Origin: Escherichia phage LF82-23 | Reading direction: 5' to 3' (one strand) | Sequence record: PV660458 | DNA length: 42,378 bases | The notes under the pieces: model-generated | Databases searched by the model: none | Seen by the model: only the letters and a program-made list of their open reading frames with translations | What the model was told of the DNA's origin: nothing | Shown here: piece after piece, positions 1 through 42,378 of the stretch | Position numbering within the stretch: the first letter of the stretch is position 1 | How the letters are laid out: each line of letters begins with the position of its first letter | Program-made: the position numbers and the translations under genes

Positions 1-306
1 ATGGCATCCGTGAACAAGCAGCTCGATGGGCTGCACCGGATGCTGGTGGAGTATCTGTCCGACCGCTTGGCCGACGCTCGTAGGAAAGATGAACATGGTA
101 ATATCATCGAACCTATGGCGGCGGCTGAGCTGTCCGTACTTCGCCAGTTCCTGAAAGATAACGGTATTCAGGCTGATAAAGACCACGCCGACGATTTACT
201 CGCGCTGCAAGAGCAGCTTAACAACGAGAAAACGGAAGCAGGTCGTAAAGATATCATGTCTGCTGCCATCAACTCAATCGCAGAAGATAGCGGGATGATG
301 CACTAA
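1..306 (+). CDS. probable terminase small subunit (DNA maturase A-like)
   Basis: 101-aa ORF starting at window base 1; stop overlaps the start of the large terminase ORF (TAATG at 304-308); AAGGAG at 42367-42372 at the window end would be its RBS if the sequence is circular. Assignment by position and size only. Confidence 0.5.
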   Translation: MASVNKQLDGLHRMLVEYLSDRLADARRKDEHGNIIEPMAAAELSVLRQFLKDNGIQADKDHADDLLALQEQLNNEKTEAGRKDIMSAAINSIAEDSGMMH

Positions 307-2066
307 TGGATTTACAACGCCGCATGGTGATGGCAGGAATCGTTCGCGCCCACTACGAGAACAACTTCCCGCTGTTCCTGCATGACTACTTCGCATGGCT
401 GGGCTTTGACCTCACTGAAATGCAGCTCGACATTGGCCGCTACATGGCCGACCGGACGCTCAAGAACAAGTGCGTCATGGCTCAGCGCGGTGAGGCAAAG
501 TCCACCATCGGTATTGCTCGCGCCCTGTACGAGTTCGTTCAGATGCCGAACGCCACTGTGTTGTTGGTATCTGGTTCGGACGACTATGCGGGTACGCTGT
601 CGCACGCCATCGTGTCTGCCATTATGCAATGGGAGCGTCTGGAATGGCTGCGCCCTGAGACTCGCGCTGGCGCACGTACGTCCTATACGGACGGCTTCGA
701 CGTGCATCACGCATTCCGTATCCCTGACAAACAGCCCTCTGTAAAAGCGGTCGGTATCTTCGGCCAGTTGCAGGGGAACCACGTATCGCTGTTGATTGCC
801 GATGACGTGGAGACTACCAGTAACGGTAGCTCTCCTGCCAACCGCGCCCGTATCAACACCCTGACCAAAGAGTTTGCGGCTATCGCCAACGATGGTGCAG
901 AGATTCTGTACCTCGGCACACCGCAGACGCAGGACTCCATCTACAACACGCTCCCGCAGCGTGGCTTCGACGTTCGCATCTGGCCCGGTCGTTTCCCAAC
1001 GGTTGAGGAAGAAGAACGCTACGGCGGCTGTCTGGCCCCGTGGATTAAGCAGAAGATGGAGGGCCACCCGGAACTTCGCACAGGCTACGGTATCCTTGGG
1101 AACCGTGGTGCGCAGACCGACCCGCAACGCTACTCCGAAGAAAAGCAGTTGCAGAACGAGCGAGACTACCAGCAGGCAGGCTTCCAGTTGCAGTTCATGC
1201 TGGATACGTCGCTGTCGGATGCGCTCAAACAAACGTTACATCTCAAAGACTTAATCTTCTTCCACGGCTCAACGCAGTCTGCGCCGGAGGTTCTGCATTG
1301 GTCGAACCACCCGCGCCATGCCGCCGAGCTGCCACTGGATTTCCCACTGGCTCGCGCTCAGCTATTCTTGGCTGCTGATTTCTCGGACACTTATGTACCA
1401 TTCGAAAATACCTCGGCGTTTCTTGACCCTGCTGGTGGTGGGTCGGACGAATCAGTTATCATCGCCACCGCTTCTGTCGGCCCGTTTATCCACGTCATTG
1501 GTATGCACGTCTACCACGGCGGCCAGACGGAGGAAAACATCAAGGCGGCGGTAGAGTGGCTCGCTGAAACCGGGGTCAAACGGCTGGTCATTGAGGATAA
1601 CATGGGCCACGGCACCGTGACCAACATGTACCGAGGTGAGATTAAGCGCCAGAGCTTGACCATTGGCTGTGAGGGCGTGTACTCGTCTGGCCAGAAAGAG
1701 GTGCGTATCATCAACCGCCTTGGCCCAATCATGCAGCGCCACCGTGTCGTCGTGCATTGGTGCGTTGTTGAAGAAGACCTGCGGCTGTGTCGCGGGATGA
1801 ACAACGGTGGTCGAGAGTTCAGCCTGTTCTGGCAGCTCCAGAACCTGACACAAGACCGTCAATCCATCCCACACGATGACCGTATCGAAACCCTATCTGC
1901 TGCCGTGTACCTGCACGCTGAGGTGCTACAGCAGGACGAACATGAAGAAGCTGCCAAGCGCGAGACGGCTGCCGCACGAGAGTTCCTTGCCAACCCAATG
2001 GGTTACGATGACTCGAAGTGGCGTAGCCATAAGCCTGTGCGTGGCGTGCGACGGAGACTACGTTAA
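306..2066 (+). CDS. terminase large subunit (DNA maturase B)
   Basis: 586-aa ORF, translationally coupled to the upstream small ORF; size and position typical of T7-group large terminase; N-terminal region resembles T7 gp19-family proteins as I recall them (not searched). Confidence 0.8.
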   Translation: MDLQRRMVMAGIVRAHYENNFPLFLHDYFAWLGFDLTEMQLDIGRYMADRTLKNKCVMAQRGEAKSTIGIARALYEFVQMPNATVLLVSGSDDYAGTLSHAIVSAIMQWERLEWLRPETRAGARTSYTDGFDVHHAFRIPDKQPSVKAVGIFGQLQGNHVSLLIADDVETTSNGSSPANRARINTLTKEFAAIANDGAEILYLGTPQTQDSIYNTLPQRGFDVRIWPGRFPTVEEEERYGGCLAPWIKQKMEGHPELRTGYGILGNRGAQTDPQRYSEEKQLQNERDYQQAGFQLQFMLDTSLSDALKQTLHLKDLIFFHGSTQSAPEVLHWSNHPRHAAELPLDFPLARAQLFLAADFSDTYVPFENTSAFLDPAGGGSDESVIIATASVGPFIHVIGMHVYHGGQTEENIKAAVEWLAETGVKRLVIEDNMGHGTVTNMYRGEIKRQSLTIGCEGVYSSGQKEVRIINRLGPIMQRHRVVVHWCVVEEDLRLCRGMNNGGREFSLFWQLQNLTQDRQSIPHDDRIETLSAAVYLHAEVLQQDEHEEAAKRETAAAREFLANPMGYDDSKWRSHKPVRGVRRRLR

Positions 2067-2734
2067 TGTCCTTGATTACCATTACTGACCAACAGCGGTA
2101 CGATATCGGCTACCGCGCCAACATCGCTGCGAACCTTACGCAGCGTTTCGTGAACAACACTACTCAGATTACGGCAGCTCAGGCTGCTGACATTGATACG
2201 GCCATACAGCAGCTCATGACGGCGCTGGAAGCCGCAGGCTATAGTTCCGTACCAGAAGGCTCTGTTATCGTCGCAGGCGGCGATACAGCGACCGTGGTGA
2301 ACCAAGACGGCACTGTGTCCAAGACTGGTACGGTTGAGGTGGACGGTGACACTTATCAGATTCGATTCCCGGTCACTACGGGTATGAAGTCCAACGGTGA
2401 TTCCATCTCTGTGCAGAACGTGAACGGTGCTGCTGGCATCACCTCTACTGCATTCGTCAACACCAATGGCGTGCTGCTGGCAGCCCGGCTCCCCTCGACG
2501 GTAGCCTGCATCTCCAGCGGTAACGGTATCCAGATTCGCAACTCTGCGGGTACGGCTATCGCTAACGCCACTTTCACGGTTTCCAACGGTGTTATTGCGT
2601 ATGGCACCTTCCCGGCAACCATCGCTGCGGTAGCCAACGCCGCTGCCCTGCAAATCCCGGTAACTGGCACCTACGTGGATACTGTTACCTTCACTGTCGC
2701 TGGTGGCGTAATCACTGGCATCACACTCTCTTAA
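2066..2734 (+). CDS. hypothetical Gly/Thr/Val/Ala-rich beta-type protein, possibly virion- or tail-associated
   Basis: 222-aa ORF coupled to terminase stop (TAATG); low-complexity T/G/V/A/N-rich composition reminiscent of fibre/beta-sheet proteins; no catalytic motif recognised. Confidence 0.45.
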   Translation: MSLITITDQQRYDIGYRANIAANLTQRFVNNTTQITAAQAADIDTAIQQLMTALEAAGYSSVPEGSVIVAGGDTATVVNQDGTVSKTGTVEVDGDTYQIRFPVTTGMKSNGDSISVQNVNGAAGITSTAFVNTNGVLLAARLPSTVACISSGNGIQIRNSAGTAIANATFTVSNGVIAYGTFPATIAAVANAAALQIPVTGTYVDTVTFTVAGGVITGITLS

Positions 2735-2745
2735 GGAGAATCTTT

Positions 2746-2940
2746 ATGGCACTTGTTGATTCTACCGCTGCTGAACGTGCGGAGTTCGTGGCAGCCTGTA
2801 ATATGGCGGCCAAGTATCTGAACGTTTGGACGGAAGACTACTTCTTCGATACCACCAACACTGAGCTGGTTGCGTATTATCAGACCTTTGTGACCCGTGT
2901 ACAAACGGCGCTCACTAACCTGACGAACGCCGCAGCGTAA
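2746..2940 (+). CDS. hypothetical protein (64 aa)
   Basis: ORF with GGAG 7 nt upstream of ATG; no transmembrane segment; function unknown. Confidence 0.45.
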   Translation: MALVDSTAAERAEFVAACNMAAKYLNVWTEDYFFDTTNTELVAYYQTFVTRVQTALTNLTNAAA

Positions 2941-2950
2941 GGGGTATCTC

Positions 2951-3439
2951 ATGAAACTGTCTCGGCTAATGGCCGGGGCAGTCCTATCAGCGTCGCTGAC
3001 TCTGACGGGCTGCTCCGCAACTAGCGCACTGTCTGCTGTAACTTCGGCTGTATCTCCCAACAAGCCGGAACTGACGGCTCAGGTAGGTGCAGAAAACACG
3101 AAGCAAGGTATCGGTGTGACTGCGAAACAGTCCGATGAAACCGAAGTCGGTGATGTATCAGGCAACGCGAAAGTGGATACCGCTAAGCAGGGTTCGAATG
3201 GCACTTCCGTCAAGGACGTCTCAGGAGGCTCTGTAAACGCTTCTAAGCAGGGGTCACAAATGACCCAAGGAAACGTACAGGCTAAAACAGTTGTCATCTC
3301 TCAGAGCGACCCACGCAGTCTCCTGTGGGCATTTGGCATGGGCCTTACGTGCATCCTTGGTCTGGTCATGTGGTTTGTACCATCTCCGTGGAAAAGGAAA
3401 GTGAAAGATGACGGAAGCAAAGAAGGAGCCAACTCCTAA
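2951..3439 (+). CDS. lipoprotein with C-terminal transmembrane helix; unimolecular spanin (u-spanin) candidate
   Basis: N-terminal signal peptide ending in lipobox LTGC (Cys21), low-complexity periplasmic middle, C-terminal hydrophobic helix LLWAFGMGLTCILGLVMWFV; lies directly upstream of holin candidate and endolysin. Architecture matches the T1 gp11-type u-spanin. Confidence 0.55.
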   Translation: MKLSRLMAGAVLSASLTLTGCSATSALSAVTSAVSPNKPELTAQVGAENTKQGIGVTAKQSDETEVGDVSGNAKVDTAKQGSNGTSVKDVSGGSVNASKQGSQMTQGNVQAKTVVISQSDPRSLLWAFGMGLTCILGLVMWFVPSPWKRKVKDDGSKEGANS

Positions 3440-3791
3440 CATCCACTCGCGTATGGGTGCAGTGGAGGCTCGTATGCAATCCGTAGAACTTCGACTCGAC
3501 AAGCACGAGGTACAAATCGCGACCCTCGAAAAGGGTGATGCTGCAATGCTGGCCAAGTTAGCGGAGAACGATACCCGCTGGCAGACGGTTCAACAGCAGC
3601 TCCTTGTGGTTGAGCAAATTCAGGACATTCAGAAGACTATGAGCCACATCGGTAAGTTGTTCACGGCGGCGGCTCACGCTGTCAAATGGTGTCTCTTAAC
3701 TGCATCCCTGTGTAGCGGTATCTACTTAGCAATCAAGGCTGGTGACTTAAGCTCACTGCAAGCCTTCATCACTACACTACTGGGGATGTAA
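3408..3791 (+). CDS. membrane protein, holin candidate
   Basis: 127-aa ORF; predicted coiled-coil N-terminal region then hydrophobic C-terminal segment (AAAHAVKWCLLTASLCSGIYLAI); stop overlaps endolysin start (TAATG). Endolysin lacks a signal/SAR sequence, so a holin is expected here. Confidence 0.4.
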   Translation: MTEAKKEPTPNIHSRMGAVEARMQSVELRLDKHEVQIATLEKGDAAMLAKLAENDTRWQTVQQQLLVVEQIQDIQKTMSHIGKLFTAAAHAVKWCLLTASLCSGIYLAIKAGDLSSLQAFITTLLGM

Positions 3792-4327
3792 TGACTAACT
3801 TTGAAATCTGTATGCGGTTCACCGGGCTGGCAGAAGGTGGTTACACCAAGCTGCCCGGCGATACCGGAGGGGAAACGAATCATGGAATTAGCGACGCTCG
3901 TGATGGCAAACTGGATGGCCGAGCTTGTGGTGTCCCTACTGGGCTTGGCGGCACTATTTGTGTACCTATCAAGCAGCTCACCAAAGCACAAGCCGAAGCA
4001 ATCTATCGACGGGATTACTACACCCCCATCCGAGGTGACGAACTTCACCCTGCGATTGCATGTGCCGTGTTTGACTACGGTGTCAACTCCGGTGTCTCCC
4101 GTGCGGCGAAAGCTCTACAGCGGGTATGCGGCGTTGCACAAGACGGGATTGTTGGCCCTGCTACCGTGGCAGCAGCCAAACGTCTGGAACCTCACTCCGC
4201 AGCAGCAGCCATCTGTGACCTTCGTATTGCGTTCCTAAAGGCTTCTACAGCCCCGACAGTGGTTCGCTATAGGGATGCCTTGGTTGCTCGTGCAAAACGC
4301 TGTAGCGCTTACTGTGCGACGCTGTAG
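3791..4327 (+). CDS. endolysin, glycoside hydrolase family 108-like N-terminal domain plus C-terminal peptidoglycan-binding-like domain
   Basis: N-terminal motif FTGLAEGGYTKLPGDTGGETNHGI matches the GH108 EGGY...D.GG.T..GI signature; C-terminal region resembles PG_binding_3-type domains; last gene before the non-coding terminus. Confidence 0.8.
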   Translation: MTNFEICMRFTGLAEGGYTKLPGDTGGETNHGISDARDGKLDGRACGVPTGLGGTICVPIKQLTKAQAEAIYRRDYYTPIRGDELHPAIACAVFDYGVNSGVSRAAKALQRVCGVAQDGIVGPATVAAAKRLEPHSAAAAICDLRIAFLKASTAPTVVRYRDALVARAKRCSAYCATL

Positions 4328-4544
4328 GGGTATCCGAAAGCTGATGCAATGAACAGGCCGTGGGTGCAATACCCCGGCTTGAAAATTGACTATTTGTACG
4401 TGCCCCTCCCTCGACCCAAATGACCGCGCGTGCCCCCATAGCGTGTGCGCGGTTTAGCCTCGCGACGTGCGCGATAATTGCTCGCGTGCGCTGCGCGGCG
4501 CGTCGAAAGGATTGCCTGCGTGCGGTATAGCTCGTGCGTGTCGC

Positions 4545-4900
4545 GTTTCATCGTCTGCCGTGTGGCGTGCTGTGCGCTGTCCTGCTGGCTGTGCTGTGCG
4601 GTGCTGTCCTATGGGGACGCTCTGCGCTGGCTGGCTGGTGCTGTGGTAGCGGTGCGGTCGGTCGGGTATCTGTCTCTTTTCGTGGCGCGGCGTGGTGCTG
4701 TGTGGTGGCGGTGGTGCTGCGTGGTGCTGTCCTGTCTGCTGGTCTACTGTCTGCGCCTGCCAGCTCTGCGCGTCGTGCTCTGCTACCTGCTGTTACTGTC
4801 CTACTGCCTTCACTGTCTGCCGTCTGTCAGTCCTACGGTCTGCCATCCGTCATCCGTTCGGCGCTCGCTTGTTTCGGCTGCGCCGCGCTCGCTCTGCGTA
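4545..4900. other. A-depleted, GT- then CT-rich low-complexity non-coding block
   Basis: Roughly 5% A on the + strand by eye over about 350 nt (e.g. 4681-4740 contains no A); degenerate short repeats (GCTGTG, GGTGCTG, CTGTC); ORFs here exist only because stop codons need A. Confidence 0.7.
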
Positions 4901-5060
4901 TCTAGCGATACTATATCACTATAGACACTTTCATAATTATCTATTGATATCAGTAACTTATAACCTATCTGATAACGGTATTCTGACCAGTGTTATGATT
5001 ATCTAATCAAACTTTAATCCTAATGATTACAGTAACTTATCACTTTTCTTGAAAATAATA
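4901..5060. repeat. AT-rich block with clustered short GATA/TATC-type palindromes (candidate terminus/ori/packaging region)
   Basis: TTGATATCA, TATCTGATA, TGATTATCTAATCA, CAGTAACTTAT x2 seen directly; lies between the A-depleted block and the early promoters. Confidence 0.5.
4919..4934 (-). promoter_or_regulatory. inverted copy of conserved 16-mer ATGAAAGTGTCTATAG (candidate phage RNAP promoter element)
   Basis: Reverse complement of 4919-4934 is identical to 25618-25633; extended match about 27 nt with one mismatch. Confidence 0.35.
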
Positions 5061-5061
5061 C

Positions 5062-5091
5062 TTGCAAACTGTTTTGGTTTTGTGCTGTAAT
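5062..5091 (+). promoter_or_regulatory. sigma70-type early promoter P1
   Basis: TTGCAA (5062-5067), 18-nt spacer, TGTAAT (5086-5091) preceded by TGn extended -10. Confidence 0.6.
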
Positions 5092-5165
5092 TCATCACGT
5101 CGAAAGGCACTAGCCCAGTAGACAAGATTGAACGGTAACACTGCTCTTTAACAATCTGGAGTGTA

Positions 5166-5194
5166 TTGACAAGGCAAGCTCACTATGCTGTAAT
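5166..5194 (+). promoter_or_regulatory. sigma70-type early promoter P2
   Basis: TTGACA (5166-5171), 17-nt spacer, TGTAAT (5189-5194) with TGc extended -10. Confidence 0.7.
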
Positions 5195-5302
5195 GCTTCC
5201 ACGTCAGCCAGCAAGCTAAACAGTCATTGATAAAGACGTTAAAACACACGCAGGCAAACTGGTACGGGTTATTCATCTCAGAACGGGCGCTGAATAAAAC
5301 GG

Positions 5303-5331
5303 TTGACAGGATGAAACGAGTATGCTGTAAT
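5303..5331 (+). promoter_or_regulatory. sigma70-type early promoter P3
   Basis: TTGACA (5303-5308), 17-nt spacer, TGTAAT (5326-5331) with TGc extended -10. Confidence 0.7.
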
Positions 5332-5382
5332 ACGCTCCAGATTGACAGGGCAGCAAGCCAGTCAGTCAGAAGTAAAAAGTAG

Positions 5383-5411
5383 TTGACACGCTGAATACGA
5401 TGTGATGTAAT
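5383..5411 (+). promoter_or_regulatory. sigma70-type early promoter P4
   Basis: TTGACA (5383-5388), 17-nt spacer, TGTAAT (5406-5411) with TGa extended -10. Confidence 0.7.
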
Positions 5412-5843
5412 CAGCACCGAGTTGAAAGGTTGCAAAACAACCTGCTCTGAGTGAACGTAAACAGGCCACGTAGTGTCTCGGCCTCATGGGTATCCGGCGC
5501 AGCTAGGAACTGGTGAGGGCACCGCCGAAAGGCAATAGGGGTAGCGCCCGGTGCGATGGGAACGGAGAAGCGCGATAGACGCAGCGCAGTATCAGCACAA
5601 TCCCGAACGTCTTATAAGGCGCGGAGTGAAGCGGGTAGGTAGGCAAGCTGGTAACGGTGAGCCGGACTGCTGGAGGACTCCTGAGAGTGGATGCAGACAA
5701 TATCCACGGCGCGAAATGGGCGGGGCGATTTTTCAGGGTAGTGAATCCGACAAGCCAATCAATGCCAACGAGTGCAGACTGTACGGCGCGTCACAATGGG
5801 TTCACTATCCACCTGAAAATAGCCAACAACTGGAGAAATTAAT

Positions 5844-6233
5844 ATGTACCGTATCTATGCAAGCGCATATCGTCAGGGCAACGCTGAGTCAGTCAATCTG
5901 GCGCTTCATTGCAAGGCACTGCGAACGGTGCAGGACATGTTCGGAGTGGTTCCGGTCACACTGACAGGCAAGTTCGACAATGCGTATGAGTTAAGCATGG
6001 TCTTCCCTGTCGATGGAATCTACGAAATCCGACAGGCTGTTAAGCTGTTTTGTAAAGCCTTCGAACAGGACTGCATCATGGTAGTGACCAAAGACGACGA
6101 TGCAATCTTCATGGACTCACCGTATCCGGGTAAGCCTGCTGGCAAGCTGGTCAGCAAGACTAACGAGGAAATGGAAGCCGGGCAGCATACCGCTTGGACT
6201 TACGATGGTGAGCAATTTTGGGTAGTGGAGTAA
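5844..6233 (+). CDS. hypothetical early protein (129 aa)
   Basis: First ORF after promoter array and leader; GGAG 9 nt upstream of ATG. Confidence 0.6.
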   Translation: MYRIYASAYRQGNAESVNLALHCKALRTVQDMFGVVPVTLTGKFDNAYELSMVFPVDGIYEIRQAVKLFCKAFEQDCIMVVTKDDDAIFMDSPYPGKPAGKLVSKTNEEMEAGQHTAWTYDGEQFWVVE

Positions 6234-6244
6234 GGAGCATGACT

Positions 6245-6316
6245 ATGTTCACTGCACTGTGTGTTATTGCGGCGGCGTGTTGGGTTATTGACCAGCGCCT
6301 GCCTAAGCGAGCCTGA
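6245..6316 (+). CDS. tiny hydrophobic peptide (23 aa), candidate small membrane protein
   Basis: AAGGAG (6232-6237) 7 nt upstream of ATG 6245; peptide MFTALCVIAAACWVIDQRLPKRA; below the 60-aa floor of the ORF track. Confidence 0.3.
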   Translation: MFTALCVIAAACWVIDQRLPKRA

Positions 6317-6317
6317 T

Positions 6318-6401
6318 ATGTGGGACTTACTGGTAGCGTTATTCTGGTTCGTCTTTGCAGGCTTGTGGATTTACTGGCTGACTCGTCCCAAATTATGGTG
6401 A
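6318..6401 (+). CDS. tiny hydrophobic peptide (27 aa), candidate single-pass membrane protein
   Basis: ATG 1 nt after the stop of the preceding tiny ORF (possible coupling); peptide MWDLLVALFWFVFAGLWIYWLTRPKLW has an 18-residue hydrophobic core. Confidence 0.3.
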   Translation: MWDLLVALFWFVFAGLWIYWLTRPKLW

Positions 6402-6465
6402 CTGCCTAATGCGTCTTGCGAGGCGCATTGTGAAGTAACCAACCAACAACCCGACGAGGTGTATC

Positions 6466-6993
6466 ATGACTACTGTTAAATATACTGCATTCAAAGACGC
6501 TGCCGCTCTGGACAAGGCTATTGAGTCTACCGTCAAGAAGGCGCACTCACTCCGTAACGAGATTCAGAACGTTGCGGTCGGTATCATCCTGCACGCTTAC
6601 CATCACGGCGACTACACTCGTGCTGAATCCTTCGTGAATCAGCTCGGTCAGGGTGTCCGTGGCAAGGCGCTGGTAGACTGGTTCGTCAAGTTCGGCGGCC
6701 TGATTATCGGTGAGAACGGCGGTAAACAGGGCTTCATCGGCTGGCAGGGCGCTGAGTACATCAAGGCGAACATCGACACGGCCAAAGCCACCATGTGGTG
6801 GAGCATGAAGCCTGAGCAGGCGTTCGAAGGCTTCGACCTGCAAGATGCGCTCGAAAAGCTGATTGCCAAAGCTGAGAAGGCGCTGAACAAGGCCAATGAG
6901 CTGCGTCACGAAGGCAAGGACGAAGACGCGAACAAGGTAGTCGTGCCGCAGAACGTCCTCGACCTGCTGCGCAAGGCTAAACAGGCTGCCTAA
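6466..6993 (+). CDS. hypothetical early protein (175 aa)
   Basis: ORF with GAGGTG 6 nt upstream of ATG; preceded by hairpin AATGCG-N10-CGCATT (6408-6429). Confidence 0.6.
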   Translation: MTTVKYTAFKDAAALDKAIESTVKKAHSLRNEIQNVAVGIILHAYHHGDYTRAESFVNQLGQGVRGKALVDWFVKFGGLIIGENGGKQGFIGWQGAEYIKANIDTAKATMWWSMKPEQAFEGFDLQDALEKLIAKAEKALNKANELRHEGKDEDANKVVVPQNVLDLLRKAKQAA

Positions 6994-7007
6994 GCGGGAT
7001 TGACTCA

Positions 7008-7045
7008 AGCCAGTGTCACGGCGCTGGCTTTATGGCAATTCTGCC
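7008..7045 (+). promoter_or_regulatory. conserved early intergenic unit 1: hairpin (AGCCAG/CTGGCT) + GGCA-N4-TGCC element
   Basis: Stem 7008-7013/7024-7029; GGCAATTCTGCC 7034-7045; 34 nt from GGCA to ATG of next gene. Confidence 0.5.
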
Positions 7046-7067
7046 CCAACCATTTAGGAGCTTCACC

Positions 7068-7349
7068 ATGTCTATCAAAACTGTAACTGCTTTCATCACC
7101 AAACGCGACGGCGAACTGTACGGCTTCGCTGTGTCTCTGAACGAAGGCCAGTACCTGCACCATGTCCGTGAAGACGGCGAGCCGACTGAGGCTGCTGGTA
7201 TTCTGGAAACGCTGGCTGGTATCCCGCTGCCGCATGAGTTCATCATCATGCTGGCTGAGCAGGACGAAGACGAGCTGAAAGCGCGTCACGGTAGCGGCCT
7301 GACGCTGGAAGAAATCGGCACCTTCGAAGCCGAGGTTGACGACGAGTAA
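7068..7349 (+). CDS. small acidic early protein (93 aa)
   Basis: AGGAG 9 nt upstream; ORF-track start 7032 lies inside the conserved upstream element, so the downstream ATG was chosen; acidic C-terminus (EAEVDDE). Confidence 0.6.
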   Translation: MSIKTVTAFITKRDGELYGFAVSLNEGQYLHHVREDGEPTEAAGILETLAGIPLPHEFIIMLAEQDEDELKARHGSGLTLEEIGTFEAEVDDE

Positions 7350-7360
7350 GCGTTGTCCTG

Positions 7361-7398
7361 CTGCGCCTTCAACGAGGGCGCAGCGTGGCAATAATGCC
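7361..7398 (+). promoter_or_regulatory. conserved early intergenic unit 2: hairpin (CTGCGCC/GGCGCAG) + GGCA-N4-TGCC element
   Basis: Stem 7361-7367/7377-7383; GGCAATAATGCC 7387-7398; 34 nt to ATG. Confidence 0.5.
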
Positions 7399-7420
7399 TT
7401 ACTCAATCGAGGGTTTTACT

Positions 7421-7762
7421 ATGACTATCAAACTGGTTCTGCTGTCCAACATCGCTGCCTCTGCTTTCGGTGAAGGCGTTCCGGCTGACGCTATCACCAG
7501 CGAGTGGGTTGGCTTCACTCAGGACGGTGAGAACTACCTGATTGCAGGCCGCAACCGCGACGGCGACAGCGCTGAGCAAATCGTTGCGCACTTCGACAAC
7601 GACAGCAACTTCGCAGAGTTCCGCGAGTCCGGCTTCCCGCTGGAGCTGTTTGCTCTGATGGGCGGTCACTCCTTCCTCAGCACTGAAACGCTGGGTGAGG
7701 GCGTGGTTATCAACGTGCTCAAAGAGTACGACGCGGAAGACGATATCGACTTCAACGCGTGA
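7421..7762 (+). CDS. small acidic early protein (113 aa)
   Basis: Conserved RBS context GAGGGTTTTACTATG; acidic C-terminus. Confidence 0.6.
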   Translation: MTIKLVLLSNIAASAFGEGVPADAITSEWVGFTQDGENYLIAGRNRDGDSAEQIVAHFDNDSNFAEFRESGFPLELFALMGGHSFLSTETLGEGVVINVLKEYDAEDDIDFNA

Positions 7763-7769
7763 TACCTTA

Positions 7770-7806
7770 CTGCCTCGTTGCGACGGGGCAGTGCGGCAAT
7801 CATGCC
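7770..7806 (+). promoter_or_regulatory. conserved early intergenic unit 3: hairpin (CTGCC/GGCAG) + GGCA-N4-TGCC element
   Basis: Stem 7770-7774/7787-7791; GGCAATCATGCC 7795-7806; 33 nt to ATG. Confidence 0.5.
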
Positions 7807-7827
7807 CTAACCTTTTGAGGATTCAAT

Positions 7828-8103
7828 ATGTCCACTATCAATGTGTTTGCACTGAACAACGGCGGTCTGGCTTTCATCGTAGGCGAGACCAAAGACAATG
7901 CACCGTCGCTGGGCGTGCAGCCGAAGCCGGACGCAAGCCACGATGAAGTAATCGGTGAAGTGCGCGAGGCGCTGGAAGACCTCGGCGGTATGCTGATTGC
8001 CATTCAGGGTGGCAAGCTGTCGGTTGAAAAGCTGAACGAACTGGAGCCGCGCTTCATCACCAGCTTCGAAGCCGACAACGTAGACGCGGCTGACTTCGAG
8101 TAA
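7828..8103 (+). CDS. small acidic early protein (91 aa)
   Basis: Conserved RBS context TGAGGATTCAATATG; acidic C-terminus (EADNVDAADFE). Confidence 0.6.
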   Translation: MSTINVFALNNGGLAFIVGETKDNAPSLGVQPKPDASHDEVIGEVREALEDLGGMLIAIQGGKLSVEKLNELEPRFITSFEADNVDAADFE

Positions 8104-8135
8104 TCAACCAACCATCAAGCAACAGGAGTACGAGC

Positions 8136-8372
8136 ATGGCTAAGTTTGAACTGGTACGCTTCATCGACCCGAACGATGGTGAAGTAACCTTCGCACAATT
8201 CACTGCCGACCGTGCGCTGGTAGCAGTGTACACCAGCGAGCGTTACGGTCGCTTGAAGCTGGGCAAGGAAGAAAACTTTGACAGCGTAGAGTATGTGCTG
8301 GCGCAAGGTGACGAGTACGCCGACGCTGTGCAGGCTGCGCTGGATGAAGGCGAAGTCGTAGAGACTGCGTGA
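8136..8372 (+). CDS. small acidic early protein (78 aa)
   Basis: AGGAG 8 nt upstream of ATG; acidic composition. Confidence 0.6.
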   Translation: MAKFELVRFIDPNDGEVTFAQFTADRALVAVYTSERYGRLKLGKEENFDSVEYVLAQGDEYADAVQAALDEGEVVETA

Positions 8373-8379
8373 TTTCTGT

Positions 8380-8418
8380 CTGCCCTTGCATAGTCGAGGG
8401 CAGTAGGGCAATCATGCC
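8380..8418 (+). promoter_or_regulatory. conserved early intergenic unit 4: hairpin (CTGCCC/GGGCAG) + GGCA-N4-TGCC element
   Basis: Stem 8380-8385/8398-8403; GGCAATCATGCC 8407-8418; 34 nt to ATG. Confidence 0.5.
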
Positions 8419-8440
8419 ACAACTAACTGAGGGTTTTACC

Positions 8441-8725
8441 ATGGCTAAAGTAACTGCATACTACTCCGCTTCCCAAAAAGATATCGTTGCAATCGTGGGC
8501 GATGGCTTCGAAGAAGGCAACATGGCGCTGTGTATCTCTGGCTGCCACGCTGTACCGGAACTGAACACGGTTGAAGATGCGAAGGCGGCGCTGCCGTACC
8601 TCGAATCTGATATCAGCCGCATGGGTGACTTGGCGTTCCTGCTGAACGGCGGCACCTTGAACGAAGGCGCGGCTGAGAACATGCCTGCTCAGGGCTACGA
8701 AGCGATTGGTAGCTTCGAGGTCTAA
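8441..8725 (+). CDS. small acidic early protein (94 aa)
   Basis: Conserved RBS context TGAGGGTTTTACCATG; ORF-track start 8369 rejected as upstream extension. Confidence 0.6.
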   Translation: MAKVTAYYSASQKDIVAIVGDGFEEGNMALCISGCHAVPELNTVEDAKAALPYLESDISRMGDLAFLLNGGTLNEGAAENMPAQGYEAIGSFEV

Positions 8726-8727
8726 GC

Positions 8728-9069
8728 ATGGCGCTGCATCCGGTCAAGGTATTCCGTGGGCCTGACATTACGGATGGGCAAGACGTGGCGGTACTGCTGT
8801 ACCGCCTGCCCGATGGTCAGGAAGGGCTGGTCGTCATCGACCAGATTGAAATCTTAGGCCAGCACATGCTGACCAGTGAGGCGACCGACGAACAAATCAT
8901 CGACCGCTTCAAAGCATACGCCGGGCGCAGGCCATTCATCATTGACCTGCTGAACGAGCAACATCATAGCGCCGCGCCGCTGGCTGTCCAGACGTGGCTC
9001 AAGGTACTGACTCCCATCTATGAAGGGCAGATGTATCTCTTTGGTATTGACAACGAGGAACAATCATGA
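8728..9069 (+). CDS. hypothetical early protein (113 aa)
   Basis: GAGGT 6 nt upstream of ATG. Confidence 0.6.
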   Translation: MALHPVKVFRGPDITDGQDVAVLLYRLPDGQEGLVVIDQIEILGQHMLTSEATDEQIIDRFKAYAGRRPFIIDLLNEQHHSAAPLAVQTWLKVLTPIYEGQMYLFGIDNEEQS

Positions 9070-9308
9070 GCAAGAAAGTTAAGCTGCAAGTAGTAGGCCG
9101 TCGCGCTGGCTTTACCGAGGGTAAAGAGTACGACGCAGTGCTGATTGCGCCGGGCGAGAATCTCGTCAAGGCATTCCCGAAGCTGGCCAGTGTCTACGGC
9201 AAGGGCGCTGAGGATGTGGCAGGCTACGAGACTGTGGCTGTGCTGAACGAACAGGGTCATCCGTGTGACTTCTTCACTGAGTCTCACGACTGGTTCAAGG
9301 TGGTGTAA
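9066..9308 (+). CDS. hypothetical early protein (80 aa), paralog of 9587-9829
   Basis: ATGA overlap with upstream gene; shares GKEYDAVLIAPGE / GKEYAAVLVEAGE segment with the ORF at 9587. Confidence 0.6.
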   Translation: MSKKVKLQVVGRRAGFTEGKEYDAVLIAPGENLVKAFPKLASVYGKGAEDVAGYETVAVLNEQGHPCDFFTESHDWFKVV

Positions 9309-9309
9309 C

Positions 9310-9576
9310 ATGGCGCACTACCTTGCGAGAGTTCGTGTAATGGTCAATGGTCTGGAACACATCGAGCGCGAGGTGGTGCAGGCGATAGACTACGAGGGCG
9401 CAGAGCAGAAGGTTGATGCTCTGCTGCGTGGTGGCTGGTTCACTCACGACGCATTCAGTTGGTTTGATTCCGACACCAACTGGTACAACTTCCAAGGCGA
9501 GAACGAAGCGGCTCGCATTGAAAGCATCGACGGCATCCCGACTTCGGATGCTCTTGTTCTCCAAAAATATATCTGA
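9310..9576 (+). CDS. hypothetical early protein (88 aa)
   Basis: AAGGTGGTG upstream of ATG 9310; ORF-track start 9265 rejected. Confidence 0.55.
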   Translation: MAHYLARVRVMVNGLEHIEREVVQAIDYEGAEQKVDALLRGGWFTHDAFSWFDSDTNWYNFQGENEAARIESIDGIPTSDALVLQKYI

Positions 9577-9586
9577 GGTACACAAC

Positions 9587-9829
9587 ATGGCACGTTCAAT
9601 TCTGATTCGCATCATCGGTCACGAAGCACAACCGCACTGGTTCTCTGGCGCGGTGAAGGATACCACCATCGGCAAGGAGTACGCAGCCGTGTTGGTTGAG
9701 GCAGGTGAAGAAACGCCGGATGGCTATGAGCCTGACGAGCAGGGCATCGCATTCATTGATGATGTTGGTGATGATTGCTTCGCTTACTCCAGCGCACACC
9801 TCGGCCACACCATCGAAATCGTCGAGTGA
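9587..9829 (+). CDS. hypothetical early protein (81 aa), paralog of 9066-9308
   Basis: GAGGT 8 nt upstream of ATG 9587; shared internal motif with 9066-9308. Confidence 0.55.
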   Translation: MARSILIRIIGHEAQPHWFSGAVKDTTIGKEYAAVLVEAGEETPDGYEPDEQGIAFIDDVGDDCFAYSSAHLGHTIEIVE

Positions 9830-9885
9830 TAAGCTACAGCCTCTGCTTGCGGGGGCTGTGTCATTATCAAACGAGCGAGGTCACT

Positions 9886-10038
9886 ATGAGTGGGAGCACA
9901 TACAATGCCCACGCCAACCAGATATCATACGCTGGTTACTGTGCGCTGGGCGGGGCGAGCAACCCCAACCTAATGAGCCGGGCGGTGTATCTCGGCGGTC
10001 ACTATATGCACCATGAATATTATTTAATCCGGGGGTAG
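9886..10038 (+). CDS. hypothetical small early protein (50 aa)
   Basis: GAGGT 6 nt upstream of ATG 9886; preceded by hairpin ACAGCC-N12-GGCTGT (9836-9859). Confidence 0.4.
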   Translation: MSGSTYNAHANQISYAGYCALGGASNPNLMSRAVYLGGHYMHHEYYLIRG

Positions 10039-10040
10039 TT

Positions 10041-10325
10041 ATGGTACTGGCATCTGAATCAATCATCGAACAAGCTGGCGCAATTCGTGAGGCTGAGCAT
10101 CTGCGTGGGGTAGCCGCAACGCTCGGTCACTGTGCTGGTAACGGCGGCCTGCGTGGGCACTCGGTCGGCGGCGTATTTCCCTGCGTGATATTCTCGCGGG
10201 GCAACCCACATGAACACCTCGACTGGTGCTTCCTCGCACCGAACGGCGACGAGTTCGACGGCTTCATCAGTTACGAAGATGCGTATGCAGCCGCGCAACA
10301 ATGGCTGGAACAAAGAGAGGTGTGA
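10041..10325 (+). CDS. hypothetical early protein (94 aa)
   Basis: ORF with G-rich RBS; unknown function. Confidence 0.55.
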   Translation: MVLASESIIEQAGAIREAEHLRGVAATLGHCAGNGGLRGHSVGGVFPCVIFSRGNPHEHLDWCFLAPNGDEFDGFISYEDAYAAAQQWLEQREV

Positions 10326-10327
10326 GT

Positions 10328-10627
10328 ATGAGTAAGTGGAGTGAGGGCGTAGCCCGGTTACAGCGTTGGTTAGTGGATGCGTTCGGCACACCGCCAGCCC
10401 CGTCGCATGATGACTCGCCGTTCCAGTACGTCGAGAAGAAGACGGAGGAACTTAAGCTGGGTGATTACGTGGTAGCATACGGCGGGTACATCCAGCGCAT
10501 CGGTGCCGTTGAATATGATGGCAGCCGACTGGTCGTTACCAAACTGGGGCATGGCCCCGAACGTGAATGGCAGGCGTACGAAGCTGACGAGTTCACTGTG
10601 CGCATTATGAAAGAGGCAAACAAATGA
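10328..10627 (+). CDS. hypothetical early protein (99 aa)
   Basis: GAGAGGTG upstream of ATG 10328; ORF-track start 10226 rejected. Confidence 0.55.
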   Translation: MSKWSEGVARLQRWLVDAFGTPPAPSHDDSPFQYVEKKTEELKLGDYVVAYGGYIQRIGAVEYDGSRLVVTKLGHGPEREWQAYEADEFTVRIMKEANK

Positions 10628-11136
10628 TTGACTTTAAAACTTTTAACCAGAAGCAGTTGGCTGTGATTAAAACTCTGGCCGACCACATCGACAGCGAACC
10701 CATGCTCAGTGAAGTCATTGAGTTTAAGGGTGGGTACTTGCCGAAGCAAAGTTACATCGGCGCGGTGCGTGCTGGTAAGGAAGCGGCGCTGGATATTATC
10801 CCGGCCACTCGTACTGGTGCGCTGCTGGCTCGCAACGTCAGCGTCATCATCGGTATGAATATGCGTGCCGCCGTGGATGCTCGCGATGAAGAAGCTCAGA
10901 TGGAACTGCGTCTCGCTGGTAAGCTGGCGGCGCAGGCCATGTCGAGCAAGGATATTGCTGAGCAGTATCACGACTGGTACATGGCGTGCGCCAACGTGCC
11001 GAGCGATATCAGTGAGACCACGCTGGGTCTGCTGTTCGTGGGTGAGTTCATCGACGCAACGATTCGCAACCTCAAGGGTAATGTGGAGGCTATGATTCGT
11101 GCGATGCTGGAGTCGAAGAATGCAACGCGACACTAA
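10624..11136 (+). CDS. hypothetical early protein (170 aa)
   Basis: ATGA overlap with upstream ORF; last ORF before terminator-like hairpin. Confidence 0.6.
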   Translation: MIDFKTFNQKQLAVIKTLADHIDSEPMLSEVIEFKGGYLPKQSYIGAVRAGKEAALDIIPATRTGALLARNVSVIIGMNMRAAVDARDEEAQMELRLAGKLAAQAMSSKDIAEQYHDWYMACANVPSDISETTLGLLFVGEFIDATIRNLKGNVEAMIRAMLESKNATRH

Positions 11137-11154
11137 GCTCACCGTAATTAAATC

Positions 11155-11185
11155 ACCCACCGGATTATTCTGGTGGGTTGTTAAT
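11155..11185 (+). terminator. candidate early (host RNAP) terminator
   Basis: Stem ACCCACC (11155-11161) / GGTGGGT (11172-11178), 10-nt loop, followed by TTGTTAATAAA; sits at the boundary between early and middle genes. Confidence 0.4.
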
Positions 11186-11326
11186 AAACTCCAGCCGAAT
11201 AAACCTTTGGCTGTGCGTGATACTAAGTGGGAGGCCGAGAGTAAACTCGAAGACCTGCAACGCATAGTGCGTAATGTTATTCCGGCGTAGTCATCTACTC
11301 ATGCCTGTTATTATTTAGCAGGCATT

Positions 11327-11342
11327 ATGAAGGTGTCTATAT
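11327..11342 (+). promoter_or_regulatory. conserved motif ATGAAGGTGTCTATAT (candidate phage RNAP promoter), preceded by hairpin 11301-11325
   Basis: 15/16 identity with the 16-mer at 25618; 21 nt upstream of the first middle gene start. Confidence 0.35.
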
Positions 11343-11363
11343 TGGCCAACGTGAGGATGAAAT

Positions 11364-11567
11364 ATGTTCAGAGTTATATTGTTGTTCCTGTTCCTCGTAT
11401 TAATATGGGGTGCTATCTGGTGCGTGCTGGCAATGACTGTGCTGGTGCCTGCCATCGGTGAATCAGCAACGGGTGGGCTGGGTACAATACTCGGTATGCT
11501 GGTGGGCTGGGGCTTAATGTCGTTCAGCCTTGACGTAGGCCAGAGCCGGAGGTGGATTAAATGGTAA
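11364..11567 (+). CDS. small membrane protein (67 aa, two hydrophobic helices)
   Basis: GAGGATGA upstream of ATG; sequence dominated by two hydrophobic stretches. Confidence 0.55.
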   Translation: MFRVILLFLFLVLIWGAIWCVLAMTVLVPAIGESATGGLGTILGMLVGWGLMSFSLDVGQSRRWIKW

Positions 11568-12001
11568 AGCCAAAGTATAAAGTCGGGGATGAAATCGTAG
11601 GCGACGATGGCACTGGCACCCGGTCGGGTAAGCTGGGCATCATTGCGTGGGTTAACCCTGACCGCCGAGCGTGGGAGCGTAGCGGGGAGACTCGTTACAT
11701 CGTGAGCTGGATTGGTGAGCGCCTGAATGCGCAGCCGGATATCAGCCACTACAAATCTGATTGGCTGGAGGACAACACCAGTCTGGTCAGTACCCCGGCG
11801 CAGCAGCGCGGTCGGTTCATGTGCGTGGTCGAAGGTGGCAGCACGCCGCCGAAGGTTGAGCACATCACTGAACGTGAAGCGCGTGAAGAAGCTGAGCGAC
11901 TGGCCGAGCGCCACGGCGGTACTGTCCGTGTGCTGCAAGTTATTGCCAGCGTGAAGATGAAGAAGAAGATTCAGTACATACCGGACTGGGATAACGAATG
12001 A
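11561..12001 (+). CDS. hypothetical protein (146 aa), N-terminal KOW/SH3-like motif
   Basis: N-terminus YKVGDEIVGDDGTG resembles that of the ORF at 14362 (LKVGDRVINIDTRS). Confidence 0.5.
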   Translation: MVKPKYKVGDEIVGDDGTGTRSGKLGIIAWVNPDRRAWERSGETRYIVSWIGERLNAQPDISHYKSDWLEDNTSLVSTPAQQRGRFMCVVEGGSTPPKVEHITEREAREEAERLAERHGGTVRVLQVIASVKMKKKIQYIPDWDNE

Positions 12002-12708
12002 TGAAATCAGTGAGCAACGACGAGTGGCCGGAGCTGGCGAAGCGTCTGCCAGTAGGACAAAAGCGAAGGACGTTTCACAGTTGCTCCCGGTCATTCAGCA
12101 AGACCAACTTCGAGTACGGTCGTGCGCCGGATTACATCTGGTGCAAGTGCCACCGCTGTGGGTATAGCCGCAAGCATGACTTAACTCATGCAGTGTACGT
12201 GCCGCCAGCGGAGGTGCAAGTGAAGGTGCCAACTGATGTGGTGCCTATCACTGAGGTGATTGCCAAGCAGCCACGCTTGCTGCTGCCAGTGCTGGAGCGG
12301 GAGAACCTGATGCCGCACCTGTCTATCCTGACTGCAAGCCCAACGTATGGCAGGCTGTATCTGCCGGACGACACGGGCAGCTACTGCGGTCTGGATTATA
12401 CCGGGCGACAGTTCATCCCGTGGCGCTCGCCGCACAAGCATAGCTTGGCAATGAAGGTCAGCCCTCGTGGTAATGCTGAGACCAACTGCCTCTGGATTTA
12501 TGGTGAGGTGGGCGAGTATCTCCAGCAGGTACGCGACGGCGGCAACTGCGCGTTCGTTCCAAACGTGGACGACTCAACGTTGCAGGCGCTGGTCAGTGTG
12601 ACGCTGGCGTATGGATACAACCTCGTGGTTATCTGTCACCACCCAAGTGCTCAACGTATCCGCAGGGAACTGCGCGTGGTAGGGCGAGTGCAGATAGTAG
12701 GAGAATGA
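11998..12708 (+). CDS. zinc-ribbon protein, possible DNA primase domain
   Basis: Cys/His cluster HSCSRS...CKCHRCGY near N-terminus; position immediately upstream of helicase (primase position in T7-group genomes); TOPRIM motifs not confidently seen. Confidence 0.35.
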   Translation: MMKSVSNDEWPELAKRLPVGQKRRTFHSCSRSFSKTNFEYGRAPDYIWCKCHRCGYSRKHDLTHAVYVPPAEVQVKVPTDVVPITEVIAKQPRLLLPVLERENLMPHLSILTASPTYGRLYLPDDTGSYCGLDYTGRQFIPWRSPHKHSLAMKVSPRGNAETNCLWIYGEVGEYLQQVRDGGNCAFVPNVDDSTLQALVSVTLAYGYNLVVICHHPSAQRIRRELRVVGRVQIVGE

Positions 12709-13107
12709 ATGACACCTTGCATTGAGCACGGGCAGAAGGGTGATAAGTCTGGCTACGGTATGGCTAAGTATCGCGGCCAGTTCATGCGACTGCACCGCGC
12801 AGTATACTGCGAGCACAACGACACTGACCCGGCCAGCATCAAGGGCAAGGTGGTCATGCACCGTTGTGATAATCCACGCTGCATTAATCCAGAGCACCTG
12901 CTGCTGGGTACACATGCCGACAACATGCTGGACATGAGCCTCAAAGGTAGGCAGCCAAAGCCCAAGCTCACACCTGAGCTGGTGGCGCAGGCCGCTGAGC
13001 TGGAGTCGGCTGGCGTATCACAGCGTGAGATTAGCGAACGCCTCGGCGTGGCGCAGTCCACAATCAGTAGGGCATTGAGAAAGAGGACGTGGAAGCATGT
13101 TGGATAA
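12709..13107 (+). CDS. HNH endonuclease with C-terminal helix-turn-helix
   Basis: Motif HRCDNPRCINPEHLLLGTHADN (HNH) and C-terminal SQREISERLGVAQSTISRALRKR (HTH). Confidence 0.7.
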   Translation: MTPCIEHGQKGDKSGYGMAKYRGQFMRLHRAVYCEHNDTDPASIKGKVVMHRCDNPRCINPEHLLLGTHADNMLDMSLKGRQPKPKLTPELVAQAAELESAGVSQREISERLGVAQSTISRALRKRTWKHVG

Positions 13108-14362
13108 GTTGTTACTGTCTGTCATGAGGGAGCGGGGTAAGTATAACTCCTTACGCCACGCCATTCCTGATGACACCATGAGCCAGACGACCGGGTACAT
13201 GCTGCGTGCGTATGGTTCTTACTTCGATGCGTTCCCGGATTCAGACTACGTGGATTTGGAAACGCTTGGCACTCACGTAAGGTTAAAGACTGGCAGTACG
13301 CCGGAGCAGATGGGTGCGTTCGACTCACTGTGCTCACAGCTAAAGGAGTACAAGCCGACCAAGCAACAGATGGAAGGTATCATCGACCAACTGGTGGAGC
13401 TTGACACGGCAGGCCGAGTGAACCTGTTAGCACAGAGGTATGATAACGGTGAGGAAATTGATTTTATCTATGAGCTTGGCCGTCTGGCTGAGGGCGCACG
13501 CCGCAGTCGGGGTCAATCATCCGTTACCGATTACGTCGATGACGATGTTGTTGACATTATTAACCGCACTGATGATGACCAAGGTTTTAAGTTCGGTCTC
13601 ATGTGTCTGCAAGATAGCGTACGCGTACTGCTTCCCGGCGACTCCGTTGCAATCGCTGCCCGACCTGACAGTGGGAAGACCAGCTTCATCGCGTTTAACC
13701 TTACGCGAATGGCGGCGACAGCAGCGAAGCTCTATCCGGGCAGACCAATCCTGTGGTTCAACAACGAAGGGCAGGGCATCAACATCATCCCGCGCATCTA
13801 TCAGGCGGCGCTCAACTGTACGCTCCCGGAACTGAAAGAGCTGGGTGAGGACAGGGGCAAGCTGCACGCTGCGTATGCCAAAGCACTGGGTGCGCCAGCC
13901 AATGTGATTCGTGTTAAGGATATGCACGGCGCGACGCTGGCGAAAGCTGAGCAGGTTATCGAAGCGATGAACCCGTGCATCGTGGTGTGGGATATGCTTG
14001 CCAACTTCAAGCTGTCTGTGTCTGACCCGTCGAGCAACAAGGCGAGTCAGGTCGAGCAGCTATGGCAGGAGGTACGTGAGCTGGCAGTGCGTCACAACTT
14101 TGTGTCGCTGGCTACGGTTCAGGTATCGGCTGACGGTGCCGACGATATGTTCCCGGCGCTCGACGCATTGAAGGATTCCAAGACTGGTATCCAAGGGGCG
14201 ACTGATGTTATCGTGATGCTCGGCAGCGTGGATGACCCATCGCTGGCGGCGCGGCGCGGTGTCAGTACGCCGAAGAACAAACGCCAGATTGCTGGGCGTC
14301 CAAGCAACGTGCGGTCACAGGTACACTTCTTTGCTGACCGCTGCCAATACGAGGATATGTAA
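13097..14362 (+). CDS. replicative DNA helicase (T7 gp4 helicase-domain / DnaB-like)
   Basis: Walker A AARPDSGKTSF; size and position before DNA polymerase. Confidence 0.65.
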   Translation: MLDKLLLSVMRERGKYNSLRHAIPDDTMSQTTGYMLRAYGSYFDAFPDSDYVDLETLGTHVRLKTGSTPEQMGAFDSLCSQLKEYKPTKQQMEGIIDQLVELDTAGRVNLLAQRYDNGEEIDFIYELGRLAEGARRSRGQSSVTDYVDDDVVDIINRTDDDQGFKFGLMCLQDSVRVLLPGDSVAIAARPDSGKTSFIAFNLTRMAATAAKLYPGRPILWFNNEGQGINIIPRIYQAALNCTLPELKELGEDRGKLHAAYAKALGAPANVIRVKDMHGATLAKAEQVIEAMNPCIVVWDMLANFKLSVSDPSSNKASQVEQLWQEVRELAVRHNFVSLATVQVSADGADDMFPALDALKDSKTGIQGATDVIVMLGSVDDPSLAARRGVSTPKNKRQIAGRPSNVRSQVHFFADRCQYEDM

Positions 14363-14715
14363 TGAGCAGATTGAAAGTAGGTGACAGGGTAATCAACATC
14401 GACACACGTAGTGTACATCACGGTGCCAAGGGTACTGTCGTGGATGTGAGCGACCGCTACATCAGCATCGACCGCGATGATGGTGCTCGTGGTTCTGGCA
14501 TCGGTGGCTCGTGGACTGCGCGGCACAAGTCGTGGGAGTTACTGAAAGAGGTAGCCGAGGCACCGGAGCCGACAACTGCTGGTGAGGACTGGAGCTACGC
14601 TGAGGCTGAGCGTCTGTATCAGGCAGCATGTGATGCCATGTCTGTTTACAATCAGTACGTTGAGCGTAAGCCTACGACCAACTACCTGACTGGCGCGGCA
14701 CCGACTAAGTGGTAA
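14362..14715 (+). CDS. hypothetical protein (117 aa), N-terminal KOW/SH3-like motif
   Basis: ATGA-type overlap with helicase; N-terminus paralogous to 11561-12001. Confidence 0.5.
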   Translation: MSRLKVGDRVINIDTRSVHHGAKGTVVDVSDRYISIDRDDGARGSGIGGSWTARHKSWELLKEVAEAPEPTTAGEDWSYAEAERLYQAACDAMSVYNQYVERKPTTNYLTGAAPTKW

Positions 14716-14726
14716 AGGAGAACACG

Positions 14727-14918
14727 ATGGAAGAACGCACGTATCGAGCAGCACCTCTGAACCAACGAGAGCAGACCATCATCCGGGCGCAGTACCGGAA
14801 GGGTGATTCGTTCCGTGGTGCTGAGGCATTGGCTGAGCGATTCAATGTGCCGCCTGCTGATGTGGTGGCAGTGGTGAACTTCACTTACCGTAAGGGGAAA
14901 CAGAAGCATGACAAGTAA
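14727..14918 (+). CDS. hypothetical protein (63 aa)
   Basis: AAAGGAG 6 nt upstream of ATG 14727. Confidence 0.5.
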   Translation: MEERTYRAAPLNQREQTIIRAQYRKGDSFRGAEALAERFNVPPADVVAVVNFTYRKGKQKHDK

Positions 14919-15591
14919 TGCCGAAGTCAAGCGCGTGTGGGCAGAGGATATCTGCCGTCTGCTGCAATCCGAAGAACTGAACTTCGTGGTTGCCGGGGGA
15001 GGGGCAAGGGATACCGCGCTGGGTGTTGAGCCGAAGGACTACGACATTGTGGTCTTCGGTTGGGGCGGCGACCTGAGCCGTGTGGCTGGCCGACTGGACT
15101 GGCTGGACTCCAGACTGGAGGACTATGCCGAGCAGCACGGGCTGGCGTATGAGTACATGCCGAGCTATCACGATGCGGCAGAGGGTGGCGACTTTGGTTC
15201 CCGACTGTACGGGGTGTTCAAGATTGGCCCGGTCGATATCATCATCAGTAAGTGTGGCTGCTGGTCACAGGTGCTGAATGAGTTTGACTTCAACCTGAAC
15301 CAGTTCTACTTCCCGTCCAGCATCCCTCGCTACTCCGGCCAGTACAGCCGTGACCCCGGTGAGTTCATGGCTTATCCGTACGAGCCGAACCTGACCGCCG
15401 CCGATGTGCAGTGGTATCCGGCGCTGGCCAGTCTGGTTGAAAGCTACGACGACCTGCTGACTCTCCGTGTCTGCCGACCGGATGCAAGCCTGAGTCGTTA
15501 TGCCTACATGCTGGAGAAGCACGAGCGGCTGCTGCCGTCCATTCAGGAGTACGTGAACAATAAGCCTGACCACTTAGGTGGCCAAGCATAG
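14908..15591 (+). CDS. Pol-beta superfamily nucleotidyltransferase, CCA-adding/poly(A) polymerase head-domain-like (minimal, 227 aa)
   Basis: Motif NFVVAGGGARDTALGVEPKDYDIVVFG matches the class-II tRNA nucleotidyltransferase signature GGxVRDxxLGxxxKDxD (compare E. coli CCA enzyme [25 protein letters not shown], from memory). Confidence 0.6.
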   Translation: MTSNAEVKRVWAEDICRLLQSEELNFVVAGGGARDTALGVEPKDYDIVVFGWGGDLSRVAGRLDWLDSRLEDYAEQHGLAYEYMPSYHDAAEGGDFGSRLYGVFKIGPVDIIISKCGCWSQVLNEFDFNLNQFYFPSSIPRYSGQYSRDPGEFMAYPYEPNLTAADVQWYPALASLVESYDDLLTLRVCRPDASLSRYAYMLEKHERLLPSIQEYVNNKPDHLGGQA

Positions 15592-15601
15592 CGGAGGACT
15601 G

Positions 15602-18067
15602 ATGGCAATTAGAGCACAGGTGATTGACGTTGAGACCGAGAACCATGAGTGGTATGGGGAGCTGGCATCGCCGCGCTGCCCGGATAACTATGTGGTTATG
15701 CAGGGTCAGCGTGACTGTGTGCTGACCAAGGATGGCTGGGTGTTCTACGAGCGCGAGGAATATCGGTACAGTTCGAGGGAGGATTGGTTGCAGAACAAGA
15801 GCCTGCACCTACATCCCGACACGAACATTCTGGTAGCCCACAACGCGCCGTATGAATTGAGCTGGTGGTTCGAGCATTACGGTGACGAGTTCATTGCCTT
15901 CCTCAAACGAGGTGGCCGTGTATTCTGTACCGCGTATGCTGAGTATCTGCTGACGCATCAACAATCCCAGTACCCATCCTTGAACGAGACAGCACCGAAG
16001 TATGGCGGTACTCACAAGGTGGATGCAGTCAAGGCGATGTGGGAGTCAGGCTACCTGACCAGCCAGATTGACCCTGAGCTGCTGAGCGAGTATCTGTCCG
16101 GGCCGTCCGGCGATATTGAGAACACGACCAAGCTGTTCGTTGGTCAGTGGGCAGAGCTGACGAAGCAGGGTATGTTGCCGATGGCACTGACCCGGTTCGA
16201 GGGTATGCTCATGTGGGCGTACATGATGCACGCTGGTCTGCATGTTGACCGCGAGGTTGCCGAGCGCAACCGCCGTGAGTTGCAGGATGCAATCAGTGGG
16301 CTGACTGATACACTGCTGAGTTACCTGCCAGCCGACATGCCGAAGGAGGCGCGTGAGCAGTTCAAGTTCACGTCAGCTTATCACATGAGCGCGTTCGTGT
16401 TCGGCGGCGTGATGAAGTACAAGGCGCGAGTCGAGCGCCGGGATGGGGATGGCAATCTCATTTACGTGAAGGTGGATGCGCCACTGTTCAAGCGAGGCAA
16501 GGACAAGTGGGTCAAGCATACCAGTGAGTGTGAGTGGGATGACGAGACCGGGCTATGGTATGACCCGGTTGAGAAGGTACACCAGACCATCTACTCCAGC
16601 GGGAAGAACAAGGGTGCGCCTAAGTTCGAGAAGCTGGCGACGGATGAAGTGGATACCAAGTGGGGTGAGGTGCTGTTCCGTATGCCGGGCCTCCTGCGTG
16701 TGCAGGATAAACGAGCGAAGGAGATTGCAGACAACCTCGAATGGGAAGACCCGAAGCGACCGGGTGAATACCTGCGGCGCACGGGTGACTGGGTTGGTAA
16801 GCGCAGGCTTGCCGATGGCAGTCCGGTATTCAGTACGGCGGGTGAGGTGCTGGACATTCTGGCAGCTCGTAAGATTCCCGGCGTGGTGGAGATTGCCGAC
16901 CGAGCCAAGGCACAGAAAGACCTCGGCACTTACTACCTGAGCGAGACGTTCGATGAAGAAGGGAACGTGACTGGCCAGTCGGGGATGATGCAGTTCATCC
17001 AGCCGGACAGTATCGTACACCACACCATCAACATGACCGCGACGGAGACGACGCGCTTATCATCGGCGCGACCTAACAGTCAGAACTTGCCACGTAAAGG
17101 TACGAGTAAAGTTAAGCAGATGTTCACCTCACGCTTTGGTGAGGGTGGCCGCATCGTTGAGGCTGACTACTCGGCACTGGAAGTGGTGGGGCTGGCCGGG
17201 TTCAGCAAGGATAAGAACCTGATTCGTGCATTGCTCGACGGTATCGACATGCACTGTATGCGTCTGTCAGCTCAGCTCAACGAGCCATACGAGGACGTGC
17301 TTAAGAAGTGCAAGGATGAATCCCATCCTGACCATGCACGATACAGTCAGATGCGTACTGACATTAAGCCGAAGGCGTTCTCATATCAGTATGGTGCAAC
17401 AGCGCGAGGCATTGCGTACTCGACTGGTTGCTCTGAGGAAGAAGCTCAAGCGTTCATCGACAACGAGAAGGGTCTGTTCCCGGAAGTTGAAGAATGGTTC
17501 GACTCGGTTATCTTCCCAGCCGTAGAGAAAAGTGGACAGAGCAATGTGTTCAAGGAGCAGGACGAGAACGGACGGTGGCAGGTGTATCGCCGTGGTCACT
17601 TCCGGTCGCCGGGTGGAACTTGTTATTCATTCCGTCAGTATGAGAAATGGAACAAGGCGGCGCGTGCTCACCTGATGGAATACAAACCAACTCAGATGCG
17701 TAACTATCCGATTCAGGGTGAGACCGCATTTTGGGTACAGGGAATCGGTGGCCTGCTGTTCCGCTGGCTGCTATCGAACGACTTCTTTGGTGGGCGTGTG
17801 GTTCCCATCAACCAAGTGCATGACGCATTCTATTTCGACATTGCACCTGACTGCCCCCACGAGTTCTTCGTTGGACTCAAGGCAATCATGGAAAGCATCC
17901 CGGAATACTACAACCACGTATGGCCAGAGTATAACCTGACAGTGCCGTTCCCGGCAGAGGTGGAAGCAGGGCCAAGCATGTACGAGAAGCACCACGTAGA
18001 GACGACAGCCGATGAAGTGCTGGAGTTTAAGAGACAATTCCTGACGAGTAAGGGTATCGCATTATGA
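15602..18067 (+). CDS. DNA polymerase, family A (T7 gp5-like)
   Basis: Motif A DYSALEVV, motif B RTDIKPKAFSYQYGA, motif C VHDAFYF; N-terminal exonuclease D-x-E (DVETE). Start chosen at ATG 15602 (GGAGG 4 nt upstream); ORF track begins at GTG 15578. Confidence 0.85.
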   Translation: MAIRAQVIDVETENHEWYGELASPRCPDNYVVMQGQRDCVLTKDGWVFYEREEYRYSSREDWLQNKSLHLHPDTNILVAHNAPYELSWWFEHYGDEFIAFLKRGGRVFCTAYAEYLLTHQQSQYPSLNETAPKYGGTHKVDAVKAMWESGYLTSQIDPELLSEYLSGPSGDIENTTKLFVGQWAELTKQGMLPMALTRFEGMLMWAYMMHAGLHVDREVAERNRRELQDAISGLTDTLLSYLPADMPKEAREQFKFTSAYHMSAFVFGGVMKYKARVERRDGDGNLIYVKVDAPLFKRGKDKWVKHTSECEWDDETGLWYDPVEKVHQTIYSSGKNKGAPKFEKLATDEVDTKWGEVLFRMPGLLRVQDKRAKEIADNLEWEDPKRPGEYLRRTGDWVGKRRLADGSPVFSTAGEVLDILAARKIPGVVEIADRAKAQKDLGTYYLSETFDEEGNVTGQSGMMQFIQPDSIVHHTINMTATETTRLSSARPNSQNLPRKGTSKVKQMFTSRFGEGGRIVEADYSALEVVGLAGFSKDKNLIRALLDGIDMHCMRLSAQLNEPYEDVLKKCKDESHPDHARYSQMRTDIKPKAFSYQYGATARGIAYSTGCSEEEAQAFIDNEKGLFPEVEEWFDSVIFPAVEKSGQSNVFKEQDENGRWQVYRRGHFRSPGGTCYSFRQYEKWNKAARAHLMEYKPTQMRNYPIQGETAFWVQGIGGLLFRWLLSNDFFGGRVVPINQVHDAFYFDIAPDCPHEFFVGLKAIMESIPEYYNHVWPEYNLTVPFPAEVEAGPSMYEKHHVETTADEVLEFKRQFLTSKGIAL

Positions 18068-18963
18068 CCGCATCTGTATTGAACCGCATGAACTCCATCG
18101 TCGAACAGTATGTTGACGAGGAAGAACTTGACTTTAACGAAGCCACGTCTGGTGGTGGTAAGCTGCTGCCGGAAGGTAAAGCGCTGGCACGTCTGGTTGG
18201 CTACATTGAAGTGGGGCCGAGCGTAACCAAGCAGGCACCGGACAAGCCGCCTGTCAATAAGTTCTTCCTCCAGTTCGCGCTGTGGGGCAAGGCCAAGAAC
18301 GGCGAGACTTACCATGAAGTTGTCAATGGTAAGATGGTGCCGGGCAAGGTGCGCACGCAGTTCATCGCTGTGAAGAAAGACCTGAACAGCAAGTCCGGCG
18401 CTTACAAACTGTTCAAGCGTATGAACCCGGACAAGACTGCGAAGCACTTCGCGCAGCTTCTGAACCACACCTTCATCGTTCCGATTATCCACAACGAATC
18501 GGGCGAGGGTGAGAACAAGAAGGTGTACGCCAACATCGACCTTGAGAACATCATGCTCGCGGTTGACCCGGTGACTGACCAGCCGTACCCGGTGCCGGAA
18601 GTCGAAGACGAGACGCTGTTCAAGCTGTTCCTGTGGAACCGTCCGACCAAGGAAGACTGGGAATCCCTGTACATCGAAGGCAAGAACGACGATGGCAAAT
18701 CCAAGAACTGGATTCAGGACAAGCTGCTGGAGTCTCCTGAGTTCCCCGGCTCTCCGCTTGACCTGCTGCTGAATGGCGCTGGCGCTGGCTCGGCAATCGC
18801 TGAGCTGCCGGAGCTGGGTGACGTGGGCCAGCCGGAGGAAGTGGCTGAGGTTAAGCAGGAAGTGCAGGAGCTGGCGACGGCGGGTGCGGCTGACAAGTCG
18901 GCAGCGTCCAAGCCTGAGCCGGACGTGACTGGCGATGCTGACTTCGGCCTGCCGAGTTTGTAA
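18064..18963 (+). CDS. hypothetical protein with acidic C-terminal tail, possible ssDNA-binding protein
   Basis: ATGA overlap with polymerase stop; acidic C-terminus with terminal aromatic (GDADFGLPSL), reminiscent of T7 gp2.5 tail; weak inference. Confidence 0.35.
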   Translation: MTASVLNRMNSIVEQYVDEEELDFNEATSGGGKLLPEGKALARLVGYIEVGPSVTKQAPDKPPVNKFFLQFALWGKAKNGETYHEVVNGKMVPGKVRTQFIAVKKDLNSKSGAYKLFKRMNPDKTAKHFAQLLNHTFIVPIIHNESGEGENKKVYANIDLENIMLAVDPVTDQPYPVPEVEDETLFKLFLWNRPTKEDWESLYIEGKNDDGKSKNWIQDKLLESPEFPGSPLDLLLNGAGAGSAIAELPELGDVGQPEEVAEVKQEVQELATAGAADKSAASKPEPDVTGDADFGLPSL

Positions 18964-18971
18964 CTGACAAT

Positions 18972-18987
18972 GGCACAGGGATGTGCC
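18972..18987 (+). repeat. perfect 6-4-6 palindrome GGCACA-GGGA-TGTGCC
   Basis: Seen directly; intergenic, immediately downstream of the stop at 18963. Confidence 0.6.
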
Positions 18988-18998
18988 GTGGAGGGTAC

Positions 18999-19196
18999 AT
19001 GCGAGAGTTAGAGCCGGGCGAGGTTATCGTGTACGACGAGCCTCGCGACATGTGCATGGTAATCAAAAGCCGCAGCGAGCGAGTTGAAATGAGCTACGAC
19101 ATGTTCTTCACTTTGAAGAAGATGATTGAGGACATGCTGATGGAGAGAGTGAATGAGCAGATTGAGACGCTTGCTTCACAATGCCGAGGAACTTGA
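18999..19196 (+). CDS. hypothetical small protein (about 65 aa)
   Basis: ORF-track start 18981 is inside the palindrome; ATG 18999 follows GGAGGG; start uncertain. Confidence 0.35.
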   Translation: MRELEPGEVIVYDEPRDMCMVIKSRSERVEMSYDMFFTLKKMIEDMLMERVNEQIETLASQCRGT

Positions 19197-20127
19197 TGAC
19201 CAGTTTGATGGTTACGTGTCTGGTCGTATTCTGCTGTGCGATGCTGACTCGACAGTCTACGTCGCGTCGGCCACGACCAGTAACATCGAGACAGCGAAGA
19301 CGCGCTTCTGCTCAGGGGTGCTGACCGCTAAGTTCCTCGCCAATGCTCAGTCAGTTCGTATTGAGCTGACGGCGGCAGAGTGTCGCAAGGCTGGTCGATA
19401 CAAGCTGCGCGGCGTGAAGCCGTATCAGGGCAACCGGGATAAGAAGTCGAAGCCCGGTCTGGTTGAGCCGTTGCGTAAGGCGATTGGCCGAAACATGTTC
19501 AACGTTCCCGATGGTGAGGATTGGTACGTCCACCTGAACTTTGAGTTCGAGGCAGACGATACCTTAATCATGGATGCGTGGACGATTGGGCTGGAGGATG
19601 CTGTCATCTACAGCGCGGATAAAGACCTGCGCTGCTGGCCGGGCAGGTTCCTCGACCCGTACGAGAACAAGGTGCTGGAGCCATGCAAAGGTATCGGCAG
19701 TCTGTGGTGGCACGAGACCAAGAGTGACAAGTCATTGATTGGTCATGGGCCTATCTTCTTTTGGGCGCAGATGCTGATGGGCGATACCGCCGACAACATC
19801 TCTGGTGTCAAGAAGATTGGTAAGCAGACAGCTTACAACATGCTGGTCGATTATCAGGAGACTGATGACGAGTCGGCTGTGGCTGAGTTCGTGCTCCGTG
19901 AATACATGGTGCGTGACCAGAACCCATGGCCAGAAGCAGTGGCGCTGTGGCTGTACCGCACGCCGACCTACTCATTCGCAGCCCACCTGAATACGCTGAC
20001 CTTGAGCAAGGAGCTGCGTGTCTGGCTGCACAAGAAATTGAATGAGGAATGGTATGCGGAAAGTGACTGGCGCGACCTTGTTGCAGATGCGGAAGAATGC
20101 GATGGGCTGTCCTTGCCCACTCTGTAA
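19153..20127 (+). CDS. 5'-3' exonuclease (FEN-family, T7 gp6-like)
   Basis: Motif GDTADNISGVKKIGKQTA (H3TH) and acidic clusters FEADD / SADKD. Confidence 0.75.
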   Translation: MSRLRRLLHNAEELDDQFDGYVSGRILLCDADSTVYVASATTSNIETAKTRFCSGVLTAKFLANAQSVRIELTAAECRKAGRYKLRGVKPYQGNRDKKSKPGLVEPLRKAIGRNMFNVPDGEDWYVHLNFEFEADDTLIMDAWTIGLEDAVIYSADKDLRCWPGRFLDPYENKVLEPCKGIGSLWWHETKSDKSLIGHGPIFFWAQMLMGDTADNISGVKKIGKQTAYNMLVDYQETDDESAVAEFVLREYMVRDQNPWPEAVALWLYRTPTYSFAAHLNTLTLSKELRVWLHKKLNEEWYAESDWRDLVADAEECDGLSLPTL

Positions 20128-20434
20128 CGAACCGATGGTAGACCTCAAGCTCATGGTTGTTGACCACGACCATGTGAGTGGGGAGATTCGCGGTGTCATC
20201 TGCCGCTGGTGTAATGCTCAGCTCGGCAAGGTAGAGAACTCTGCCAACCGAGCGAAGCGCCAGCGCACAGTTGACGACTGGCTGGACAGCGCCATCGAGT
20301 GGCGACGTAAGCAACACACTGGTCTGATGTACCCAACGCACAAGACCGAGGCAGAGAAGAAAGCGGCGACAGCCGAGAGACGTAAGAAGGCGGCAGCCGC
20401 GAAAGCGCGAGCCTTAATCACTAAGGGGAAATGA
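20102..20434 (+). CDS. endonuclease VII-family (Holliday-junction resolvase-like) protein
   Basis: Motif CPCPLC...VVDHDHVSGEIRGVICRWCNAQLG; start chosen at ATG 20102 (GGAAG upstream); the ORF extends upstream to 20042, overlapping the exonuclease. Confidence 0.65.
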   Translation: MGCPCPLCNEPMVDLKLMVVDHDHVSGEIRGVICRWCNAQLGKVENSANRAKRQRTVDDWLDSAIEWRRKQHTGLMYPTHKTEAEKKAATAERRKKAAAAKARALITKGK

Positions 20435-21558
20435 TGACCAAGTTAACTAATCACCAACTCAAAGAAGACATTGCCGAAGGGCTTGGCACCAAGGCCATTG
20501 CTGAGAAGCACGACATGACCGAGAGCGCCATTCGATACCGGAAGCGCCAGCTTGCCAAGAGCGGCTGGAGTCCTGAGCACGACATGACGAAGGAGGTGCC
20601 GGAGCCGTATGCGGTGAAGGGTACGTCCACGCTGTACGATAAGGACGGCAACGTTGTCATGCAGTGGGTGAAGACAGCACTCGACCGTGAGCAGGAGCTG
20701 GCGCTGCTGCAAGAAGCTGTCGATGCTATTAGCGAGAGCATCACCCCGGAAGCTGCCCGACCGTACGCCGGGGGCGCGGCACCTGCTGAGCTGCTGAACC
20801 TGTTCGTGCTGACTGACTACCACCTCGGTATGCTGGCATGGGCAGAGGAAACTGGTGACGACTGGGATATGAAGATTGCGGAAGACCTGCTGGTTAAGTG
20901 GTTCTCGGCAGCGATTGCCAGTGCGCCGCCAGCACAGGTTGCCATCTTCGGCCAGCTCGGTGACTTCCTGCACTGGGATGGGTTGGATGCAGTAACGCCA
21001 TCGAGTGGTCATGTGCTTGATGCTGACACGAGATTCCAGAAGCTGGTGCGTGTGGCTATCCGGGCGCAGCGCCGCATCATTGGTATGCTGCTGGATAAGT
21101 TCCCGCAGGTTCACGTGGTGTGTGCCGAGGGCAACCACGACATGGCCAGCTCAATCTGGATGCGCGAGCTGCTGCATGTCCTGTACGCCGACGAGCCGCG
21201 TGTCACCGTTGACCGCAGCCCTGACCCGTACTACTGCTATGAGCATGGCGAGACGGCGCTGTTCTTCCACCATGGTCACAAGCGTAAGGCAGAACAACTG
21301 GAGACTGTACTGGTCGCCAAGTTCCGCGAAGTGTATGGCCGAACCAAACATGCGTATGCACACGTTGGCCACCTGCATCACAAGAAGGTACTGGAGTCTG
21401 GTGTCATGGTTGTCGAGCAGCACCGCACGCTGGCGGCGAAGGATGCCTATGCCTCTCGTGGTGGTTGGCTGAGTGAGCGCAGCGCGAGCGTGATTACTTA
21501 TCATGCCCGGTACGGTGAGGTCGCACGATTCACCATTAGCCCGGAGATGTTAGAGTGA
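20431..21558 (+). CDS. calcineurin-like metallophosphoesterase with N-terminal HTH domain
   Basis: Ordered motifs TDYH, GDFLHWDG, GNHD, HHGH, GHLH fit the metallophosphatase signature D-x-H / GD / GNHD / H / GH-x-H; N-terminal KAIAEKHDMTESAIRYRKRQL looks HTH-like. Confidence 0.65.
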   Translation: MMTKLTNHQLKEDIAEGLGTKAIAEKHDMTESAIRYRKRQLAKSGWSPEHDMTKEVPEPYAVKGTSTLYDKDGNVVMQWVKTALDREQELALLQEAVDAISESITPEAARPYAGGAAPAELLNLFVLTDYHLGMLAWAEETGDDWDMKIAEDLLVKWFSAAIASAPPAQVAIFGQLGDFLHWDGLDAVTPSSGHVLDADTRFQKLVRVAIRAQRRIIGMLLDKFPQVHVVCAEGNHDMASSIWMRELLHVLYADEPRVTVDRSPDPYYCYEHGETALFFHHGHKRKAEQLETVLVAKFREVYGRTKHAYAHVGHLHHKKVLESGVMVVEQHRTLAAKDAYASRGGWLSERSASVITYHARYGEVARFTISPEMLE

Positions 21559-21779
21559 CGAGAACACTGTACCAAGAAGATGTGGTGCAGCTCAAAGAGG
21601 ATGGCCTTTCCATTGAGTGGGAGGCCAACACTCAGGTCGAGCTGTATAAGGATGGCACCGTCTGCATTTCGCAGGACGGTGAGGAAGTCTGGTTGCCTTG
21701 GGCATATGTCCGGGATATTATTTTCGCTCTTGAGGAAGCACACGATGCACATGAAAGACACCGTAGTAGTAGACCTTGA
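21555..21779 (+). CDS. hypothetical protein (74 aa), GTG start
   Basis: GTG overlapping upstream stop (GTGA) with GGAG 10 nt upstream; overlaps next gene by about 35 nt; uncertain. Confidence 0.35.
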   Translation: MTRTLYQEDVVQLKEDGLSIEWEANTQVELYKDGTVCISQDGEEVWLPWAYVRDIIFALEEAHDAHERHRSSRP

Positions 21780-22272
21780 CGGCACGCTGGCTGATGGCCG
21801 TTGGCGTTTACACCTGCTGCCTCCACCGGAGCGTCGGCACCTTGATGAAGCGTGGGCCGAGTTCAACTTGGCTGGCGCTGACGACCCTGCGTTTCAGGAC
21901 ACGATTGATATTGTGAACGCTCTGGCCCTCACGTATCGCATTATCATCCTGACCGGACGCGGAGCCGTGGCCCGTGAAGTAACCGAGCAGTGGCTTGACG
22001 AAGCTGGTGTGGTTTACGACAAGCTAATCATGAGAGAGATTGGCGACTGCCGTAAGGACACGGAGATGAAGCTGGCGGCGCTGGAGGATATCGGCATCGA
22101 GAACATCGTCTGTGCTTTCGATGACCTGCCCCACATCGTGGACTTTATGCGTGGCCTCGGCATCACGGTTTATGAAGTGACCCGGTATGAGGACAATCAC
22201 GAGTATGTTCACGCAAATGCTAAATACGATGGCGCTGATTCTAAGGTCGATGGAGGTAAGGCGAATGGGTAA
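21745..22272 (+). CDS. HAD-superfamily phosphatase (DxDGT motif)
   Basis: N-terminal VVVDLDGTLADG (HAD motif I); GAGGAAG 6 nt upstream of ATG 21745; ORF-track start 21580 rejected. Confidence 0.6.
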   Translation: MHMKDTVVVDLDGTLADGRWRLHLLPPPERRHLDEAWAEFNLAGADDPAFQDTIDIVNALALTYRIIILTGRGAVAREVTEQWLDEAGVVYDKLIMREIGDCRKDTEMKLAALEDIGIENIVCAFDDLPHIVDFMRGLGITVYEVTRYEDNHEYVHANAKYDGADSKVDGGKANG

Positions 22273-22843
22273 GAAAGGTCAGAAGTTTATCTTAGACCCG
22301 ACACGCAACTGGGGCACTGGTACGCTGCTGAGCGACATTGCTGAGCAAGGTATCATCCTGACGTATGACGAGCCGTACGATGTGCCGAACGACAGCCGTG
22401 ACTACTACACCTGCGTCAAGGATGGCACGACCCACCTGCTGGTGTTGGAACCCTACGAAGTGAAGGAGGTTGAAATGTCCTTTATCCCGAACGACCCGTA
22501 TGACCCTTCCAGTGATGTTGAGGTGGCCGTGGTCAAGAGCGCCGGGCCGGGCGGTATGAAGTTCGACGGCGGCAAGCCCCGCATGTCTCTGCTGTTCGAC
22601 GGCTGCCCAAATGCACTGGAGGCTGTGGCCAGCGTGCTGACCTTCGGCGCTGAGAAGTATGCAGCTCACTCGTGGCAGACTGTACCGGAAGGTGAGGAAC
22701 GCTACAAGTCAGCATTGCTCCGGCACCTGACGGCGGTGGGCAAGGGTGAGGAACTGGATAGCGAATCCAACCTGCATCATCTGGCGCACGCCGCGTGCAA
22801 TGCGCTGTTCATTCTGGAACTCGAATTAAGGAAACGTAAATGA
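22265..22843 (+). CDS. hypothetical protein, possible all-alpha NTP pyrophosphohydrolase (MazG-like / dATP-dGTP diphosphohydrolase-like) domain
   Basis: C-terminal KFDGGKPRMSLL...FGAEKYAAHSW...LLRHL...GEELDSESNLHHLAHAACNALFILE resembles that family as I recall it; GGAGG 8 nt upstream of ATG 22265. Confidence 0.35.
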   Translation: MGKKGQKFILDPTRNWGTGTLLSDIAEQGIILTYDEPYDVPNDSRDYYTCVKDGTTHLLVLEPYEVKEVEMSFIPNDPYDPSSDVEVAVVKSAGPGGMKFDGGKPRMSLLFDGCPNALEAVASVLTFGAEKYAAHSWQTVPEGEERYKSALLRHLTAVGKGEELDSESNLHHLAHAACNALFILELELRKRK

Positions 22844-23154
22844 GTCGTTATCAAAGAGCCGTTGACGACACGGTGGTTGACCATAAGGTGTGCGGTGCCT
22901 GCCACGGCAGCGGCACCTACCGTGGCATGTTGATTGGTGGGCAGGTAGTCCTGATGGATTGCGAAGCCTGCGGCGGTACGGGTACTAATGACCCGGCACT
23001 GCAACATTCTGTACTGAGTGACTTAGGCCAGCGCGTACAAGCGCAGCCGGGATATGACGAGCCAAGCAAGCCATCGTATGGTGTGGGTATCGTCGAGCAA
23101 TACGCCGAAGACGGCAAGCTGATTGAGCACCTGAGCAAACAAGTTAAGGAGTAG
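22840..23154 (+). CDS. zinc-ribbon protein with DnaJ-like CxxCxGxG repeats (104 aa)
   Basis: CGACHGSG and CEACGGTG motifs; ATGA overlap with upstream gene. Confidence 0.5.
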   Translation: MSRYQRAVDDTVVDHKVCGACHGSGTYRGMLIGGQVVLMDCEACGGTGTNDPALQHSVLSDLGQRVQAQPGYDEPSKPSYGVGIVEQYAEDGKLIEHLSKQVKE

Positions 23155-23156
23155 TC

Positions 23157-25589
23157 GTGGATTTACTTGCAGAGCAGATTCGACTTGAAGAAGAAGCGCG
23201 AGCCAGACACCGCGAGGGCTGGCTGGATAATATCAAAGAGGCGATGGCCAGTGGCCGCGCCGGGTCGGTGCCGTTGCTCCAGCGTATGATGGTTGAGGCT
23301 TATCCTCTGGTCGAAGCTGCGATGCAAGAAACCCTGAACGAAACGACCCGTGGGTATGGTGCGCAGTACCGGACGTACATGCGTGAGATTGGCACCAAAG
23401 CGTGTGCCTCTCTCGCACTGAGCATGGCGGTGTCCGGTGCTGCGTCGGAGCAGGCGGTACTCAGCCTGCTCAAGAGCATGGGCAAGGCACTGATGGCTGA
23501 GGTGGTGTACCTCCGGGCGAAGCAGACCGGGCCACAGCAGGCGGCGTACATGGAGCGCGTTAAGCAGGATGTGAAGAAGTCTCGCTCGAAGTCAGCGAAC
23601 CACGTCTACAACAAAGCGCGTGCGTCGGCGGCGAACGTTGGGGTGGAGATTGATGTGCTGCCGCAGCGTGCGCTGATTACCATTGGCAAGCTGATGATGA
23701 AGTGCGTCGAGCCAACTGGTCTGGTGTCCACGATTCGCGTCGGCGGCAACCAGCGGCAGCGCGGTACGGCACACTTTGCACTGCATGAGGATGTGCTGGC
23801 TACGATGAACGACTGGCTGGACATGCCGCGTGCTGATGGCATGTGCTGCCCACCGCTGATTATCCCGCCGAAGCAGATTGCGCCGAACGGTCGCAGCGGT
23901 ATGTGGCATTCGGATGGGCAGGCGGCGATGTACCGGGTCATGAGTCGCATGAACCACAAAGGGTATCGTGCGTTGAACGTTGACCCGACCCCCGTTATAG
24001 AGCCGTGTATGATGCTCAGCAGCGTTCCGTACCGAGTTAACCCAATGGTACTGGAGTTCCTGCGAACGAACCGTACAGGCGTTATGGGGCTGCCTGTGCC
24101 GCCTCGTGAGCCTACACTTCCGTTTACCATCCCCGCTGGTGTGAGCTTCGCGCAGTACATCAGCAAGTTCCCACCAGAGATGCAGCAGCAGATGGACGCT
24201 GAGGCTCATGAGTACAAGGTGAAGACTCGCTTGTATTACAATGAGTTGCGTAAGTTCACATCGCAGATGCTGGCGCTGAACGGTGCAGTCAAAGAAGCAG
24301 ACAGGTACGCCCAGTATGATAGGATTTATCTCCCGACTTACGCCGATACGCGGGGCCGAATTTATTATTCTTCGACCCTTAACCCTCAGTCTATCGACGC
24401 GGTGCGAGCGCTGCTCGAACTTGCTGAACCAGTGGCTCTCGGAAGTGAGGGGCTGTTCTGGCTCAAGGTTCATGTTGCGAATTGCTTCGGCTACGACGCA
24501 ACCGACTTCGATGACCGGGCGGCGTGGACGGACAAAACACTCCCCCGACTACGTGAGGCGTGCCGTCTTCCAGAGGCATTTGATTCGTTCTGGTCAGAGG
24601 CCGATAGCCCTATCTCAGCGTGGGCTGCATCTGTTGAACTCATTCGAGCTATCGACAGCGGAAGTCCTGAGACTTATCCCTGCCGAGTGGTTACGCAATG
24701 GGATGCTACATGTTCAGGTCTCCAACACCTCAGCGCAATGCTACGAGATGAAGTTGGGGGTGCTGCTGTCAATCTTATCAATAGCGTGGGGCGAAAGGCA
24801 GACATATATCTCAAGACGGCAGCAGCGGCGATGCAGGCTCTTGAAGATAGTGAAGCGCAGTCACCGACGCAGATGGGTACGTGGCTTGTTTCAATCGGCA
24901 TTGTACGGGCGATGGCTAAGAAACCAGTGATGACGTACGTGTACGGGGCAACCCGGCACGGGATGGTGGACTACTACTGCCTGTACCTGCGTGAGAACCG
25001 GGTCAAGCTACCGGACGGCAAGAGCCTGCTGGAGTGTGCGCAGTTCATCGCAGAGTTCATGTGGAATGCAATCCCTCGCGTTGTGCCGAAGGCGGCAGAG
25101 CTGATGGCGTGGTTGCAGGCTATCGCGGTGGAGGCGGCAGCCAACGGCGAGTACGTGGAAATCATTGCACCGTCAGGGTTGCGGGTGGTTAACCTGTACC
25201 AAGCTAGCAAGGAGACGATGCTCAACAACATCAACCTCATGGGTATCCACAGCATTAAGCTGCGCGAGTATCTGGACAAGCCGGACGGCAGGAAGTGTGC
25301 CGCTGCGATTGCTCCGAATTTCGTACACGCCATGGATGCCAGCCACATGATGAAGGTGCTGTGGGAGATGTGGAATAACGGGGTGTACATGGTATCCATC
25401 CACGATTCGTTCGGGGTGGCGGCTGCACATGCCGGGCTACTTCACAAGGTCATTCGTGAAAAGTTCGTGCAGATGTACGAGCAACATGACCCAATTCAAC
25501 AACTTGCTGTACGATACAATGCTGTTGCACCTGAACGTGGCAATCTGGATATCCAGCTTGTGAAACAATCAAGCAAGTTTTTCTGCTAA
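23157..25589 (+). CDS. single-subunit DNA-directed RNA polymerase (T7-like)
   Basis: [25 protein letters not shown] and VSIHDSFG match T7 RNAP catalytic segments ([20 protein letters not shown], HDSFG); GTG start with AAGGAG 5 nt upstream. Confidence 0.9.
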   Translation: [810 protein letters not shown]

Positions 25590-25593
25590 TAAA

Positions 25594-25645
25594 TAGTGAT
25601 ATGTATCATTGACTTAAATGAAAGTGTCTATAGTGATATGTATCA
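25594..25645 (+). promoter_or_regulatory. repeat cluster downstream of RNAP gene: TAGTGATATGTATCA x2 flanking conserved 16-mer ATGAAAGTGTCTATAG (candidate phage promoter / origin)
   Basis: Direct repeats at 25594-25608 and 25631-25645; 16-mer at 25618-25633; location corresponds to the promoter/origin region after gene 1 in T7. Confidence 0.4.
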
Positions 25646-25699
25646 CGCTACCGGTAGCCCCGTCAGTGGCGGGGGTTACTGCCACTCAGAGAGGATTGT

Positions 25700-25885
25700 A
25701 TGGGTAGAGAATCTCCACTTGAAAGAGTTCAGTTCACTAAAGCTCAGTTAGCTCTACTGGAAAAGCACTTCGGTACATGGTCTCAGGTAGGTAAGACTGT
25801 CACCCCCGACACTAACCTACCTCTGATTAACAGAGAAGCTGGTAAGCAAGACGTTCTGGATTTCATCAGAGAAAGAGTGATTTGA
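25700..25885 (+). CDS. hypothetical protein (61 aa)
   Basis: GAGAGGA 6 nt upstream of ATG. Confidence 0.5.
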   Translation: MGRESPLERVQFTKAQLALLEKHFGTWSQVGKTVTPDTNLPLINREAGKQDVLDFIRERVI

Positions 25886-25886
25886 A

Positions 25887-26306
25887 ATGAAAGTGTCTAC
25901 TATGGGAAATACATCACACACGACGATGCCACTCGACATTCGCCGTGCTGTGGCCGAAGGCATTCAAGCTGAGCGGCCATGGTCAGACCTATCTCCCGAT
26001 GTGATTGTTGACAGCATGTACGAGGCCACCGCCTCCGGTTGTGTTGACGTTTACATCACTGACGATGACGGCAGCCTCATGGCTGTTGCTCACATCGGCA
26101 GGTTATTCGATATTCATGTGGGTGAGATGGTGGTCGTTATGGCCTCATACGTCTGGCCCCAGTACAGAAACCGTGGAGTGATGCGTGCCATCCTCCGTGT
26201 ACTCAAAGACGTGGCCCGTTCTGCGGGTGTACGTTGGTGCGGTTACTCCCATATGGTGCGGCCTTACGTTCAGGAGTACCGCTTCATTGATTTGGAGAAA
26301 CCGTAA
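25887..26306 (+). CDS. hypothetical protein (139 aa); weak acyltransferase-like resemblance
   Basis: Start overlaps third copy of the conserved motif (ATGAAAGTGTCTACTA); segment YRNRGVMRAILRVL only loosely GNAT-like; start uncertain. Confidence 0.4.
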   Translation: MKVSTMGNTSHTTMPLDIRRAVAEGIQAERPWSDLSPDVIVDSMYEATASGCVDVYITDDDGSLMAVAHIGRLFDIHVGEMVVVMASYVWPQYRNRGVMRAILRVLKDVARSAGVRWCGYSHMVRPYVQEYRFIDLEKP

Positions 26307-26566
26307 TGGGTAGCGTAGGCAAAGTATTCAAGGGCATTGGCTCCGTCTTCGGACTGGGTAGCCAAAAGCCGCAGTACACTATCAAGACTGACCCGGCGCA
26401 GGTCAAGGCTCAAGCTATGCAGGCCAACCTCGCAGCCGACTTGTCGAACGAGAACACCCCAACCATTCAGGCAGGTGGCCAAGTAAGCTCGGCCTCTGAT
26501 ACGCTGGGTGGTCGCCGCCGCCGCACCGGAACTGGTGTGGCAAGTAACCTCGGCATTGGGAGCTAA
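26306..26566 (+). CDS. hypothetical Gly-rich small protein (86 aa)
   Basis: ORF immediately upstream of portal gene. Confidence 0.5.
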   Translation: MGSVGKVFKGIGSVFGLGSQKPQYTIKTDPAQVKAQAMQANLAADLSNENTPTIQAGGQVSSASDTLGGRRRRTGTGVASNLGIGS

Positions 26567-26568
26567 GC

Positions 26569-28134
26569 ATGACTCAAGACGCGCAGAACGTCAGCTATGA
26601 GTCTCTGTGGCAGAAGTACCGGGATAGTAACGTTGTCACGAAAGCGCGGGAGTACAGCCGCTACACACTGGCCAAGCTGGTGAGCGAGTACGACCGCAGT
26701 GACGTGGACGACATGAACCGCCAGCAGATTACTCGTGATTACCAGTCTGTCGGCGCTCTGCTCGTCAACAACCTGACCGCTCGGTTGGGTGAGTTCCTGT
26801 TCCCGGCTTCCGCACGATTCGTGAAGCTGAAATTAAACAAGGTGTCTGACCAACAGCGGCAGTCTATGTCTCAAGTTAATCAGGCGCTTATCACTATTGA
26901 GAAGGCCATCGTAGACAAAGCCAAAGAGAATGGCGGCTACGCTGACCTGCTCCAGTGCATTGCCCAACAAGCTGTGACCGGAAACGCCGCGCTGTACCGC
27001 GATATGGAAACTGGTTCGTACCGAGTGTACGGATTGGAATCCTTCGTGGTGCAGCGCGACGGTCGTGGTGTTGTGGTGGATGCTATTGTCAAGGAGCGCA
27101 TCCAGTGGGATTCTCTGCCGAAGGACTTTCAGAATGAGCTGAACTCCAAAGGCTTCCGCTGTGGTGGGAACAAACGCGTGTGGCTGTATACCCGCGTCCT
27201 TCGCGTTCAGAAGGACAGTGGTAACTACGGCTATGAAGTAACGCAGCAGATTGGCAACTACCAAGGCTGCGTCTATACCCCCGGTAAAGATTACTACCCT
27301 GAAAAAGTCTGCCCATGGTTATTCCCAGTGTGGTCTTTGAAGTCTGGCGAGCATTACGGTCGCGGGATTGTCGAAGACCACGCTGGGGATTTCGCACGTC
27401 TGTCGCTCCTGTCTGAGCATTCTGCTCTGTACATGCAGGAAGCGCTACGCGTGCTGTGGATGCTCACTGGTTCTGGCGGCAACGTCGATGACATTGAGAG
27501 CGCAGAGACTGGGCAGGTCATTCCACTCCAGAACGGCACCACGTTGTCGGGGCTGGAGGTCGGGGATTACCAGAAAGTTCAACAGGCCCGTGACGAAATC
27601 AACCAGATTGTGCAGCGACTGGCGCAAGCCTTCATGTACACTGGCGAGTTCCGTGACTCCGAACGTACCACCGCCACCGAAGTGCAGCAGGTAGCAACCA
27701 GCGCCGAGCGTGGGCTGGGTGGGCCGTACTCAATGCAGGCTAAGACCCTCCAGATTCCTCTGGCGTATGTCCTGCTCGCGGAGATTGACGAGTCCACCGT
27801 ACCAGATATCGTCGGCAACATCCTGTCGCTTCAAGTCGAAGCTGGCTTGGATGCTCTCGGTCGAAGCATTGAAGCTGAGACGCTTATCAGAGCGCTCTCC
27901 GACTCGCAGGCAGCAATGGTTGCTGTCCAAAATATTAATGGCGTTGCTAACACCATCGACCCTCAGAAAGTCCTTGAGGTTATCTTTGCCTCCAATGGTG
28001 TTGCGCTGGACGACTATCGTAAGTCGCCACAAGACTTGGCCCAAGAAGGTCAGGCCATCGACAATGCAGCCGCTGCCGCCGCTGGCGTACAGCCGGGCGC
28101 AGTTGATGTAGCGCCTAACATCGCACAGATTTAA
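26569..28134 (+). CDS. head-tail connector (portal) protein
   Basis: 521-aa ORF, first large gene of the structural block; synteny portal-scaffold-capsid-tail tube as in T7 gp8-gp12. Confidence 0.75.
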   Translation: MTQDAQNVSYESLWQKYRDSNVVTKAREYSRYTLAKLVSEYDRSDVDDMNRQQITRDYQSVGALLVNNLTARLGEFLFPASARFVKLKLNKVSDQQRQSMSQVNQALITIEKAIVDKAKENGGYADLLQCIAQQAVTGNAALYRDMETGSYRVYGLESFVVQRDGRGVVVDAIVKERIQWDSLPKDFQNELNSKGFRCGGNKRVWLYTRVLRVQKDSGNYGYEVTQQIGNYQGCVYTPGKDYYPEKVCPWLFPVWSLKSGEHYGRGIVEDHAGDFARLSLLSEHSALYMQEALRVLWMLTGSGGNVDDIESAETGQVIPLQNGTTLSGLEVGDYQKVQQARDEINQIVQRLAQAFMYTGEFRDSERTTATEVQQVATSAERGLGGPYSMQAKTLQIPLAYVLLAEIDESTVPDIVGNILSLQVEAGLDALGRSIEAETLIRALSDSQAAMVAVQNINGVANTIDPQKVLEVIFASNGVALDDYRKSPQDLAQEGQAIDNAAAAAAGVQPGAVDVAPNIAQI

Positions 28135-28144
28135 TGGAGAATAC

Positions 28145-29371
28145 ATGTTTGGTGAATCCCAACCTACTGCCGCACCCGCTCCCCAAAACGTACCCGCTGG
28201 CCCGACCTATGCTCCCTCTGGTCACGGCGGTAATGATTATGGTGGAAGCCCACAGGTGGTACAGAACCCAGCGTTAGGCCGACTGGGTACGCCTATCGAG
28301 TTACCTCGTGGTGGCGCTACCCCGCAGCCAGCGCAGCCGTTCGGACAGCAGCCGGGCCTGATTCCTTCACAGGAGCACAACCCGTATGCACAGCCCCAAC
28401 AGGGAAACCCAAGTCCTTACGCACCCGTACCTCAGCAGAACCCGTATGGTGCTCCGCAGCAGACCTCTCCGTTTGCGGCACCACCAATTCCGGTTAATGG
28501 GTATCAGAATCCGGGCGCAACGCCTCCGGGCCAAGCGGCTCCGGCACAACAGTTCCAACAGCCTGTAGCACCACAGCCTTATGCTTTCGACCCGTATGGT
28601 CGTCAGCCGGGTCAACAGCCGCAGGCGCAGCAGCCTCAGCAGCAACAGCCTTTCCAGCAGTTGCAGCAGCAGCCGGGCCAGCCACCGCAGCAGTTCCAGA
28701 ATCCCAACCTCACGGCTGATAAACTGGCGACTCAAGAAGGTGGCCTGACCGCAGAGCAGGTTGCTCAGATTTTCCCGGACGATACCAGTCGCGCCGTATT
28801 CCAAGGCATGGACACCATTGCCCGTGGCCAGAACATCGACCTGCTCGCAGCGTTCGGTTCTGCCTATGAGCGTCGTGACCCTACTCTGGTTAATGAGCGT
28901 TATCTGGCACAGTTCGACCCACAGACTGTATCAATCCTCAAAGGTCAATTCGGCGCACTGGTTGCGGCTGGTCAGCAGCGCGATGCTGCAATCGAGCAGC
29001 AGGTTTACCAGATGGCTGGTGGCGAGGAACGATGGGGTCTGGCTGTACAGGCATTCAATACTGCCGCTGATAAAGGCACCATTGATGCTGTTGTTGCGGC
29101 TGTGAACTCCGGCGACCCTAATCAGGTACGTCTGGCAGTGAACACCATCCTCCAGTTCGCTGGTTCCGCAGGGAACTTGATTCAGCGCTCTGGACAAACT
29201 TTGACGCCTAATGGTGGCGGTCAAGCACCTCGTGAGGTTATGACCAACGAGGCATTCCGTCAGCATCTTGGCTGGCTTGAGCAGGCGCATCCTGTTGGTT
29301 CCCCGGAATACAACAAGCATTACGCCGTACTGGTAGAGCAGCGCCGTCAGGCTAAAGCTCAAGGTTACTAA
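28145..29371 (+). CDS. scaffolding protein
   Basis: Pro/Gln-rich low-complexity protein between portal and capsid genes. Confidence 0.65.
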   Translation: MFGESQPTAAPAPQNVPAGPTYAPSGHGGNDYGGSPQVVQNPALGRLGTPIELPRGGATPQPAQPFGQQPGLIPSQEHNPYAQPQQGNPSPYAPVPQQNPYGAPQQTSPFAAPPIPVNGYQNPGATPPGQAAPAQQFQQPVAPQPYAFDPYGRQPGQQPQAQQPQQQQPFQQLQQQPGQPPQQFQNPNLTADKLATQEGGLTAEQVAQIFPDDTSRAVFQGMDTIARGQNIDLLAAFGSAYERRDPTLVNERYLAQFDPQTVSILKGQFGALVAAGQQRDAAIEQQVYQMAGGEERWGLAVQAFNTAADKGTIDAVVAAVNSGDPNQVRLAVNTILQFAGSAGNLIQRSGQTLTPNGGGQAPREVMTNEAFRQHLGWLEQAHPVGSPEYNKHYAVLVEQRRQAKAQGY

Positions 29372-29391
29372 TTTCTTCGTAAGGATTTCTC

Positions 29392-30384
29392 ATGGCTGAT
29401 AACGCTTATACCCCGAACCAGTTCCGTCCACACTGGGGTGGCGCGAACTCTGACAACGACATTCACCTTGAGGTGTATGACCGTGACGTGCAGACCCAGT
29501 TCATTTACAACTCCATCTTCCGTTCCGGTCTGACCAACTTCAAGTCTGTGGCTAACCAGTCCAACACTTGGCGTGGCGACCGTCTCGGCTCTGTGACCGT
29601 TAAAGGTCGTCGCTCTGGCGAGGCGCTGGACAACCAGCCAGTTCGCTCTGAGAAACTGATTGTCACTGTGGATACCGTGTCCTACATCCGTATCCCGATT
29701 GACTATCAGGACGACTGGACTGCGCCGGACTTCCGCGCCGAGCTGACCCGTAATATGGGTACTGCTCAGGCGAAGGCGTTCGACCAAGCACACGTCATCC
29801 AGCTCCAGAAGTCTGCTGACTTCGTGCCTCCGGCTTCTCTGGCAGGTGCGTTCAACGCAGGTATCAAGGAGCAGGTCACTCTGACTGGCACCGTGGCATC
29901 TGAGGAAGATGACGCGTCTGCGCTGGTGCATGGCCACAAGAAAGCTATCGAGGCGTTCATTCGCCGCGACGCTGACCTTGGCCGTCTGGTTACGCTGATT
30001 GACCCGGCGTGGTTCAGCATCCTGCTGGAGCACAAGAAACTGATGAACGTTGAGTTCACTGGTGGCCGTGGTGTCAACGACTTCGCAATGCGCCGTGTGG
30101 CTTACGTGAACGGTATCCGTATCATCGAGAGCAACGCGTTCCCGCAGGCGGCAATCACTGACCACATCCTCGGCCCTGACTTCAACGTCACTGCCGACGA
30201 GATTCAGCGCAAGATGATTATCTTCGACCCGTCTCTGGCTCTGGTCACTGTCGAAGCCCAGCCGCTGTTCAACCGCGTATGGGATGACGAACGTGAACTG
30301 ACCAACGTTCTGGATAGCTTCCACATGTACACCGTGGGCCAGCGTCGTCCAGACGTGGTGGCAGTCGTCACTACCGAGACCTAA
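29392..30384 (+). CDS. major capsid protein
   Basis: 330-aa ORF at the gp10 position; followed by a terminator-like hairpin. Confidence 0.8.
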   Translation: MADNAYTPNQFRPHWGGANSDNDIHLEVYDRDVQTQFIYNSIFRSGLTNFKSVANQSNTWRGDRLGSVTVKGRRSGEALDNQPVRSEKLIVTVDTVSYIRIPIDYQDDWTAPDFRAELTRNMGTAQAKAFDQAHVIQLQKSADFVPPASLAGAFNAGIKEQVTLTGTVASEEDDASALVHGHKKAIEAFIRRDADLGRLVTLIDPAWFSILLEHKKLMNVEFTGGRGVNDFAMRRVAYVNGIRIIESNAFPQAAITDHILGPDFNVTADEIQRKMIIFDPSLALVTVEAQPLFNRVWDDERELTNVLDSFHMYTVGQRRPDVVAVVTTET

Positions 30385-30394
30385 TGGTAAACTC

Positions 30395-30417
30395 GAAGCC
30401 CTTCTCTGAGGGGCTTC
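30395..30417 (+). terminator. hairpin downstream of capsid gene (candidate terminator / RNA-stabilising element)
   Basis: Stem GAAGCCC (30395-30401) / GGGCTTC (30411-30417), 9-nt loop, followed by U-rich TATGATTAT. Confidence 0.45.
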
Positions 30418-30440
30418 TATGATTATCACTGGGAGGTTTT

Positions 30441-30989
30441 ATGACTCTACTCGAAGCAGTAAACATTGTTCTTCGAGCATTGTCCGAACACACCGTATCT
30501 TCAACTGAGATTCGAAACCCGTCCGTTACCCTTGCACTTGACAAGATTGGTATCGCTCAGGAAGAAGTTCTCACTGATGGTTGGTGGTTCAACAATATTC
30601 GAATCACCATCCCTCGCGAAACGGATGGTAGGGTTAAATATCCCGCCGACGCTCTTAGCTTCATCCCTGATGGGTTTGAGTGCATTGTGCGCGGCGGGTA
30701 TCTTTACAACGCGCAATCCCAAACCTTTGTTTTTACAGAAGATGTTCCGGGATTGGTGACTTATGATTTGGGCTGGGATGACCTACCAAGTCCGGTGCAA
30801 AGACTCGTTGCTTATCAAGCAGCTATCTCTGCGTATGCCGATGACATGGGAGACAACCCACCTGCCAGCGTGACGGGCGGTTACGCCATGGCGCTCCAGC
30901 AGTGCCAGACCATTCATACCCGTCAGCGTCGATTCAATGCTCGCCAGCGTAAGAGCTGGTGGCGCTATGAGAGTGCTCGGAGAGGATAA
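30441..30989 (+). CDS. tail tubular protein A
   Basis: 182-aa ORF at the gp11 position. Confidence 0.7.
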   Translation: MTLLEAVNIVLRALSEHTVSSTEIRNPSVTLALDKIGIAQEEVLTDGWWFNNIRITIPRETDGRVKYPADALSFIPDGFECIVRGGYLYNAQSQTFVFTEDVPGLVTYDLGWDDLPSPVQRLVAYQAAISAYADDMGDNPPASVTGGYAMALQQCQTIHTRQRRFNARQRKSWWRYESARRG

Positions 30990-33439
30990 TGCCAGTATAC
31001 CAAGGCGCTTATAAATCCATCCTCGGCGGCGTGAGCCAGCAGGTCTATACCGACCGCCAGCTATCGCAGGTTGAGGAACAGGTCAACATGACCTCTGATA
31101 CTGTTCGTGGCCTGCGTAAACGCCCCGGCACCCGACTGCACCGTACTGTGGATTCCACTAACGCGAACGTCTGGAGCCTTGGTAACTTCGGCCACTTACG
31201 CTTCTATACCACTAACCTCGGATGGGGCATCACCACGTTCATCGTCAACACGAAGACTGGTTATGTCACGTCCATCGTCGAGACCGAAACTGTCCAGTTC
31301 ATGGGCCAGTCCAGCTATCTCGTCACGAACAACCCCGACGACATTGTATTCGCTACCGTGGGCAACACCATGTATGTTGCCAACTGCTCCAAGCTGCCCG
31401 TGCTTCTGGAGAACGAGACGCGTATGAATCCGGGTCGCCGGGGTTACTACTTCGTTATCGCTGGTGCCTACGGCAAGCAGTTCACTGTTCGCGTGCAGAC
31501 CAAGCTCGGCGCGGTCAGCGCAACGTACACTACGCCTGAAAGCTCAGCGACCACGGGCAATCCATCGCAGGAGTCCACGCCGGAGTACATTGTCGGTCAG
31601 CTCAAGTCTCAGCTCGACACGCATGTAGGCGGGGCTGAGGGTATCGAAGTCGTGGCACAGGACGGCGCGTACCTGTACATCCAGTGTACCGAAGCTGCTG
31701 CTGACATGAACGTGTCCACCTCAACTGGCTCAAGCTATGCCATTGCCTCCAACACCCACACTGTTGACCTGACCACTAAGCTGCCAGCGCGACTGCCTGC
31801 ATCTGCTGGTGGATTCATCATGACTGTTGGCGATGCTAACTTTGCCCAGTATTTCCAGTGGAGTTACAACGACTCCCGCTGGATTGAGAAAGGTGCTTAC
31901 GGCTCCCCCACCGGGATTAACCCAAGCACTATGCCATTGGTGTTCAGCACGACCTCGACAGCGAACCAGCACACCTTTGCTCAGGGTGTGTGGCCGGGGC
32001 GACTGGCTGGCGATGACAAGACCAATGCCATCCCAGCATTCACCGATGCCGATGGCGTGGGCATTACCGGGCTGGCCTCCTTCCAAGGTCGCCTGATTGT
32101 GTTCTCCGGGCCGTACATCACCATGGGTTCCAGTGACAAGGAAGACCGCAACAACTTCTTCCGTACGACTGTGACGCAGGTGTTGGACGACGACCGTATC
32201 GAGTTCACTGCGTCCAGCTTCGCCGGGGCATCGTTCCGGTACGGCATCCCGTTCAACTCCGACCTGATTCTGGCCAGCGAAGAACACCAAGCTGTCATCC
32301 CCGGACGTAACCAAATCCTCACGCCGAACAACGCCACCGCTGTGTTGACCTCGACGTACCAGATGGACACTGGCGTAGCGCCGACCACTTCTGGCCGCAG
32401 CCTGTATTACGCGTACCCGCGCTCGAACAGCTCGTTCTCCATCAAGGAGATGCTGCCGTCCGGCTACACGGATTTGCAGTACGTGAGTCAGGATGTGACC
32501 GACCACCTACCGACCTATCTGGAAGGGGCCAACTCATATATCTCTGCCAGCACCACGAACAACATCGTCGTGTTTGGCTCGACCACTGAGAAGTCAACGC
32601 TCTACGTGAACGAGTACCTCTGGTCTGGTGACGAGAAGGTTCTGTCCTCGTGGCATCGCTGGGAAATCTACGGCACCGTGCAGGCTGCGTGGTTCGTCCG
32701 TGAGGTTCTGGTTGTGCTGGTTGAGCAGCAGGGCCACATGAACTTGCTCACGCTATCTATGCGAGACTCCCCTGACCCTACTGACCCGGCGCGATTCCTC
32801 CCGGCCATCGACTACGCCCAGTTGATGACTGTGACGAACCCGGCCACGGACAGTTCGTACATTCAGTTCGCCGCCACTGGTGAGCAGAAAGCGCTGTGGG
32901 ATATCATTCAGTACCGCTACCAGACTGAGGGCAACTGGGATTTCATGACGAACGTAGTGCCGTCCGGCAACTACATCGGGGCTGAGGTGGGTGTTAAATC
33001 CATCGACACCACGAACCGCCGTGTGTATCTCCAGCCTTCATACGGCAGCACCTCGCTGTATGTGGGCCTGCGCTTCAAAGCAGTGTTCAGTCCTACGCCG
33101 CCACGAGTGTTCAATCAGGACGGCTCGTACATGGACGTGAACAAGATGGTCATCATGCACTACAACTTCACGTTGCGGTACACGAGCCTGTTCAATATCA
33201 CAGCCAGCGACCGGGGCGCGTACTCTGCGCTGAACATCATCAGCAGCCCTATCCGGTACACCAGCCAAGAGCTGGGTCTGGAGTCTGCGATGTTGGCTAA
33301 GCGTGCGCACTTGAAGGTTCGCATGGGTCTTGAGGTGGAATCCAGCAGCATGGTCGTGGACTCGTCTACGGCTGGCGACCTGAACATTCAGGGGCTTGGC
33401 TACTACATCAAGTTCTACAACAAAGTTCGGAGAATCTAA
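30989..33439 (+). CDS. tail tubular protein B
   Basis: 816-aa ORF at the gp12 position; ATAATG overlap with the preceding gene. Confidence 0.7.
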   Translation: MPVYQGAYKSILGGVSQQVYTDRQLSQVEEQVNMTSDTVRGLRKRPGTRLHRTVDSTNANVWSLGNFGHLRFYTTNLGWGITTFIVNTKTGYVTSIVETETVQFMGQSSYLVTNNPDDIVFATVGNTMYVANCSKLPVLLENETRMNPGRRGYYFVIAGAYGKQFTVRVQTKLGAVSATYTTPESSATTGNPSQESTPEYIVGQLKSQLDTHVGGAEGIEVVAQDGAYLYIQCTEAAADMNVSTSTGSSYAIASNTHTVDLTTKLPARLPASAGGFIMTVGDANFAQYFQWSYNDSRWIEKGAYGSPTGINPSTMPLVFSTTSTANQHTFAQGVWPGRLAGDDKTNAIPAFTDADGVGITGLASFQGRLIVFSGPYITMGSSDKEDRNNFFRTTVTQVLDDDRIEFTASSFAGASFRYGIPFNSDLILASEEHQAVIPGRNQILTPNNATAVLTSTYQMDTGVAPTTSGRSLYYAYPRSNSSFSIKEMLPSGYTDLQYVSQDVTDHLPTYLEGANSYISASTTNNIVVFGSTTEKSTLYVNEYLWSGDEKVLSSWHRWEIYGTVQAAWFVREVLVVLVEQQGHMNLLTLSMRDSPDPTDPARFLPAIDYAQLMTVTNPATDSSYIQFAATGEQKALWDIIQYRYQTEGNWDFMTNVVPSGNYIGAEVGVKSIDTTNRRVYLQPSYGSTSLYVGLRFKAVFSPTPPRVFNQDGSYMDVNKMVIMHYNFTLRYTSLFNITASDRGAYSALNIISSPIRYTSQELGLESAMLAKRAHLKVRMGLEVESSSMVVDSSTAGDLNIQGLGYYIKFYNKVRRI

Positions 33440-33440
33440 T

Positions 33441-34181
33441 ATGGGTTGGGCAGCTTTTGCTAAAGCTGGTGCCGACGCTACGAACTCCTTCATCACCACC
33501 TACGCTCAAGGACGAGCGGAACGTGCGCAGATGAAGGCTGTGCAGGCAGAGAACGAACGCCTGAACAAGCAGACGTGGCAGGCAATGGGCCAGCGCATCA
33601 ACACCGTGAATCTCCAGCGTGGCCTGCTCCGGCAGCAGACTGGCACCGACCTATACAACATCAACAAGGAAGCTAACCGGGCATCCGGCGCGAGCATTAA
33701 CAATGCCGCCGCTGCCGGGATTGAAGGTGCCTCTGTGGACGAGGCGGTCACGGATATCAGCCGTCAGAATCAGGAAAGCCAAGCGCAGACCCGGTTCAAC
33801 GAGCAGATTCAGGAGATGAACCTCGACACCAGCATCAACGATATCATCGACACCGCAGTCGCAGCTCAGCGTTATTCGCAGAAGCCAGCGAGCAACAGCA
33901 TGATTGTGGGCCGCGCCATTGGCGTATCCGCTATGCAGTTTGCTTCAAGCCTCGCGCAGACCAGCTTCGACTACATGCCGACCGAAGGTGCGAAAGGTAC
34001 TGGCACGCAGAGTGGCAGTGCAGGCGCTACAGCGTCAACGTTCAGTAATCTCGGCTCAACTACAGCGAGTTATGGAACAACTAACTGGATGCAAAAGGCT
34101 GGGGAATTTAACCCGGTTCCGGCGCAATATGATTCAAATCGTTACATGGGCTACGGCTCAGGTTCAATCTTTGGGGGCTAA
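33441..34181 (+). CDS. internal virion protein A (gp14-like)
   Basis: Position and size; GGAG 8 nt upstream of ATG 33441; ORF-track start 33396 rejected. Confidence 0.55.
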   Translation: MGWAAFAKAGADATNSFITTYAQGRAERAQMKAVQAENERLNKQTWQAMGQRINTVNLQRGLLRQQTGTDLYNINKEANRASGASINNAAAAGIEGASVDEAVTDISRQNQESQAQTRFNEQIQEMNLDTSINDIIDTAVAAQRYSQKPASNSMIVGRAIGVSAMQFASSLAQTSFDYMPTEGAKGTGTQSGSAGATASTFSNLGSTTASYGTTNWMQKAGEFNPVPAQYDSNRYMGYGSGSIFGG

Positions 34182-34183
34182 TC

Positions 34184-36880
34184 ATGGCTACTATGCGTGA
34201 CCAGCGTGGCGCTAACCTTAATGCTGCGCAGCAGGGATTACCAAATGTGCAGCAGGCGCAGACTCCGTTTAGTCTCGCAGGCCGCGATACTCGCATCGAC
34301 ACGTTTCCTACCGAGTCCATTCAGCGCGTACTGAACATGGCCAGCGCACTTGCTGGCCGTGTCACTGAGCGTGCGAACGAGGAAGAATACCTCAAGGGTG
34401 CCAATGCCGCCGCGAGCGGTAAGGCTGTTGAGGATTTGGATTCGAACTGGCTGACTGCCCAGTTCCAGAAGGCTGGTTACAACGACCAGTACAAGCGTAT
34501 GCAGATGGCGAACGTCGCCTCTGAAATCTCGGCTAACATGCCGCAGTACGCGAAAATGAGTCCTGACGAGTTCTTGAAGGTGGTGGACGAGAAGACCACT
34601 GGCCTGTTCGAGAACACTGATGGTATGACGCTGAACGGTCGTAAGTCTCTGCTGGAGAACCAGCTCACGTTCAGCAACACCCTTATCCGTACGCAGGCTG
34701 CCCAGCATGGTAAGTATCTGGTTGAGCAGCGTGCAGCTATGTACAATGCGCAGGGTAACACTCTTGTTACTCTGGCGGCTCAGGCCAAGGCGACTGGTGA
34801 CGGCGGCGCGTACGCTAACGCTACGGCTGCGACCATGGCGTGGGCCAAGTCCATTCTGGCAGACGATAAGCTGCCGCTGGAAACTCGACGGACTCAGGTA
34901 ACGTCCATGATGGGGCTGATGCTCCAGCAGGATTTGCGTACCCCTGTCGAGACTGCTGTTAACTCCGGGCTGTTCAACGAGCTGCCTGCCGAGGACTTGG
35001 CCAAGCTGCAAGGTCAGATTCGTGAATCCAAATCTCGTACCGAGGTTCAGGACAACATGGGTCTGCTGGCGCAGAAGGGTCAGCTCGATGCGCGTCAGGC
35101 AGTGTTCGGTGACGTTACGCCGGAGCAGTACACGCAGACGCTCCAGCAGATGGTGGACAACAAGCTGATTAGTGCTGGTGGTTTCAGCTCTGCTATCGAG
35201 TCCTTCTACAAGGATTATGCGAAGCAGGCCAAGGCCAGCCAGCTCGGTCAGGCGTACGCTACCGGGAACCAGACGTACATGCTCCAGCAGGGTGCGAGTG
35301 AACAGGATGGTGCTGACGCATTCATCAAGGCTCGCATGAAGCAGCCGGGCGCGACGGCAAGCTCCGTGGCATTCGACCTGCTGCAAGTTGGCGCACAGAC
35401 TGGCTTCCCTTCTGCGTATAAGTCTGCTGCCAAACTGATTGAACCATCCCTGTCGAACTTCGGCACCGTGGATGAAATGAACCCTGATGCAGCCGCTACC
35501 GTGACCGGGCTGATTGACCGCGTGGCCGTGGCCGAGAATCAGGGTGATAAGACCGCGTGGACTAAACTCCTGTCCGGTCTGTCCGAGGAAAACCAAGAGA
35601 AGATGGTGTACATGCGCGAGCAGATTAAGGCCGGGCGCACCATCGACCAAGCTGGTCAGGGTTACATCAAGCAGCAGCAGGACTACGCTGGCTTAACCCC
35701 GGCACAGAAATCTCAAATCCTCACGCAGCGTCAATCTGACGTTAACACTGTGGTGAACTCCCTTGAGGCTCAGGGCTTCTTTTCTCGCACTTGGCAGGGG
35801 CTGGCTGGTCTGTTCTCAGACACTCAGCAGAACCTGTTCCAAGCTCGCGTCGCATCTGGTGACATTACTGCCGCGCAGGAAATGTCGGAGGTGTCTGCCG
35901 CGTACCGCGAGGAACTGCAAGCTGTCGTCCTCAAGAACCCGAACGTGACCAAAGATGGTATGGAAGCCCTCGCATCTGCGAAGCTGGCTAACCGTGTCCT
36001 CCGCGTCGGGGAAACCACATTCAGTCCCGGCTCTGTGCTTATCGCACCGAGAGGCCAAACTGTTCAGTCTATGCTCGGCTTGCCTGCTGACGTAGCCCCC
36101 GACCGTATCGGTCGCGCTATCGCCGCACTTGACCAGACCAAGGCACCAGAAGGCTTCGAGTCGTCCTACTCGTTTATGCCAGATGGCTCTCTGAACGTTC
36201 AGTTCTTCAACAAGCAAGGTGACGTTTCCCCGAACTCGGTACGCATTCTGCCGCAGGTCGTGCAGGAACGCATCCGTGAAGACGACCGTGCAGCGGCCAC
36301 TGCCAATAACGAAGTCTATGGCGACGGGAAACTCTTTGTTGATAAGTCCAGTAACATCGGGATTCGCGTGAATGGCGTGAATACTGCTGGGGTAGACGAG
36401 CAGCGTATGCTTGTTGCCCGTGGCAAACTGATTGACTTCGAAGGTATCCGCAATACCACTTACCGCGACAGCACTGGTGTGCAGACGAACGGTATTGGTA
36501 TTTCTGACCGCAGCCCGTACTTCTCGGAAGGTCAGGCATCCGGTATGAAAGGCGGTACTGAATGGTCTCCGCGAACTATCCATGATACGTTCGTGCAGCA
36601 CACCAACATGGTGGCCCGGCAGATGCCCGGCACTGCTGCTGCACTGGGGTGGAGTCGTGACAACGATGCCCAGTTCCAGTTCATGATGCAGATGGGTTAT
36701 CAGGCAGGTTCAAGCTGGTATCGCACCGATGGCGCGTACAGCAAGCTGGCTGATGCAATCCGTGTTGGCGACCAAGAGAAAGCTGTTCAGGCTCTGGCTG
36801 CGACTCCGGCTTACAAGCTGTCGCAGGACGAGCGTAAGCAGTATTACGTCCAAACTCTACTCGCAGGTATGCAGGAATGA
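34184..36880 (+). CDS. internal virion protein B (gp15-like)
   Basis: 898-aa ORF at the gp15 position. Confidence 0.6.
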   Translation: MATMRDQRGANLNAAQQGLPNVQQAQTPFSLAGRDTRIDTFPTESIQRVLNMASALAGRVTERANEEEYLKGANAAASGKAVEDLDSNWLTAQFQKAGYNDQYKRMQMANVASEISANMPQYAKMSPDEFLKVVDEKTTGLFENTDGMTLNGRKSLLENQLTFSNTLIRTQAAQHGKYLVEQRAAMYNAQGNTLVTLAAQAKATGDGGAYANATAATMAWAKSILADDKLPLETRRTQVTSMMGLMLQQDLRTPVETAVNSGLFNELPAEDLAKLQGQIRESKSRTEVQDNMGLLAQKGQLDARQAVFGDVTPEQYTQTLQQMVDNKLISAGGFSSAIESFYKDYAKQAKASQLGQAYATGNQTYMLQQGASEQDGADAFIKARMKQPGATASSVAFDLLQVGAQTGFPSAYKSAAKLIEPSLSNFGTVDEMNPDAAATVTGLIDRVAVAENQGDKTAWTKLLSGLSEENQEKMVYMREQIKAGRTIDQAGQGYIKQQQDYAGLTPAQKSQILTQRQSDVNTVVNSLEAQGFFSRTWQGLAGLFSDTQQNLFQARVASGDITAAQEMSEVSAAYREELQAVVLKNPNVTKDGMEALASAKLANRVLRVGETTFSPGSVLIAPRGQTVQSMLGLPADVAPDRIGRAIAALDQTKAPEGFESSYSFMPDGSLNVQFFNKQGDVSPNSVRILPQVVQERIREDDRAAATANNEVYGDGKLFVDKSSNIGIRVNGVNTAGVDEQRMLVARGKLIDFEGIRNTTYRDSTGVQTNGIGISDRSPYFSEGQASGMKGGTEWSPRTIHDTFVQHTNMVARQMPGTAAALGWSRDNDAQFQFMMQMGYQAGSSWYRTDGAYSKLADAIRVGDQEKAVQALAATPAYKLSQDERKQYYVQTLLAGMQE

Positions 36881-39800
36881 TTATCACACAAGAATCGCTC
36901 GACAAGTTCATGGCTCCCAAGCAGGGGGCCAATGCCCCTACGCTGGTGATTCCAGCTCCCGTAAAGACTGCTGACCTCAGCACTCCGCTGCAAGATGCCA
37001 CTCGTCAGGGTGCCGTCGAGCAGTTCGACAAGATGCAGGAACTGGAAGCGACTCCGATGGCCACGGCGTTGAGCGCTTCTGTGAAGAACTGGGATACCAC
37101 CCAGCTCTTTGATGCGGCAATCAACAAGCCTGTGTTTCAGGCTGACCCAAACTTCCACCCTAACGAGGCGTTGCAGAACGTCCAGTTCCCGGTGGGGGAG
37201 GATGACCGTAAGTTCCTGTTCAAATCCAAATCCATGGACGAGTTCAACTGGCGCACCCAGCAGCTCCAAGAGATGCGCGAGCGTACCCAGTTGGCTCACA
37301 CTGCCCCGGTGATGAACGCGGTTCTGCAATTTGCTGACCCGCTGTACCTCGCCACTGACCTGCTCTCGATGGGAGCAGGCACTGCCCTGAAATTAGGTCG
37401 CCTCGGAACCGCCGCTGTCGGTGCAGCTTCAACTGCTGCCACTATGACAGCGGTGGGTAATGAAGCACGCCCAGTGTCTCAGAACGAAATCATCTTCGCG
37501 GCTGCCCTGCACGGGGCGGCCACCACTGCATTCTATCGCCCGGCCCCGGTACAGCGCTCGCTGGCCGACCTGTCGCCGGAGGAATTTGCAGCGGAGATGC
37601 AGCGTCGTAATGGCATCGACCCGAACAACCCGCCGCAGTTCGACCCGAACAACGCCATGTCACCTATGGCAATGTCCTTGGGCTTCGGCGGTCGTGGTGC
37701 AACCGTGGTTGATGAAGTGCCTGAGTCCATCCGTGCCGCCGCACAACGTGGCCTCGACCTTGCTCGCCGTGGTGAGCAGACCAACCCTAAGCGTCCGTTC
37801 CTTGAATGGTCTCTGTTCAAGTCATTCAGCCAGCATTCCGACGAAGCCAGTGCTCTGGCCGGGCGACTGCTGGATGACCCGCTGAACCCGAACATGACCT
37901 CTGCTGCCGCAATCCAGCGCGAGACTCAGGCTCGCTTCGGCGTGCTGCTGAACCAGTACGAGGACACCCTGCGTAATGCGCTGAGCACTGATGGCTGGAC
38001 TAACATCCGGCGCTTCCGTGACCCGGTTGGTTATCGCCGGGCGCAGCAGGAGTTCGAAGCTGCTGTCCGTCTCGAACTGGACAAGCGCATGATTGACAAA
38101 GAGTTCAGAGGTGCCAACGAGAAGGTGGCCGCCGCCGCTGACCGACTGGGGGAATACTCCCGCGCCGTTGGCCGCGAGCTGGAAACGAAGGGCATGGTTG
38201 AGCCGGGCTTCGTAGACAAGAACCCGTACTACTACCCGCGCCGGATGAACGTGACCAAGATTGAGCAGGCTGAGCAGTTGCTCGGTAAGAAGCCATTCAT
38301 GAAGCAGATGACGACTGCGGTGCAGCGCGGTATCGGTACTGACCGTCCGACTGCCAACGTCATCGCCCATGCCATGGTTGAGCGTGCTCGCCGCAAGGGT
38401 TATGGTGTTGACAACTCCGGTATGATTATCAACAAGGAGGGCCGCGATGAACTGCTCGAAATCATTGAGAACTCGAAAGGTCTCGACGAGGCTGCCAAGG
38501 CCCGTGCTTCCGCACTCCTTCGTGAGTCTGGCTCGGACGCTGGCCGACCGTCGATGCTCAAGAGCCGTATCAACATCGACATGATGCACACGCTTGGCCC
38601 GAACTTGCAGGTGCGTGACCTGTTCGACGACAGCATCACCAGCATGATGGACAGCTACAACCGCCGCATTACTGGGCGACTGGCTCTGCATGAGGCTGGA
38701 CTGGGTACTGACGCTGAACGTGTCGCCGCTCGCGAGGCTCTGGCCAAATCCATCAAGGATGGTACGGCTCGTCGCCAAGCGCTGGCGCAGTACGATAACA
38801 TCATGGCCTACTATCAGGGTGCCCCGGTCGGTGAGGAAATGCCGCAGTTCATGCGCCAGCTCTCTGCGCTGACTCAGGCTACTGGTCTGGCTGCATCTGG
38901 CCTGTGGCAGTTGGTGGAATACGGCACGATGATGCAACGTTTCGGGGCAGTCAATACGTTTCGCGCCATGATGCGTACAATTCCCGAAGCACGCGCACTA
39001 TTTAAGCAAATGAGGGTGTCTACTAAGGAAGGTCGTCAATTGGCTCTGGATGCCGAGGAAGCGCTGACTGCGGCTGTGGCGAGTGATATTCGTATGCGCC
39101 CAATCATGCAGCACTACGACGACATGTTCTCTGCCGACAAGTCTCCGTGGGTTATGCGTCTTGAACACGCCCGTGATGCCACGATGTTCATCAACATGCA
39201 GAAATACATTCACTTCCACCAGACTCGAACCAACGCTGCTCTCGTGATGCAGACGCTGCGTAAGGCAGCCGAAGGTGATGCCAAGGCTATTGCAGCCATG
39301 AAAACCTACGGTGCCAATGACGCGCTGCTGTCTGATATTCGCAAGCAGGTTGGTACTCATGGCACCAAGCCAGATGCTTGGGATGAAGGGGTATTCAATC
39401 GCTCTCGCATTGTCATGATGAATGCCATGGATGACGCTATTGTTCGCGCTCGCGTAGGTGAGCTGCCTGCATTTGCTGAGTTCAGTACGCTGGGTAAGTT
39501 CCTGTTTACGTTCCGTCGATTCGTCGCGGCGACGCACAACAAGACTCTGGTTGGTACGTGGAACCGTGAGGGTGCCCGTGGCATGGCTACGCTCATGGCG
39601 TACCAGTACCCGCTGGCAATGATGGCCACTGCTGCTAACAACGTGATTTCCGGTAAGGCATTCTCCGACCCGGACACTATGGCTCCGAACAAACTGGCTG
39701 GTCAGGCACTGAACTACCTTGGTGCTATTGGCTTTGCCTCTGAGTTCACTGGAGTTCTGACCGGGCAGCAGCGCAGCTTCGGTGCGCCGGGCCTGCTGTT

Positions 39801-39984
39801 CCTTGACCGCGCTTACGGTGTGGCGGGTGCAGCTACCAGTGCTGCTGGTGGCGTGCTGACTGGCGATACTGAGCAGGCAGTGTCTGGCGCTCGCAAAGCG
39901 GCAGGCAACATCATCCAAGCTATCCCACTCATTTCAATCGTGCCGGGAGTCCGAGCACTCAACGAAGCAGTTAAGGGTGAATAA
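36877..39984 (+). CDS. internal virion protein C (gp16-like)
   Basis: 1035-aa ORF at the gp16 position; ATGA overlap with the preceding gene. Confidence 0.6.
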   Translation: MIITQESLDKFMAPKQGANAPTLVIPAPVKTADLSTPLQDATRQGAVEQFDKMQELEATPMATALSASVKNWDTTQLFDAAINKPVFQADPNFHPNEALQNVQFPVGEDDRKFLFKSKSMDEFNWRTQQLQEMRERTQLAHTAPVMNAVLQFADPLYLATDLLSMGAGTALKLGRLGTAAVGAASTAATMTAVGNEARPVSQNEIIFAAALHGAATTAFYRPAPVQRSLADLSPEEFAAEMQRRNGIDPNNPPQFDPNNAMSPMAMSLGFGGRGATVVDEVPESIRAAAQRGLDLARRGEQTNPKRPFLEWSLFKSFSQHSDEASALAGRLLDDPLNPNMTSAAAIQRETQARFGVLLNQYEDTLRNALSTDGWTNIRRFRDPVGYRRAQQEFEAAVRLELDKRMIDKEFRGANEKVAAAADRLGEYSRAVGRELETKGMVEPGFVDKNPYYYPRRMNVTKIEQAEQLLGKKPFMKQMTTAVQRGIGTDRPTANVIAHAMVERARRKGYGVDNSGMIINKEGRDELLEIIENSKGLDEAAKARASALLRESGSDAGRPSMLKSRINIDMMHTLGPNLQVRDLFDDSITSMMDSYNRRITGRLALHEAGLGTDAERVAAREALAKSIKDGTARRQALAQYDNIMAYYQGAPVGEEMPQFMRQLSALTQATGLAASGLWQLVEYGTMMQRFGAVNTFRAMMRTIPEARALFKQMRVSTKEGRQLALDAEEALTAAVASDIRMRPIMQHYDDMFSADKSPWVMRLEHARDATMFINMQKYIHFHQTRTNAALVMQTLRKAAEGDAKAIAAMKTYGANDALLSDIRKQVGTHGTKPDAWDEGVFNRSRIVMMNAMDDAIVRARVGELPAFAEFSTLGKFLFTFRRFVAATHNKTLVGTWNREGARGMATLMAYQYPLAMMATAANNVISGKAFSDPDTMAPNKLAGQALNYLGAIGFASEFTGVLTGQQRSFGAPGLLFLDRAYGVAGAATSAAGGVLTGDTEQAVSGARKAAGNIIQAIPLISIVPGVRALNEAVKGE

Positions 39985-42368
39985 TGGCGAACAGCTATAA
40001 CGCTTACGTGGCAAACGGAACGCAGACCGCGTTCCTTGTCACCTTTGAGCAACGCGTGTTCACTGAGATTCAGGTGTACCTCAACTCCGAACTCCAGACG
40101 AGCGGGTACACCTACAACTCTGTGACCAAACAGATTATCTTCGACACCGCCCCGCTCGCCGGGGTGATTGTCCGACTCCAACGTTACACCTCTGAGGTTC
40201 TACTGAACAAGTTCGGCCAAGACGCTGCCTTCACTGGGCAGAACCTTGACGAGAACTTCGAGCAGATTCTGTTCAAGGCCGAGGAAACTCAGGAAGCATG
40301 GCTCGCGCCGCTTGACCGCGCCGTCCGTGTTCCAAACTCTGAGGTCTCTATCAACGCATTACCGAACGTCGCTGGCCGCCGCAACAAGGCATTGGGCTTT
40401 GACAGCAATGGCCAGCCGTTCATGATTCCTCTGGTCGATATCCCGGACTCCGCTCTGGCGATTGCTCTGGCAATGGCTGACGGCGGTAAGTGGATTGGTA
40501 CTCTTGGTGGTGGCACGTTCCTCGACCGTCAGGATACCGTATGCCTGTCCGAGTTCACCAACAATACCGGGTACGCTTCTACCGCCGCTGCGGTGCAGGC
40601 TTGCTTCGATTATGCCAAGGCCAACAACAAAGTTGTTGATGCCCGTGGCTGGGAAGGTACTGTCAGCTCCACTGTCCTGATGGACGGTATTGAGGTTGTC
40701 GGTGGTACGTGGAATGGTACAGCAGACATTCGACTGCTGAACGCCACGTTCCGCAACTTCTCTGCGTCAAAGGTTCGTGTCTGCTACTGGGGCGGCAATG
40801 TACGCATTGCTGACTACGAGTTCACCGACCACCCATCGGCATCGAAAGTTGCCAGTATTCTGTTCCAAGGCAACATCGCCGGGGGCAGCTACGTCATTGA
40901 GAACGGCGTACACCGCAATGGCTACTTCGGTATTCTCCAGCAAGGTACTGGCGAAACCATTGACAACGGTGTGATTCGCAACATCGCGCTCATGGATATG
41001 GCTGGTGACGGTATTGAGATGAACGTAATCAACAAGCACTATGATGGTGGCCTGTCGATTGAGAACATCTACCTCGAAAATATCAACGGTATCAACCCAA
41101 CCTCCAACCCATCCTTCGTATCCAACTGGGGTATCGGGATTGGTCTGGCTGGTCAAGGGCCGTTTGGCTGGGATGCTGCTGAAACCCAATACGCGAAGAA
41201 CATCACAGTCCGTGGTGTTCATGCTCCGCGCGGCGTGCGACAAGTCATCCACTTCGAGGTGGCCAAGAACTGTTCAGTGTATGACGTACACGCCAACCCT
41301 GACCTGACTGTTTCCAACGGTACGGGCCTGACCGCCGCTGGTGTTATCACCTACGGCTGCAAGGACATGGTTATTGACGGGGTGTACGGTGAGCCTATCG
41401 TCGGCACCACAGGCACTGACCCGGCTGCTGTTCGTCTGGTGATGTGTGAGTGGGGTGCTAACCAAGCGGGTGCAGGTGGTGTGCCGGGTGCATCTAACCC
41501 GTCATTCAACATGACGCTGCGCAACATCTACACCAAGACCGGGCGTGTCTACGCTGGTGTTGGCTCCGATGATGTGAACACCAACGTATACCACCTTGAG
41601 AACATCCACTGCTACCGTCTGAGCCTCTTTGGTGTGGCAACCCTCCTGAACATGACCAACGTGACGGGTGTTGACTTCGACTGCGTAGGCGATGACTCCA
41701 GCGGCGGTACGTCCTCTAATGGTGTGTACCCGCGACGCAAGACCTGCCTGAACATGGTGAACGTGAACTTCTATGGGCCGGGCATGACAGAGGGTGCGCT
41801 GTACAGTAAGGCTCGCTACACGGATATCAGTACTCTGAACTCCAACGTGCGTGCTATTCCGTACTCCAACATCCAAGGTAACGTTGGCGTTATCCTGTCT
41901 CCGGTCAACCGTATGTACACGCTACCAAACGACCTTGCGACACTGACTGGCGGGGAGTTCCCAACTGGTAGGGAGTTCTGCGAGGGTACGGTACTGTTCA
42001 AGACCGATGGCTCCGGTGGCAACTTCATAGTTACCAAGTTCGGTGCCTACATTCCCAATGACGGCAACAACTTCAAGGTGCGTGCTGCTGCCGCTGGCCA
42101 GACTTATCTGGAGCAGAACCTGACTCCGGCTGGTACTCAGGCTTCTACCTCGTGGCTGTACCATAAGCCAATCTCTGCTGGTACTCGACTGAACATTCCG
42201 GGTGCCGGGCCGGGCGGCGATACGCTCACTGTGACGGTGGTGCGTGCTCCGTATCAGGTGGACAACAACATCGGAAACCCGGTGCGCATCGACATTACCC
42301 CGGCCATTGTGACGGCAATCCCTGCGGGAACGCAGCTCGCCGCTACCTACCCGGTGGCCTACATCTAA
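39984..42368 (+). CDS. tail fibre/tailspike with T7 gp17-like N-terminal anchor and beta-helix (polysaccharide depolymerase-like) domain
   Basis: N-terminus AFLVTFEQRVFTEIQVYLN...FTGQNLDENFEQI follows the T7 gp17 adaptor pattern; central region shows periodic N/G/I/V-rich repeats typical of right-handed beta-helix (pectate-lyase-like) tailspikes. Confidence 0.7.
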   Translation: MANSYNAYVANGTQTAFLVTFEQRVFTEIQVYLNSELQTSGYTYNSVTKQIIFDTAPLAGVIVRLQRYTSEVLLNKFGQDAAFTGQNLDENFEQILFKAEETQEAWLAPLDRAVRVPNSEVSINALPNVAGRRNKALGFDSNGQPFMIPLVDIPDSALAIALAMADGGKWIGTLGGGTFLDRQDTVCLSEFTNNTGYASTAAAVQACFDYAKANNKVVDARGWEGTVSSTVLMDGIEVVGGTWNGTADIRLLNATFRNFSASKVRVCYWGGNVRIADYEFTDHPSASKVASILFQGNIAGGSYVIENGVHRNGYFGILQQGTGETIDNGVIRNIALMDMAGDGIEMNVINKHYDGGLSIENIYLENINGINPTSNPSFVSNWGIGIGLAGQGPFGWDAAETQYAKNITVRGVHAPRGVRQVIHFEVAKNCSVYDVHANPDLTVSNGTGLTAAGVITYGCKDMVIDGVYGEPIVGTTGTDPAAVRLVMCEWGANQAGAGGVPGASNPSFNMTLRNIYTKTGRVYAGVGSDDVNTNVYHLENIHCYRLSLFGVATLLNMTNVTGVDFDCVGDDSSGGTSSNGVYPRRKTCLNMVNVNFYGPGMTEGALYSKARYTDISTLNSNVRAIPYSNIQGNVGVILSPVNRMYTLPNDLATLTGGEFPTGREFCEGTVLFKTDGSGGNFIVTKFGAYIPNDGNNFKVRAAAAGQTYLEQNLTPAGTQASTSWLYHKPISAGTRLNIPGAGPGGDTLTVTVVRAPYQVDNNIGNPVRIDITPAIVTAIPAGTQLAATYPVAYI

Positions 42369-42378
42369 GGAGAAACCC

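Follow-up and report, generated by a model that had tools for sequence, protein, structure and literature searches.

The 42,378-bp stretch of DNA analysed here (the window) is, with a probability of roughly 85%, the entire genome of a lytic, T7-related podophage of Escherichia coli-type bacteria in the genus Bonnellvirus (Autographiviridae), recovered as a self-closing assembly and deposited as a rotated record, with virion DNA that is most likely unpermuted.

A self-closing assembly

All 42,378 bases of the window are identical to Logan contig SRR33571408_33 (42,408 bp), which they match in four exact pieces. A single unbroken piece of the contig spans 39799 to 42378 and continues from 1 to 9990, running through the join of the last base to the first, and the length of the contig equals 42,378 plus a 30-nt overlap of its own ends. 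Together, the exact match, the run through the join and the overlap show that the assembly closes on itself and that the window was obtained by trimming it and rotating it so that the terS ATG comes first. Two features mark the overlap and the join:

39799-39828, no strand: overlap of the source contig's two ends, 30 identical nt, arbitrary and intragenic
42366-42378, plus strand: tailspike stop TAA, AGGAG ribosome-binding site and 6-nt spacer, serving the ATG at base 1

The join is more than a plausible reading; it is real DNA. It is colinear in five relatives, in a single alignment each, where the sequence is TAAGGAGAAACC(A/C)ATG, give or take 1 nt. The window ends in ...ATC TAA GGAGAAACCC and starts with ATGGCATCC; the TAA at 42366-42368 terminates the 794-aa tailspike gene, and AGGAG at 42368-42372 lies 6 nt upstream of the ATG at base 1. 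Comparable geometry between AGGAG and the start codon is found at other genes of the window (2734 to 2746, 8124 to 8136, 12699 to 12709 and 23147 to 23157). The original prediction had read the terminal 12 nt as a Shine-Dalgarno sequence for this ATG, a role borne out by the AGGAG spacing and by the join in the contig and relatives, although the string is 13 nt long.

The window had also been taken for a whole genome, in agreement with its closed contig and with the lengths of its relatives (40.8–42.5 kb); one HNH gene is the sole part that does not align to other bonnellviruses. We also considered whether the window could belong to a larger replicon (prophage, plasmid-like element or contig chimeric with the host). 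With positions 1-25000 as query, matches in any Escherichia coli chromosome or plasmid cover at most 1% of the tested 25 kb and are no longer than ~250 bp, and none of 5,426 E. coli genomes holds an integrated copy. The contig forms a closed path of 42,378 bp, everything but the HNH gene aligns to bonnellvirus genomes of 41–42.5 kb, and neither a tRNA nor an integrase is present among the window genes. No point in favour of a larger replicon was found, the contig number 33 showing merely that the run gave other contigs, and this reading, already contradicted, retains next to no probability.

Gene content and taxonomic placement

Fifty-four genes, all on the plus strand, were called on the source contig and annotated with Pfam and PHROG. 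Their order is of the phiKMV type and runs as originally described: terminase, lysis, a non-coding block, early genes, replication genes ending in the RNA polymerase (RNAP) gene, and structural genes.

1-306, plus: TerS, small terminase subunit, its ATG the window start (PF11123, E 2.5e-17; phrog_891)
306-2066, plus: TerL, T7-type large terminase subunit (PF22530, T7 terminase RNaseH-like domain)
2066-2734, plus: conserved gene, function not assigned, preceding the lysis cassette (gene call)
2746-2940, plus: 64-aa ORF, lysis cassette
2951-3439, plus: Rz-like spanin, lysis cassette
3408-3791, plus: gene of unassigned function within the lysis cassette
3791-4327, plus: GH108 endolysin, lysis cassette
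4328-5843: non-coding block, 1.5 kb
5844-6233, plus: S-adenosylmethionine lyase (anti-restriction 'SAMase'), first early gene (PF23780, E 1.4e-27)
6466-11290, plus: ~17 small early genes, function not assigned (gene calls on the source contig)
11364-23154, plus: replication and nucleotide-metabolism block (Pfam matches, annotation of relatives)
11998-12708, plus: primase
12709-13107, plus: free-standing HNH homing endonuclease between primase and helicase (PF13392, phrog_59)
13097-14362, plus: helicase
15602-18067, plus: DNA polymerase
19153-20127, plus: exonuclease
20102-20434, plus: endonuclease VII
21745-22272, plus: PNKP
23157-25589, plus: single-subunit RNAP (PF00940, E 5.5e-83; T7 RNAP structures, E 1e-57)
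25700-42368, plus: structural block (PF12236, PF17212, PF25675, PF24072, PF27800; annotation of relatives)
26569-28134, plus: portal
28145-29371, plus: scaffold
29392-30384, plus: major capsid
30441-30989, plus: tail tube A
30989-33439, plus: nozzle
33441-39984, plus: internal virion proteins
39984-42368, plus: colanic-acid-degrading tailspike

The TerS counterparts in J8-65 and altidsur are annotated as such, and TerL matches two solved structures of the T7 terminase, 8dgc (E 7e-66) and 4bij (E 2e-58). Assignments in the block 2066-4327 are based on phrog_1804, phrog_315 and PF05838 together with gene calls on the source contig. As in the phiKMV-type plan, the RNAP gene (ending at 25589) adjoins the structural block (beginning at 25700). 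The HNH gene is absent from all loaded bonnellvirus genomes, and two other assemblies encode the identical protein at this site.

The whole-genome alignment proposed as a check returned Bonnellvirus genomes as the nearest relatives. Similarity is 91.3% to SS-2025, BHUENT7 and Ec1-ASingh, 90.9% to megetsur, 76.4% to J8-65, 81–91% to ten Bonnellvirus members other than J8-65, and 42.8% to LIMEzero, among genomes loaded from an August 2025 phage collection, beyond which later or unlisted deposits may exist. The database records of the relatives give the lineage Autographiviridae; Bonnellvirus. Under the ICTV criterion, a genus groups phages with whole-genome nucleotide similarities of about 70% or more; the window exceeds this value against Bonnellvirus, and LIMEzero (genus Waewaevirus) falls below it. 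Family traits of the Autographiviridae are likewise present, namely a phage-encoded single-subunit RNAP and genes on one strand of a ~40-kb genome. With a species line at 95% similarity, the best value against any loaded genome in the August 2025 collection (91.3%) falls short, and the phage probably represents a new Bonnellvirus species. Phikmvvirus membership would call for at least 70% nucleotide similarity to phiKMV or LUZ19, and no phikmvvirus is among the megablast matches. The RNAP is 99.6% identical in amino-acid sequence to that of megetsur, ~31% to those of phikmvviruses and ~26% to that of T7. The label 'phiKMV-like' thus suits the architecture of the genome but not its taxonomy. 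As a further member of a known genus, the phage is an ordinary finding.

Predicted virion ends, leader RNA and promoters

The non-coding block and a few sites downstream carry the following signals:

4373-4415, no strand: conserved end site CCCGGCTTGAAAATTG-N16-CCTCCCTCGAC, both blocks invariant in 15 genomes
4411-4655, no strand: predicted direct terminal repeat, ~245 bp, single copy in the window (J8-65 homology; borders ±10 nt)
4501-4900, plus: A-poor, G+T-rich spacer, 4–7% A
4666-4681, plus: conserved TATCTGTCTCTTTTCG, just right of the predicted repeat (alignments)
4913-4934, minus: predicted antisense (leftward) phage-RNAP promoter copy, counterpart of LUZ19 P001
5062-5091, 5166-5194, 5303-5331 and 5383-5411, plus: four host-type promoters, TTGACA (TTGCAA in the first)-N17/18-TGTAAT, kept in relatives
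5412-5843, plus: structured non-coding leader RNA, 432 nt, ahead of the first gene
11327-11344, plus: predicted phage promoter copy ahead of the replication genes
25618-25639, plus: predicted main phage promoter, 29 nt past the RNAP stop codon
25887-25905 and 39010-39028, plus: predicted weaker promoter variants

The physical ends had been expected inside 4330-5060, with a terminal repeat collapsed to one copy. Homology to J8-65 probably places the repeat within that interval, and no second copy was found within the window. The annotation of J8-65 includes an exact 259-bp terminal repeat (1-259 and 40723-40981), the boundaries of which correspond in the alignment to window 4411 and about 4655; the annotated left end of J8-65, TCGACCC, aligns to 4411. 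The left virion end would accordingly fall at 4404-4411, inside the invariant 11-mer CCTCCCTCGAC; the 15-genome alignment of 4328-4960 has only four invariant stretches of 8 nt or more, this one included. The start of the LUZ19 genome, CCCTCCCGAC, resembles this 11-mer, and LIMEzero has it at its positions 36-46. The end site is also among the few phage sequences copied by the E. coli islands described below, in further support of its role. Because the repeat region diverges fast (~70% identity to J8-65), the right boundary is approximate. By analogy with annotated relatives we infer where exactly the ends lie, how long the repeat is and how packaging proceeds. An annotator could re-open the record, now confirmed as a whole genome, at about 4411 and add the second ~245-bp copy; closure by itself has little importance. 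The conserved end site, a candidate for terminase cutting, is among the more useful details of this region.

Among the close relatives J8-65 alone has an annotated repeat, and its paper omits how the ends were determined. A self-closing path is equally expected from a collapsed repeat, from concatemers or from a truly circular molecule. TATCTGTCTCTTTTCG bears a resemblance, and no more, to ATCTGTT, the T7 class II pause signal.

Headful packaging would yield circularly permuted, terminally redundant virion DNA lacking fixed ends or a short defined repeat, and it is very improbable here. It would fit both the self-closing assembly and the deposited relatives, since every bonnellvirus record other than that of J8-65 opens at an arbitrary point, the places differing, and has no repeat; however, short-read assemblers give arbitrary record starts for phages with a collapsed repeat. 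The terminase is moreover of the T7 type rather than the headful type, the records of J8-65 and LUZ19 (472 bp annotated in the latter) carry exact terminal repeats, and the invariant motif coincides with the J8-65 end. Fixed, unpermuted virion ends are most likely, such that the original description 'circularly permuted' applies to the record but, as far as homology shows, not to the virion DNA.

It is unlikely, though somewhat less so, that the gene content is complete while the repeat-rich non-coding stretch at ~4440-4900 is slightly mis-assembled, with collapsed G+T-rich repeats and a length and repeat borders that deviate by some tens of bases. The stretch contains degenerate direct repeats (family D8), small indels are numerous among relatives here, and the graph of the source assembly, which we take to be built at k = 31, could collapse short repeats. 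Against this, 14 other genomes align with the stretch over its full length, with no large window-specific gap. The A-poor composition of the spacer at 4501-4900 recurs in the first 700 nt of LUZ19 (2–9% A).

The leader has a consensus of 119 pairs across 11 bonnellviruses, with 98.2% of cells paired versus 33–39% in slid controls and compensatory change in 14 pairs versus 0–4 in controls, a result reached by 0 of 500 shuffles. A search of Rfam returned no match, and this large covarying RNA without an Rfam family is likewise among the more useful details of the end region.

All copies of the phage promoter motif covary from one phage lineage to the next. The antisense copy at 4913-4934 is a perfect 22-nt inverted copy of 25618-25639, with 0 expected by chance; its LUZ19 equivalent is a minus-strand site at 732-751, separated by 260 nt from the LUZ19 repeat to its left. 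This left-end promoter was seen experimentally in LUZ19, and the present data are evidence that it occurs in two enterobacterial genera too. LIMEzero has an annotated phage promoter (7294-7313) at the position corresponding to 11327, and LUZ19 promoters are distributed similarly (+21115, +21312, +35590). The predicted set (+25618, +25887, +39010 and -4934, plus +11327) is therefore small, as in the phiKMV-type plan, and appears LUZ19-like. Host promoters are annotated at the equivalent location in LIMEzero and LUZ19.

By analogy with T7, J8-65 and LUZ19, the virion DNA would be linear and ~42.6 kb long, bounded by the ~245-bp direct repeat (about 4411-4655) with its left end at 4404-4411 in CCTCCCTCGAC. 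It would enter the cell left end first, whereupon the four host promoters (5062-5411) would drive the early genes via the structured leader. The phage RNAP would next act on few promoters, at 11327 and 25618, more weakly at 25887 and 39010, and antisense at 4934-4913. The T7-type terminase may then cut replicated concatemers at the conserved end site, regenerating the repeat.

Chromosomal islands and related phages

Islands of ~15 kb at tRNA-Leu in 52 E. coli chromosomes copy the phage end site and promoters. They copy few phage sequences, yet these include exactly the end site 4373-4415, along with the antisense-promoter block 4757-4962; rightward phage-promoter copies stand ahead of their main operon. 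The islands also carry Abi-type defence genes and encode their own homologue of the bonnellvirus major capsid protein, which has diverged. We see about an even chance that they are an integrative family copying phage cis signals, PICI-like satellites of strictly lytic Autographiviridae that would be switched on by the helper RNAP and packaged by its terminase into one-third-genome capsids, with the lineage of the window as a helper. The family is apparently undescribed so far, and no satellite of lytic T7 relatives in enterobacteria was described in the literature searched. If they are satellites, they could, because of the defence genes that they carry, limit or shape the therapeutic use of these phages.

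J8-65 (Bonnellvirus J865, KM247287), the type phage of the genus, shares with the window its gene order, gene set, colanic-acid-degrading tailspike and non-coding left-end plan, with a leader that is 98.6% identical. It differs in length (40,981 bp including both repeat copies), in its set of early genes (window 7075-11148 is largely without match), in lacking an HNH gene between primase and helicase, and in its promoter core (GTAACTGTAG versus GTGTCTATAG in the window). The Enterobacter phages SS-2025 and BHUENT7 and the Escherichia phages Ec1-ASingh and megetsur resemble the window at 91% similarity and share its promoter motif, but lie below the species line and lack the HNH gene. Window stretches unmatched in these four are 2243/2303-2635, 6302-6403 and 9068-9586 (9069-9295 in SS-2025), and SS-2025 has a different module within the leader.

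LUZ19, a Pseudomonas phage of the genus Phikmvvirus, likewise has an RNAP gene adjoining the structural genes, the left-end succession of repeat, A-poor spacer, antisense phage promoter (~260 nt right of the repeat) and host promoters, and two promoters past the RNAP gene with one more within the gene for the large internal virion protein. It differs in genus (the taxonomy line gives no subfamily), in promoter sequence and in showing no DNA similarity by megablast; its lysis genes also come past the terminase genes, but their content differs. T7 shares the single-subunit RNAP, the T7-type terminase, a SAM-lyase-type first gene, left-end host promoters and, as predicted for the window, a short direct terminal repeat with concatemer cutting; in T7, however, RNAP is encoded among the early genes close to the left end, and phage promoters are far more numerous.

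Closure and identity of the genome

The window ends with ...ATCTAAGGAGAAACCC and begins with ATGGCATCC. The original prediction placed a Shine-Dalgarno sequence for the ATG at base 1 in these final nucleotides, and AGGAG is indeed found at 42368-42372, 6 nt 5′ of base 1, although the string quoted there is 13 nt long and not 12. The TAA within this terminal string is the stop codon of a 794-aa gene at 39984-42368. AGGAG occurs 33 times on the plus strand, and 12 of the 33 copies lie 4-10 nt 5′ of the start codon of an ORF with 40 or more codons. Because the genes at 2746, 8136, 12709 and 23157 are preceded by AGGAG in this way, the spacing at the join is the phage's usual geometry.

Four pieces of Logan contig SRR33571408_33 (42,408 bp), which was identified via the window proteins, match the circularised window exactly and jointly cover all 42,378 bases. 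A single piece runs from 39799 through 42378 and base 1 to 9990, so the window ends are adjacent in the source contig. The two contig ends share 30 bases (window 39799-39828, within a gene), and 42,408 - 30 = 42,378. Thirty is k-1 for an assembler with k=31, the value used by Logan. The 30-base overlap marks a self-closing assembly path, and the window is this path minus the overlap, rotated to the terS ATG. Each of five relatives (SS-2025, megetsur, J8-65, altidsur and aldrigsur) gives one continuous colinear alignment with the window through the join, where they read TAAGGAGAAACC(A/C)ATG or TAAGGAGTAATCATG. Together, the contig piece and this colinearity establish that the ends are joined in real DNA, which confirms the predicted continuity of the ends and supports its interpretation as a complete, circularly permuted genome.

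Full-length matches among 50,697 phage records (megablast) were restricted to genomes whose taxonomy line reads Autographiviridae; Bonnellvirus. VIRIDIC-style similarity to the window was 91.3% for SS-2025, BHUENT7 and Ec1-ASingh, 90.9% for megetsur, 88.3% for altidsur, 76.4% for J8-65 and 42.8% for the waewaevirus LIMEzero. The window thus lies within Bonnellvirus and below the 95% species line against every genome in the collection. As a finding this complete, rotated genome is ordinary, since it adds one new member to an established genus.

All 54 genes called on the source contig are on the plus strand. They include TerS (PF11123), a T7-type TerL (PF22530) and an RNA polymerase (RNAP; PF00940), and family searches also matched an Rz-like spanin, a GH108 endolysin, a SAM lyase, a DnaB-like helicase and a family A DNA polymerase, together with the structural proteins portal, tail tube, nozzle, T7 gp14-like protein and WcaM-type tailspike. 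After rotation the genome follows the predicted order: terminase and lysis genes, a 1.5-kb non-coding stretch, then early, replication, RNAP and structural genes. The label phiKMV-like holds for this architecture and fails as taxonomy, since the RNAP is 31% identical to those of phikmvviruses and 26% identical to that of T7. No tRNA was found in the window by a tRNA scan, no integrase is present among its genes, and in a set of 5,426 complete E. coli genomes no chromosome or plasmid shares over 1% of the 25 kb tested (window 1-25000). Origin as a fragment of a larger replicon, of which these 5,426 genomes give no sign for the tested 25 kb, is therefore excluded.

Predicted virion ends and phage promoters

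The type phage J8-65 is the only close relative whose record includes a terminal repeat, with 259 identical bp at 1-259 and 40723-40981; its paper does not state how the ends were determined, and neither the Kc261 nor the Olsen paper refers to such repeats. When the spacer between the endolysin and SAM-lyase genes is aligned, base 1 of J8-65 corresponds to window 4411 (CCTCCC|TCGACCC) and the last base of its repeat to ~4655. Within the 4328-4960 part of this spacer, just four stretches of 8 nt or more are invariant across 15 genomes, among them CCCGGCTTGAAAATTG at 4373-4388 and CCTCCCTCGAC at 4405-4415. The latter also occurs in LIMEzero, of another genus, at record positions 36-46, and the record of LUZ19, a phiKMV-type Pseudomonas phage with an annotated 472-bp repeat, opens with CCCTCCCGAC. 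From the J8-65 alignment, the invariant runs and the starts of the LIMEzero and LUZ19 records, we infer a left end at 4404-4411 and a repeat at ~4411-4655, which would fall inside the bracket of 4330-5060 proposed for the termini. The repeat would be present once in the window and twice in the virion, whose DNA would measure ~42.6 kb. TerL matches the solved T7 terminase (E 7e-66), and this match fits packaging with short direct repeats rather than by headful.

A scan of IMG/VR for the end site (4373-4415) returned J8-65, Lidtsur and two other ~42.5-kb contigs, none of which locates the ends. The altidsur 'repeat_region' (10232-10272) was considered as a terminal repeat and rejected, as it is a 41-bp internal repeat. 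The deposited bonnellvirus genomes BHUENT7, altidsur, Kc261, glasur and usur are opened at arbitrary positions and carry no terminal repeat; the two ends of the BHUENT7 record share a 121-bp assembly overlap, and the Kc261 record exceeds the length stated in its paper by 229 bp. Immediately right of the predicted repeat, the conserved TATCTGTCTCTTTTCG (4666-4681; TATCTATCTTTTTTCG in J8-65 and CTACCTCTTTTCG in LIMEzero) bears a resemblance, and only that, to ATCTGTT, the class II pause signal of the T7 concatemer junction.

A second set of signals consists of copies of a 22-nt motif, two of which form a perfect inverted pair for which the chance expectation is none.

Predicted promoters in the window
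4913-4934, minus strand, 22-nt motif, inverted partner of 25618-25639
5062-5411, four host-type promoters (TTGACA-N17-TGTAAT), by pattern search
11327-11344, plus strand, motif core ATGAAAGTGTCTATAGTG, shared with the 22-nt pair
25618-25639, plus strand, 22-nt motif
25887-25905, plus strand, weaker form of the motif
39010-39028, plus strand, weaker form of the motif

Within each lineage the core covaries across all copies, including the minus-strand copy, and reads GTGTCTATAG in the window group, GTGACTATAG in glasur, GCTACTATAG in Kc261 and usur, GTAACTGTAG in J8-65 and AAGGCAAGCACTAAGG in LIMEzero. Such lineage-wise covariation is the behaviour of promoters for the phage's own polymerase, of which we regard these as predicted sites. 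The plus-strand sites coincide with the positions of the annotated phage promoters of LIMEzero.

Could the motif instead be a promoter on the opposite strand, where its reverse complement TCACTATAG is T7-like? We rejected this reading, because at 11327 and in J8-65 only the sequence that precedes TATA, read rightward, is conserved, and because every gene needs a rightward promoter. A shared coding N-terminus (MKVS...) was likewise rejected as the sole cause of the motif, as the minus-strand copy at 4934 runs into a stop after seven codons. In three lineages the motif overlaps the start codon of one gene (window 25887-25905, J8-65 19870-19888, LIMEzero 20741-20759), whose first six codons (MKVSTM, MKVSVV and MKASTK) vary along with the lineage promoter sequence. 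Given this overlap, promoter DNA seems to dictate the N-terminus of the protein.

Primary-transcript mapping in LUZ19 placed two phage promoters right after the RNAP gene, one among the structural genes and one, P001, antisense at the left end, a pattern kept in 15 other phikmvviruses (PMC10914365). We located the LUZ19 motif at +21115, +21312, +35590 and 732-751 (minus strand), the last lying 260 nt right of the repeat and 160 nt left of the first host promoter. The window shows the same order: predicted repeat, A-poor spacer (4-7% A versus 2-9% in LUZ19), antisense promoter, AT-rich block and four host-type promoters. A simple sigma-70 scan missed these four, since a -10 box of TGTAAT falls outside the rule it applies. 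On this comparison, 4913-4934 (minus strand) probably corresponds to P001, which would extend the antisense promoter to Bonnellvirus and Waewaevirus.

Leader RNA, HNH insert and a repeated element

From the last host promoter to the start codon of the SAM-lyase gene lie 432 nt (5412-5843) that contain no annotated gene in any relative and are 73-99.8% conserved. A consensus fold of 11 genomes gives 119 pairs, in which 98.2% of cells are paired versus 33-39% with slid partners, and 14 pairs show compensatory change versus 0-4 in controls; none of 500 shuffles reached these statistics. Most compensatory changes are common to one five-sequence group and so represent few events, spread over several distinct helices. 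Pairing connects the 5′ end to bases adjoining the ribosome-binding site, and a long invariant hairpin makes up the 3′ third. Rfam gave no match to the whole window at the gathering threshold, and none to 4300-5900 at E<=5 beyond one chance-level miRNA. On this covariation the leader is a conserved structured RNA; that it holds a site for RNase III, or regulates the first gene, would be a guess.

An HNH homing endonuclease gene (12709-13107) sits precisely between primase and helicase. None of the bonnellvirus genomes compared has it, and an identical protein occurs at the same site in ENA contig k141_3322 and Logan contig SRR21418948_214681. A further repeated element, a GC-rich hairpin followed by GGCAATnATGCC, lies between early genes just 5′ of the next ribosome-binding site, in four clear copies and one weak copy (7000-7075, 7360-7430, 7770-7825, 8380-8450 and 10287-10334); these may be processing or termination sites.

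E. coli islands carrying phage signals

The search of the 5,426 E. coli genomes with these 25 kb found no prophage. Fifty-two of these genomes match window 4715/4757-4962 alone, over 205-260 bp at 83-94% identity, and the match is without annotation in the ten records listed. All three copies examined, in two chromosomes and one metagenome contig, lie within a ~15-kb island at tRNA-Leu. The two chromosomal islands (~15.5 kb) adjoin ahr, and in the first strain a 26-nt repeat of the tRNA end marks the island boundaries.

Islands at tRNA-Leu
L028 (NZ_AP042523.1), 6864-22564, phage-like matches at 12001-12208 and 10292-10335
L029 (NZ_CP132979.1), about 9311-24525
L031, 717-15404

Island genes specify two recombination enzymes (a tyrosine integrase and a serine recombinase), a DEAD-box helicase of 614 aa, roughly eight small proteins without assigned function, a major head protein, two nucleases (an HNH endonuclease and an endonuclease VII) and variable Abi/toxin cargo. 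The end site recurs in both annotated chromosomal islands, as CCCGGCTTGAAAAATTGCACGCTTATGGTTGGCCCTCCCTCAAC, and in one of them the similarity extends into the start of the repeat. Retention of 4373-4415 among so few phage sequences would be expected if it is a packaging signal. The islands also carry the antisense promoter and rightward promoter-like copies 5′ of the helicase operon, with cores that differ between variants (GTGTCTATAG, the glasur-type GTGACTATAG, and GCATCTATAG) and track known phage lineages.

The islands are candidate satellites of lytic Autographiviridae, a reading that fits their size of one-third of the phage, their phage promoters, the end site and their own copy of a capsid protein. 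The main alternative is that these are defence islands triggered by the phage polymerase. Literature searches for satellites of Autographiviridae gave no description matching the island, which is no proof that none exists. The island head protein is 55% identical to the window capsid protein, and its best matches among phage records are bonnellviruses (54-56%), followed by LIMEzero (50%) and then others at 44% or less.

What the first reader, a model, noticed from the sequence alone, without database searches (positions are those of the whole stretch)
2951..4327. Lysis cassette with a unimolecular-spanin-like lipoprotein and an atypical holin candidate
Instead of the Rz/Rz1 pair of T7/phiKMV, the cassette has a single protein with both an N-terminal lipobox (LTGC) and a C-terminal transmembrane helix, which could span both membranes as described for the T1 gp11 u-spanin. 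The adjacent holin candidate has an unusual layout (long soluble coiled-coil N-terminus, C-terminal hydrophobic segment). The endolysin is a GH108-type enzyme without secretion signal.
Basis: partly seen in the sequence, partly recalled or inferred. Interest (0 to 1): 0.55.

Follow-up and report, generated by a model that had tools for sequence, protein, structure and literature searches.

The report
Phage lysis cassette with unrecognised holin candidate
This is the three-gene cell-bursting cassette of a Bonnellvirus-type coliphage: its single-protein spanin and GH108 endolysin are already known, and the helical, membrane-anchored protein between them is probably an unrecognised type of holin.

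Summary
Window 2951-4327 holds three translationally coupled + strand genes.

- **Spanin (162 aa).** It has a lipobox (LTGC) and a C-terminal transmembrane helix. It is a clear homolog of the T1 gp11 unimolecular spanin. The lipobox Cys is kept in 120 of 120 homologs. No Rz/Rz1 pair exists anywhere in the window. This part is already known: the ortholog in phage J8-65 (94% identical) is listed in the T1 u-spanin family by Kongari et al. 2018.
- **Endolysin (178 aa).** It is a soluble GH108 enzyme with no signal or SAR segment.
- **Middle protein (127 aa).** Every public record calls it hypothetical. It is predicted as one long helix: an eight-heptad coiled coil running into a weakly hydrophobic 16-residue segment, followed by an invariant Gly-Asp. 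Its family is small. In 10 of 10 lineages with readable context it sits directly upstream of a soluble endolysin, of two unrelated families (GH108 or GH24), with or without a spanin. In sister phages a pinholin fills the same slot.

I read the middle protein as the holin, at about 0.55. The function is inferred, not shown. Each complete genome also carries a private small membrane protein that cannot be excluded as the holin. Overall this is an ordinary cassette with one interesting uncharacterised component.

The parts
2951..3439 (+). u-spanin gene (162 aa), T1 gp11 family
   Evidence: phrog_1804 'Rz-like spanin', E 2.8e-36. tblastn hits T1 gp11 and the Drulisvirus and Corkvirinae u-spanins. 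BLASTP against T1 gp11: E 2e-16, 34% identity. 94% identical to J8-65 gp45.
2951..3013 (+). Lipoprotein signal peptide ending in the lipobox L18-T-G-C21. Ser at +2 predicts sorting to the outer membrane.
   Evidence: L18, G20 and C21 are invariant in alignment A1. The Cys is present in 120 of 120 homologs, and the +2 residue is S, A or G, never D.
3074..3106 (+). Family signature TAQVGAENTKQ (aa 42-52) of the periplasmic domain
   Evidence: Invariant across window, J8-65, LIMEzero, Dickeya, Pectobacterium and Klebsiella phages and T1. The AQ[VI]G motif is present in 119 of 120 homologs.
3152..3280 (+). Two copies of a roughly 21-aa periplasmic repeat (DVSG...KQG). This is the extra length relative to T1 gp11.
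   Evidence: DVSG at aa 68 and 89; KQG at aa 51, 79 and 99. LIMEzero has one more copy; T1 and KP34-like proteins have fewer (alignment A1).
3320..3379 (+). C-terminal transmembrane helix of the u-spanin (aa 124-143), followed by a Lys/Arg-rich cytoplasmic tail
   Evidence: KD17 2.11, Hessa sum -1.2. AF2 helix 121-142. TMD present in 118 of 120 homologs; the other 2 are truncated fragments.
3408..3791 (+). 127-aa candidate holin (phrog_35530, unknown function). The start overlaps the u-spanin by 32 nt; the stop overlaps the endolysin start.
   Evidence: 'Hypothetical protein' in all 21 phage records. The N-terminal 22 aa are conserved, and distant homologs start at the equivalent position. It lies directly upstream of an endolysin in 10 of 10 lineages.
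3441..3662 (+). Predicted cytoplasmic coiled-coil domain (aa 12-85)
   Evidence: AF2 single helix, pLDDT above 90 over aa 21-90. One heptad register with a/d positions 67% apolar and periodicity peaks at 3.5 and 7 residues.
3687..3746 (+). Weakly hydrophobic putative TMD W94-I109, bracketed by K93 and K110, then the invariant G112-D113
   Evidence: KD17 1.57 and Hessa sum 3.0, comparable to lambda S105 by the same crude measure. Distant homologs score KD 1.8-2.5. K/R residues lie on the N-side flank and an acidic residue on the C-side. G and D are invariant in A3.
3791..4327 (+). Soluble GH108 endolysin (178 aa) with a PG_binding_3-like C-terminal half
   Evidence: PF05838 E 9.7e-22, 77.7 bits against a cut-off of 21.2. 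PF09374 scores 24.2 bits against 24.6. phrog_315 endolysin, E 2e-40. PDB 7dnp and 2ikb homologs. No TMD or SAR segment.

Best explanation
Window 2951-4327 is the complete late lysis cassette of a Bonnellvirus-like podophage (Autographiviridae). It lies at the right end of the genome, just before the terminal repeat, in the gene order u-spanin, holin candidate, endolysin. The proposed mechanism has three steps.

(1) The 127-aa protein accumulates in the inner membrane as a tail-anchored protein, N-terminus in and C-terminus out. Its roughly 80-residue cytoplasmic coiled coil drives oligomerisation. At a critical concentration its weakly hydrophobic, small-residue-rich helix forms holes large enough for the folded endolysin to pass. 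This step is inferred.

(2) The cytoplasmic 19-kDa GH108 muramidase passes through and degrades the peptidoglycan. The enzyme family is shown by homology; its dependence on a holin is inferred from the lack of any export signal.

(3) The u-spanin already links both membranes, lipid-anchored in the outer membrane through Cys21 and anchored in the inner membrane by its C-terminal helix. Once the wall is gone it is freed to disrupt the outer membrane, probably by fusing the two membranes. Homology to T1 gp11 is shown; the function is inferred from T1.

Compared with sister phages that carry u-spanin, pinholin and SAR endolysin, the pinholin/SAR-endolysin pair has been replaced as a unit by this protein plus a soluble endolysin.
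For: u-spanin: direct homology to T1 gp11. Lipobox Cys in 120 of 120 homologs, C-terminal TMD in 118 of 120, no periplasmic Cys, and a +2 residue that is never Asp. The J8-65 and LIMEzero orthologs are already filed in the T1 u-spanin family (PMC6139136). It is the only credible lipoprotein ORF in the window, and there is no i-spanin.

Endolysin: GH108 above the Pfam threshold, with no hydrophobic N-terminus.

Holin candidate:
- It occupies the exact slot held by the pinholin in Stompvirus, Kotilavirus and Drulisvirus cassettes.
- The family is small: a profile search of 1.84 billion representatives found only about 9 true relatives.
- In all 10 lineages with readable context, the family gene ends between -1 and +30 nt from the start of an endolysin gene. 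That endolysin is GH108 in the window clade and L026, and signal-less GH24 in L009-L028.
- The link is to the endolysin, not to the spanin. A u-spanin is adjacent only in the window clade, L009, L011 and L026.
- The architecture is conserved down to about 20% identity.
- The TMD is more hydrophobic in distant members, and the flanking charges follow the positive-inside rule.
- It is the only membrane-type protein besides the u-spanin that the window and LIMEzero share.
- Genes are translationally coupled.
- The Kc261 bonnellvirus paper reports only an endolysin and no holin (PMC8402661).
Against: No experiment exists for any member of the 127-aa family. Its hydrophobic stretch in the window protein is short (16 residues) and marginal: KD19 below 1.6, and one family member, P0045, scores only KD17 1.26. 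It lacks the charged C-terminal tail typical of holins. It matches no curated holin family in Pfam, PHROGs or NCBIfam.

The window has another small membrane protein, 67 aa with two TMDs and a basic C-terminus (11364-11567). LIMEzero has a different one, ORF35. Either could be the true holin. Most family contexts are short metagenomic contigs, so a holin elsewhere in those genomes cannot be excluded.

The beta-rich periplasmic fold reported for u-spanins could not be confirmed, because the AF2 model had pLDDT 51.
Confidence: 0.6

Rival explanations
1. The 127-aa protein is an accessory or regulator of lysis: an XhlA-like holin partner, an antiholin or a lysis timer. It needs a separate true holin encoded elsewhere, for example the 67-aa two-TMD protein at 11364-11567 in this phage.
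For: Its architecture (N-terminal coiled coil plus C-terminal TMD) is that of XhlA. XhlA is a holin-like protein of Gram-positive cassettes that always accompanies a second holin (PMC10630273). XhlA is the most frequent weak Pfam hit: 8 of 13 family members, best E 5e-4. The window encodes a 67-aa protein with two strong TMDs and a basic C-terminus, which is a classic class II holin layout. LIMEzero has a 53-aa TMD protein, ORF35, at the start of the late region.
Against: The 67-aa protein sits in the early DNA-replication region next to the primase gene. It evolves fast: 76% identity in phages whose 127-aa protein is 96% identical. It is absent from LIMEzero, Lidtsur and forsur, which keep the same cassette. 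LIMEzero ORF35 is absent from the window. So no alternative holin is shared by the genomes that share the cassette. No second TMD protein lies next to the endolysin in any of the 10 lineages. The XhlA hits fall in the coiled-coil region, and generic coiled-coil proteins match that model promiscuously.
Confidence: 0.25
2. The 127-aa protein is not an integral membrane protein. It would be a soluble coiled-coil factor that binds or regulates the endolysin, for example a chaperone or inhibitor. The C-terminal hydrophobic helix would then serve oligomerisation or peripheral membrane binding, and the endolysin would cross the membrane by another route.
For: The hydrophobic stretch is marginal: no 19-residue window reaches KD 1.6 in the window protein, P0045 scores KD17 1.26, and Hessa sums are positive. 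AF2 shows it as a continuation of the long helix. Conserved adjacency and translational coupling to the endolysin would equally fit a binding partner.
Against: Most distant members have clearly hydrophobic 16-17-residue segments (KD 1.8-2.5) bracketed by Lys/Arg, with positive charge on the N-side flank and an invariant Gly-Asp on the C-side. That is the pattern of a membrane boundary. A bona fide holin, lambda S105, scores no better on the same crude scales. The partner endolysins belong to two unrelated folds, which argues against a specific binding partner. A soluble endolysin still needs a hole, and no other conserved candidate exists.
Confidence: 0.1
3. The 127-aa protein is an inner-membrane partner of the u-spanin, an inverted i-spanin-like coiled-coil subunit, and not part of the holin-endolysin step.
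For: Its gene overlaps the 3' end of the u-spanin gene by 32 nt, as also seen in L009 and L011. Its composition, a coiled coil plus one TMD, recalls i-spanins.
Against: Six of the 10 lineages have the family gene and an endolysin with no adjacent u-spanin or any lipoprotein ORF. There is no signal peptide, and the charge distribution puts the coiled coil in the cytoplasm. T1 gp11 works alone (PMC6139136).
Confidence: 0.03

Closest known systems
Phage T1 gp11 unimolecular spanin family (Kongari et al. 2018, SpaninDB), including J8-65 gp45 and LIMEzero gp53
   Same: N-terminal outer-membrane lipoprotein signal, the TAQVGAENTKQ motif, a Cys-free periplasmic domain, a C-terminal TMD and a place in the lysis cassette. 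The window protein is 94% identical to J8-65 gp45 and 34% identical to T1 gp11.
   Different: It is about 30 aa longer than T1 gp11 because of an extra 21-aa periplasmic repeat. It is paired with a soluble endolysin rather than with a pinholin and SAR endolysin, a difference already noted for J8-65 and LIMEzero in PMC6139136.
u-spanin, pinholin and SAR-endolysin cassettes of Drulisvirus (KP34-like), Stompvirus and Kotilavirus
   Same: The same gene order downstream of the large terminase gene, with two small genes, then u-spanin, holin slot and endolysin, and a homologous u-spanin.
   Different: There the holin slot holds an 83-89-aa pinholin, and the endolysin has an N-terminal SAR segment. 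Here it holds a 127-aa coiled-coil protein, and the endolysin is a soluble GH108.
XhlA (PF10779), holin-like protein of B. subtilis PBSX and many Gram-positive phage cassettes
   Same: A small protein with an N-terminal coiled coil and a single C-terminal TMD, encoded just upstream of the lysis genes. It is reported as essential for PBSX lysis (PMC6834076, PMC10630273).
   Different: Sequence similarity is sub-threshold (14 bits against a cut-off of 34.7) and confined to the coiled coil. XhlA always accompanies a second holin, and none is adjacent here. The host type also differs, Gram-positive against enterobacteria.
Single-TMD holins (class III, T4 gpT; T7 gp17.5)
   Same: One TMD, N-in topology predicted, and control of the release of a soluble endolysin (the comparison with T4 and T7 rests on my own knowledge).
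   Different: T4 T carries its large domain in the periplasm, C-terminal to the TMD. T7 gp17.5 is 67 aa with no large domain. Here the large domain is an N-terminal cytoplasmic coiled coil and only about 17 residues follow the TMD. No sequence similarity was detected.

Membership tests
T1 gp11 u-spanin family | N-terminal lipoprotein signal with a lipobox and an invariant Cys | tested here: met
   LTGC, with Cys21. Invariant in A1. The Cys is present in 120 of 120 homologs.
T1 gp11 u-spanin family | Outer-membrane sorting (no Asp at +2 after the Cys) | tested here: met
   Ser22 in the window protein. The +2 residue is S, A or G in all 118 homologs scored.
T1 gp11 u-spanin family | C-terminal transmembrane domain | tested here: met
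   Residues 124-143, KD 2.1. AF2 helix 121-142. Present in 118 of 120 homologs.
T1 gp11 u-spanin family | Sequence similarity of the periplasmic domain to family members | tested here: met
   BLASTP against T1 gp11: E 2e-16. 94% identity to J8-65 gp45, a listed member. phrog_1804, E 2.8e-36.
T1 gp11 u-spanin family | No periplasmic cysteine | tested here: met
   Zero periplasmic Cys in 118 of 118 homologs scored and in the window protein.
T1 gp11 u-spanin family | Periplasmic domain with a short helix followed by beta strands | tested here: inconclusive
   AF2 with a 36-sequence alignment gave pLDDT 51. It modelled only a short helix at 23-30 and left the rest as coil.
T1 gp11 u-spanin family | Complements the lambda Rz/Rz1 lysis defect | not testable with these tools
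   Shown only for T1 gp11 (PMC6139136).
Two-component spanin (Rz/Rz1 type) | An i-spanin (N-terminal TMD plus periplasmic coiled coil) with an embedded, overlapping or separate o-spanin lipoprotein gene | tested here: not met
   A six-frame lipobox scan finds only the u-spanin as a credible lipoprotein. The embedded ORF at 12722-12937 lies inside an HNH endonuclease gene. No protein with an N-terminal TMD reaches i-spanin size.
GH108 endolysin | Match to the Glyco_hydro_108 catalytic domain above the curated threshold | tested here: met
   PF05838, 77.7 bits against a cut-off of 21.2. Homologs in the PDB: 7dnp, 2ikb, 2nr7.
GH108 endolysin | Canonical cytoplasmic enzyme with no signal peptide or SAR segment | tested here: met
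   No hydrophobic segment; best KD17 is 1.21 and it is internal. Sister-phage SAR endolysins show the contrasting pattern.
Holin (functional class) | Small phage protein with at least one TMD | tested here: inconclusive
   A 16-residue stretch, KD17 1.57, marginal in the window protein and clearer (KD 1.8-2.5) in most distant homologs. No dedicated TM predictor was available.
Holin (functional class) | Encoded next to the endolysin in the lysis cassette | tested here: met
   10 of 10 lineages, with two unrelated endolysin families.
Holin (functional class) | Highly charged hydrophilic C-terminal tail | tested here: not met
   The C-terminus is AGDLSSLQAFITTLLGM, with no basic tail.
Holin (functional class) | Membership of a curated holin family (Pfam, PHROGs, NCBIfam) | tested here: not met
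   The only significant match is phrog_35530, of unknown function. One member matches a holin PHROG at only E 0.005.
Holin (functional class) | Forms lethal membrane lesions that release the endolysin | not testable with these tools
   Needs expression and complementation experiments.
XhlA (PF10779) | HMM score above the gathering threshold | tested here: not met
   14.3 bits against 34.7. The best family member reaches E 5.4e-4. The hits are in the coiled coil, which generic coiled-coil proteins also match.
XhlA (PF10779) | Co-occurs with a second, canonical holin gene in the cassette | tested here: not met
   No second TMD protein lies adjacent in the window or in any related locus.

The most novel reading that the evidence does not exclude
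phrog_35530 (the 127-aa protein and its roughly 15 known lineages in T7-like phages) is a previously unrecognised holin class. It would be a tail-anchored protein with one weakly hydrophobic TMD and an 80-residue cytoplasmic coiled coil. It would gate release of soluble GH108 or GH24 endolysins on its own, and it would be the Gram-negative counterpart of the poorly understood XhlA-type proteins.
Probability: 0.45. Interest if true: 0.55.

Novelty: new variant of a known kind. Interest (0 to 1): 0.35.

Why it matters
The u-spanin and the endolysin add nothing new. They are close orthologs of proteins already catalogued.

The value lies in the middle gene. Bonnellviruses and LIMEzero currently have no annotated holin (PMC8402661 reports only an endolysin), even though their endolysin has no export signal. 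The context evidence gathered here points to one small, unannotated family as the missing holin.

If confirmed, it would add a new topology to the holin repertoire: a large cytoplasmic coiled coil on a C-terminal anchor. It would correct the annotation of all 21 phage records that carry the gene, including the N-terminally truncated gene models in J8-65 and LIMEzero. It would also give a simple E. coli system for asking how coiled-coil, tail-anchored lysis proteins such as XhlA work. The practical relevance is modest, limited to lysis timing in candidate therapeutic coliphages.

Tried and rejected
- **Fold search.** The 127-aa model was compared with BFVD (collected). No match reached E 0.001. 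A single long helix is uninformative, so the other libraries were not tried.
- **PDB profile search with A2**. It returned only coiled-coil noise, E at least 0.09.
- **XhlA lead.** Weak Pfam and PHROG 'hemolysin' hits recur in the family. The coiled-coil repeat proteins that the same profile picks up match XhlA, DUF7310, FlaC, tropomyosin and dozens of others. I therefore rejected this as evidence of homology and kept it only as an architectural analogy.
- **The search for related loci with A3** failed, because the alignment has no stretch conserved enough to search with.
- **tblastn of the distant member P0039** found no isolated phage.
- **The LIMEzero paper (PMC3126476)** is not held, so I could not check what its authors said about gp54.
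- **Dual-start idea.** M1, M16 and M23 are conserved in the clade, and a GGAGG precedes M23. The GGAGG is made from the codons around the invariant Glu20, and distant homologs have no Met at that position. The idea is dropped. M1 is taken as the start.
- **AF2 of the u-spanin** gave a low-confidence model, so it offers no test of the beta-rich domain.
- **Promoter and terminator scan of 1900-6000** found nothing above the shuffled expectation.
- **Embedded lipobox ORF at 12722-12937** was rejected as an o-spanin. It has a TTG start and lies inside an HNH endonuclease gene.
Full report
**What the window is.** The 42,378-base window is a complete, circularly permuted genome of a Bonnellvirus-like podophage (Autographiviridae). 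Region 2000-5000 is 90% identical at the DNA level to Escherichia phages aldrigsur and altidsur, and 81% identical to J8-65. All genes lie on the + strand. The region after the large terminase gene (306-2066) holds a 222-aa and a 64-aa protein without membrane segments, then the three genes of the finding. The stretch that follows the endolysin gene in J8-65, which includes its annotated terminal repeat, aligns to window 4373-4643. The cassette is therefore the last transcription unit at the right end of the linear genome.

**Checking the observation.** They overlap by 32 nt and by 1 nt (TAATG). Every described feature is present.
- The 162-aa protein has a lipobox LTGC (Cys21) and a strong C-terminal TMD at residues 124-143.
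- The 127-aa protein has a long helical N-terminal part and a C-terminal hydrophobic stretch.
- The 178-aa protein has a GH108 domain and no hydrophobic N-terminus.

**The u-spanin.**
- *Direct homology.* The 162-aa protein matches phrog_1804 at E 2.8e-36. By tblastn it hits more than 600 phage records, including the experimentally characterised T1 gp11. The pairwise BLASTP to T1 gp11 gives E 2e-16 and 34% identity over the whole length.
- *Conserved features.* I aligned the window protein with those of J8-65, HHU8, LIMEzero, Dickeya BF25/12, Pectobacterium PPWS2, a KP34-like Klebsiella phage and T1. The lipobox L-x-G-C, the motif TAQVGAENTKQ and the C-terminal TMD are conserved in all.
- *Wider sample.* Among 120 homologs from a search of 5.8 billion proteins, the Cys is present in all 120. 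Of these, 118 have a canonical lipobox and two have the variants LMGC and LQGC. The C-terminal TMD is present in 118; the other two are truncated fragments. The residue after the Cys is never Asp, and no periplasmic Cys occurs.
- *No Rz/Rz1 elsewhere.* A six-frame scan for lipoprotein signals across the window finds no other credible candidate, and no i-spanin-like protein exists.

The reading is correct but not new. Kongari et al. 2018 list J8-65 (163 aa) and LIMEzero (188 aa) in the T1 gp11 family. They remark that these two are unusually long. They also note that these are the only family members not paired with a pinholin and a SAR endolysin (PMC6139136). The window protein is 94% identical to the J8-65 protein. 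The extra length comes from roughly 21-aa periplasmic repeats (DVSG...KQG): two copies here and three in LIMEzero. An AlphaFold model was of low confidence (pLDDT 51). It cannot test the beta-rich periplasmic domain described for the family.

**The endolysin.** The 178-aa protein matches Glyco_hydro_108 at 77.7 bits against a cut-off of 21.2. It also matches PG_binding_3 just under threshold, at 24.2 bits against 24.6. It has solved-structure relatives. There is no signal or SAR segment. By contrast, the endolysins of sister cassettes and of T1 start with a Gly/Ala-rich hydrophobic segment. A soluble endolysin needs a hole-forming holin; this follows from established knowledge of phage lysis.

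**The 127-aa protein: anatomy.**
- *Annotation.* All 21 phage records that encode it (bonnellviruses and LIMEzero) call it hypothetical. Its only significant family match is phrog_35530, of unknown function.
- *Coiled coil.* AlphaFold predicts one helix from residue 12 to 110 and a short helix at 114-125, with pLDDT 84. Residues 12-82 keep a single heptad register. Core (a/d) positions are 67% apolar against 43% overall, and hydropathy periodicity peaks at 3.5 and 7 residues.
- *Hydrophobic segment.* The helix runs into a 16-residue segment, W94-I109, bracketed by K93 and K110 and followed by Gly-Asp. On crude scales this segment is marginal (KD17 1.57). It is no worse than the transmembrane helices of the bona fide holin lambda S105 measured the same way.
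- *Start codon.* The N-terminal 22 residues are conserved, and distant homologs begin at the equivalent place. M1 is therefore the start, and the 105- and 106-aa gene models in J8-65 and LIMEzero are truncated.

**The 127-aa protein: relatives and their neighbours.**
- *Family size.* A profile search of 1.84 billion representative proteins found only about nine true full-length relatives, at 21-31% identity. The remaining hits are generic coiled-coil repeat proteins. A second profile search added seven more.
- *Shared layout.* All relatives have an N-terminal motif like LYRRxGxLE, a coiled coil, a 16-17-residue hydrophobic segment between basic residues (KD 1.8-2.5 in most), an invariant Gly-Asp and a short C-terminal helix. 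Basic residues cluster on the N-side of the segment and an acidic residue on the C-side. That pattern predicts a topology of N-terminus in the cytoplasm and C-terminus outside.
- *Constant neighbour.* In every one of the 10 lineages whose context I could read, the gene ends between -1 and +30 nt from the start of an endolysin gene. All are contigs carrying a T7-type terminase.
- *Two endolysin families.* The endolysin is GH108 in the window clade and in L026. It is an unrelated GH24 (Phage_lysozyme) enzyme without any hydrophobic N-terminus in L009-L028.
- *Spanin is optional.* A T1-type u-spanin lies upstream only in the window clade, L009, L011 and L026. The other lineages have none nearby.

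The constant partner is therefore the soluble endolysin, not the spanin. In the sister groups Stompvirus, Kotilavirus and Drulisvirus, the same slot between a homologous u-spanin and the endolysin holds an 83-89-aa pinholin, and the endolysin carries a SAR segment. The pinholin/SAR-endolysin pair thus appears to have been swapped as a unit for this protein plus a soluble endolysin.

**Interpretation.** The best-supported reading is that the 127-aa protein is the holin of this cassette. It would be a tail-anchored, single-TMD protein whose cytoplasmic coiled coil drives oligomerisation. I put this at about 0.55.

What is shown:
- the conserved architecture;
- the membrane-boundary signature;
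- the invariable adjacency to soluble endolysins of two different folds;
- the positional equivalence to a pinholin;
- the absence of any other membrane protein shared by the window and LIMEzero.

What is inferred:
- membrane insertion;
- hole formation;
- the role of the coiled coil.

**Reasons for caution.**
- The window also encodes a 67-aa protein (11364-11567) with two strong TMDs and a basic C-terminus, a classic small-holin layout. It lies next to the primase gene in the replication region. It evolves much faster than the cassette and is missing from LIMEzero, Lidtsur and forsur.
- LIMEzero has its own private 53-aa TMD protein (ORF35), which the window lacks.
- Neither small protein can be excluded as the true holin.
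- If one of them is the holin, the 127-aa protein would be an accessory in the manner of XhlA of Gram-positive phages. XhlA has the same architecture and is required for PBSX lysis, but it always accompanies a second holin (PMC10630273, PMC6834076).
- The weak Pfam and PHROG similarity to XhlA is confined to the coiled coil and is not specific. It is an analogy, not demonstrated homology.

**Novelty and verdict.** The u-spanin and the endolysin are already known. The phage is a new species-level relative of known bonnellviruses. The middle gene is an unannotated, narrowly distributed family. No paper I could search assigns it a function, and the Kc261 bonnellvirus paper reports only an endolysin as the lysis system (PMC8402661). 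If it is a holin, it would be a new topological variant of a known kind of protein. Holins are notoriously diverse, so a specialist would be interested rather than astonished. Overall interest is 0.35.

Noticed in passing
window 11364-11567 (+): A 67-aa protein with two strongly hydrophobic TMDs and a basic C-terminus (MFRVILLFLFLVLIWGAIWC...SRRWIKW), just upstream of the primase gene. It has no PHROG match. It is only 45-76% identical in other bonnellviruses and absent from LIMEzero, Lidtsur and forsur. It has a small-holin layout but sits in the replication module. It could be a rival holin or a superinfection-exclusion or host-takeover protein.
   Followed up: partly
window 6218-6401 (+): Two overlapping tiny ORFs in the early region, 32 aa (TTG start) and 46 aa, each with one hydrophobic helix. 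Neither has a PHROG match. Whether either is real was not tested.
   Followed up: no
window 4328-5843: About 1.5 kb without a convincing gene, between the endolysin gene and the SAMase-like early gene (5844-6233; phrog_2226, annotated 'SAM-dependent methyltransferase', and called anti-restriction SAMase in mellemsur). The stretch after the endolysin gene in J8-65, which includes its terminal repeat, aligns to 4373-4643 at 75% identity. GT-rich simple repeats lie at 4583-4730. The physical genome ends probably lie here, so the window is a circular permutation of a linear genome.
   Followed up: partly
L001:2972-3289 (J8-65 gp46) and L004:2552-2872 (LIMEzero ORF54): The public gene models of the 127-aa protein's orthologs start at the internal Met equivalent to M23 (105 and 106 aa). 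Conservation of the upstream 22 residues, and the start position of distant homologs, indicate the longer ORF that overlaps the u-spanin gene. These models are probably mis-annotated starts.
   Followed up: yes
window 3152-3280; L004:1951-2517: The periplasmic domain of the u-spanin varies in length through copy number of a roughly 21-aa repeat (DVSGxxxVxxAKQG...). There are two copies in the window and in J8-65, three in LIMEzero, and fewer in T1 and KP34-like proteins. This suggests the periplasm-spanning length is tuned by repeat gain and loss.
   Followed up: partly
L021:10869-10994, L023:3611-3736, L010:1430-1558, L009:3235-3363: In the metagenomic relatives, and mostly in those without an adjacent u-spanin, a 41-42-aa highly basic peptide (for example MVKKEGSKWVVRSTTGKKLGEHPTKAKANAQLRAIEANKHK) lies next to the endolysin gene. 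Two of the four match phrog_3684, one matches phrog_2423 (both of unknown function), and one (L010) has no PHROG match. None has a homolog in the window. A possible role in outer-membrane disruption, like the cationic peptide gp28 of phiKT, is pure speculation.
   Followed up: partly
window 12709-13107 (+): An HNH homing-endonuclease gene (phrog_59, E 1e-33) sits between the primase gene (11998-12708) and the next replication gene. An out-of-frame lipobox-like ORF inside it (12722-12937) is a chance feature.
   Followed up: yes
L020:20583-20744 (LIMEzero ORF35): A 53-aa protein with a very hydrophobic C-terminal helix at the start of the late region of LIMEzero. It has no counterpart in the window, where the flanking genes (25700-25885 and 25887-26306) abut directly. 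It is another lineage-specific small membrane protein of unknown role.
   Followed up: partly

Follow-up and report, generated by a model that had tools for sequence, protein, structure and literature searches.

An adenine-depleted block at the probable terminal repeat and concatemer junction of the bonnellvirus LF82-23

A 356-nt block that is almost free of adenine on the + strand (4545-4900) of Escherichia phage LF82-23 (record PV660458; the window analysed here is the whole 42,378-nt sequence) is very probably the non-coding region of the terminal repeat and concatemer junction at the left end of the chromosome (genus Bonnellvirus, T7 supergroup), as judged by comparison with related sequences. 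The block is best regarded as a concatemer-junction region of a kind usual in the T7 supergroup, its compositional signature being one that has been little described; no published description of the A-depletion, of the leftward promoter copy beside it or of bonnellvirus termini was found in open-access text. As an explanation of the region as a whole, the combination of a junction region with a pause element and a leftward promoter is favoured with moderate confidence. An initial annotation, made from the sequence alone, had noted that no gene explains the block, had suggested that it could be part of the terminal repeat or a packaging signal and had remarked on the unusual composition of its transcripts, all of which stands, whereas its suggestion of a Chi-like array does not.

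Composition of the A-depleted block

The block contains 16 A, 105 C, 123 G and 112 T, corresponding to an A content of 4.5% compared with 22.9% genome-wide (binomial P for 16 or fewer A = 7e-22). The lowest A content of any 356-nt window in the genome is 4.2% (the window starting at 4530), and outside 3800-5300 the minimum for windows of this length is 16.3%. Furthermore, the three longest A-free runs of the genome (77, 60 and 47 nt) all lie inside the block, the best elsewhere being 30 nt. The A-depleted block of about 350 nt described in the initial annotation is therefore real, and a sliding analysis of base composition places it far outside the range of the genome. The change from GT-rich to CT-rich sequence along the block is likewise borne out, with G at 42-44% and C at 21-25% across 4545-4735, followed by C at 37% and G at 25.5% across 4736-4900. 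Short repeats of the kind that had been named are also present (GTGCTG seven times, TGCTGT seven times, GGTGCTG five times and CTGTC nine times), together with a 10-nt tandem unit, GTGGTGCTGT, at 4692-4730 (TRF) and a 5/10-nt periodicity (z of 3-5). As single-stranded DNA, the block is predicted to be unstructured (z of about +5).

The terminal repeat and the left end of the chromosome

The published assembly is a circularised SPAdes contig, and the LF82-23 sequence is thus circularly permuted and holds one collapsed copy of the direct terminal repeat (DTR). The closest database records are all bonnellviruses, and homology to one of these, J8-65, the record of which carries a 259-bp repeat_region at 1-259 and 40723-40981, places the collapsed copy at about 4411-4657, with limits that derive from this one annotated relative. 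The left end is set at TCGACCC, and the boundary between CCTCCC and TCGACCC is invariant in all 13 bonnellviruses aligned; the right end falls in a variable stretch and is placed by homology with a margin of about 10 nt (4657-4667). The repeat segment is 64-65% identical to that of the J8-65 clade and lies between the stop codon of the endolysin gene (4327) and the early host-type promoters (5062-5411). The A-depleted block comprises the last ~110 nt of this repeat, which align with the J8-65 DTR, and the spacer directly to the right, so that its attribution to a terminal-repeat region is upheld. Its earlier placement at a presumed genome terminus is right in substance, with the probable left end at 4411 in a permuted sequence. 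The record ends of glasur, usur and BHUENT7 were considered as clues to the physical ends and were rejected as uninformative, since they fall at differing positions.

Several short conserved boxes accompany the repeat. Just to the left of it, the box CCCCGGCTTGAAAATTG (4372-4388, + strand) is invariant in the intergenic regions of all 13 bonnellviruses compared, a related CCTAAAAATTGA occupies the equivalent position in LIMEzero, and the box is a candidate terminase or end-recognition sequence. About 22 nt inside the inferred left end lies CCCCCATAG (4433-4441, + strand), a hallmark of T7-supergroup left ends that is found 20-30 nt from the left end in eight reference phages (T7, T3, SP6, K1-5, KP34, LKA1, phiKMV and J8-65). 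Within the repeat, the island GGACGCTCTGCGCTGGCTG (4615-4633, + strand) contains GGACGC and CTGCGCTGG, both of which are invariant in 13 sequences with variable flanks. A search of IMG/VR with the left-end box CCTCCCTCGACNCNAANGA returned the LIMEzero, J8-65 and Lidtsur copies and one A-poor contig of ~42.7 kb, and thus no new diversity; the other matches, in which no A-depletion follows the box, are taken to be chance.

The junction element

Near the right boundary of the repeat, the sequence TATCTGTCTCTTTT (4667-4680, + strand), which includes TATCTGTC and a T-run, is a candidate class II-like pause or termination signal. This element is unique in the genome, and the form TATCT(G/A)TCT(C/T)TTTT is kept in all 13 bonnellviruses inside hypervariable flanks, the bare 8-mer HATCTGTY being present in the genome at chance frequency. 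The class II signal consists of ATCTGTT in the non-template strand and a U-run, with a natural copy at the T7 concatemer junction, and no base of the 7-mer can reportedly be changed without loss of termination by T7 RNA polymerase. The strict heptamer is absent from the element, which has ATCTGTC in LF82-23 (six of seven positions) and ATCTATC in the J8-65 clade (five of seven); the cognate polymerase differs from that of T7. The context of the element, T-ATCTGTC-TC-TTTT, does fit the class II rule, in which A, C or T comes before the motif and a U-run after it.

ATCTGTT starts at the first nucleotide past the annotated DTR in T7 (161) and T3 (232), at the last base of the DTR in SP6 (174) and at position 234 in K1-5, the record of which has no DTR annotation, and the corresponding motif starts 13 nt past the annotated DTR end in J8-65 and ~11 nt past the inferred end in LF82-23. 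An intrinsic hairpin terminator at the T-run was rejected because no stem is supported in nine relatives (the consensus fold of the nine sequences upstream of the T-run, at -5.8 kcal/mol with an unfavourable covariation term, contains no conserved hairpin, and its stem ends more than 10 nt short of the T-run) and because a terminator scan of 4200-5900 found no terminator-like hairpin. By analogy with the class II signal, the junction element could quite plausibly act as a pause site, although the case falls a little short of an even one.

The heptamer array and the pyrimidine-rich spacer

Five GGTGCTG heptamers on the + strand stand astride the repeat boundary (starts at 4600, 4637, 4694, 4713 and 4723; cluster 4600-4729). 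Of the 16 copies on the + strand of the genome, these five fall here, where 0.58 would be expected (P<0.002). Relative to the junction element, the two upstream copies (-67 and -30) do not vary within the close clade, and those downstream, at +17, 27, 37, 46, 55 and 65, vary in number among relatives in steps of ~10 nt. To the right of the array, the spacer at 4736-4900 (+ strand) is pyrimidine-rich (68% C+T), is 95% identical among close relatives and contains islands such as CCAGCTCTGCGCGTC (4760-4774). For a leftward RNA on this spacer, the calculated hybrid-minus-duplex energy is among the lowest, and hence most favourable, 0.5-2% of genome windows. A few windows in other parts of the genome, read rightward, favour R-loops more than the block does.

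A leftward promoter-like element beside the block

Just beyond the block, 13 nt past its right edge, lies a 22-nt element on the - strand (4913-4934) that reads leftward ATGAAAGTGTCTATAGTGATAT, with a predicted start near 4919. Over all 22 nt it matches 25618-25639 in inverted orientation, a coincidence for which 6.5e-5 pairs would be expected, and it is one of four copies of the element in the genome, those at 11327, 25618 and 25887 being on the + strand. The copies co-vary within each phage, with four variants across the genus (GTGTCTA, GTGACTA, GCTACTA and GTAACTG), and phage promoters annotated as 'putative' in LIMEzero occupy sites equivalent to the element copies, the leftward LIMEzero copy being at 637-656. 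On the basis of this co-variation and of the putative LIMEzero annotation, the element is a candidate promoter of the phage single-subunit RNA polymerase, the gene for which is at 23157-25589. A T7-like, rightward phiOL reading of the same site, as TATCACTATAG, was rejected: it is in the opposite reading that the other three copies face rightward and precede genes, and the conservation between copies also spans a part that is the upstream binding region only in that opposite reading. The earlier remark that a transcript through the block would lack A if rightward and U if leftward is correct, and it matters more now that a leftward copy of the candidate promoter has been located so close to the block.

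Further to the right, an AT-rich region (4925-5060; 27% G+C over 4901-5060) contains a 30-nt direct repeat (4941-4970 and 5020-5049) and is followed on the + strand by four sigma-70-type early promoters (5062-5091, 5166-5194, 5303-5331 and 5383-5411), each with TTGACA or TTGCAA, a spacing of 14-15 nt and TGnTGTAAT. These were read by eye and by regular expression, a strict consensus scan having omitted all four, in which the -10 hexamer has G at position 2. They are conserved in J8-65 and sit upstream of the first gene, which encodes a SAMase (5844).

Conservation among relatives and comparison with other phages

The initial annotation had allowed for the block being a variable, non-conserved spacer. 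It is instead a mosaic, in which hypervariable GT-rich arrays are combined with invariant islands and the composition is conserved across genera. The A content of the block is 4-8.5% in all 13 bonnellviruses despite an identity of only 56-65% to the J8-65 clade, and A-poor left ends also occur, with no sequence similarity, in LIMEzero, phiKMV and LKA1. Strong A-depletion was seen in four of the nine left ends sampled and a weaker form in three more, which suggests selection at the level of composition that is invisible to methods based on sequence similarity. Polymorphism among relatives gives weak evidence for ongoing selection against A: the deficit of A/G polymorphism is significant only in the GT-rich part, which aligns poorly (2 of 19, P=0.0025), and the CT-rich part shows none (3 of 11). 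Most indels among relatives are of 1 or 9-11 nt.

The arrangement of the region resembles that of T7 and T3, in which the last late gene is followed by a short terminal repeat, an ATCTGT-type motif at the right edge of the repeat and heptamer arrays astride that edge. A phage-type promoter comes ~150-260 nt further on, and after it strong host promoters (A1-A3) and a first gene with an anti-restriction function. T7/T3 and LF82-23 have the left-end CCCCCATAG box in common, and T7 is also strand-asymmetric beside its repeat, being A-poor at nt 100-150 and G-poor at nt 150-400. However, the details differ. The motif is ATCTGTC, ~10 nt past the homology-inferred repeat end, in LF82-23 and ATCTGTT in T7/T3; the heptamer is GGTGCTG in LF82-23 and of the CCTAAAG type in T7; and the A-depletion is far longer and deeper in LF82-23 (356 nt, 4.5%) than in T7/T3. 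In addition, the phage-type promoter beside the block is leftward in LF82-23, whereas phiOL of T7/T3 is rightward and the leftward promoter of these phages is the host promoter A0.

Among the phiKMV-like phages (phiKMV, LKA1, LIMEzero and J8-65), the A-poor first 400-800 nt correspond to the annotated repeat and the sequence to its right, the A-poor extent being ~800 nt in phiKMV (1-9 A per 50 nt), ~450 nt in LKA1 and ~150-650 in LIMEzero. In the last of these, G-rich sequence likewise gives way to C-rich sequence, a CTACCTCTTTTCG element is present, and the right edge of the block carries a leftward copy of the annotated phage promoter. Beyond Bonnellvirus, no sequence similarity is seen except in short boxes, and in phiKMV, LKA1 and KP34 the repeat is followed by T-rich GCCTCTTTTGC-type sequence rather than by ATCTGT. 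SP6 and K1-5 have a GT-rich tract (GTGTGTGGGCGTGGGC in SP6, GTGTGAGGGCGTGGGC in K1-5) leading into TATCTGTTC at the repeat boundary, with more copies of TATCTATTGCT downstream, similar to TATCTATCT of J8-65; their A-depletion is only moderate (3-11 A per 50 nt), and inspection of the first 900 nt of SP6 by eye revealed no leftward copy of a promoter.

Alternative explanations for the A-depletion

The idea that the block is an array of Chi-like motifs attenuating RecBCD at DNA ends is very improbable. Its likeness to E. coli Chi is one of GT-rich composition only, confined to the GT-rich half, and the block contains no copy of GCTGGTGG, as had been noted from the outset. One octamer within a single mismatch of Chi (GCTGGTGC, 4634; seven of eight positions) was found, compared with 1.05 +/- 1.0 in composition-matched shuffles; it lies inside the repeat, and RecBCD entering the right genome end would thus meet it early, but the recurring unit of the block is GGTGCTG and not Chi. 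RecBCD recognises a Chi site on the plus strand when it approaches from the right, and such a site therefore cannot protect the left end; the GT-rich motifs, all on the + strand, are in the wrong orientation for that first-entering end, and most of the GT-rich array is outside the repeat and hence absent from the right end. The A-poor composition is shared by phiKMV and LKA1, which are Pseudomonas phages, and the 11 exact Chi octamers of the LF82-23 genome all lie elsewhere, in coding sequence, where codon usage largely explains them (6.0 +/- 2.0 expected). A gene for a small Cys/Leu/Val-rich protein, as called in several GenBank relatives, is scarcely credible. Long open reading frames do exist in all three + frames (4478-4924, 4534-4905 and 4692-5006), and hypothetical proteins have been called here in the HHU8, forsur, Kc261, Lidtsur and ROV85 records. 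However, an A-poor strand is open in every frame because all three stop codons contain A, and the reading frames called over the block are artefacts of such a stop-codon-free strand. The block contains no ATG (wherever one of its 16 A precedes a T, the next base is C and not G), the candidate coding region overlaps the terminal repeat, and the reading frame is not preserved among relatives, in which indel lengths, at 66:22:20 for remainders of 1, 2 and 0 modulo 3, are not enriched for multiples of three. Searches of Pfam and PHROG with the translations over the block gave no matches, in agreement with the initial view that no gene explains the block, and an Rfam covariance-model scan of 4200-6000 returned only a chance-level match (E=0.57; 19.8 bits, where the gathering score is 95).

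Two further explanations address the composition itself, and both are unlikely. According to one, the first-entering DNA is kept clear of restriction and modification targets until the SAMase, product of the first gene, has been made. An A-free strand cannot hold Type I sites because these need adenine on both strands, and it also excludes any palindrome with an A/T pair; the block lies within the first ~500 bp of the leading end, and it is only in the part of the genome injected early that Type I motifs matter in Autographiviridae (PMC12455610). Site avoidance is extreme elsewhere in the genome (no GATC and no CCWGG, compared with ~160 and ~113 expected from base composition), no EcoKI site is present in 4411-5843, and the block has no 6-bp palindromes and 12 of four bp, of which 11 are GC-only and the exception is one AGCT. 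On the other hand, the equally exposed leader at 4901-5843 is normal in composition, is denser in 6-bp palindromes than the genome is on average and contains an EcoBI site (5312), and 13% of ordinary windows likewise lack 6-bp palindromes. Palindrome or restriction-site avoidance was rejected as the cause, since the block cannot be distinguished from these ordinary windows and the remaining leader is not depleted. Part of the block, moreover, recurs at the right end, the last to enter the cell, and protection from restriction leaves unexplained the conserved islands, the heptamer phasing, the G-rich to C-rich order and the flanking leftward promoter. According to the other explanation, to which a similarly low probability is assigned, the block is a functionless degenerate microsatellite produced by replication slippage, its composition reflecting A-free founding units or mutational bias. 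This would accord with the GT-rich parts varying more than any other stretch of the intergenic region (even among close relatives, identity is 78-82% and 8-26% of positions are gapped), with the indel units of 9-11 nt and the 5/10-nt periodicity, and with the absence of a significant A/G polymorphism deficit in the CT-rich half. It does not account for the persistence of A-depletion between clades that are 56-65% identical here, and in LIMEzero, phiKMV and LKA1 in the absence of detectable similarity, nor for the invariant islands and the two heptamers at fixed spacing, and the CT-rich half is as well conserved as the functional flanks (95%). Deamination of an exposed strand would be expected to yield a G+T-rich strand and cannot explain the C+T-rich half.

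A proposed role in concatemer maturation

In the favoured reading, that of a concatemer-junction region with a pause element and a leftward promoter, late rightward transcription in replicating concatemers would, by analogy with T7, meet no hairpin terminator past the endolysin gene. It would instead pause or terminate at the junction element, marking the repeat boundary at which terminase matures the right end, and the GGTGCTG array, as the counterpart of the T7 heptamer arrays beside the repeat, may bind maturation proteins.

The steps proposed for the opposite direction are more speculative. The leftward promoter would drive a U-poor, purine-rich, unstructured and untranslatable RNA across the block. 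Such an RNA lacks U because its template lacks A, and would therefore have almost none of the U needed for start codons, stop codons and terminator U-runs and almost no secondary structure (the leftward RNA folds to -28 kcal/mol, against a predicted -80 kcal/mol). Being purine-rich over a pyrimidine-rich template, with which its hybrid is predicted to be unusually stable, it would form a persistent R-loop reaching the terminal-repeat boundary. This R-loop might cause the junction to open. Alternatively, it might serve as a primer for leftward DNA synthesis through the repeat, by which the latter would be duplicated as concatemers mature, or for replication of the left end. A role of the leftward transcript in priming or R-loop formation is, on present evidence, rather doubtful. 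In the favoured reading as a whole, selection would have acted on the composition of a cis-acting region, and the A-depletion would carry no sequence-specific signal of its own.

Implications

The analysis locates a collapsed terminal repeat and a probable maturation site in a published genome that is circularly permuted, flags wrong 'hypothetical protein' calls over the region in several GenBank relatives and replaces the speculation about Chi with a concrete and testable architecture. To our knowledge, no full answer has been reached on how the terminal repeat is duplicated during concatemer cutting in T7-like phages. A candidate leftward phage promoter that faces the repeat over a U-free, R-loop-prone template, and that is conserved in Bonnellvirus and LIMEzero, gives this question a specific experiment and, if the proposal is true, would represent a transcription-primed answer to terminal-repeat duplication that is common to Bonnellvirus and LIMEzero, and perhaps to all phiKMV-like phages with A-poor left ends.

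Composition and position of the A-depleted block

The + strand between 4545 and 4900 contains 16 A, 105 C, 123 G and 112 T, an A fraction of 4.5% compared with 22.9% for the window (binomial P = 7e-22), and a sliding-window check places this outside the genome range, the minimum among 356-nt windows away from the block's neighbourhood being 16.3%. The window's three longest A-free runs (77, 60 and 47 nt) all lie in the block, where the AT skew falls to -0.72. As the initial annotation described, a G+T-rich half (4545-4735; 42-44% G, 21-25% C) precedes a C+T-rich half (4736-4900; 37% C, 25.5% G), and the short repeats it named are real, with GGTGCTG present five times, GTGCTG and TGCTGT seven times each and CTGTC nine times, together with a 10-nt tandem unit at 4692-4730 (TRF) and a 5/10-nt periodicity (z 3-5) that is also seen in relatives.

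Sequence matches to the region come solely from bonnellviruses (Autographiviridae, J8-65-like), at 86-93% identity. According to its genome announcement, the Bonnellvirus LF82-23 (PV660458) is a SPAdes assembly that was made circular by removing the contig overlap. The window is thus circularly permuted and carries a single, collapsed copy of the terminal repeat. Every gene is on the + strand, and the block sits in 1.5 kb of non-coding sequence that runs from the endolysin stop (4327) to the start of the anti-restriction SAMase gene (5844), the first early gene. In an alignment of this intergenic region from 13 bonnellviruses, the left boundary between CCTCCC and TCGACCC does not vary, which by homology puts the LF82-23 left end at 4411. 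In J8-65, 259-bp repeats are annotated at the two termini (1-259 and 40723-40981); their right boundary aligns with ~4657 of the window, a position uncertain by ~10 nt because it falls inside a variable stretch. The right edge of the repeat therefore falls within the block, and the proposal that it is part of the terminal repeat holds, by homology to J8-65, for its first ~110 nt, the remaining ~245 nt belonging to unique left-end sequence. A CCCCCATAG box at 4433-4441, 22 nt inside the inferred left end, has counterparts 20-30 nt from the left ends of T7, T3, SP6, K1-5, KP34, LKA1, phiKMV and J8-65. Outside the repeat, 23 nt to the left of the inferred left end, CCCCGGCTTGAAAATTG (4372-4388) shows no change across the 13 bonnellviruses while its flanks vary, and a related box is present in LIMEzero.

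Coding potential and conservation

The non-coding nature of the block is well established. Because every stop codon contains A, a strand poor in A stays open in each of its three frames, which explains the ORFs at 4478-4924, 4534-4905 and 4692-5006, as well as the 'hypothetical proteins' annotated over the A-poor block in HHU8 (XMR00743.1; L011 1391-1939), forsur (forsur_28; L013 1265-1780), Kc261 (QQM15444.1; L003 1518-2057), Lidtsur (QBZ71559.1; L015 1716-2123) and ROV85 (ROV85_21 and ROV85_22; L014 1225-1791); these GenBank calls are very probably false genes. A small-protein gene was rejected on this stop-free composition, on indel lengths free of multiple-of-three bias (residues 1:2:0 = 66:22:20) and on the lack of any match of the ORF translations to Pfam or PHROGs, in line with the earlier statement that no gene accounts for the block. 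An Rfam search of the region likewise returned no match.

Conservation of the block among the 13 relatives is mosaic. Nowhere in the gap is variation greater than in the GT-rich parts, which show 78-82% identity and 8-26% gapped positions even among close relatives and indels chiefly of 1 nt or 9-11 nt, as would suit the variable, non-conserved spacer against which the block was to be judged. However, the CT-rich half retains 95% identity in close relatives (only 62% to the J8-65 clade), and three islands, GGACGC/CTGCGCTGG (4615-4633), TATCTGTCTCTTTT (4667-4680) and CCAGCTC..CGCGTC (4760-4774), are invariant or nearly so. A content is also kept low, at 4.1-6.8% for phages of the close clade and at 7-8.5% for the J8-65/smaasur/Lidtsur clade, and polymorphism data weakly favour ongoing selection against A. 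The GGTGCTG heptamers form a well-supported array (5 copies in 130 nt compared with 0.58 expected, P<0.002), in which two copies keep a constant spacing (-67 and -30) upstream from the TATCTGTC element and 2-3 copies lie downstream, at +17, 27, 37, 46, 55 or 65, a spacing of one helical turn with a copy number that varies among phages.

An A-poor left end is firmly a family trait. It extends over the first ~800 nt of phiKMV (1-9 A per 50 nt; annotated repeat 414 bp), ~450 nt of LKA1 (298 bp) and ~400 nt of J8-65, and over ~150-650 of LIMEzero (repeat not annotated), G-rich then C-rich as in LF82-23. The left ends of KP34 (216 bp), SP6 and K1-5 are moderately A-poor, T7 is A-poor only at nt 100-150, the following 250 nt being G-poor instead, and T3 has no A-depletion. 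Apart from short boxes, these left ends share no sequence similarity with the window, and maintenance of the composition therefore does not depend on the sequence.

A class II-like element near the probable repeat boundary

The class II pause/termination signal of T7 RNA polymerase is hairpin-independent and consists of ATCTGTT on the non-template strand, with A/C/T before and a U-run after; the natural T7 copy lies in the concatemer junction, at its right end. ATCTGTT directly follows the annotated repeat in T7 (starting at 161; repeat 160) and T3 (232; repeat 231), and begins at base 174 in SP6 and at 234 in K1-5, the records of the latter two being without repeat annotation. We take the SP6 repeat to be 174 bp, in which case the motif starts at its last base. 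In LF82-23, T-ATCTGTC-TC-TTTT starts ~10 nt past the inferred repeat end, and in J8-65, ATCTATC-TTTTTT starts 13 nt past the annotated one.

This junction 14-mer (4667-4680) occurs once in the window and is solidly conserved (13/13 phages) within hypervariable surroundings. It agrees with the strict class II 7-mer at 6/7 positions, short of the definition, and its bare 8-mer occurs at chance frequency in the genome; it is therefore termed class II-like in position and form rather than a member of the class. No conserved hairpin was found upstream of it, and no hairpin terminator from the endolysin gene to the first early gene. In T7 work by Lyakhov et al. (1997/1998) and Zhang and Studier (1995/2004), polymerase mutants that do not pause at the junction are reportedly defective in concatemer processing and packaging, and by analogy a polymerase pause at this element may mark the site for end maturation.

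A leftward promoter-like copy beside the block

Just past the block's right edge, the window carries a leftward-facing (- strand) 22-nt element at 4913-4934 (ATATCACTATAGACACTTTCAT), and its presence there is secure. Read rightward as WWATGAAAGTGTCTATAGTGATA (= ATGAAAGTGTCTATAGTGATAT), it has four occurrences in the window, the others being on the + strand directly after the RNA polymerase gene (25618-25639), at 11327-11348, in the order hairpin, element, ribosome-binding site and ATG at 11364, and at 25887-25908, overlapping a start codon. The left-end copy is a perfect inverted copy of 25618-25639 (6.5e-5 such pairs expected by chance). Copies within a phage share one variant, which differs from phage to phage (GTGTCTA in LF82-23, GTGACTA in forsur, GCTACTA in Kc261, GTAACTG or GTATCTG in J8-65 and Lidtsur), as expected if a promoter co-evolves with its polymerase, and the first codons of the gene at 25887 vary together with the element. 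The LIMEzero record places 'putative phage specific promoters' at the two equivalent sites, one ahead of the primase gene, behind a terminator, and the other immediately behind the polymerase gene. The element is thus probably a phage RNA polymerase promoter, its left-end copy facing left. A motif scan of LIMEzero gave one minus-strand copy (637-656), at the right edge of its A-poor block, so that two genera have an A-poor block between the repeat boundary and a leftward promoter-like copy. In contrast, T7 and T3 have the rightward phiOL at the comparable position, and their leftward promoter, in or beside the repeat, is the host promoter A0. The AT-rich region behind the leftward copy contains a 30-nt direct repeat (CTAWTGATWWCAGTAACTTAT, 80% identity; 4941-4970 and 5020-5049), and a phage promoter combined with an AT-rich region is reminiscent of T7 replication origins.

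As single-stranded DNA the block folds at -16.5 kcal/mol per 200 nt, compared with -36 predicted from G+C (z ~ +5). Its rightward transcript folds normally because of G-U pairs; the leftward transcript is nearly structure-free (-28 versus -80 kcal/mol predicted, z = 6.7) and would have almost no U, a base found in every start codon (AUG, GUG, UUG), stop codon and terminator U-run. Across 4680-4899 this RNA would be purine-rich on a pyrimidine-rich template, and the nearest-neighbour difference between RNA:DNA hybrid and DNA duplex is among the most favourable 0.5-2% when all windows and both directions are ranked together, the genome's most favourable leftward hybrid window starting at 4707. 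Speculatively, leftward U-free transcription could open or prime the junction.

Further into the early region, four strong host-type promoters (5062-5411), kept in J8-65, share the unusual form TTGACA (or TTGCAA), 14-15 nt, TGnTGTAAT, and were missed by a strict sigma-70 scan on account of the G in the second position of their -10 hexamer. The ~400 nt from there to the SAMase start (5431-5843) are the best-conserved part of the gap (90% identity to the J8-65 clade versus 56-85% elsewhere), have no match in Rfam and could represent a structured leader, a site of processing or an unannotated small gene. Direct repeats of 38-48 nt with the core GGCAATNATGCC ... GAGG ... ATG precede several early genes (7025-7074, 7378-7427, 7786-7823, 8398-8447 and 10287-10334); this repeat family may be a common translation-initiation or processing element.

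Alternative explanations and significance

The speculation that a Chi-like array protects the DNA ends is not supported, as the block has one near-match compared with 1.05 expected, in the wrong orientation for the left end. The genuine octamers, GCTGGTGG, lie in genes rather than in the block, 11 on the + strand (42, 1431, 2699, 11498, 12978, 15861, 29015, 30955, 31805, 35174 and 39844) and 0 on the - strand of the window. Synonymous-codon shuffling gives 6.0 +/- 2.0 (P = 0.013 for at least 11), so that codon usage leaves a modest excess; the + strand orientation suits RecBCD entry from the right end.

It is improbable that the composition reflects a restriction-proof leader: the genome is indeed without any GATC (Dam) or CCWGG (Dcm/EcoRII) site (0 in 42,378 bp versus ~160 and ~113 expected from base composition), an avoidance known in kind from T7-like coliphages, but the remainder of the leader shows no depletion, and the block shares its absence of 6-bp palindromes with 13% of ordinary windows. 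A spacer shaped by neutral slippage is likewise unlikely, since the hypervariable arrays that it would explain stand beside invariant islands, fixed heptamers, a conserved CT-rich half and a composition recurring across genera, all of which fit it poorly.

The block is the non-coding left-end and concatemer-junction region of the T7 supergroup in its bonnellvirus form, and the finding is real but mostly ordinary. No description of the compositional signature or of the leftward promoter was found in the open-access literature, and it is in these two features that the residual interest of the block lies.

Follow-up and report, generated by a model that had tools for sequence, protein, structure and literature searches.

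The non-coding left end of Escherichia phage LF82-23 (record PV660458; the window analysed here is this whole record of 42,378 nucleotides) carries, on the minus strand at 4934 to 4919, a 16-mer that is strongly supported as a promoter for the single-subunit RNA polymerase encoded by the phage, facing the left end of the genome. This assignment is made because of the placement of the motif, its concerted change with the other copies in the same genome, and the accompanying change of the polymerase itself. As judged from these comparisons, the element probably acts as a phage-RNAP promoter that makes a leftward non-coding RNA, likely one that opposes read-through. An antisense promoter in this position is already known from the Pseudomonas phage LUZ19 (Putzeys et al., 2024; PMC10914365), and the arrangement is here extended to new genera.

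A predicted phage promoter motif at four genome sites

A sequence-only reading of this region had reported, at 4919-4934 on the minus strand, an exact copy of a 16-mer that also sits downstream of the RNA polymerase gene. The motif, ATGAAAGTGTCTATAG, is indeed found exactly at 4919-4934 (-) and 25618-25633 (+), and the identity between these two copies extends to 22 nt (ATGAAAGTGTCTATAGTGATAT), so the predicted leftward promoter can be drawn at 4913-4934 (-), with a 16-mer core running from 4934 to 4919 and the identity to the late promoter, 22 nt long, from 4934 to 4913. When up to three mismatches are allowed, the genome contains four matches to the 16-mer where 0.17 are expected, a number attained by 0 of 100 shuffles. 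The predicted late promoter (25618-25633, +) is directly 3' of the stop codon of the RNAP gene; a predicted middle promoter (11327-11342, +; ATGAAGGTGTCTATAT, two mismatches) lies directly 3' of a hairpin, ahead of the primase/helicase genes; and a fourth promoter-like copy (25887-25902, +; ATGAAAGTGTCTACTA, three mismatches) overlaps the ATG of ORF 25887-26306. Two features of T7-type promoters are thus found here, namely a motif that recurs (four copies) in a phage that encodes its own RNAP, and copies that head blocks of genes, after the RNAP gene and after the hairpin. The 16-mer ends in ...CTATAG, which we take to be a resemblance to T7/SP6-type promoters, and because of this likeness to the SP6 and T7 promoters we predict that leftward transcription starts at G 4919 (±2) and proceeds to lower coordinates.

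Genome setting and the physical left end

LF82-23 can be assigned by sequence to the genus Bonnellvirus of the Autographiviridae, and its region 4300-5500 has matches in 19 phage records at 81-95% identity, including J8-65, the Danish "sur" coliphages, Kc261, RZ4 and ROV85. All of its long ORFs are on the plus strand, the RNAP gene (23157-25589) matches T7 RNAP among solved structures (PDB), and the endolysin gene, on the late-gene side of the non-coding stretch, ends at 4327. This gene layout indicates that the record is a circularly permuted genome, in which 4901-5060 falls within the non-coding stretch that separates the last late gene from the first early gene.

The J8-65 record annotates a direct terminal repeat of 259 bp at both ends, the two copies being identical. 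Alignment of the collapsed J8-65 junction to LF82-23 places the putative physical left end at 4411 (between ccctccc and tcgacccaaatg) and a putative terminal repeat at ~4411-4655, with its right edge near 4655. The minus-strand motif had been said to face the terminus; by homology with J8-65 it does so, and the terminus is ~510 bp away. The leftward promoter therefore stands ~264 bp from the right edge of the inferred terminal repeat and faces away from the host-RNAP early promoters, which begin at 5063. A generic scan of 3800-5900 found no terminator-like site on either strand.

Concerted change of the promoter alleles and the RNA polymerase

In an alignment of 14 bonnellvirus left ends, the 16-mer motif is represented by four allele cores and five full-length variants, and within each genome one core is common to all of the sites that were read, the left-end minus-strand copy included. 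The core GTGTCT is present in LF82-23, BHUENT7, Ec1-ASingh and altidsur, which have ATGAAAGTGTCTATAG both at the left end (-) and after the RNAP gene (+), as well as in mellemsur and HHU8, for which only the left-end copy was read. The core GTGACT is found in glasur and RZ4 (ATGAAAGTGACTATAG at the left end (-) and again after the RNAP gene (+)) and in ROV85 and forsur (left-end copy only read), while Kc261 and usur share the core GCTACT, with ATGAAAGCTACTATAG at both the left end (-) and the post-RNAP site (+). The fourth core, GTAACTG, is that of J8-65 (ATGAAAGTAACTGTAG at the left end (-), ATGAAAGTAACTGTTC after the RNAP gene (+)) and of Lidtsur (ATGAAAGTAACTGTTA and ATGAAAGTAACTGAAA at the same two sites and strands), and the copies in these two phages differ in their last few bases. 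The allele of the fourth copy, at 25887, shifts with that of the others and thereby alters the encoded residues (VS, VT or AT). The proposed tie between the inverted 16-mer and the post-RNAP sequence is borne out in this sense, as the left-end element behaves as one of the promoter copies.

The polymerase changes along with the motif. A hot spot of allele-specific substitutions coincides with the RNAP specificity-loop codons (25215-25253, +; aa 687-699): in a comparison of six close bonnellviruses, 9 of the 13 positions in this segment vary between allele groups, versus 113 of 810 overall (Fisher P = 6.6 × 10^-6). The loop sequence is TMLNNINLMGIHS in LF82-23, IALNNINLMGIHG in glasur and SPM-HLHLMGVHQ in Kc261, and aa 687-699 align with the T7 specificity loop, N693 pairing with T7 N748. 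Published T7 structures show this loop recognising promoter positions -7 to -11. With G 4919 taken as +1, the motif varies at -8 to -6 in most lineages, and in J8-65 and Lidtsur position -3 and the last two positions are variable as well. A motif that co-varies with the specificity loop of the polymerase is a third feature of T7-type promoters found in these phages.

The AT-rich spacer between divergent predicted promoters

An AT-rich spacer (4935-5062, ~29% GC) extends from the leftward phage promoter to the first rightward early promoter. The sequence-only reading had described this stretch as a cluster of palindromes and taken it for a protein-binding or an origin/packaging region. The palindromes that it named are present (TGATATCA at 4945-4952, TATCTGATA at 4966-4974 and TGATTATCTAATCA at 4996-5009), but their number is at chance level, as 8 palindromes with arms of at least 4 are found versus 4.9 ± 2.5 in dinucleotide shuffles (P = 0.15), and the longest arm, of 6, is equally unexceptional (P = 0.29). 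Most of them are not conserved even among close relatives, with TGATATCA, TGATTATCTAATCA and TTTTCTTGAAAA each absent from some of these, and none survives in J8-65 or Lidtsur, though the 16-mer survives there. An operator or palindrome array would show both an excess and conservation of palindromes; no excess was found and most are lost in relatives, so the palindromes are rejected as operators, and the notion of a protein-binding cluster formed by them is not sustained.

Other repeated features of the spacer do exceed chance. GATA/TATC tetramers are enriched (9 versus 3.7 ± 1.65 in shuffles, P = 0.005), and the duplication of CAGTAACTTAT that had been pointed out is real, being an exact 11-mer repeat within 160 bp (P = 0.014 versus dinucleotide shuffles). 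This 11-mer forms the centre of a longer direct repeat of 19 nt (4943-4961 and 5022-5040), which has no other match in the genome and can be extended to 30 nt at 80% identity. The first copy (4943-4961, +) is degenerate in LF82-23 (ATTGATATCAGTAACTTAT), as most relatives carry AATGATTACAGTAACTTAT at this place; the second (5022-5040, +; AATGATTACAGTAACTTAT), 79 bp from the first, is the better conserved of the two (J8-65: AATGATTCCAGTGACTTAT), and several relatives have the 19-nt repeat perfect in both copies. The elements conserved genus-wide in the 14 left ends are the promoter, a GATACGCAG block downstream of it, an AATCAAA..TTTA block, the second repeat copy, and a TGAAAATAAT.CTTGCAA stretch that runs into the first early promoter.

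That early promoter is a predicted σ70-like sequence at 5063-5092 (+; TTGCAA-N18-TGTAAT), and three more are predicted at 5166-5194, 5303-5331 and 5383-5411 (+; TTGACA-N14-TGnTGTAAT). A custom early-promoter pattern gives three perfect matches versus 0 expected, and the cluster of four is conserved in relatives. A generic σ70 scan of 3800-5900 found nothing, because the second hexamer (TGTAAT) has G at position 2. Inspection of the AT-rich stretch by eye for likenesses to IHF sites, DnaA boxes and Fur boxes gave no good or conserved match. The AT-rich stretch is best read as a spacer and an upstream region common to two divergent sets of promoters.

Properties of the predicted leftward RNA

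The template of the predicted leftward RNA is an A-depleted block (4411-4905) that includes the inferred terminal repeat (~4411-4655). Its plus strand contains 7.1% A versus 22.9% genome-wide, falling to 4.3% A in the poorest 350-nt windows, and nowhere outside this block does the genome go below 12% for A or T. The DNA downstream of the leftward promoter is 61-66% GC as well as A-poor; the earlier description of an AT-rich stretch next to a "GC-rich block" is accurate in its first half, while the block itself is better called A-depleted.

The leftward RNA would be U-poor because it is copied from this block. Purines would make up 62-70% of its nt 1-200, where G>C, and past nt 200 it is C/A-rich and U-poor; for nt 16-165 the purine content is 68%, versus a genome-wide 99th percentile of 63%. 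A similar leader is predicted in all nine genomes or contigs that were compared, which represent Bonnellvirus, Waewaevirus (LIMEzero) and Phikmvvirus (LUZ19) and include three uncultivated IMG/VR contigs. In each 50-nt window of the first ~200 nt, purines account for 58-76%, G is at least as frequent as C, and U is scarce. Between LF82-23 and J8-65 the sequence of the A-depleted block is poorly conserved and its composition is kept. Purine-rich, U-poor RNA is known to form the most stable RNA:DNA hybrids.

At its 5' end the leftward RNA is predicted to fold into a small hairpin (4905-4919, -; GUGAUA-UAG-UAUCGC), which would explain the GATA...TATC palindrome adjoining the 16-mer (GATACTATATC). 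A comparable hairpin is predicted where the late transcript begins (+1), and the one at the equivalent place in J8-65 is built from other bases (GUGUAU...AUACGC); these hairpins are small, and their fold z-scores are not significant.

Searches for known RNA or protein families gave little: an Rfam search of 4250-5550 at a lax threshold returned one chance-level match only, and a PHROGs search of ORFs 4478-4921, 4692-5003 and 4551-4390 (-) returned no family. The plus-strand ORFs of the A-depleted block were rejected as genes and are artefacts of composition, since they exist only because a strand without A cannot hold stop codons; the minus-strand ORF 4551-4390 differs in length in J8-65, as seen by eye.

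Counterparts of the leftward promoter in other phages

The sequence-only reading had proposed a comparison with phiKMV-like phages, and an equivalent antisense promoter, mapped by experiment, exists in LUZ19 (PMC10914365). ONT-cappable-seq of this phage mapped four phage-specific promoters, one of which, P001, lies in the early region and is antisense to every gene (Putzeys et al., 2024; PMC10914365). Antisense transcripts from P001 extend to the right end of the genome over gp47-49, P001-type antisense promoters are also present in 15 other Phikmvvirus species, and it was suggested that, on a circularised genome, P001 may halt late transcription that enters the early genes (PMC10914365). In the LUZ19 sequence the P001 motif was located at 751 (-), to the right of the terminal repeat (1-472) and to the left of the σ70 promoters (913 onward), and the plus strand of 1-730 contains 6.7% A. 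Two defining features of this class are found in LF82-23, as a phage motif is present on the strand opposite to all genes and lies between the terminal repeat (inferred, ~4411-4655) and the early promoters (from 5063). By sequence, the 4919-4934 element can be identified as the bonnellvirus counterpart of LUZ19 P001. J8-65 has the same order of elements, with its terminal repeat at 1-259, the promoter at 548 (-) and early promoters from ~690.

In the LIMEzero (Waewaevirus) record, two sites are annotated as 'putative phage specific promoter', one downstream of the RNAP gene and one following the terminator ahead of the primase gene. Two unannotated copies were also found, a left-end one at 656 (-) and another where ORF36 starts, so LIMEzero shares the four-site layout of LF82-23 (left-end minus strand, pre-primase, post-RNAP and gene-start), whereas its consensus, (T/A)AT(G/A)AAGGCAAGCACTA(A/T)G(G/A), differs. 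The copy at 656 (-), TATGAAGGCAAGCACTAAGG, has an A-poor block on one side and, on the other, an AT-rich stretch followed by the annotated host promoters. To the eye, this AT-rich stretch of LIMEzero contains many TATC motifs.

The survey was extended to uncultivated phages by searching TerL-anchored IMG/VR loci for inverted pairs of 18-mers with up to three mismatches, which recovered the control L024; a search for exact 11-mer inverted repeats in these loci misses even this positive control. Three loci (L026, L033 and L099) have a minus-strand copy 0-190 nt to the right of an A-poor block and a matching plus-strand copy. The motif of L026 (TerL 77% identical) is LIMEzero-like, and that of L033 (TerL 42%) and L099 (TerL 41%) is of the TAATGTNACATA type. 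The same search gave no convincing inverted pair in L078, L081 or L096, and L028 has a promoter-like minus-strand sequence for which no matching plus-strand copy was found within the locus. The wide distribution of the leftward promoter, with unrelated motifs, argues for a selected function.

Possible functions of the leftward promoter

Once the phage RNAP is present, in middle to late infection, it would start at about G 4919 and make an RNA that opens with the small 5' hairpin and encodes nothing. On a monomer this RNA would run off the left end after ~510 nt, and on a concatemer it would cross the terminal repeat and become antisense to the lysis and terminase genes, as transcripts from LUZ19 P001 do. 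Leftward transcription would thereby oppose late read-through over the concatemer junction into the early region, and antisense RNA would be made. Such a role in insulation and antisense RNA production, which is the hypothesis of the LUZ19 authors, is by analogy the most likely one for the LF82-23 promoter.

Other explanations of the region differ in how much of this they would change. The proposal that the inverted copy has no activity, being either a fortuitous match or a leftover of a duplication, is effectively refuted by the concerted allele changes, in which the left-end copy tracks every change of the other sites; in addition, an exact 16-mer is expected only ~2 × 10^-5 times (84,756 positions on both strands, divided by 4^16), other genera have unrelated motifs in the same place and orientation, and the LUZ19 counterpart is active in vivo (PMC10914365). 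It is also very unlikely that the palindromes, the GATA/TATC tetramers and the 19-nt repeat form a protein-binding array for a host or phage regulator of the early promoters, with the 16-mer being incidental. The tetramer enrichment (9 versus 3.7, P = 0.005), the confinement of the 19-nt repeat to two genome sites, with both copies perfect in several relatives, and the apparent abundance of TATC motifs in the equivalent stretch of LIMEzero speak for such an array. However, the palindrome count is at chance (P = 0.15), the palindromes are partly missing in close relatives and all gone from J8-65 and Lidtsur where the 16-mer is kept, and a 16-mer that changes in concert with the other promoter copies cannot be incidental.

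Two further possibilities take the promoter as given and assign its transcript to DNA metabolism. One, which is compatible with the promoter reading but on balance unlikely, is that the region is a replication origin and that the real job of the leftward transcript is to act as a primer or to form an R-loop; the U-poor, G/purine-rich RNA would stay on its pyrimidine-rich template and be extended by the phage DNA polymerase, with the AT-rich stretch aiding opening. T7 origins are RNAP promoters adjoining AT-rich DNA, and in mitochondria a T7-like RNAP uses a G-rich R-loop to prime replication. Like the T7 primary origin, LF82-23 has a phage-RNAP promoter that adjoins an AT-rich stretch, and this possibility also draws on the purine-rich, U-poor first ~200 nt in nine genomes or contigs (68% purine for nt 16-165 in LF82-23) and on an A-depleted block that keeps its composition, not its sequence, between LF82-23 and J8-65. 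On the other hand, at the T7 primary origin the AT-rich DNA is downstream of the promoters (phi1.1A/B), whereas LF82-23 has it upstream, with GC-rich DNA in the transcribed part, so the downstream AT-rich DNA of a T7-type origin is missing here; LUZ19 is without an AT-rich spacer altogether, and the literature yielded no mapped origin for any phiKMV-like phage. The left end of KP34 is similarly A-poor and pyrimidine-rich, yet its promoter faces the other way, which suggests that this composition may serve something besides leftward transcription. The other possibility, drawn by analogy and quite unlikely, is that RNAP, as it crosses the terminal repeat in the leftward direction, opens the concatemer junction or marks it for the terminase cut and for repeat duplication. 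T7 DNA maturation needs RNAP pausing at a concatemer-junction signal, the leftward transcript must traverse the terminal repeat, and the distance from promoter to repeat edge is alike in unrelated sequences (J8-65 ~274 bp, LUZ19 ~260 bp, and ~264 bp to the inferred edge in LF82-23). This evidence is nevertheless purely positional, with only two annotated repeat edges behind the spacing; the relevant transcription in T7 comes to the junction from the other side (phiOR, rightward), not leftward; and the palindromes, as possible terminase sites, are not conserved.

A more general proposal, conceivable though unlikely, is that the leftward promoter and the transcribed block are one conserved module that acts on DNA rather than in gene regulation. 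An unusually stable RNA:DNA hybrid over both the left end and the repeat might then, with the same low likelihood, prime replication or drive duplication or processing of the repeat. At least four lineages preserve the composition of the block rather than its sequence.

Implications

No bonnellvirus promoters were found in the literature, and a 2025 promoter-mining paper does not mention the genus, so the motif described here gives these phages a well-supported promoter consensus where none was found published. The natural polymerase and promoter allele pairs differ at few loop residues, which makes them useful for engineering orthogonal RNAP-promoter pairs. The backward left-end promoter, described in Pseudomonas phikmvviruses, extends to enterobacterial genera with unrelated motifs, and the leader of the predicted RNA, conserved as U-poor and purine-rich, is a concrete pointer to its function. 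There are also consequences for annotation, in that ORFs called within the A-depleted block are artefacts and several annotated start codons are really the ATG of the promoter motif.

Comparison with known left-end promoters

Phage promoters in the left end are also known from T7 (phiOL) and from the related phage KP34, in which the strong promoter S2 (nt 475-490) has been confirmed by work in vitro (PMC6834552). Both phiOL and S2 share with the LF82-23 copy a place in the non-coding left end, with the terminal repeat on one side and the early host promoters on the other, and both point rightward, unlike the leftward LF82-23 element. T7 phiOL points in the direction of the genes, and a check of the orientation of KP34 S2 placed it on the plus strand, that is, rightward as well. 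Because the KP34 left-end promoter faces rightward, the orientation of left-end promoters is not universal in this supergroup.

The comparison with LUZ19 is closer. Like the LF82-23 copy, P001 is a copy of the phage's own late-promoter motif, set antisense between the terminal repeat and the early promoters, and in both phages the promoter stands at a similar distance from the repeat edge (~260 bp in LUZ19) next to a block that is A-poor on the plus strand up to the left end. The LUZ19 motif, GGATATGTCACACACAATGG, is unrelated to the LF82-23 motif, ATGAAAGTGTCTATAG, and belongs to a phage of a different genus and host; LF82-23 has an AT-rich spacer and LUZ19 has none; and P001 is known from its transcripts, whereas the LF82-23 promoter is predicted from sequence.

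Elements between the terminal repeat and the early promoters

The predicted start of leftward transcription lies ~260-275 bp to the right of where the terminal repeat ends in J8-65 (259 to 533), LUZ19 (472 to 733) and the window (~4655 to 4919), despite the lack of shared similarity among these sequences. Just inside this interval, ~12 bp past the edge inferred for the repeat, the + strand of the window contains TATCTGTCTCTTTTCG (4667-4682), which is kept in J8-65 as CTATCTATCTTTTTTCG and recognisable in LIMEzero. In T7, a class II pause/termination signal for RNA polymerase, ATCTGTT followed by a T-run, marks the concatemer junction, and the 4667-4682 element is similar to it; transcription reading through rightward would encounter this element. 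Within nt 1-45 of the LIMEzero record, gcctccc followed by tcgacactaatg is a match to the J8-65 and window junction, and this record seems to begin ~40 nt ahead of the probable physical left end.

The + strand carries a direct repeat of 19 nt, AATGATTACAGTAACTTAT, at 4943-4961 and 5022-5040 (copies 79 bp apart), each copy being perfect in altidsur, Kc261, usur and other relatives. Relative to the leftward promoter (4934 to 4919, - strand), one copy spans about -25 to -43; relative to the first early promoter, the other spans about -57 to -77. AATGATTACAGTAACTTAT may be a binding site for some factor. The early promoters themselves (5063-5411, + strand) combine a perfect or near-perfect TTGACA hexamer with TGTAAT as the second hexamer in all four cases, always preceded by TGn. 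Position 2 of the second hexamer is normally invariant in promoters and is occupied by G in TGTAAT; a generic promoter scan missed these early promoters of the window. TGTAAT likewise occurs in LIMEzero.

Long ORFs (148, 123 and 104 aa) are present in the A-depleted block, at 4478-5006 (+) of the window and in the corresponding regions of Kc261, forsur, HHU8, ROV85 and glasur, solely because a strand without A cannot form a stop codon. In this block a 'hypothetical protein' is listed by several public records, and the ORFs have no PHROG family match.

Promoter-like copies at coding starts

A fourth promoter-like copy (25887-25902, +) overlaps the start codon of ORF 25887-26306 (PHROG 3986). 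Across the bonnellvirus lineages compared, its allele shifts together with those of the true promoters, altering codons 2-4 of the ORF (MKVS, MKVT or MKAT, depending on lineage), and the copy looks like a putative functional internal promoter within a coding start. LIMEzero ORF36 has the same overlap. The annotated CDS starts at 2615 in usur and 5664 in J8-65 are each the ATG belonging to the promoter motif, and therefore these gene starts are probably mis-called.

Comparison with related phages

At the right border of its pyrimidine-rich left-end block, immediately upstream of the rightward promoter S2, KP34 contains AATGAAAGTAAG (~445-460, -). Eleven nt are common to this sequence and the leftward promoter of J8-65 (AATGAAAGTAACTGTAG), a likeness which may be chance or a relic. 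Promoter-like copies also occur within an internal-virion-protein gene, ~4.4 kb upstream of TerL, in LIMEzero (33866, +) and an IMG/VR contig (L026; 5627, +); no such structural-region copy was found in the window at ≤3 mismatches. Promoters in the structural region have been reported in KP34 (33721) and LUZ19 (P009), and the LIMEzero and L026 copies are comparable to these.

Follow-up and report, generated by a model that had tools for sequence, protein, structure and literature searches.

Close to the left genome end of the coliphages T7 and T3, a few hundred base pairs in and beyond the terminal repeat, tandem promoters for the host polymerase point rightward. T7 has three of these, A1, A2 and A3, with starts at 498, 626 and 750. 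They possess TTGACA-type -35 boxes and spacers of 17-18 bp; their -10 hexamers, GATACT, TAAGAT and TACGAT, all have A at -11, and none is accompanied by a TG. A leader of about 175 nt, with a hairpin, leads to the first gene, the anti-restriction gene 0.3, and the gene for the phage's own single-subunit RNA polymerase (gene 1) lies about 3 kb downstream. Gene 0.3 of T3 encodes an enzyme that cleaves S-adenosylmethionine (SAM). In Pantoea phage LIMEzero (Waewaevirus) two sites are annotated as ‘putative Pantoea specific promoter’. Promoters of the extended -10 (TGn) class carry a TG one base before the -10 hexamer; the classical examples have A at -11, often without a good -35 box. Finally, the rrn operons of Escherichia coli have tandem strong promoters, P1 and P2, followed by a boxA. 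The gamma-proteobacterial BoxA consensus is GYTCTTTAANA; as RNA, BoxA recruits NusB/NusE and the Nus complex and shields the polymerase from Rho (PMC5725501).

How does Escherichia phage LF82-23 compare with these systems? We examined the whole stretch of 42,378 nucleotides in record PV660458 (hereafter the window). The 2 kb around the promoter array described below match 19 phage records, most of them classified in the genus Bonnellvirus of the Autographiviridae, with J8-65 as type phage. In a more sensitive search mode, region 4900-5850 is 98.2% identical to Escherichia phage mellemsur; the other bonnellviruses are 82-96% identical in the array region, Lidtsur (74.6%) being the exception. 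Judged by these matches, LF82-23 is a Bonnellvirus, a J8-65-like member of the Autographiviridae and a T7-like coliphage. All long open reading frames of the window are on the + strand. They include a family A DNA polymerase gene (Pfam) and a gene for a T7-type RNA polymerase, which adjoins the structural genes about 18 kb downstream of the array (table 1) and which, unlike gene 1 of T7, stands outside the short early operon. From this gene order, that of phiKMV and LIMEzero, we read the window as a linear T7-like genome that was assembled in circularly permuted form.

If the assembly is permuted, where is the left end? The record of J8-65 starts at a physical end, with a terminal repeat of 259 bp annotated as a repeat_region at 1-259, and its positions 1-1500 align to 4411-5876 of the window at 79.8% identity. 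Since J8-65 base 1 aligns to 4411, the left end is placed, by homology, at about this position. The tract that follows, to 4900, is nearly free of A on the + strand (AT skew -0.6 to -0.9; GC 61-69%). A coding explanation for 4478-4924 was rejected on account of the extreme composition and the lack of both a Pfam match and a reading frame conserved among eight phages. Some database records call open reading frames within 4450-5400, and these are probably artefacts. The leftward element resembling a promoter for phage RNA polymerase, ATGAAAGTGTCTATAGTG, has no mismatches to the motif that recurs at 25618 and 25887, immediately downstream of the gene for RNA polymerase; in J8-65 the copy at the left end has changed in step with those that follow the polymerase gene, to ATGAAAGTAACTGT.... 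It belongs to the same control region and lies outside the sigma-70 array.

Table 1. Features of the LF82-23 window that bear on the early promoter array, with positions in the window, strand and the basis of each entry.
Feature	Position	Strand	Basis or remark
T7-type large terminase gene	306-2066	+	Pfam
Endolysin gene, last late gene	3791-4327	+	Pfam
Inferred left end and G+C-rich tract, containing the terminal-repeat equivalent	4411-4900	+	J8-65 alignment, composition
Leftward phage-RNA-polymerase promoter-like element ATGAAAGTGTCTATAGTG	4917-4934	-	about 130 bp upstream of P1
A+T-rich upstream region	4935-5061	+	28-30% GC
P1	-35 TTGCAA 5062-5067; 18-nt spacer; TG 5083-5084; -10 TGTAAT 5086-5091	+	direct reading
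rrn-type boxA GCTCTTTAACA (5143-5153) with flanks	5139-5159	+	BoxA consensus, rrnB and T7 identity
P2	-35 TTGACA 5166-5171; 17-nt spacer; TG 5186-5187; -10 TGTAAT 5189-5194	+	direct reading
P3	-35 TTGACA 5303-5308; 17-nt spacer; TG 5323-5324; -10 TGTAAT 5326-5331	+	direct reading
Orphan TTGACA	5342-5347	+	conserved
P4	-35 TTGACA 5383-5388; 17-nt spacer; TG 5403-5404; -10 TGTAAT 5406-5411	+	direct reading
Structured 5' leader, common to transcripts of all four promoters	5412-5729	+	covariation, conservation
Long irregular hairpin, candidate RNase III site	5730-5819	+	covariation, position
S-adenosylmethionine lyase gene, first early gene (anti-restriction)	5844-6233	+	Pfam S-AdoMet_lyase, E = 1.4e-27
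Phage single-subunit T7-type RNA polymerase gene	23157-25589	+	Pfam RNA_pol, E = 5.5e-83

Downstream of the A+T-rich region lie the four sites, P1-P4. The original prediction had placed four tandem, near-consensus sigma-70 promoters here, and on direct reading its positions, boxes, spacers and shared TG-n-TGTAAT all prove correct. The rightward direction that it proposed, into the early genes, also stands: the array is upstream of the first gene, the SAM lyase gene at 5844, points into it and is co-oriented with all genes. The -35 boxes are 651-972 bp from the inferred left end, so that the array occupies roughly 650-1000 bp. ‘Near-consensus’ is apt for P2-P4, the -35 boxes of which match TTGACA at 6/6 positions and which match at 11/12 over both hexamers. 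It is too generous for P1, at only 9/12 (4/6 in the -35 box), and it passes over the location of the sole -10 mismatch, at the critical -11 position. In every site the -10 TGTAAT matches the consensus at five of six positions, with T at -7, and TG occupies -15/-14 (TGc in P1, P2 and P3, TGa in P4). Transcription is predicted to start at about 5097-5099 (P1), A5201 (P2), 5338-5339 (P3) and 5416-5419 (P4). That the promoters are ‘strong’ we infer; it is not a result.

The DNA upstream of P1 contains a direct repeat (4941-4970 and 5020-5049; repeat family D11), and an UP-element-like tract, GAAAATAATAC (5051-5061), abuts the P1 -35 box. The orphan TTGACA at 5342 had no -10 partner hexamer at 16-19 bp in our custom scan.

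How unusual are such sites within the genome? The motif TGNTGTAAT occurs five times on the two strands of the window, four of these within 5083-5411 on the + strand; in shuffles it occurs 0.97 ± 0.98 times per window. The fifth copy, at 20207, was discarded, being inside a coding sequence and having a poor -35 box (TTCGCG). P2-P4 match the full pattern TTGACA-N14-TGNTGTAAT with no mismatch. A custom sigma-70 scan of both strands of the 42-kb window, in which A at -11 was not required, gave 11/12 or more hexamer matches at P2, P3 and P4 and nowhere else. On the other hand, a standard sigma-70 scan of the window, with a mandatory A as second base of the -10 hexamer, passed over all four sites, since each has G there. 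Promoter prediction, proposed as a check, thus fails with a mandatory A and recovers P2-P4 once that rule is dropped. Two other registers of the -10 hexamer were rejected: TAATNN has A at -11 at the cost of a 19-20 bp spacer, a misplaced TG and the loss of T at -7, and AATNNN needs a spacer of 20 bp.

Do the relatives of LF82-23 keep these sites? We compared the homologous region in LF82-23 and 15 relatives, 16 phages in all, and classified every site. The P1 -35 box is TTGCAA in 15 of the 16 and TTGCCA in the remaining one; its TG-n-TGTAAT is kept in all 16, while the spacer exists in 10 different versions, all of 17-18 nt. The sequence GAAAATAA upstream of P1 is likewise kept in 16/16. P2 is conserved in 16/16 phages and P3 in 15/15, Lidtsur having a P2/P3 fusion instead. 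P4 is conserved in 15/15 with six different spacers of 17-18 nt; in Smaasur its -10 hexamer is TGAAAT, with G at -11 retained. By its sequence the Lidtsur hybrid indicates a deletion between two promoter copies, and in RZ4 the P4 spacer resembles the P1 spacer; the promoter copies therefore recombine. Since the whole region is highly conserved among the phages compared, the conservation of P2 and P3 alone does not single out the hexamers. More distantly, LIMEzero and two uncultivated relatives have TGTAAT promoters at equivalent places. Hexamers that are fixed and equal to the sigma-70 consensus, joined by a spacer that is free in sequence and tolerant by 1 bp in length, are what a genuine sigma-70 promoter leaves as its footprint. 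The bonnellvirus records that we examined carry no promoter annotation, the two papers that describe these phages contain no promoter analysis, and a search of the literature returned no start-site, footprint or reporter data for LF82-23 or its relatives. We conclude that the four sites are probably early promoters of a Bonnellvirus for the host sigma-70 holoenzyme, the counterpart of A1-A3 of T7.

The analogy with the T7 array, part of the original prediction, is sustained by the T7-type RNA polymerase, the left-end position, the SAM lyase, a 17-mer containing boxA and a hairpin. Both phages have tandem rightward promoters near the left end, after the terminal repeat, with TTGACA-type -35 boxes and 17-18 bp spacers; both have the identical 17-mer GCTCTTTAACAATCTGG in the early leader, a hairpin and then an anti-restriction first gene, and a single-subunit RNA polymerase of their own. 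The differences are in the detail. LF82-23 has four promoters and T7 three; TG and TGTAAT take the place of the T7 hexamers with A at -11; boxA follows P1 and precedes P2, whereas in T7 it follows the last promoter; the leader, at about 430 nt, is longer and elaborately structured; and the polymerase gene is 18 kb rather than about 3 kb downstream. With respect to the extended -10 class, all four sites have TG one base before the -10 hexamer, and they depart from the classical form in combining G at -11 with, in P2-P4, a consensus -35 box.

In LIMEzero the two annotated promoters, TTGTCA-17-TGTAAT at 808 and TTGACG-N14-TGATGTAAT at 1405, are orthologous in position to the LF82-23 array and stand upstream of a homologous leader, a hairpin and a SAM lyase-type first gene. 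These two are its only clear TGTAAT promoters, compared with four in LF82-23, and an open reading frame is inserted between promoters. A third annotated ‘promoter’ (928-974) is not a good one; it covers the boxA-like CGCTCTTTATACAATCTGG.

What might be the role of the boxA? It lies between P1 and P2, inside the P1 transcript about 45 nt after the predicted start, and overlaps the position of an UP element for P2. GCTCTTTAACA fits the BoxA consensus, and nothing else in the window does. Positions 5139-5155 (CACTGCTCTTTAACAAT) agree at 17/17 positions with the boxA segment of the rrnB leader of E. coli, and positions 5143-5159 are the 17-mer GCTCTTTAACAATCTGG that T7 has between its A3 promoter and gene 0.3. 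Of the 15 relatives, 14 share the 17-mer unchanged; J8-65 has GTTC for GCTC, which is still compatible with the consensus. The 17-mer is also present in at least 120 IMG/VR viral contigs, many of them T7-sized and carrying it roughly 0.8 kb from an end. In 75 of 120 other viral contigs with the 17-mer, a strong sigma-70-like promoter stands no more than 700 nt upstream or 400 nt downstream of it, and nearly all of the promoter-like sites listed are upstream. We found no description of the boxA-like 17-mer of T7 in the literature, and a role for it there is taken from sequence identity alone. As in rrn, tandem promoters and a boxA occur together, and ACAATCTG after the LF82-23 boxA resembles the start of the rrn boxC. 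LF82-23 differs from rrn in having no boxB hairpin directly upstream of boxA and in lacking the 12 nt that separate boxA from boxC; moreover, only the first of its four promoters is upstream of the element. By this arrangement, a perfect boxA would be carried by P1 transcripts alone. A second candidate, TGCTCTGAGTGAAC (5443-5456), fails the consensus at four positions and was rejected. It stands directly after the hairpin at 5427-5443, an order of hairpin then box that is rrn-like.

Transcripts from all four promoters would share the RNA downstream of P4. From P4 to the start codon of the SAM lyase is about 430 nt, of which the first 320 nt or so, with a first hairpin at 5427-5443, form a structured leader that is nearly invariant across the 16 phages. 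A protein-coding explanation was rejected: the leader has no Pfam match and no reading frame conserved among eight phages. In the fold given by RNAalifold 100 pairs are predicted, and 97.2% of cells are paired. Compensatory changes occur in 14 pairs, against 4.6 ± 1.6 in shuffles (0/500 reaching the observed number) and 1-4 in slid controls, and the single-sequence fold of the first 320 nt or so has z = -2.6. An Rfam search of the region gave no match even at E = 10. The last 90 nt of the leader fold into the long irregular hairpin, in which an internal loop separates a lower stem of 8 bp from a stem of 11 bp and the tip is variable; 24 nt lie between it and the start codon of the SAM lyase. 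This fold is common to seven phages of two genera; all of its 25 pairs are intact, three of them with compensatory double changes. In shape, and in lying just ahead of the first gene, the hairpin resembles R0.3, the RNase III site of T7/T3, by which analogy it is a candidate processing site. The SAM lyase gene, the first after the non-coding region, has a GGAG ribosome-binding site at 5832-5835 and is annotated as an anti-restriction SAMase in the records of relatives. Because boxA, the covarying leader and the hairpin all need transcription of the + strand, they are independent evidence for a rightward promoter upstream.

If these are promoters, why do they have G at -11? Melting of a sigma-70 promoter is nucleated by the adenine at -11, which flips into a sigma pocket and is conserved about as strictly as any base of a promoter. 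Yet all 63 orthologous copies across the 16 phages have G there, and a single G-to-A change would yield a perfect extended consensus. Among the promoter-like sites near the boxA 17-mer in other viral contigs, 93/99 have A at -11 and only 2/99 have TGTAAT. These figures, together with rejection by the consensus scan, favour the possibility that host polymerase binds the sites and that G at -11 makes them poor or conditional promoters. Only one or two might then fire efficiently, or supercoiling or partly entered DNA might be needed; the invariant G would be a selected tuning that avoids tight binding and slow escape or eases later shut-off. A perfect consensus promoter does suffer from over-tight binding and slow escape, and avoidance of these is a plausible reason for selection against A at -11. 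Nevertheless, we regard poor or conditional activity as unlikely. By the ‘mix and match’ principle a consensus -35 box, an optimal spacer, TG and A/T-rich upstream DNA compensate for a weak -10, and these are the features that the sites offer. The window scan revealed no alternative strong promoter for the early genes, and all six -10 positions are equally invariant, so that G is not singled out. TGTAAT is the predicted -10 of 13 promoters in E. coli fragments selected with RpoD holoenzyme by SELEX, among them that of bdcA, with TTGACA-17-TGTAAT (PMC3946193). An invariant G at -11 in otherwise ideal promoters makes the array a natural test case for compensation, in which one may ask how far TG, the -35 box and upstream contacts can replace the -11 adenine.

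Might the sites serve something other than the sigma-70 holoenzyme? Another holoenzyme, such as that of sigma-S (RpoS), recognizes nearly identical -35 and -10 elements and prefers C at -13, which P1-P3 possess. P4, however, has A there; TTGACA with 17 bp and TG is a housekeeping architecture; a phage needs its early promoters while the host is growing, when sigma-70 is the dominant factor; and nothing in the sequence excludes sigma-70. Predominant use by such a holoenzyme is very improbable. So, to the same degree, is the idea that the repeats bind another protein, as replication-origin iterons, packaging or end-processing signals, or operators. The setting, a non-coding region at the genome end with repeats, a block rich in A/T and a leftward element like a phage promoter, would suit such a function. 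But fixed hexamers around a varying spacer held to exactly 17-18 bp point to sigma-70 and not to iterons, the two halves equal the sigma-70 consensus, and the orthologous region of T7 is, by the annotation of its record, an experimental promoter array. Lastly, consensus matches by themselves do not prove function, and one might ask whether the resemblance is fortuitous. Against this, none of 100 shuffles reached the observed count of five TGNTGTAAT motifs; Markov-1 simulations gave 0.17 ± 0.43 sites of at least 11/12 per window, with a maximum of 2, where three are observed within 250 bp; and the elements are conserved across two genera. A similarity by chance, without function, is scarcely credible.

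If the four sites are, as we believe, early promoters for the host sigma-70 holoenzyme, how might they operate? The left genome end would enter the cell first. E. coli RNA polymerase would bind the array by way of the consensus -35 boxes, the 17-18 bp spacers, TG and the A/T-rich upstream DNA, start about 7 nt past each TGTAAT and run rightward. The boxA of P1 transcripts may load NusB/NusE and other Nus factors, rendering the polymerase Rho-resistant. All transcripts would share the structured leader of about 320 nt that ends in the RNase III-type hairpin; trimming at this hairpin would be followed by expression of the SAM lyase and other early genes. Since there is no other strong sigma-70 site and the polymerase gene is 18 kb away, the array probably supplies the first phage polymerase as well. 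By analogy with T7, the promoters may also help to pull the DNA into the cell. The existence and the conservation of the elements are observed; the steps of this mechanism beyond them we infer.

The array may be the front of a larger early-leader module, undescribed so far, of Bonnellvirus and LIMEzero-like phages, which would consist of non-canonical host promoters, their invariant G at -11 offset by TG, the -35 box and upstream DNA, together with a boxA of the rrn type and a structured, covarying RNA some 320-400 nt long that has no Rfam match. We put this forward as a tentative and rather doubtful proposal, in which the leader may persist as free RNA or act in cis. Were it true, a leader cleaved at the hairpin could persist as a non-coding RNA with its own role, for instance by decoying a host factor or a defence system; alternatively, the leader could be a cis element that modifies the host enzyme so that it reads through the 18 kb up to the phage polymerase gene.

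The array itself is an ordinary kind of element, the start switch to be expected of a T7-like phage, unannotated in Bonnellvirus, and it leaves the current understanding of T7-like phages unchanged. The leads that stand out more are the G at -11, invariant as it is, and the structured leader RNA, which is unclassified. For the genus as a whole the gain in annotation is four promoters, a boxA and a candidate processing hairpin, and the compact promoters could serve as engineering parts. For the phage, the array is the only place in the genome where host polymerase is likely to load, and for that reason it would control anti-restriction, host takeover and, given the gene order, the first synthesis of phage polymerase.

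How do the copies of the early promoter array, P1–P4 (four tandem, predicted sigma-70 promoters), behave among relatives? To judge from the aligned sequences, they recombine. In Lidtsur (L015, 780–830) P2 and P3 are fused, leaving three promoters; in RZ4 (L014, 1090–1125) the P4 spacer resembles the P1 spacer; and in smaasur (L013, 1140–1170) the P4 -10 element reads TGAAAT. In their initial transcribed regions, P2 and P3 have CAGCAAGC...CAGTCA in common, a possible remnant of promoter duplication. The features in and around the array are collected in the table.

Features of the inferred left genome end and early region in the window
Feature	Position	Strand	Location	Basis
G+C-rich tract almost without A	4411-4900	+	near left end	composition
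Inverted ATGAAAGTGTCTAYWRTG copy, single	4917-4934	-	near left end; leftward, into A-free tract	
rrn-type boxA	5139-5159	+	between P1 and P2	sequence identity
Orphan TTGACA, conserved, without -10 partner	5342-5347	+	between P3 and P4	
Structured non-coding leader, ~320 nt	5412-5729	+		conservation and compensatory changes
Irregular hairpin, conserved and covarying	5730-5819	+	24 nt upstream of SAM lyase start codon	
Repeated element GCAG..GGCAATnATGCC...GAGG..ATG	7025-7074, 7378-7427, 7786-7823, 8398-8447, 10287-10334	+	intergenic	
Hairpin ATGCCTG...CAGGCAT, then phage-promoter-like motif	11300-11345	+	end of small-gene early block	

The boxA region matches the E. coli rrnB leader at 17/17 positions (CACTGCTCTTTAACAAT), and the boxA 17-mer, GCTCTTTAACAATCTGG, recurs unchanged in the T7 early leader and in IMG/VR, where at least 120 contigs carry it. 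The element coincides with the UP-element position of P2. In the related Pantoea phage LIMEzero the equivalent falls inside the second annotated 'promoter' (928–974).

What lies between the array and the SAM lyase gene, the first early gene? The leader shows almost no variation among 16 bonnellviruses and has homologues in LIMEzero-like phages; compensatory changes occur at 14 of its 100 predicted pairs, and some phages carry insertions of hairpin size. A search of the leader for a conserved ORF found none, and Rfam gave no match to it. The hairpin that follows is, by analogy, a candidate RNase III site, the counterpart of R0.3 of T7 and T3.

Further downstream, several early genes have the repeated element directly upstream of their start codons. 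Possibly a hairpin with a role in processing or translation, it is reminiscent of the T7 RNase III sites between early genes. The hairpin and motif that end the block may mark the early/middle boundary; two weak sigma-70-like matches, on opposite strands, overlap this motif.

The + strand carries four copies of ATGAAAGTGTCTAYWRTG, a motif resembling a phage-polymerase promoter (11327, 25618, 25887 and 39010), two of these copies lying directly 3' of the RNA polymerase gene. In J8-65, the Bonnellvirus type phage, the inverted copy is altered in concert with those that follow the polymerase gene (GTAACTGT...), which suggests that the inverted motif is a genuine leftward phage promoter. The tract that it faces has GGTGCTG-like repeats and an AT skew as low as -0.89 on the + strand. 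In several database records ORFs are called there (e.g. HHU8, forsur_28, ROV85_21/22); these ORFs have no Pfam match and are probably composition artefacts. RNA from the predicted leftward promoter would be nearly devoid of U.

Follow-up and report, generated by a model that had tools for sequence, protein, structure and literature searches.

Phage T7 carries, in its 0.4/0.5 region, the closest described counterpart of the locus considered here. An anti-restriction gene comes first (0.3, encoding Ocr, in T7; a SAM lyase gene in T3), gene 0.4, tiny and translationally coupled, begins at the final base of the 0.3 stop codon, and an RNase III site follows. The gp0.4 protein inhibits FtsZ, which illustrates that tiny early products can be inhibitors of host proteins (PMC4944311), while gp0.5 (47 aa), encoded two genes after the anti-restriction gene, is a hydrophobic, putative membrane protein of class I that is uncharacterised (PMC12798971). 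In bacteria, small membrane proteins such as KdpF (29 aa), YohP (27 aa), MgtS (31 aa), MgrB (47 aa), AcrZ (49 aa) and CydX (37 aa) consist of one hydrophobic helix of about 20 residues and a short charged end; proteins of this kind bind larger membrane proteins and are often overlooked by annotation (PMC12648545). The type I toxins IbsC (19 aa), ShoB (26 aa) and TisB (29 aa) are encoded in chromosomal toxin-antitoxin loci. Unannotated short ORFs found by conservation, many of them predicted to be transmembrane (TM), have also been compiled in catalogues including GMSC (PMC11364881) and the Enterobacteriaceae ismORFs (PMC11188072).

This work concerns two adjacent short ORFs, ORF1 (23 aa) and ORF2 (27 aa), of Escherichia phage LF82-23. 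The window, that is, the whole stretch of 42,378 nt that was analysed (record PV660458), belongs to the T7-like genus Bonnellvirus (Autographiviridae), although Bonnellvirus and T7 are separate lineages within this family. The locus follows the same logic as the T7 region, with an anti-restriction gene in first place, tiny ORFs coupled to the gene that precedes them and a hairpin on their 3' side. However, neither ORF has sequence similarity to gp0.4 or gp0.5; gp0.4 is a soluble protein of 51 aa whereas ORF1 and ORF2 encode predicted membrane peptides of 23-27 aa, and gp0.5 is twice as long, with two hydrophobic segments and a minor promoter of its own. The bacterial small membrane proteins resemble the ORF products in their overall design but show no homology to them, and ORF1 and ORF2 are phage-encoded and early, the helix of ORF1 being shorter (15 residues). 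Type I toxins are similar in length and hydrophobic-helix composition; in contrast to them, the two ORFs are located in the early operon of a lytic phage, no antisense partner is evident, and ORF1 has conserved polar and Cys/Trp positions. Compared with the catalogued small ORFs, this family is absent from the protein collections searched and confined to one phage genus. The interpretation favored here, with a probability of roughly 0.6, is that ORF1 and ORF2 are genuine early microprotein genes whose products would adopt an N-out/C-in orientation and bind a host membrane component; the coding selection was computed, and the function is what we infer.

Genomic Context and Predicted Early Transcription

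The gene directly 5' of the two ORFs (5844-6233, plus strand) encodes a SAM lyase of 129 aa (Pfam PF23780 S-AdoMet_lyase, E=1.4e-27; phrog_2226) and carries the anti-restriction annotation "SAMase" in relatives. On the other side, the early gene after ORF2 is gp2 (6466-6993, plus strand; 175 aa; phrog_1448, E=3.5e-51), which has the Shine-Dalgarno (SD) sequence GAGGTG at 6454-6459 and is designated as "hypothetical protein" in every relative's annotation. ORF1 and ORF2 occupy the 232-nt gap between both genes, which is among the few truly non-coding gaps of this compact genome.

Three tandem sigma-70 promoters were read from the sequence on the plus strand at 5166-5194, 5303-5331 and 5383-5411, each comprising TTGACA, a 17-nt spacer and TGnTGTAAT. 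They are consensus-like and are located 430-680 nt upstream (span 5166-5411, with the SAM lyase gene starting at 5844); all three were missed by the automatic promoter scan, which accepts only A as the second base of the -10 hexamer. These putative promoters would drive a SAM lyase-ORF1-ORF2 transcript and are probably the analogue of the T7 promoters A1-A3. The assignment of the ORFs to an early region, made in the first-pass annotation of this DNA, is borne out by the SAM lyase gene directly 5' together with the three promoters upstream. The sequence details given in the first pass were all confirmed.

ORF1 Is Conserved and Shows the Signature of a Coding Gene

ORF1 (6245-6316, plus strand) encodes the 23-aa peptide MFTALCVIAAACWVIDQRLPKRA and ends with the stop codon TGA at 6314-6316. 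Its SD sequence, AAGGAG (6232-6237, plus strand), overlaps the SAM-lyase stop codon TAA (6231-6233) and, as described in the first pass, precedes ATG 6245 by 7 nt, the spacer being CATGACT. An in-frame ATG at 6239 would prepend Met-Thr to the peptide; as only 1 nt separates this codon from the SD and half of the relatives lack it, translation probably starts at ATG 6245. The start signal is kept in the relatives under two architectures: in one of them AAGGAG, AAGGGGG or AAGGGGA is found 6-7 nt upstream, and in the other, GGAGGCGTAATATG (with GGAGG), ORF1 begins 1 nt past the SAM-lyase stop.

Of 18 related phage records, 17 carry the ORF intact; they comprise phages of E. coli, Enterobacter, Cronobacter, Kosakonia and Pantoea. 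Intact copies also occur in three IMG/VR contigs and one metagenome contig, and the ORF is annotated in none of the records. In the remaining relative, HHU8, ORF1 is deleted, and this natural deletion indicates that it is dispensable. Across the genus the peptide has 23-24 aa, with C6, C12-W13 and D16-Q-R-L19 invariant; the tail varies in sequence and length (PKRA, SKRA, SRRRG, SKRRG), always remaining basic and in frame.

Synonymous changes account for 18 of the 29 variants in ORF1 against a null expectation of 0.24 (P=1.4e-5), whereas the same count in the other two frames gives P=0.73 and 0.96. Third positions are variable at 12 sites and second positions at 3, dN/dS is approximately 0.14 (NG86), the amino acid replacements preserve hydrophobicity (P=0.008), and the +1 and +2 frames over ORF1 are interrupted by stops in relatives. 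These data strongly support the view that ORF1 is a protein-coding gene, overlooked by annotation, under purifying selection at the amino acid level.

ORF2 Is Restricted to One Sub-Lineage

ORF2 (6318-6401, plus strand) encodes the 27-aa peptide MWDLLVALFWFVFAGLWIYWLTRPKLW, and its ATG is found 1 nt past the ORF1 stop, the single base T6317 standing in between. ORF2 is devoid of a convincing SD and therefore fits termination-reinitiation, in agreement with the translational coupling suggested previously for this pair. A GTG extension upstream of ORF2 is closed by stops in relatives.

Besides the window, ORF2 is carried only by glasur, forsur, usur and ROV85, and it is annotated in none of them; comparison of the sequences marks it as an insertion of about 85 nt specific to this lineage. 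The final part of ORF2 (GGTGACTGCCTA) resembles that of ORF1 as found in short-form genomes (GGCTGATAGCCTA). Presence and absence of the ORFs form a series: both are lacking in L050, a syntenic but more distant relative, ORF1 is deleted in HHU8, most of the genus carries ORF1, and glasur and the window carry ORF1 and ORF2. The ORF2 peptide is 100% identical in the five genomes, which are near-identical, and the base differences among them, three substitutions altogether, are all synonymous (3/3) and only so in the ORF2 frame (P=0.0065). With this moderate support, ORF2 is a good candidate for a gene missed by annotation. The earlier proposal of two overlooked genes thus stands strongly for ORF1 and moderately for ORF2, but not as a fixed pair, since 13 of the 17 related records with ORF1 lack ORF2.

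Gene callers usually skip genes of less than about 30 codons, which explains why none of the related GenBank records annotates either ORF.

Hydrophobicity and Predicted Topology

Counting both strands, the window contains 126 ATG-initiated ORFs of 20-35 aa; in a ranking by the most hydrophobic 15-residue stretch, ORF2 occupied the first position and ORF1 the second. Since the two top ranks fall on adjacent ORFs located in one of the rare real non-coding gaps, this is more than would be expected by chance. ORF2 contains a strong, aromatic-rich predicted TM helix of 18-19 residues followed by a basic C-terminus; 9 of its 27 residues are aromatic, and residues 4-22 (19-mer) have a Hessa dG of -1.9 and a Wimley-White octanol value of -18 kcal/mol, similar to the values of KdpF and YohP. 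The hydrophobic N-terminal segment of ORF1 spans 15 residues (dG -1.8) and precedes the basic tail; all the 17- and 19-residue windows of this peptide include D16, Q17 and R18 and give a dG of +4 to +6 kcal/mol. ORF1 may be a short TM or interfacial membrane anchor instead of a full span, and its assignment as a single-pass peptide is plausible but not secure. The design of a hydrophobic core with a basic tail that was first noticed in the window proved to be conserved, while the description of both products as single-pass membrane peptides holds for ORF2 and only in part for ORF1, which scores favorably over 15 residues but, at +6 kcal/mol, not over the canonical 19.

In both peptides the N-terminus is uncharged or acidic and the C-terminal tail is basic, and thus, according to the positive-inside rule, an N-out/C-in insertion in the inner membrane is predicted. 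The sequence A-A-A-C12 of ORF1 was considered as a lipoprotein signal (lipobox [LVI][ASTVI][GAS]C) and rejected, because no K/R precedes the hydrophobic core and because RZ4, Lidtsur and Kc261 have a disallowed L at position -1 (A-A-L-C).

Homology Searches

Neither ORF showed homology to any characterised protein in the databases searched. ORF1 had no match among Pfam, NCBIfam and PHROGs profiles, and the sole match of ORF2 in these collections was to phrog_9199 (E=0.11, not significant). A word search of 5.8 billion proteins with the 50-aa concatenate of ORF1 and ORF2, and a HMMER scan of 1.84 billion protein representatives with the 46-aa GTG-extended ORF2, also gave no match, and there were no ORF2 matches in IMG/VR, plasmids or E. 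coli genomes. Scanning genome contigs with the pattern FWFVFAGLW produced three matches, two of which resemble a TM motif of the YccF family (NIIWFVFAGFWLA); they were regarded as chance matches because the pattern itself forces a YccF-like match.

A Conserved Hairpin Bounds the Locus on the 3' Side

The slot occupied by the tiny ORFs ends at a conserved RNA hairpin (6396-6441, plus strand). Its fold has -19.5 kcal/mol with z=-3.8, the z-scores obtained for the hairpin ranging from -3.8 to -4.8. Its lower stem (6396-6403 paired with 6434-6441) includes the stop codon of ORF2 with the sense codon before it and is separated by an internal loop from a 10-bp upper stem (6407-6416 paired with 6421-6430), which is closed by the UNCG tetraloop UGCG (6417-6420). 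In 36 IMG/VR contigs the core recurs without any change. A covariation count over 51 unique contexts, made on ungapped stretches of 59 nt, gave 6.67 of the 8 lower-stem pairs formed versus 3.40 in cross-class controls; at least five different complementary sequence classes occur in the lower stem, and the upper stem displays compensatory changes at four pairs. No second copy of the hairpin was found in the window. A 32-nt hairpin motif is common to Bonnellvirus and the KP34-like genus Drulisvirus, and in Drulisvirus early regions other tiny TM ORFs with SDs adjoin copies of this same hairpin. Whatever the architecture, the ORF nearest to the hairpin on its 5' side stops within the 5' arm of the lower stem: ORF1 in the short form (GGC-UGA), ORF2 in the window (UGG-UGA), the SAM lyase gene in L050, and the UAG or UAA of the corresponding ORFs in Drulisvirus.

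In Kp34-like phages this motif had been described as a putative promoter (PMC4411677), and it gave no transcription when assayed in vitro as a promoter of the KP34 RNA polymerase (Lu et al., PMC6834552). On these grounds a role as phage RNA polymerase promoter was rejected, the true KP34 promoter being TAATGTTACAGGAGTA, and a function as intrinsic terminator was rejected as the hairpin does not have a U-tract. The hairpin is instead a putative RNase III-type processing site, at which cleavage would be expected by analogy with T3 and T7. It is found in the same place as R0.5 of T3, directly after the SAM lyase mRNA unit, and shares with the T3/T7 RNase III sites the arrangement of lower stem, internal loop and upper stem of 10-11 bp, as well as an upstream ORF whose stop codon abuts or enters the lower stem. 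The sequences are, however, unrelated, the UNCG tetraloop belongs to the hairpin described here, and the near-invariance of its 32-nt core over two genera is unusual among RNase III sites.

Proposed Mechanism and Alternative Explanations

According to the favored interpretation, the host RNA polymerase would transcribe ORF1 and ORF2 together with the SAM lyase gene from the three sigma-70 promoters, and the resulting mRNA unit would end at the RNase III-type hairpin. ORF1 would be translated from its own SD or instead, in half of the genus, through coupling to the stop codon of the SAM lyase gene, whereas translation of ORF2 would take place by termination-reinitiation 1 nt past the ORF1 stop. 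Both peptides would insert N-out/C-in in the inner membrane, where the helix would bind a host inner-membrane protein and modulate or block it early in infection, in a manner comparable to MgrB, AcrZ, KdpF and MgtS; this could help the phage to take over the host, to keep out competing phages or to counter a defence associated with the membrane. The role in host takeover or inhibition that was suggested in the first pass draws on genomic position and analogy. In this scheme ORF1 is the genus-wide, dispensable component and ORF2 an orphan accessory gene that one sub-lineage carries as an insertion between ORF1 and the hairpin. The sequence data establish the presence of the ORFs, the coding selection on them, their hydrophobicity and their distribution among phages, whereas translation, insertion into the membrane, processing by RNase III and the target are inferences; the identity of the target and the biological role of the peptides are matters of speculation.

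Three other explanations were weighed against these genes encoding functional microproteins, all of them unlikely to a varying degree. ORF2, or even both ORFs, might not be genes, the insertion of about 85 nt being a non-coding remnant of recombination at the hairpin boundary and ORF1 a nucleic-acid element. The occurrence of ORF2 in just five near-identical genomes, its lack of a homologue and of a clear SD, and the similarity between GGCTGATAGCCTA and GGTGACTGCCTA, which suggests insertion by recombination, agree with this possibility; nevertheless, ORF2 ranks first in hydrophobicity, starts exactly 1 nt past the ORF1 stop and has its three base changes synonymous only in its own frame. For ORF1 it is excluded in practice by the frame-specific synonymous excess and by the absence of structure in the region, as the fold of a structured RNA spanning the ORFs was no better than shuffled sequences (z=-0.98) and had no Rfam match. 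Overall this explanation is improbable, and slightly more so is one in which only the act of translation matters: ribosomes would cross the 230-nt gap and stop in the lower stem, which would keep Rho or RNases off the early transcript or tune RNase III processing and gp2 translation, with the peptides as by-products. Such a role would account for the last ORF always stopping in the 5' arm of the lower stem and for ORF1 and ORF2 being lost or gained without apparent harm. It is at odds, however, with the purifying selection on amino acids (dN/dS 0.14; C6, C12, W13 and DQRL invariant) and with the hydrophobicity kept across replacements; a spacer does not need the highest hydrophobicity of the genome, and in T3 and L050 the hairpin comes straight after the SAM lyase gene.

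The least likely of the three is that the peptides are membrane-damaging toxins of the Ibs, ShoB, TisB or Hok class, or pinholin-like, that depolarise or permeabilise the membrane early in infection with no specific partner. Their size (23-27 aa), the hydrophobic helix with a charged end, a hydrophobicity comparable to that of IbsC, KdpF and YohP, and the extremely aromatic composition of ORF2 (9/27) are all compatible with a toxin. However, a T7-like phage needs host energy and the host RNA polymerase for genome entry and would be harmed by early depolarisation, and the invariant polar and Cys/Trp positions of ORF1 suggest recognition over bulk damage. In addition, no antisense or antitoxin feature was seen (the consensus scan of 4300-7100, which missed the three sigma-70 promoters, listed no promoter-like site on either strand), and the lysis cassette, with the endolysin gene at 3791-4327, is located elsewhere.

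A broader proposal, put forward tentatively as its likelihood is rather low, is that the tiny ORFs stem from a recurrent process: the slot directly 5' of the hairpin may be a landing pad in which unrelated TM microgenes of 23-30 aa are born, swapped or stacked in Bonnellvirus and Drulisvirus. The series from no ORF to ORF1 and then to ORF1 plus ORF2 would represent successive steps, with the stop of each new ORF placed in the lower stem, and the hairpin would serve both as mRNA-processing signal and as recombination boundary.

Implications

ORF1 provides comparative evidence for protein-level selection on a gene of 23-24 aa across a whole phage genus, and it adjoins an anti-restriction gene, within the region that T7-like genomes devote to disarming the host. 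As a 72-nt gene or a synthetic peptide, it could be a cheap way to find a host membrane protein that these phages would manipulate. The identity of the hairpin as a putative RNA processing element is a testable one for a motif that is conserved in relatives of therapeutic Klebsiella phages. If the slot next to it is indeed a landing pad, it would harbor fast-evolving early effectors that target the membrane, possibly with anti-defence or exclusion functions, which are invisible to current annotation.

Genomic Context of the Tiny ORFs

Two small open reading frames on the plus strand, ORF1 (6245-6316, 23 aa) and ORF2 (6318-6401, 27 aa), are separated by a single base; every sequence detail given in the first-pass annotation was confirmed. 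Side by side, the two occupy a gap of 232 nt in an otherwise compact genome. They are preceded by the gene of an S-adenosylmethionine (SAM) lyase (anti-restriction "SAMase"; 5844-6233, plus strand; Pfam PF23780, E=1.4e-27) and followed by gp2 (6466-6993, plus strand), which belongs to phrog_1448, a family of unknown function. Three tandem promoters were read in the upstream sequence (5166-5194, 5303-5331 and 5383-5411, plus strand), all of the same design, which combines a perfect TTGACA -35 box with an extended -10 element, TGnTGTAAT, across a spacer of 17 nt; having G as the second base of the -10 hexamer, they escaped an automatic consensus scan. These are likely the analogue of the T7 promoters A1-A3. 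With the SAM lyase gene 5', the phrog_1448 gene 3' and three promoters upstream, the early location proposed at first holds, and the region is, on sequence grounds, an early one transcribed by the host polymerase.

The 1.3 kb around the two ORFs is matched by 19 phage records with 83-93% identity, and the classified ones belong to the Autographiviridae, genus Bonnellvirus (J8-65, the Danish "-sur" phages, ROV85, RZ4 and Kc261). The interval from the endolysin gene to the promoters contains a long stretch (4400-4900), GC-rich and G/T-skewed, with many short CTG/GTG-type repeats and spurious Cys/Leu-rich ORFs of 104-148 aa, which is probably a genome-end or terminal-repeat region; the J8-65 record has a 259-bp repeat annotated at its left end.

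ORF1 Is Under Protein-Level Selection

ORF1 was detected by tblastn in 18 records (17 of 18 relatives analyzed), as well as in IMG/VR contigs and one metagenome contig. It is always flanked by the SAM lyase gene on one side and gp2 on the other and is annotated in none of the records. Its 11 distinct nucleotide versions encode 9 peptide versions, with M1, A4, L5, C6, A9, A10, C12, W13, D16, Q17, R18, L19 and R22 invariant. Over the 19 gap-free codons, variable sites fall at third (12), first (7) and second (3) codon positions and dN/dS (NG86) is 0.14. Synonymous changes make up 18 of the 29 distinct single-base variants against a null of 24% (P=1.4e-5), an excess that is absent when the variants are scored in either of the alternative frames (P=0.73 and 0.96), both of which are interrupted by stops in relatives. 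The nine replacements accepted in the hydrophobic part (F2S, T3A, V7I, I8V/L, A11L, V14L/A, I15V) have a mean ddG of predicted membrane insertion of +0.07 vs +0.88 kcal/mol over all possible replacements (P=0.008), and the tail variants PKRA, SKRA, SRRRG and SKRRG differ in length and sequence, keeping basic charge and frame. No special RNA structure (z=-0.98) and no Rfam match were found over the ORF region. The start signal is retained across two junction designs: GGAG-TAA-GGAG-CATGACT-ATG, as in the window, where ORF1 has a Shine-Dalgarno (SD) sequence to itself, the AAGGAG noticed initially, at 6232-6237, 7 nt ahead of ATG 6245, and GGAGGCG-TAA-T-ATG, where ORF1 starts 1 nt past the SAM-lyase stop. 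Judged from these substitution patterns, ORF1 is a real gene selected at the protein level.

ORF2, a Probable Accessory Gene

ORF2 was found in five genomes only (the window, glasur, forsur, usur and ROV85), with an identical peptide in each; in the remaining related genomes some 85 nt are missing from this position. Its copies differ among themselves at three nucleotides, and each change is synonymous when read in the frame of ORF2 (null 0.19 each, P=0.0065), vs 1/3 and 0/3 in the other frames. On this small sample ORF2 is probably coding; a non-coding status is conceivable for ORF2 alone. In glasur-type genomes stop codons interrupt the longer, GTG-initiated version that the ORF finder returned, and therefore the start is ATG 6318. 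No recognizable SD was seen upstream of it, which fits reinitiation past the ORF1 stop. Relatives of ORF2 were found neither in IMG/VR, plasmids or E. coli genomes, nor in a 5.8-billion-protein index (queried with the ORF1+ORF2 concatenate), nor in a full HMMER pass of 1.84 billion representatives (queried with the GTG-extended form). By its distribution, ORF2 is accessory.

The SAM lyase of IMGVR_UViG_2751185941 is 100% identical to that of the window, yet this phage has the short form, with the ORF1 tail SRRRG and no ORF2; the 3' half of the window's 5844-6470 region matches glasur-type phages. This mosaic indicates that the window is a recombinant, with a crossover inside or just after ORF1.

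Membrane Character of the Peptides

When the window's 126 ORFs of 20-35 aa that begin with ATG, from both strands, are ranked by their most hydrophobic 15-residue stretch, ORF2 comes first and ORF1 second. The proposal of single-pass membrane peptides stands well for ORF2, whose residues 4-22 (Hessa dG -1.9 kcal/mol, Wimley-White octanol -18 kcal/mol) have values comparable to those of KdpF and YohP, and less so for ORF1, whose hydrophobic segment has only 15 residues (dG -1.8); windows of 17-19 residues are unfavorable, as all take in D16, Q17 and R18, which argues for a short transmembrane helix or membrane anchor rather than a textbook span. The N-terminus of both peptides is uncharged or acidic and the C-terminal flank is net positive; since membrane-protein topology is predicted by the positive-inside rule, an N-out/C-in orientation is predicted. 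ORF1 was also considered as a lipoprotein (A-A-A-C12) and ruled out, as the n-region is uncharged and the corresponding residues in three relatives are A-A-L-C. The ORF2 core FWFVFAGLW matches a transmembrane motif, NIIWFVFAGFWLA...H, in two proteins of bacterial genome contigs (L060, L061), putative members of the YccF family of inner-membrane proteins; the match was judged to be chance because the search pattern forces it and ORF2 has no Pfam match.

A Conserved Hairpin at the 3' Boundary

The tiny ORFs are bounded on their 3' side by an RNA hairpin (6396-6441, plus strand) with a 10-bp upper stem, a UGCG (UNCG) tetraloop and a lower stem that holds the last codon and stop of ORF2. Its 31-nt core occurs exactly in 36 IMG/VR contigs, mostly KP34-like Drulisvirus, at 2-3 copies per Drulisvirus genome. 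This core corresponds to the 32-nt motif AGCCTATAGCGTCCTACGGGGCGCTATGTGAA, common to Bonnellvirus and Kp34-like viruses, which had been described in Kp34likevirus as a putative phage promoter (PMC4411677), a role refuted when a template carrying it gave no in vitro transcription by KP34 RNA polymerase (PMC6834552). The motif makes up the upper portion of the hairpin, whose two stems covary and which is capped by the UNCG tetraloop. In 51 unique contexts the lower stem forms 6.67 of 8 pairs vs 3.40 for cross-class combinations of 5' and 3' flanks, at least five unrelated self-complementary lower stems exist (TAATTAC/GTAATTA, GGTTAAT/ATTAACC, CTGAT/ATCAA, TAGT.GCA/TGC.ACTA, GGTA/TACC), and the upper stem has compensatory changes at four pairs, including both window-distinguishing pairs. 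Whichever ORF comes last before the hairpin, its stop codon falls within the 5' arm of the lower stem; this holds for all architectures. The hairpin matches T3/T7 RNase III sites in shape and position and shares with T3 R0.5 the lower stem-internal loop-upper stem design and the place after the SAM lyase unit, from which we infer an RNase III-type processing or stabilizing element; our literature search found no paper connecting AGCCTATAGCGTCCTACGGGGCGCTATGTGAA with RNase III. Three IMG/VR Drulisvirus contexts (L026, L038, L043) are chimeric, joining the copy 1 5' flank TAATTAC to the copy 2 3' flank TGCAACT with a broken lower stem (1-2/8 pairs), and look as if two motif copies had recombined with deletion of the intervening genes.

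Drulisvirus early regions contain unrelated hydrophobic ORFs of 23-30 aa with good SDs directly 5' of hairpin copies, such as MSVEFMVIITAVVLLFVVAGEYL, MGIEFMVIITAIVLLFVVVGEYI, MILDIDAVLIIFMLVIAMIAACIR, MSMELVGLILAVVLLIVVISESRYL and MMTFLAVVGALFLTGPILRLLFIILFVSKK (loci L024, L052, L048/L057, L023, L054, L032, L044). Their variants differ by conservative substitutions and are annotated only sometimes: one is present in 8 Klebsiella phage records, with a hypothetical protein annotated in 4, and KpV48 (L057; record positions 2160-2310) has two in tandem, both unannotated. It is possible but rather unlikely that this slot, bounded by the hairpin, serves transmembrane microgenes as a recurrent landing pad.

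Loss of ORF1 and Possible Function

ORF1 is dispensable, since phage HHU8 (locus ~780-865) carries a clean natural 57-nt deletion that leaves only its last codons and turns the SAM-lyase stop into TAG. A more distant relative (IMGVR_UViG_3300045988_005061, 42.4 kb; SAM lyase 31% and gp2 65% identical) maintains the order SAM lyase, hairpin, gp2 and has no tiny ORF, the SAM-lyase stop running straight into the hairpin, inside the lower stem. This arrangement may be ancestral; the layout is the same in T3, where RNase III site R0.5 comes after the SAMase.

The three promoters would drive a common transcript of the SAM lyase gene, ORF1 and ORF2; ORF1 would be translated either from its SD or through coupling to the stop codon of the SAM lyase gene, and ORF2 by reinitiation. 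Both peptides would insert N-out/C-in in the inner membrane and would probably act in the manner of bacterial small membrane proteins, with the helix binding a helix of some membrane protein of the host (PMC12648545). Possible biological roles are host takeover, exclusion and anti-defence. Close precedents are T7 gp0.4, a tiny FtsZ inhibitor coupled to the anti-restriction gene (PMC4944311), and T7 gp0.5, an uncharacterized hydrophobic class I protein (PMC12798971). If the tiny ORFs served merely as a spacer or leader to be translated, the placing of stops in the stem would be accounted for, but selection at the amino-acid level would not, and such a role is unlikely. Membrane-damaging toxins, as size and composition might suggest, are at odds with early expression in a T7-like phage and with the invariant polar positions of ORF1, and are quite improbable.

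Small hydrophobic early phage proteins and unannotated sORFs are already known as a kind, and to a specialist the result is unsurprising; no relatives of the ORF1/ORF2 family are known, and none of the records annotates it. The finding is solid and offers a clean experimental handle, with HHU8 as a ready-made natural ORF1 knockout for comparison.
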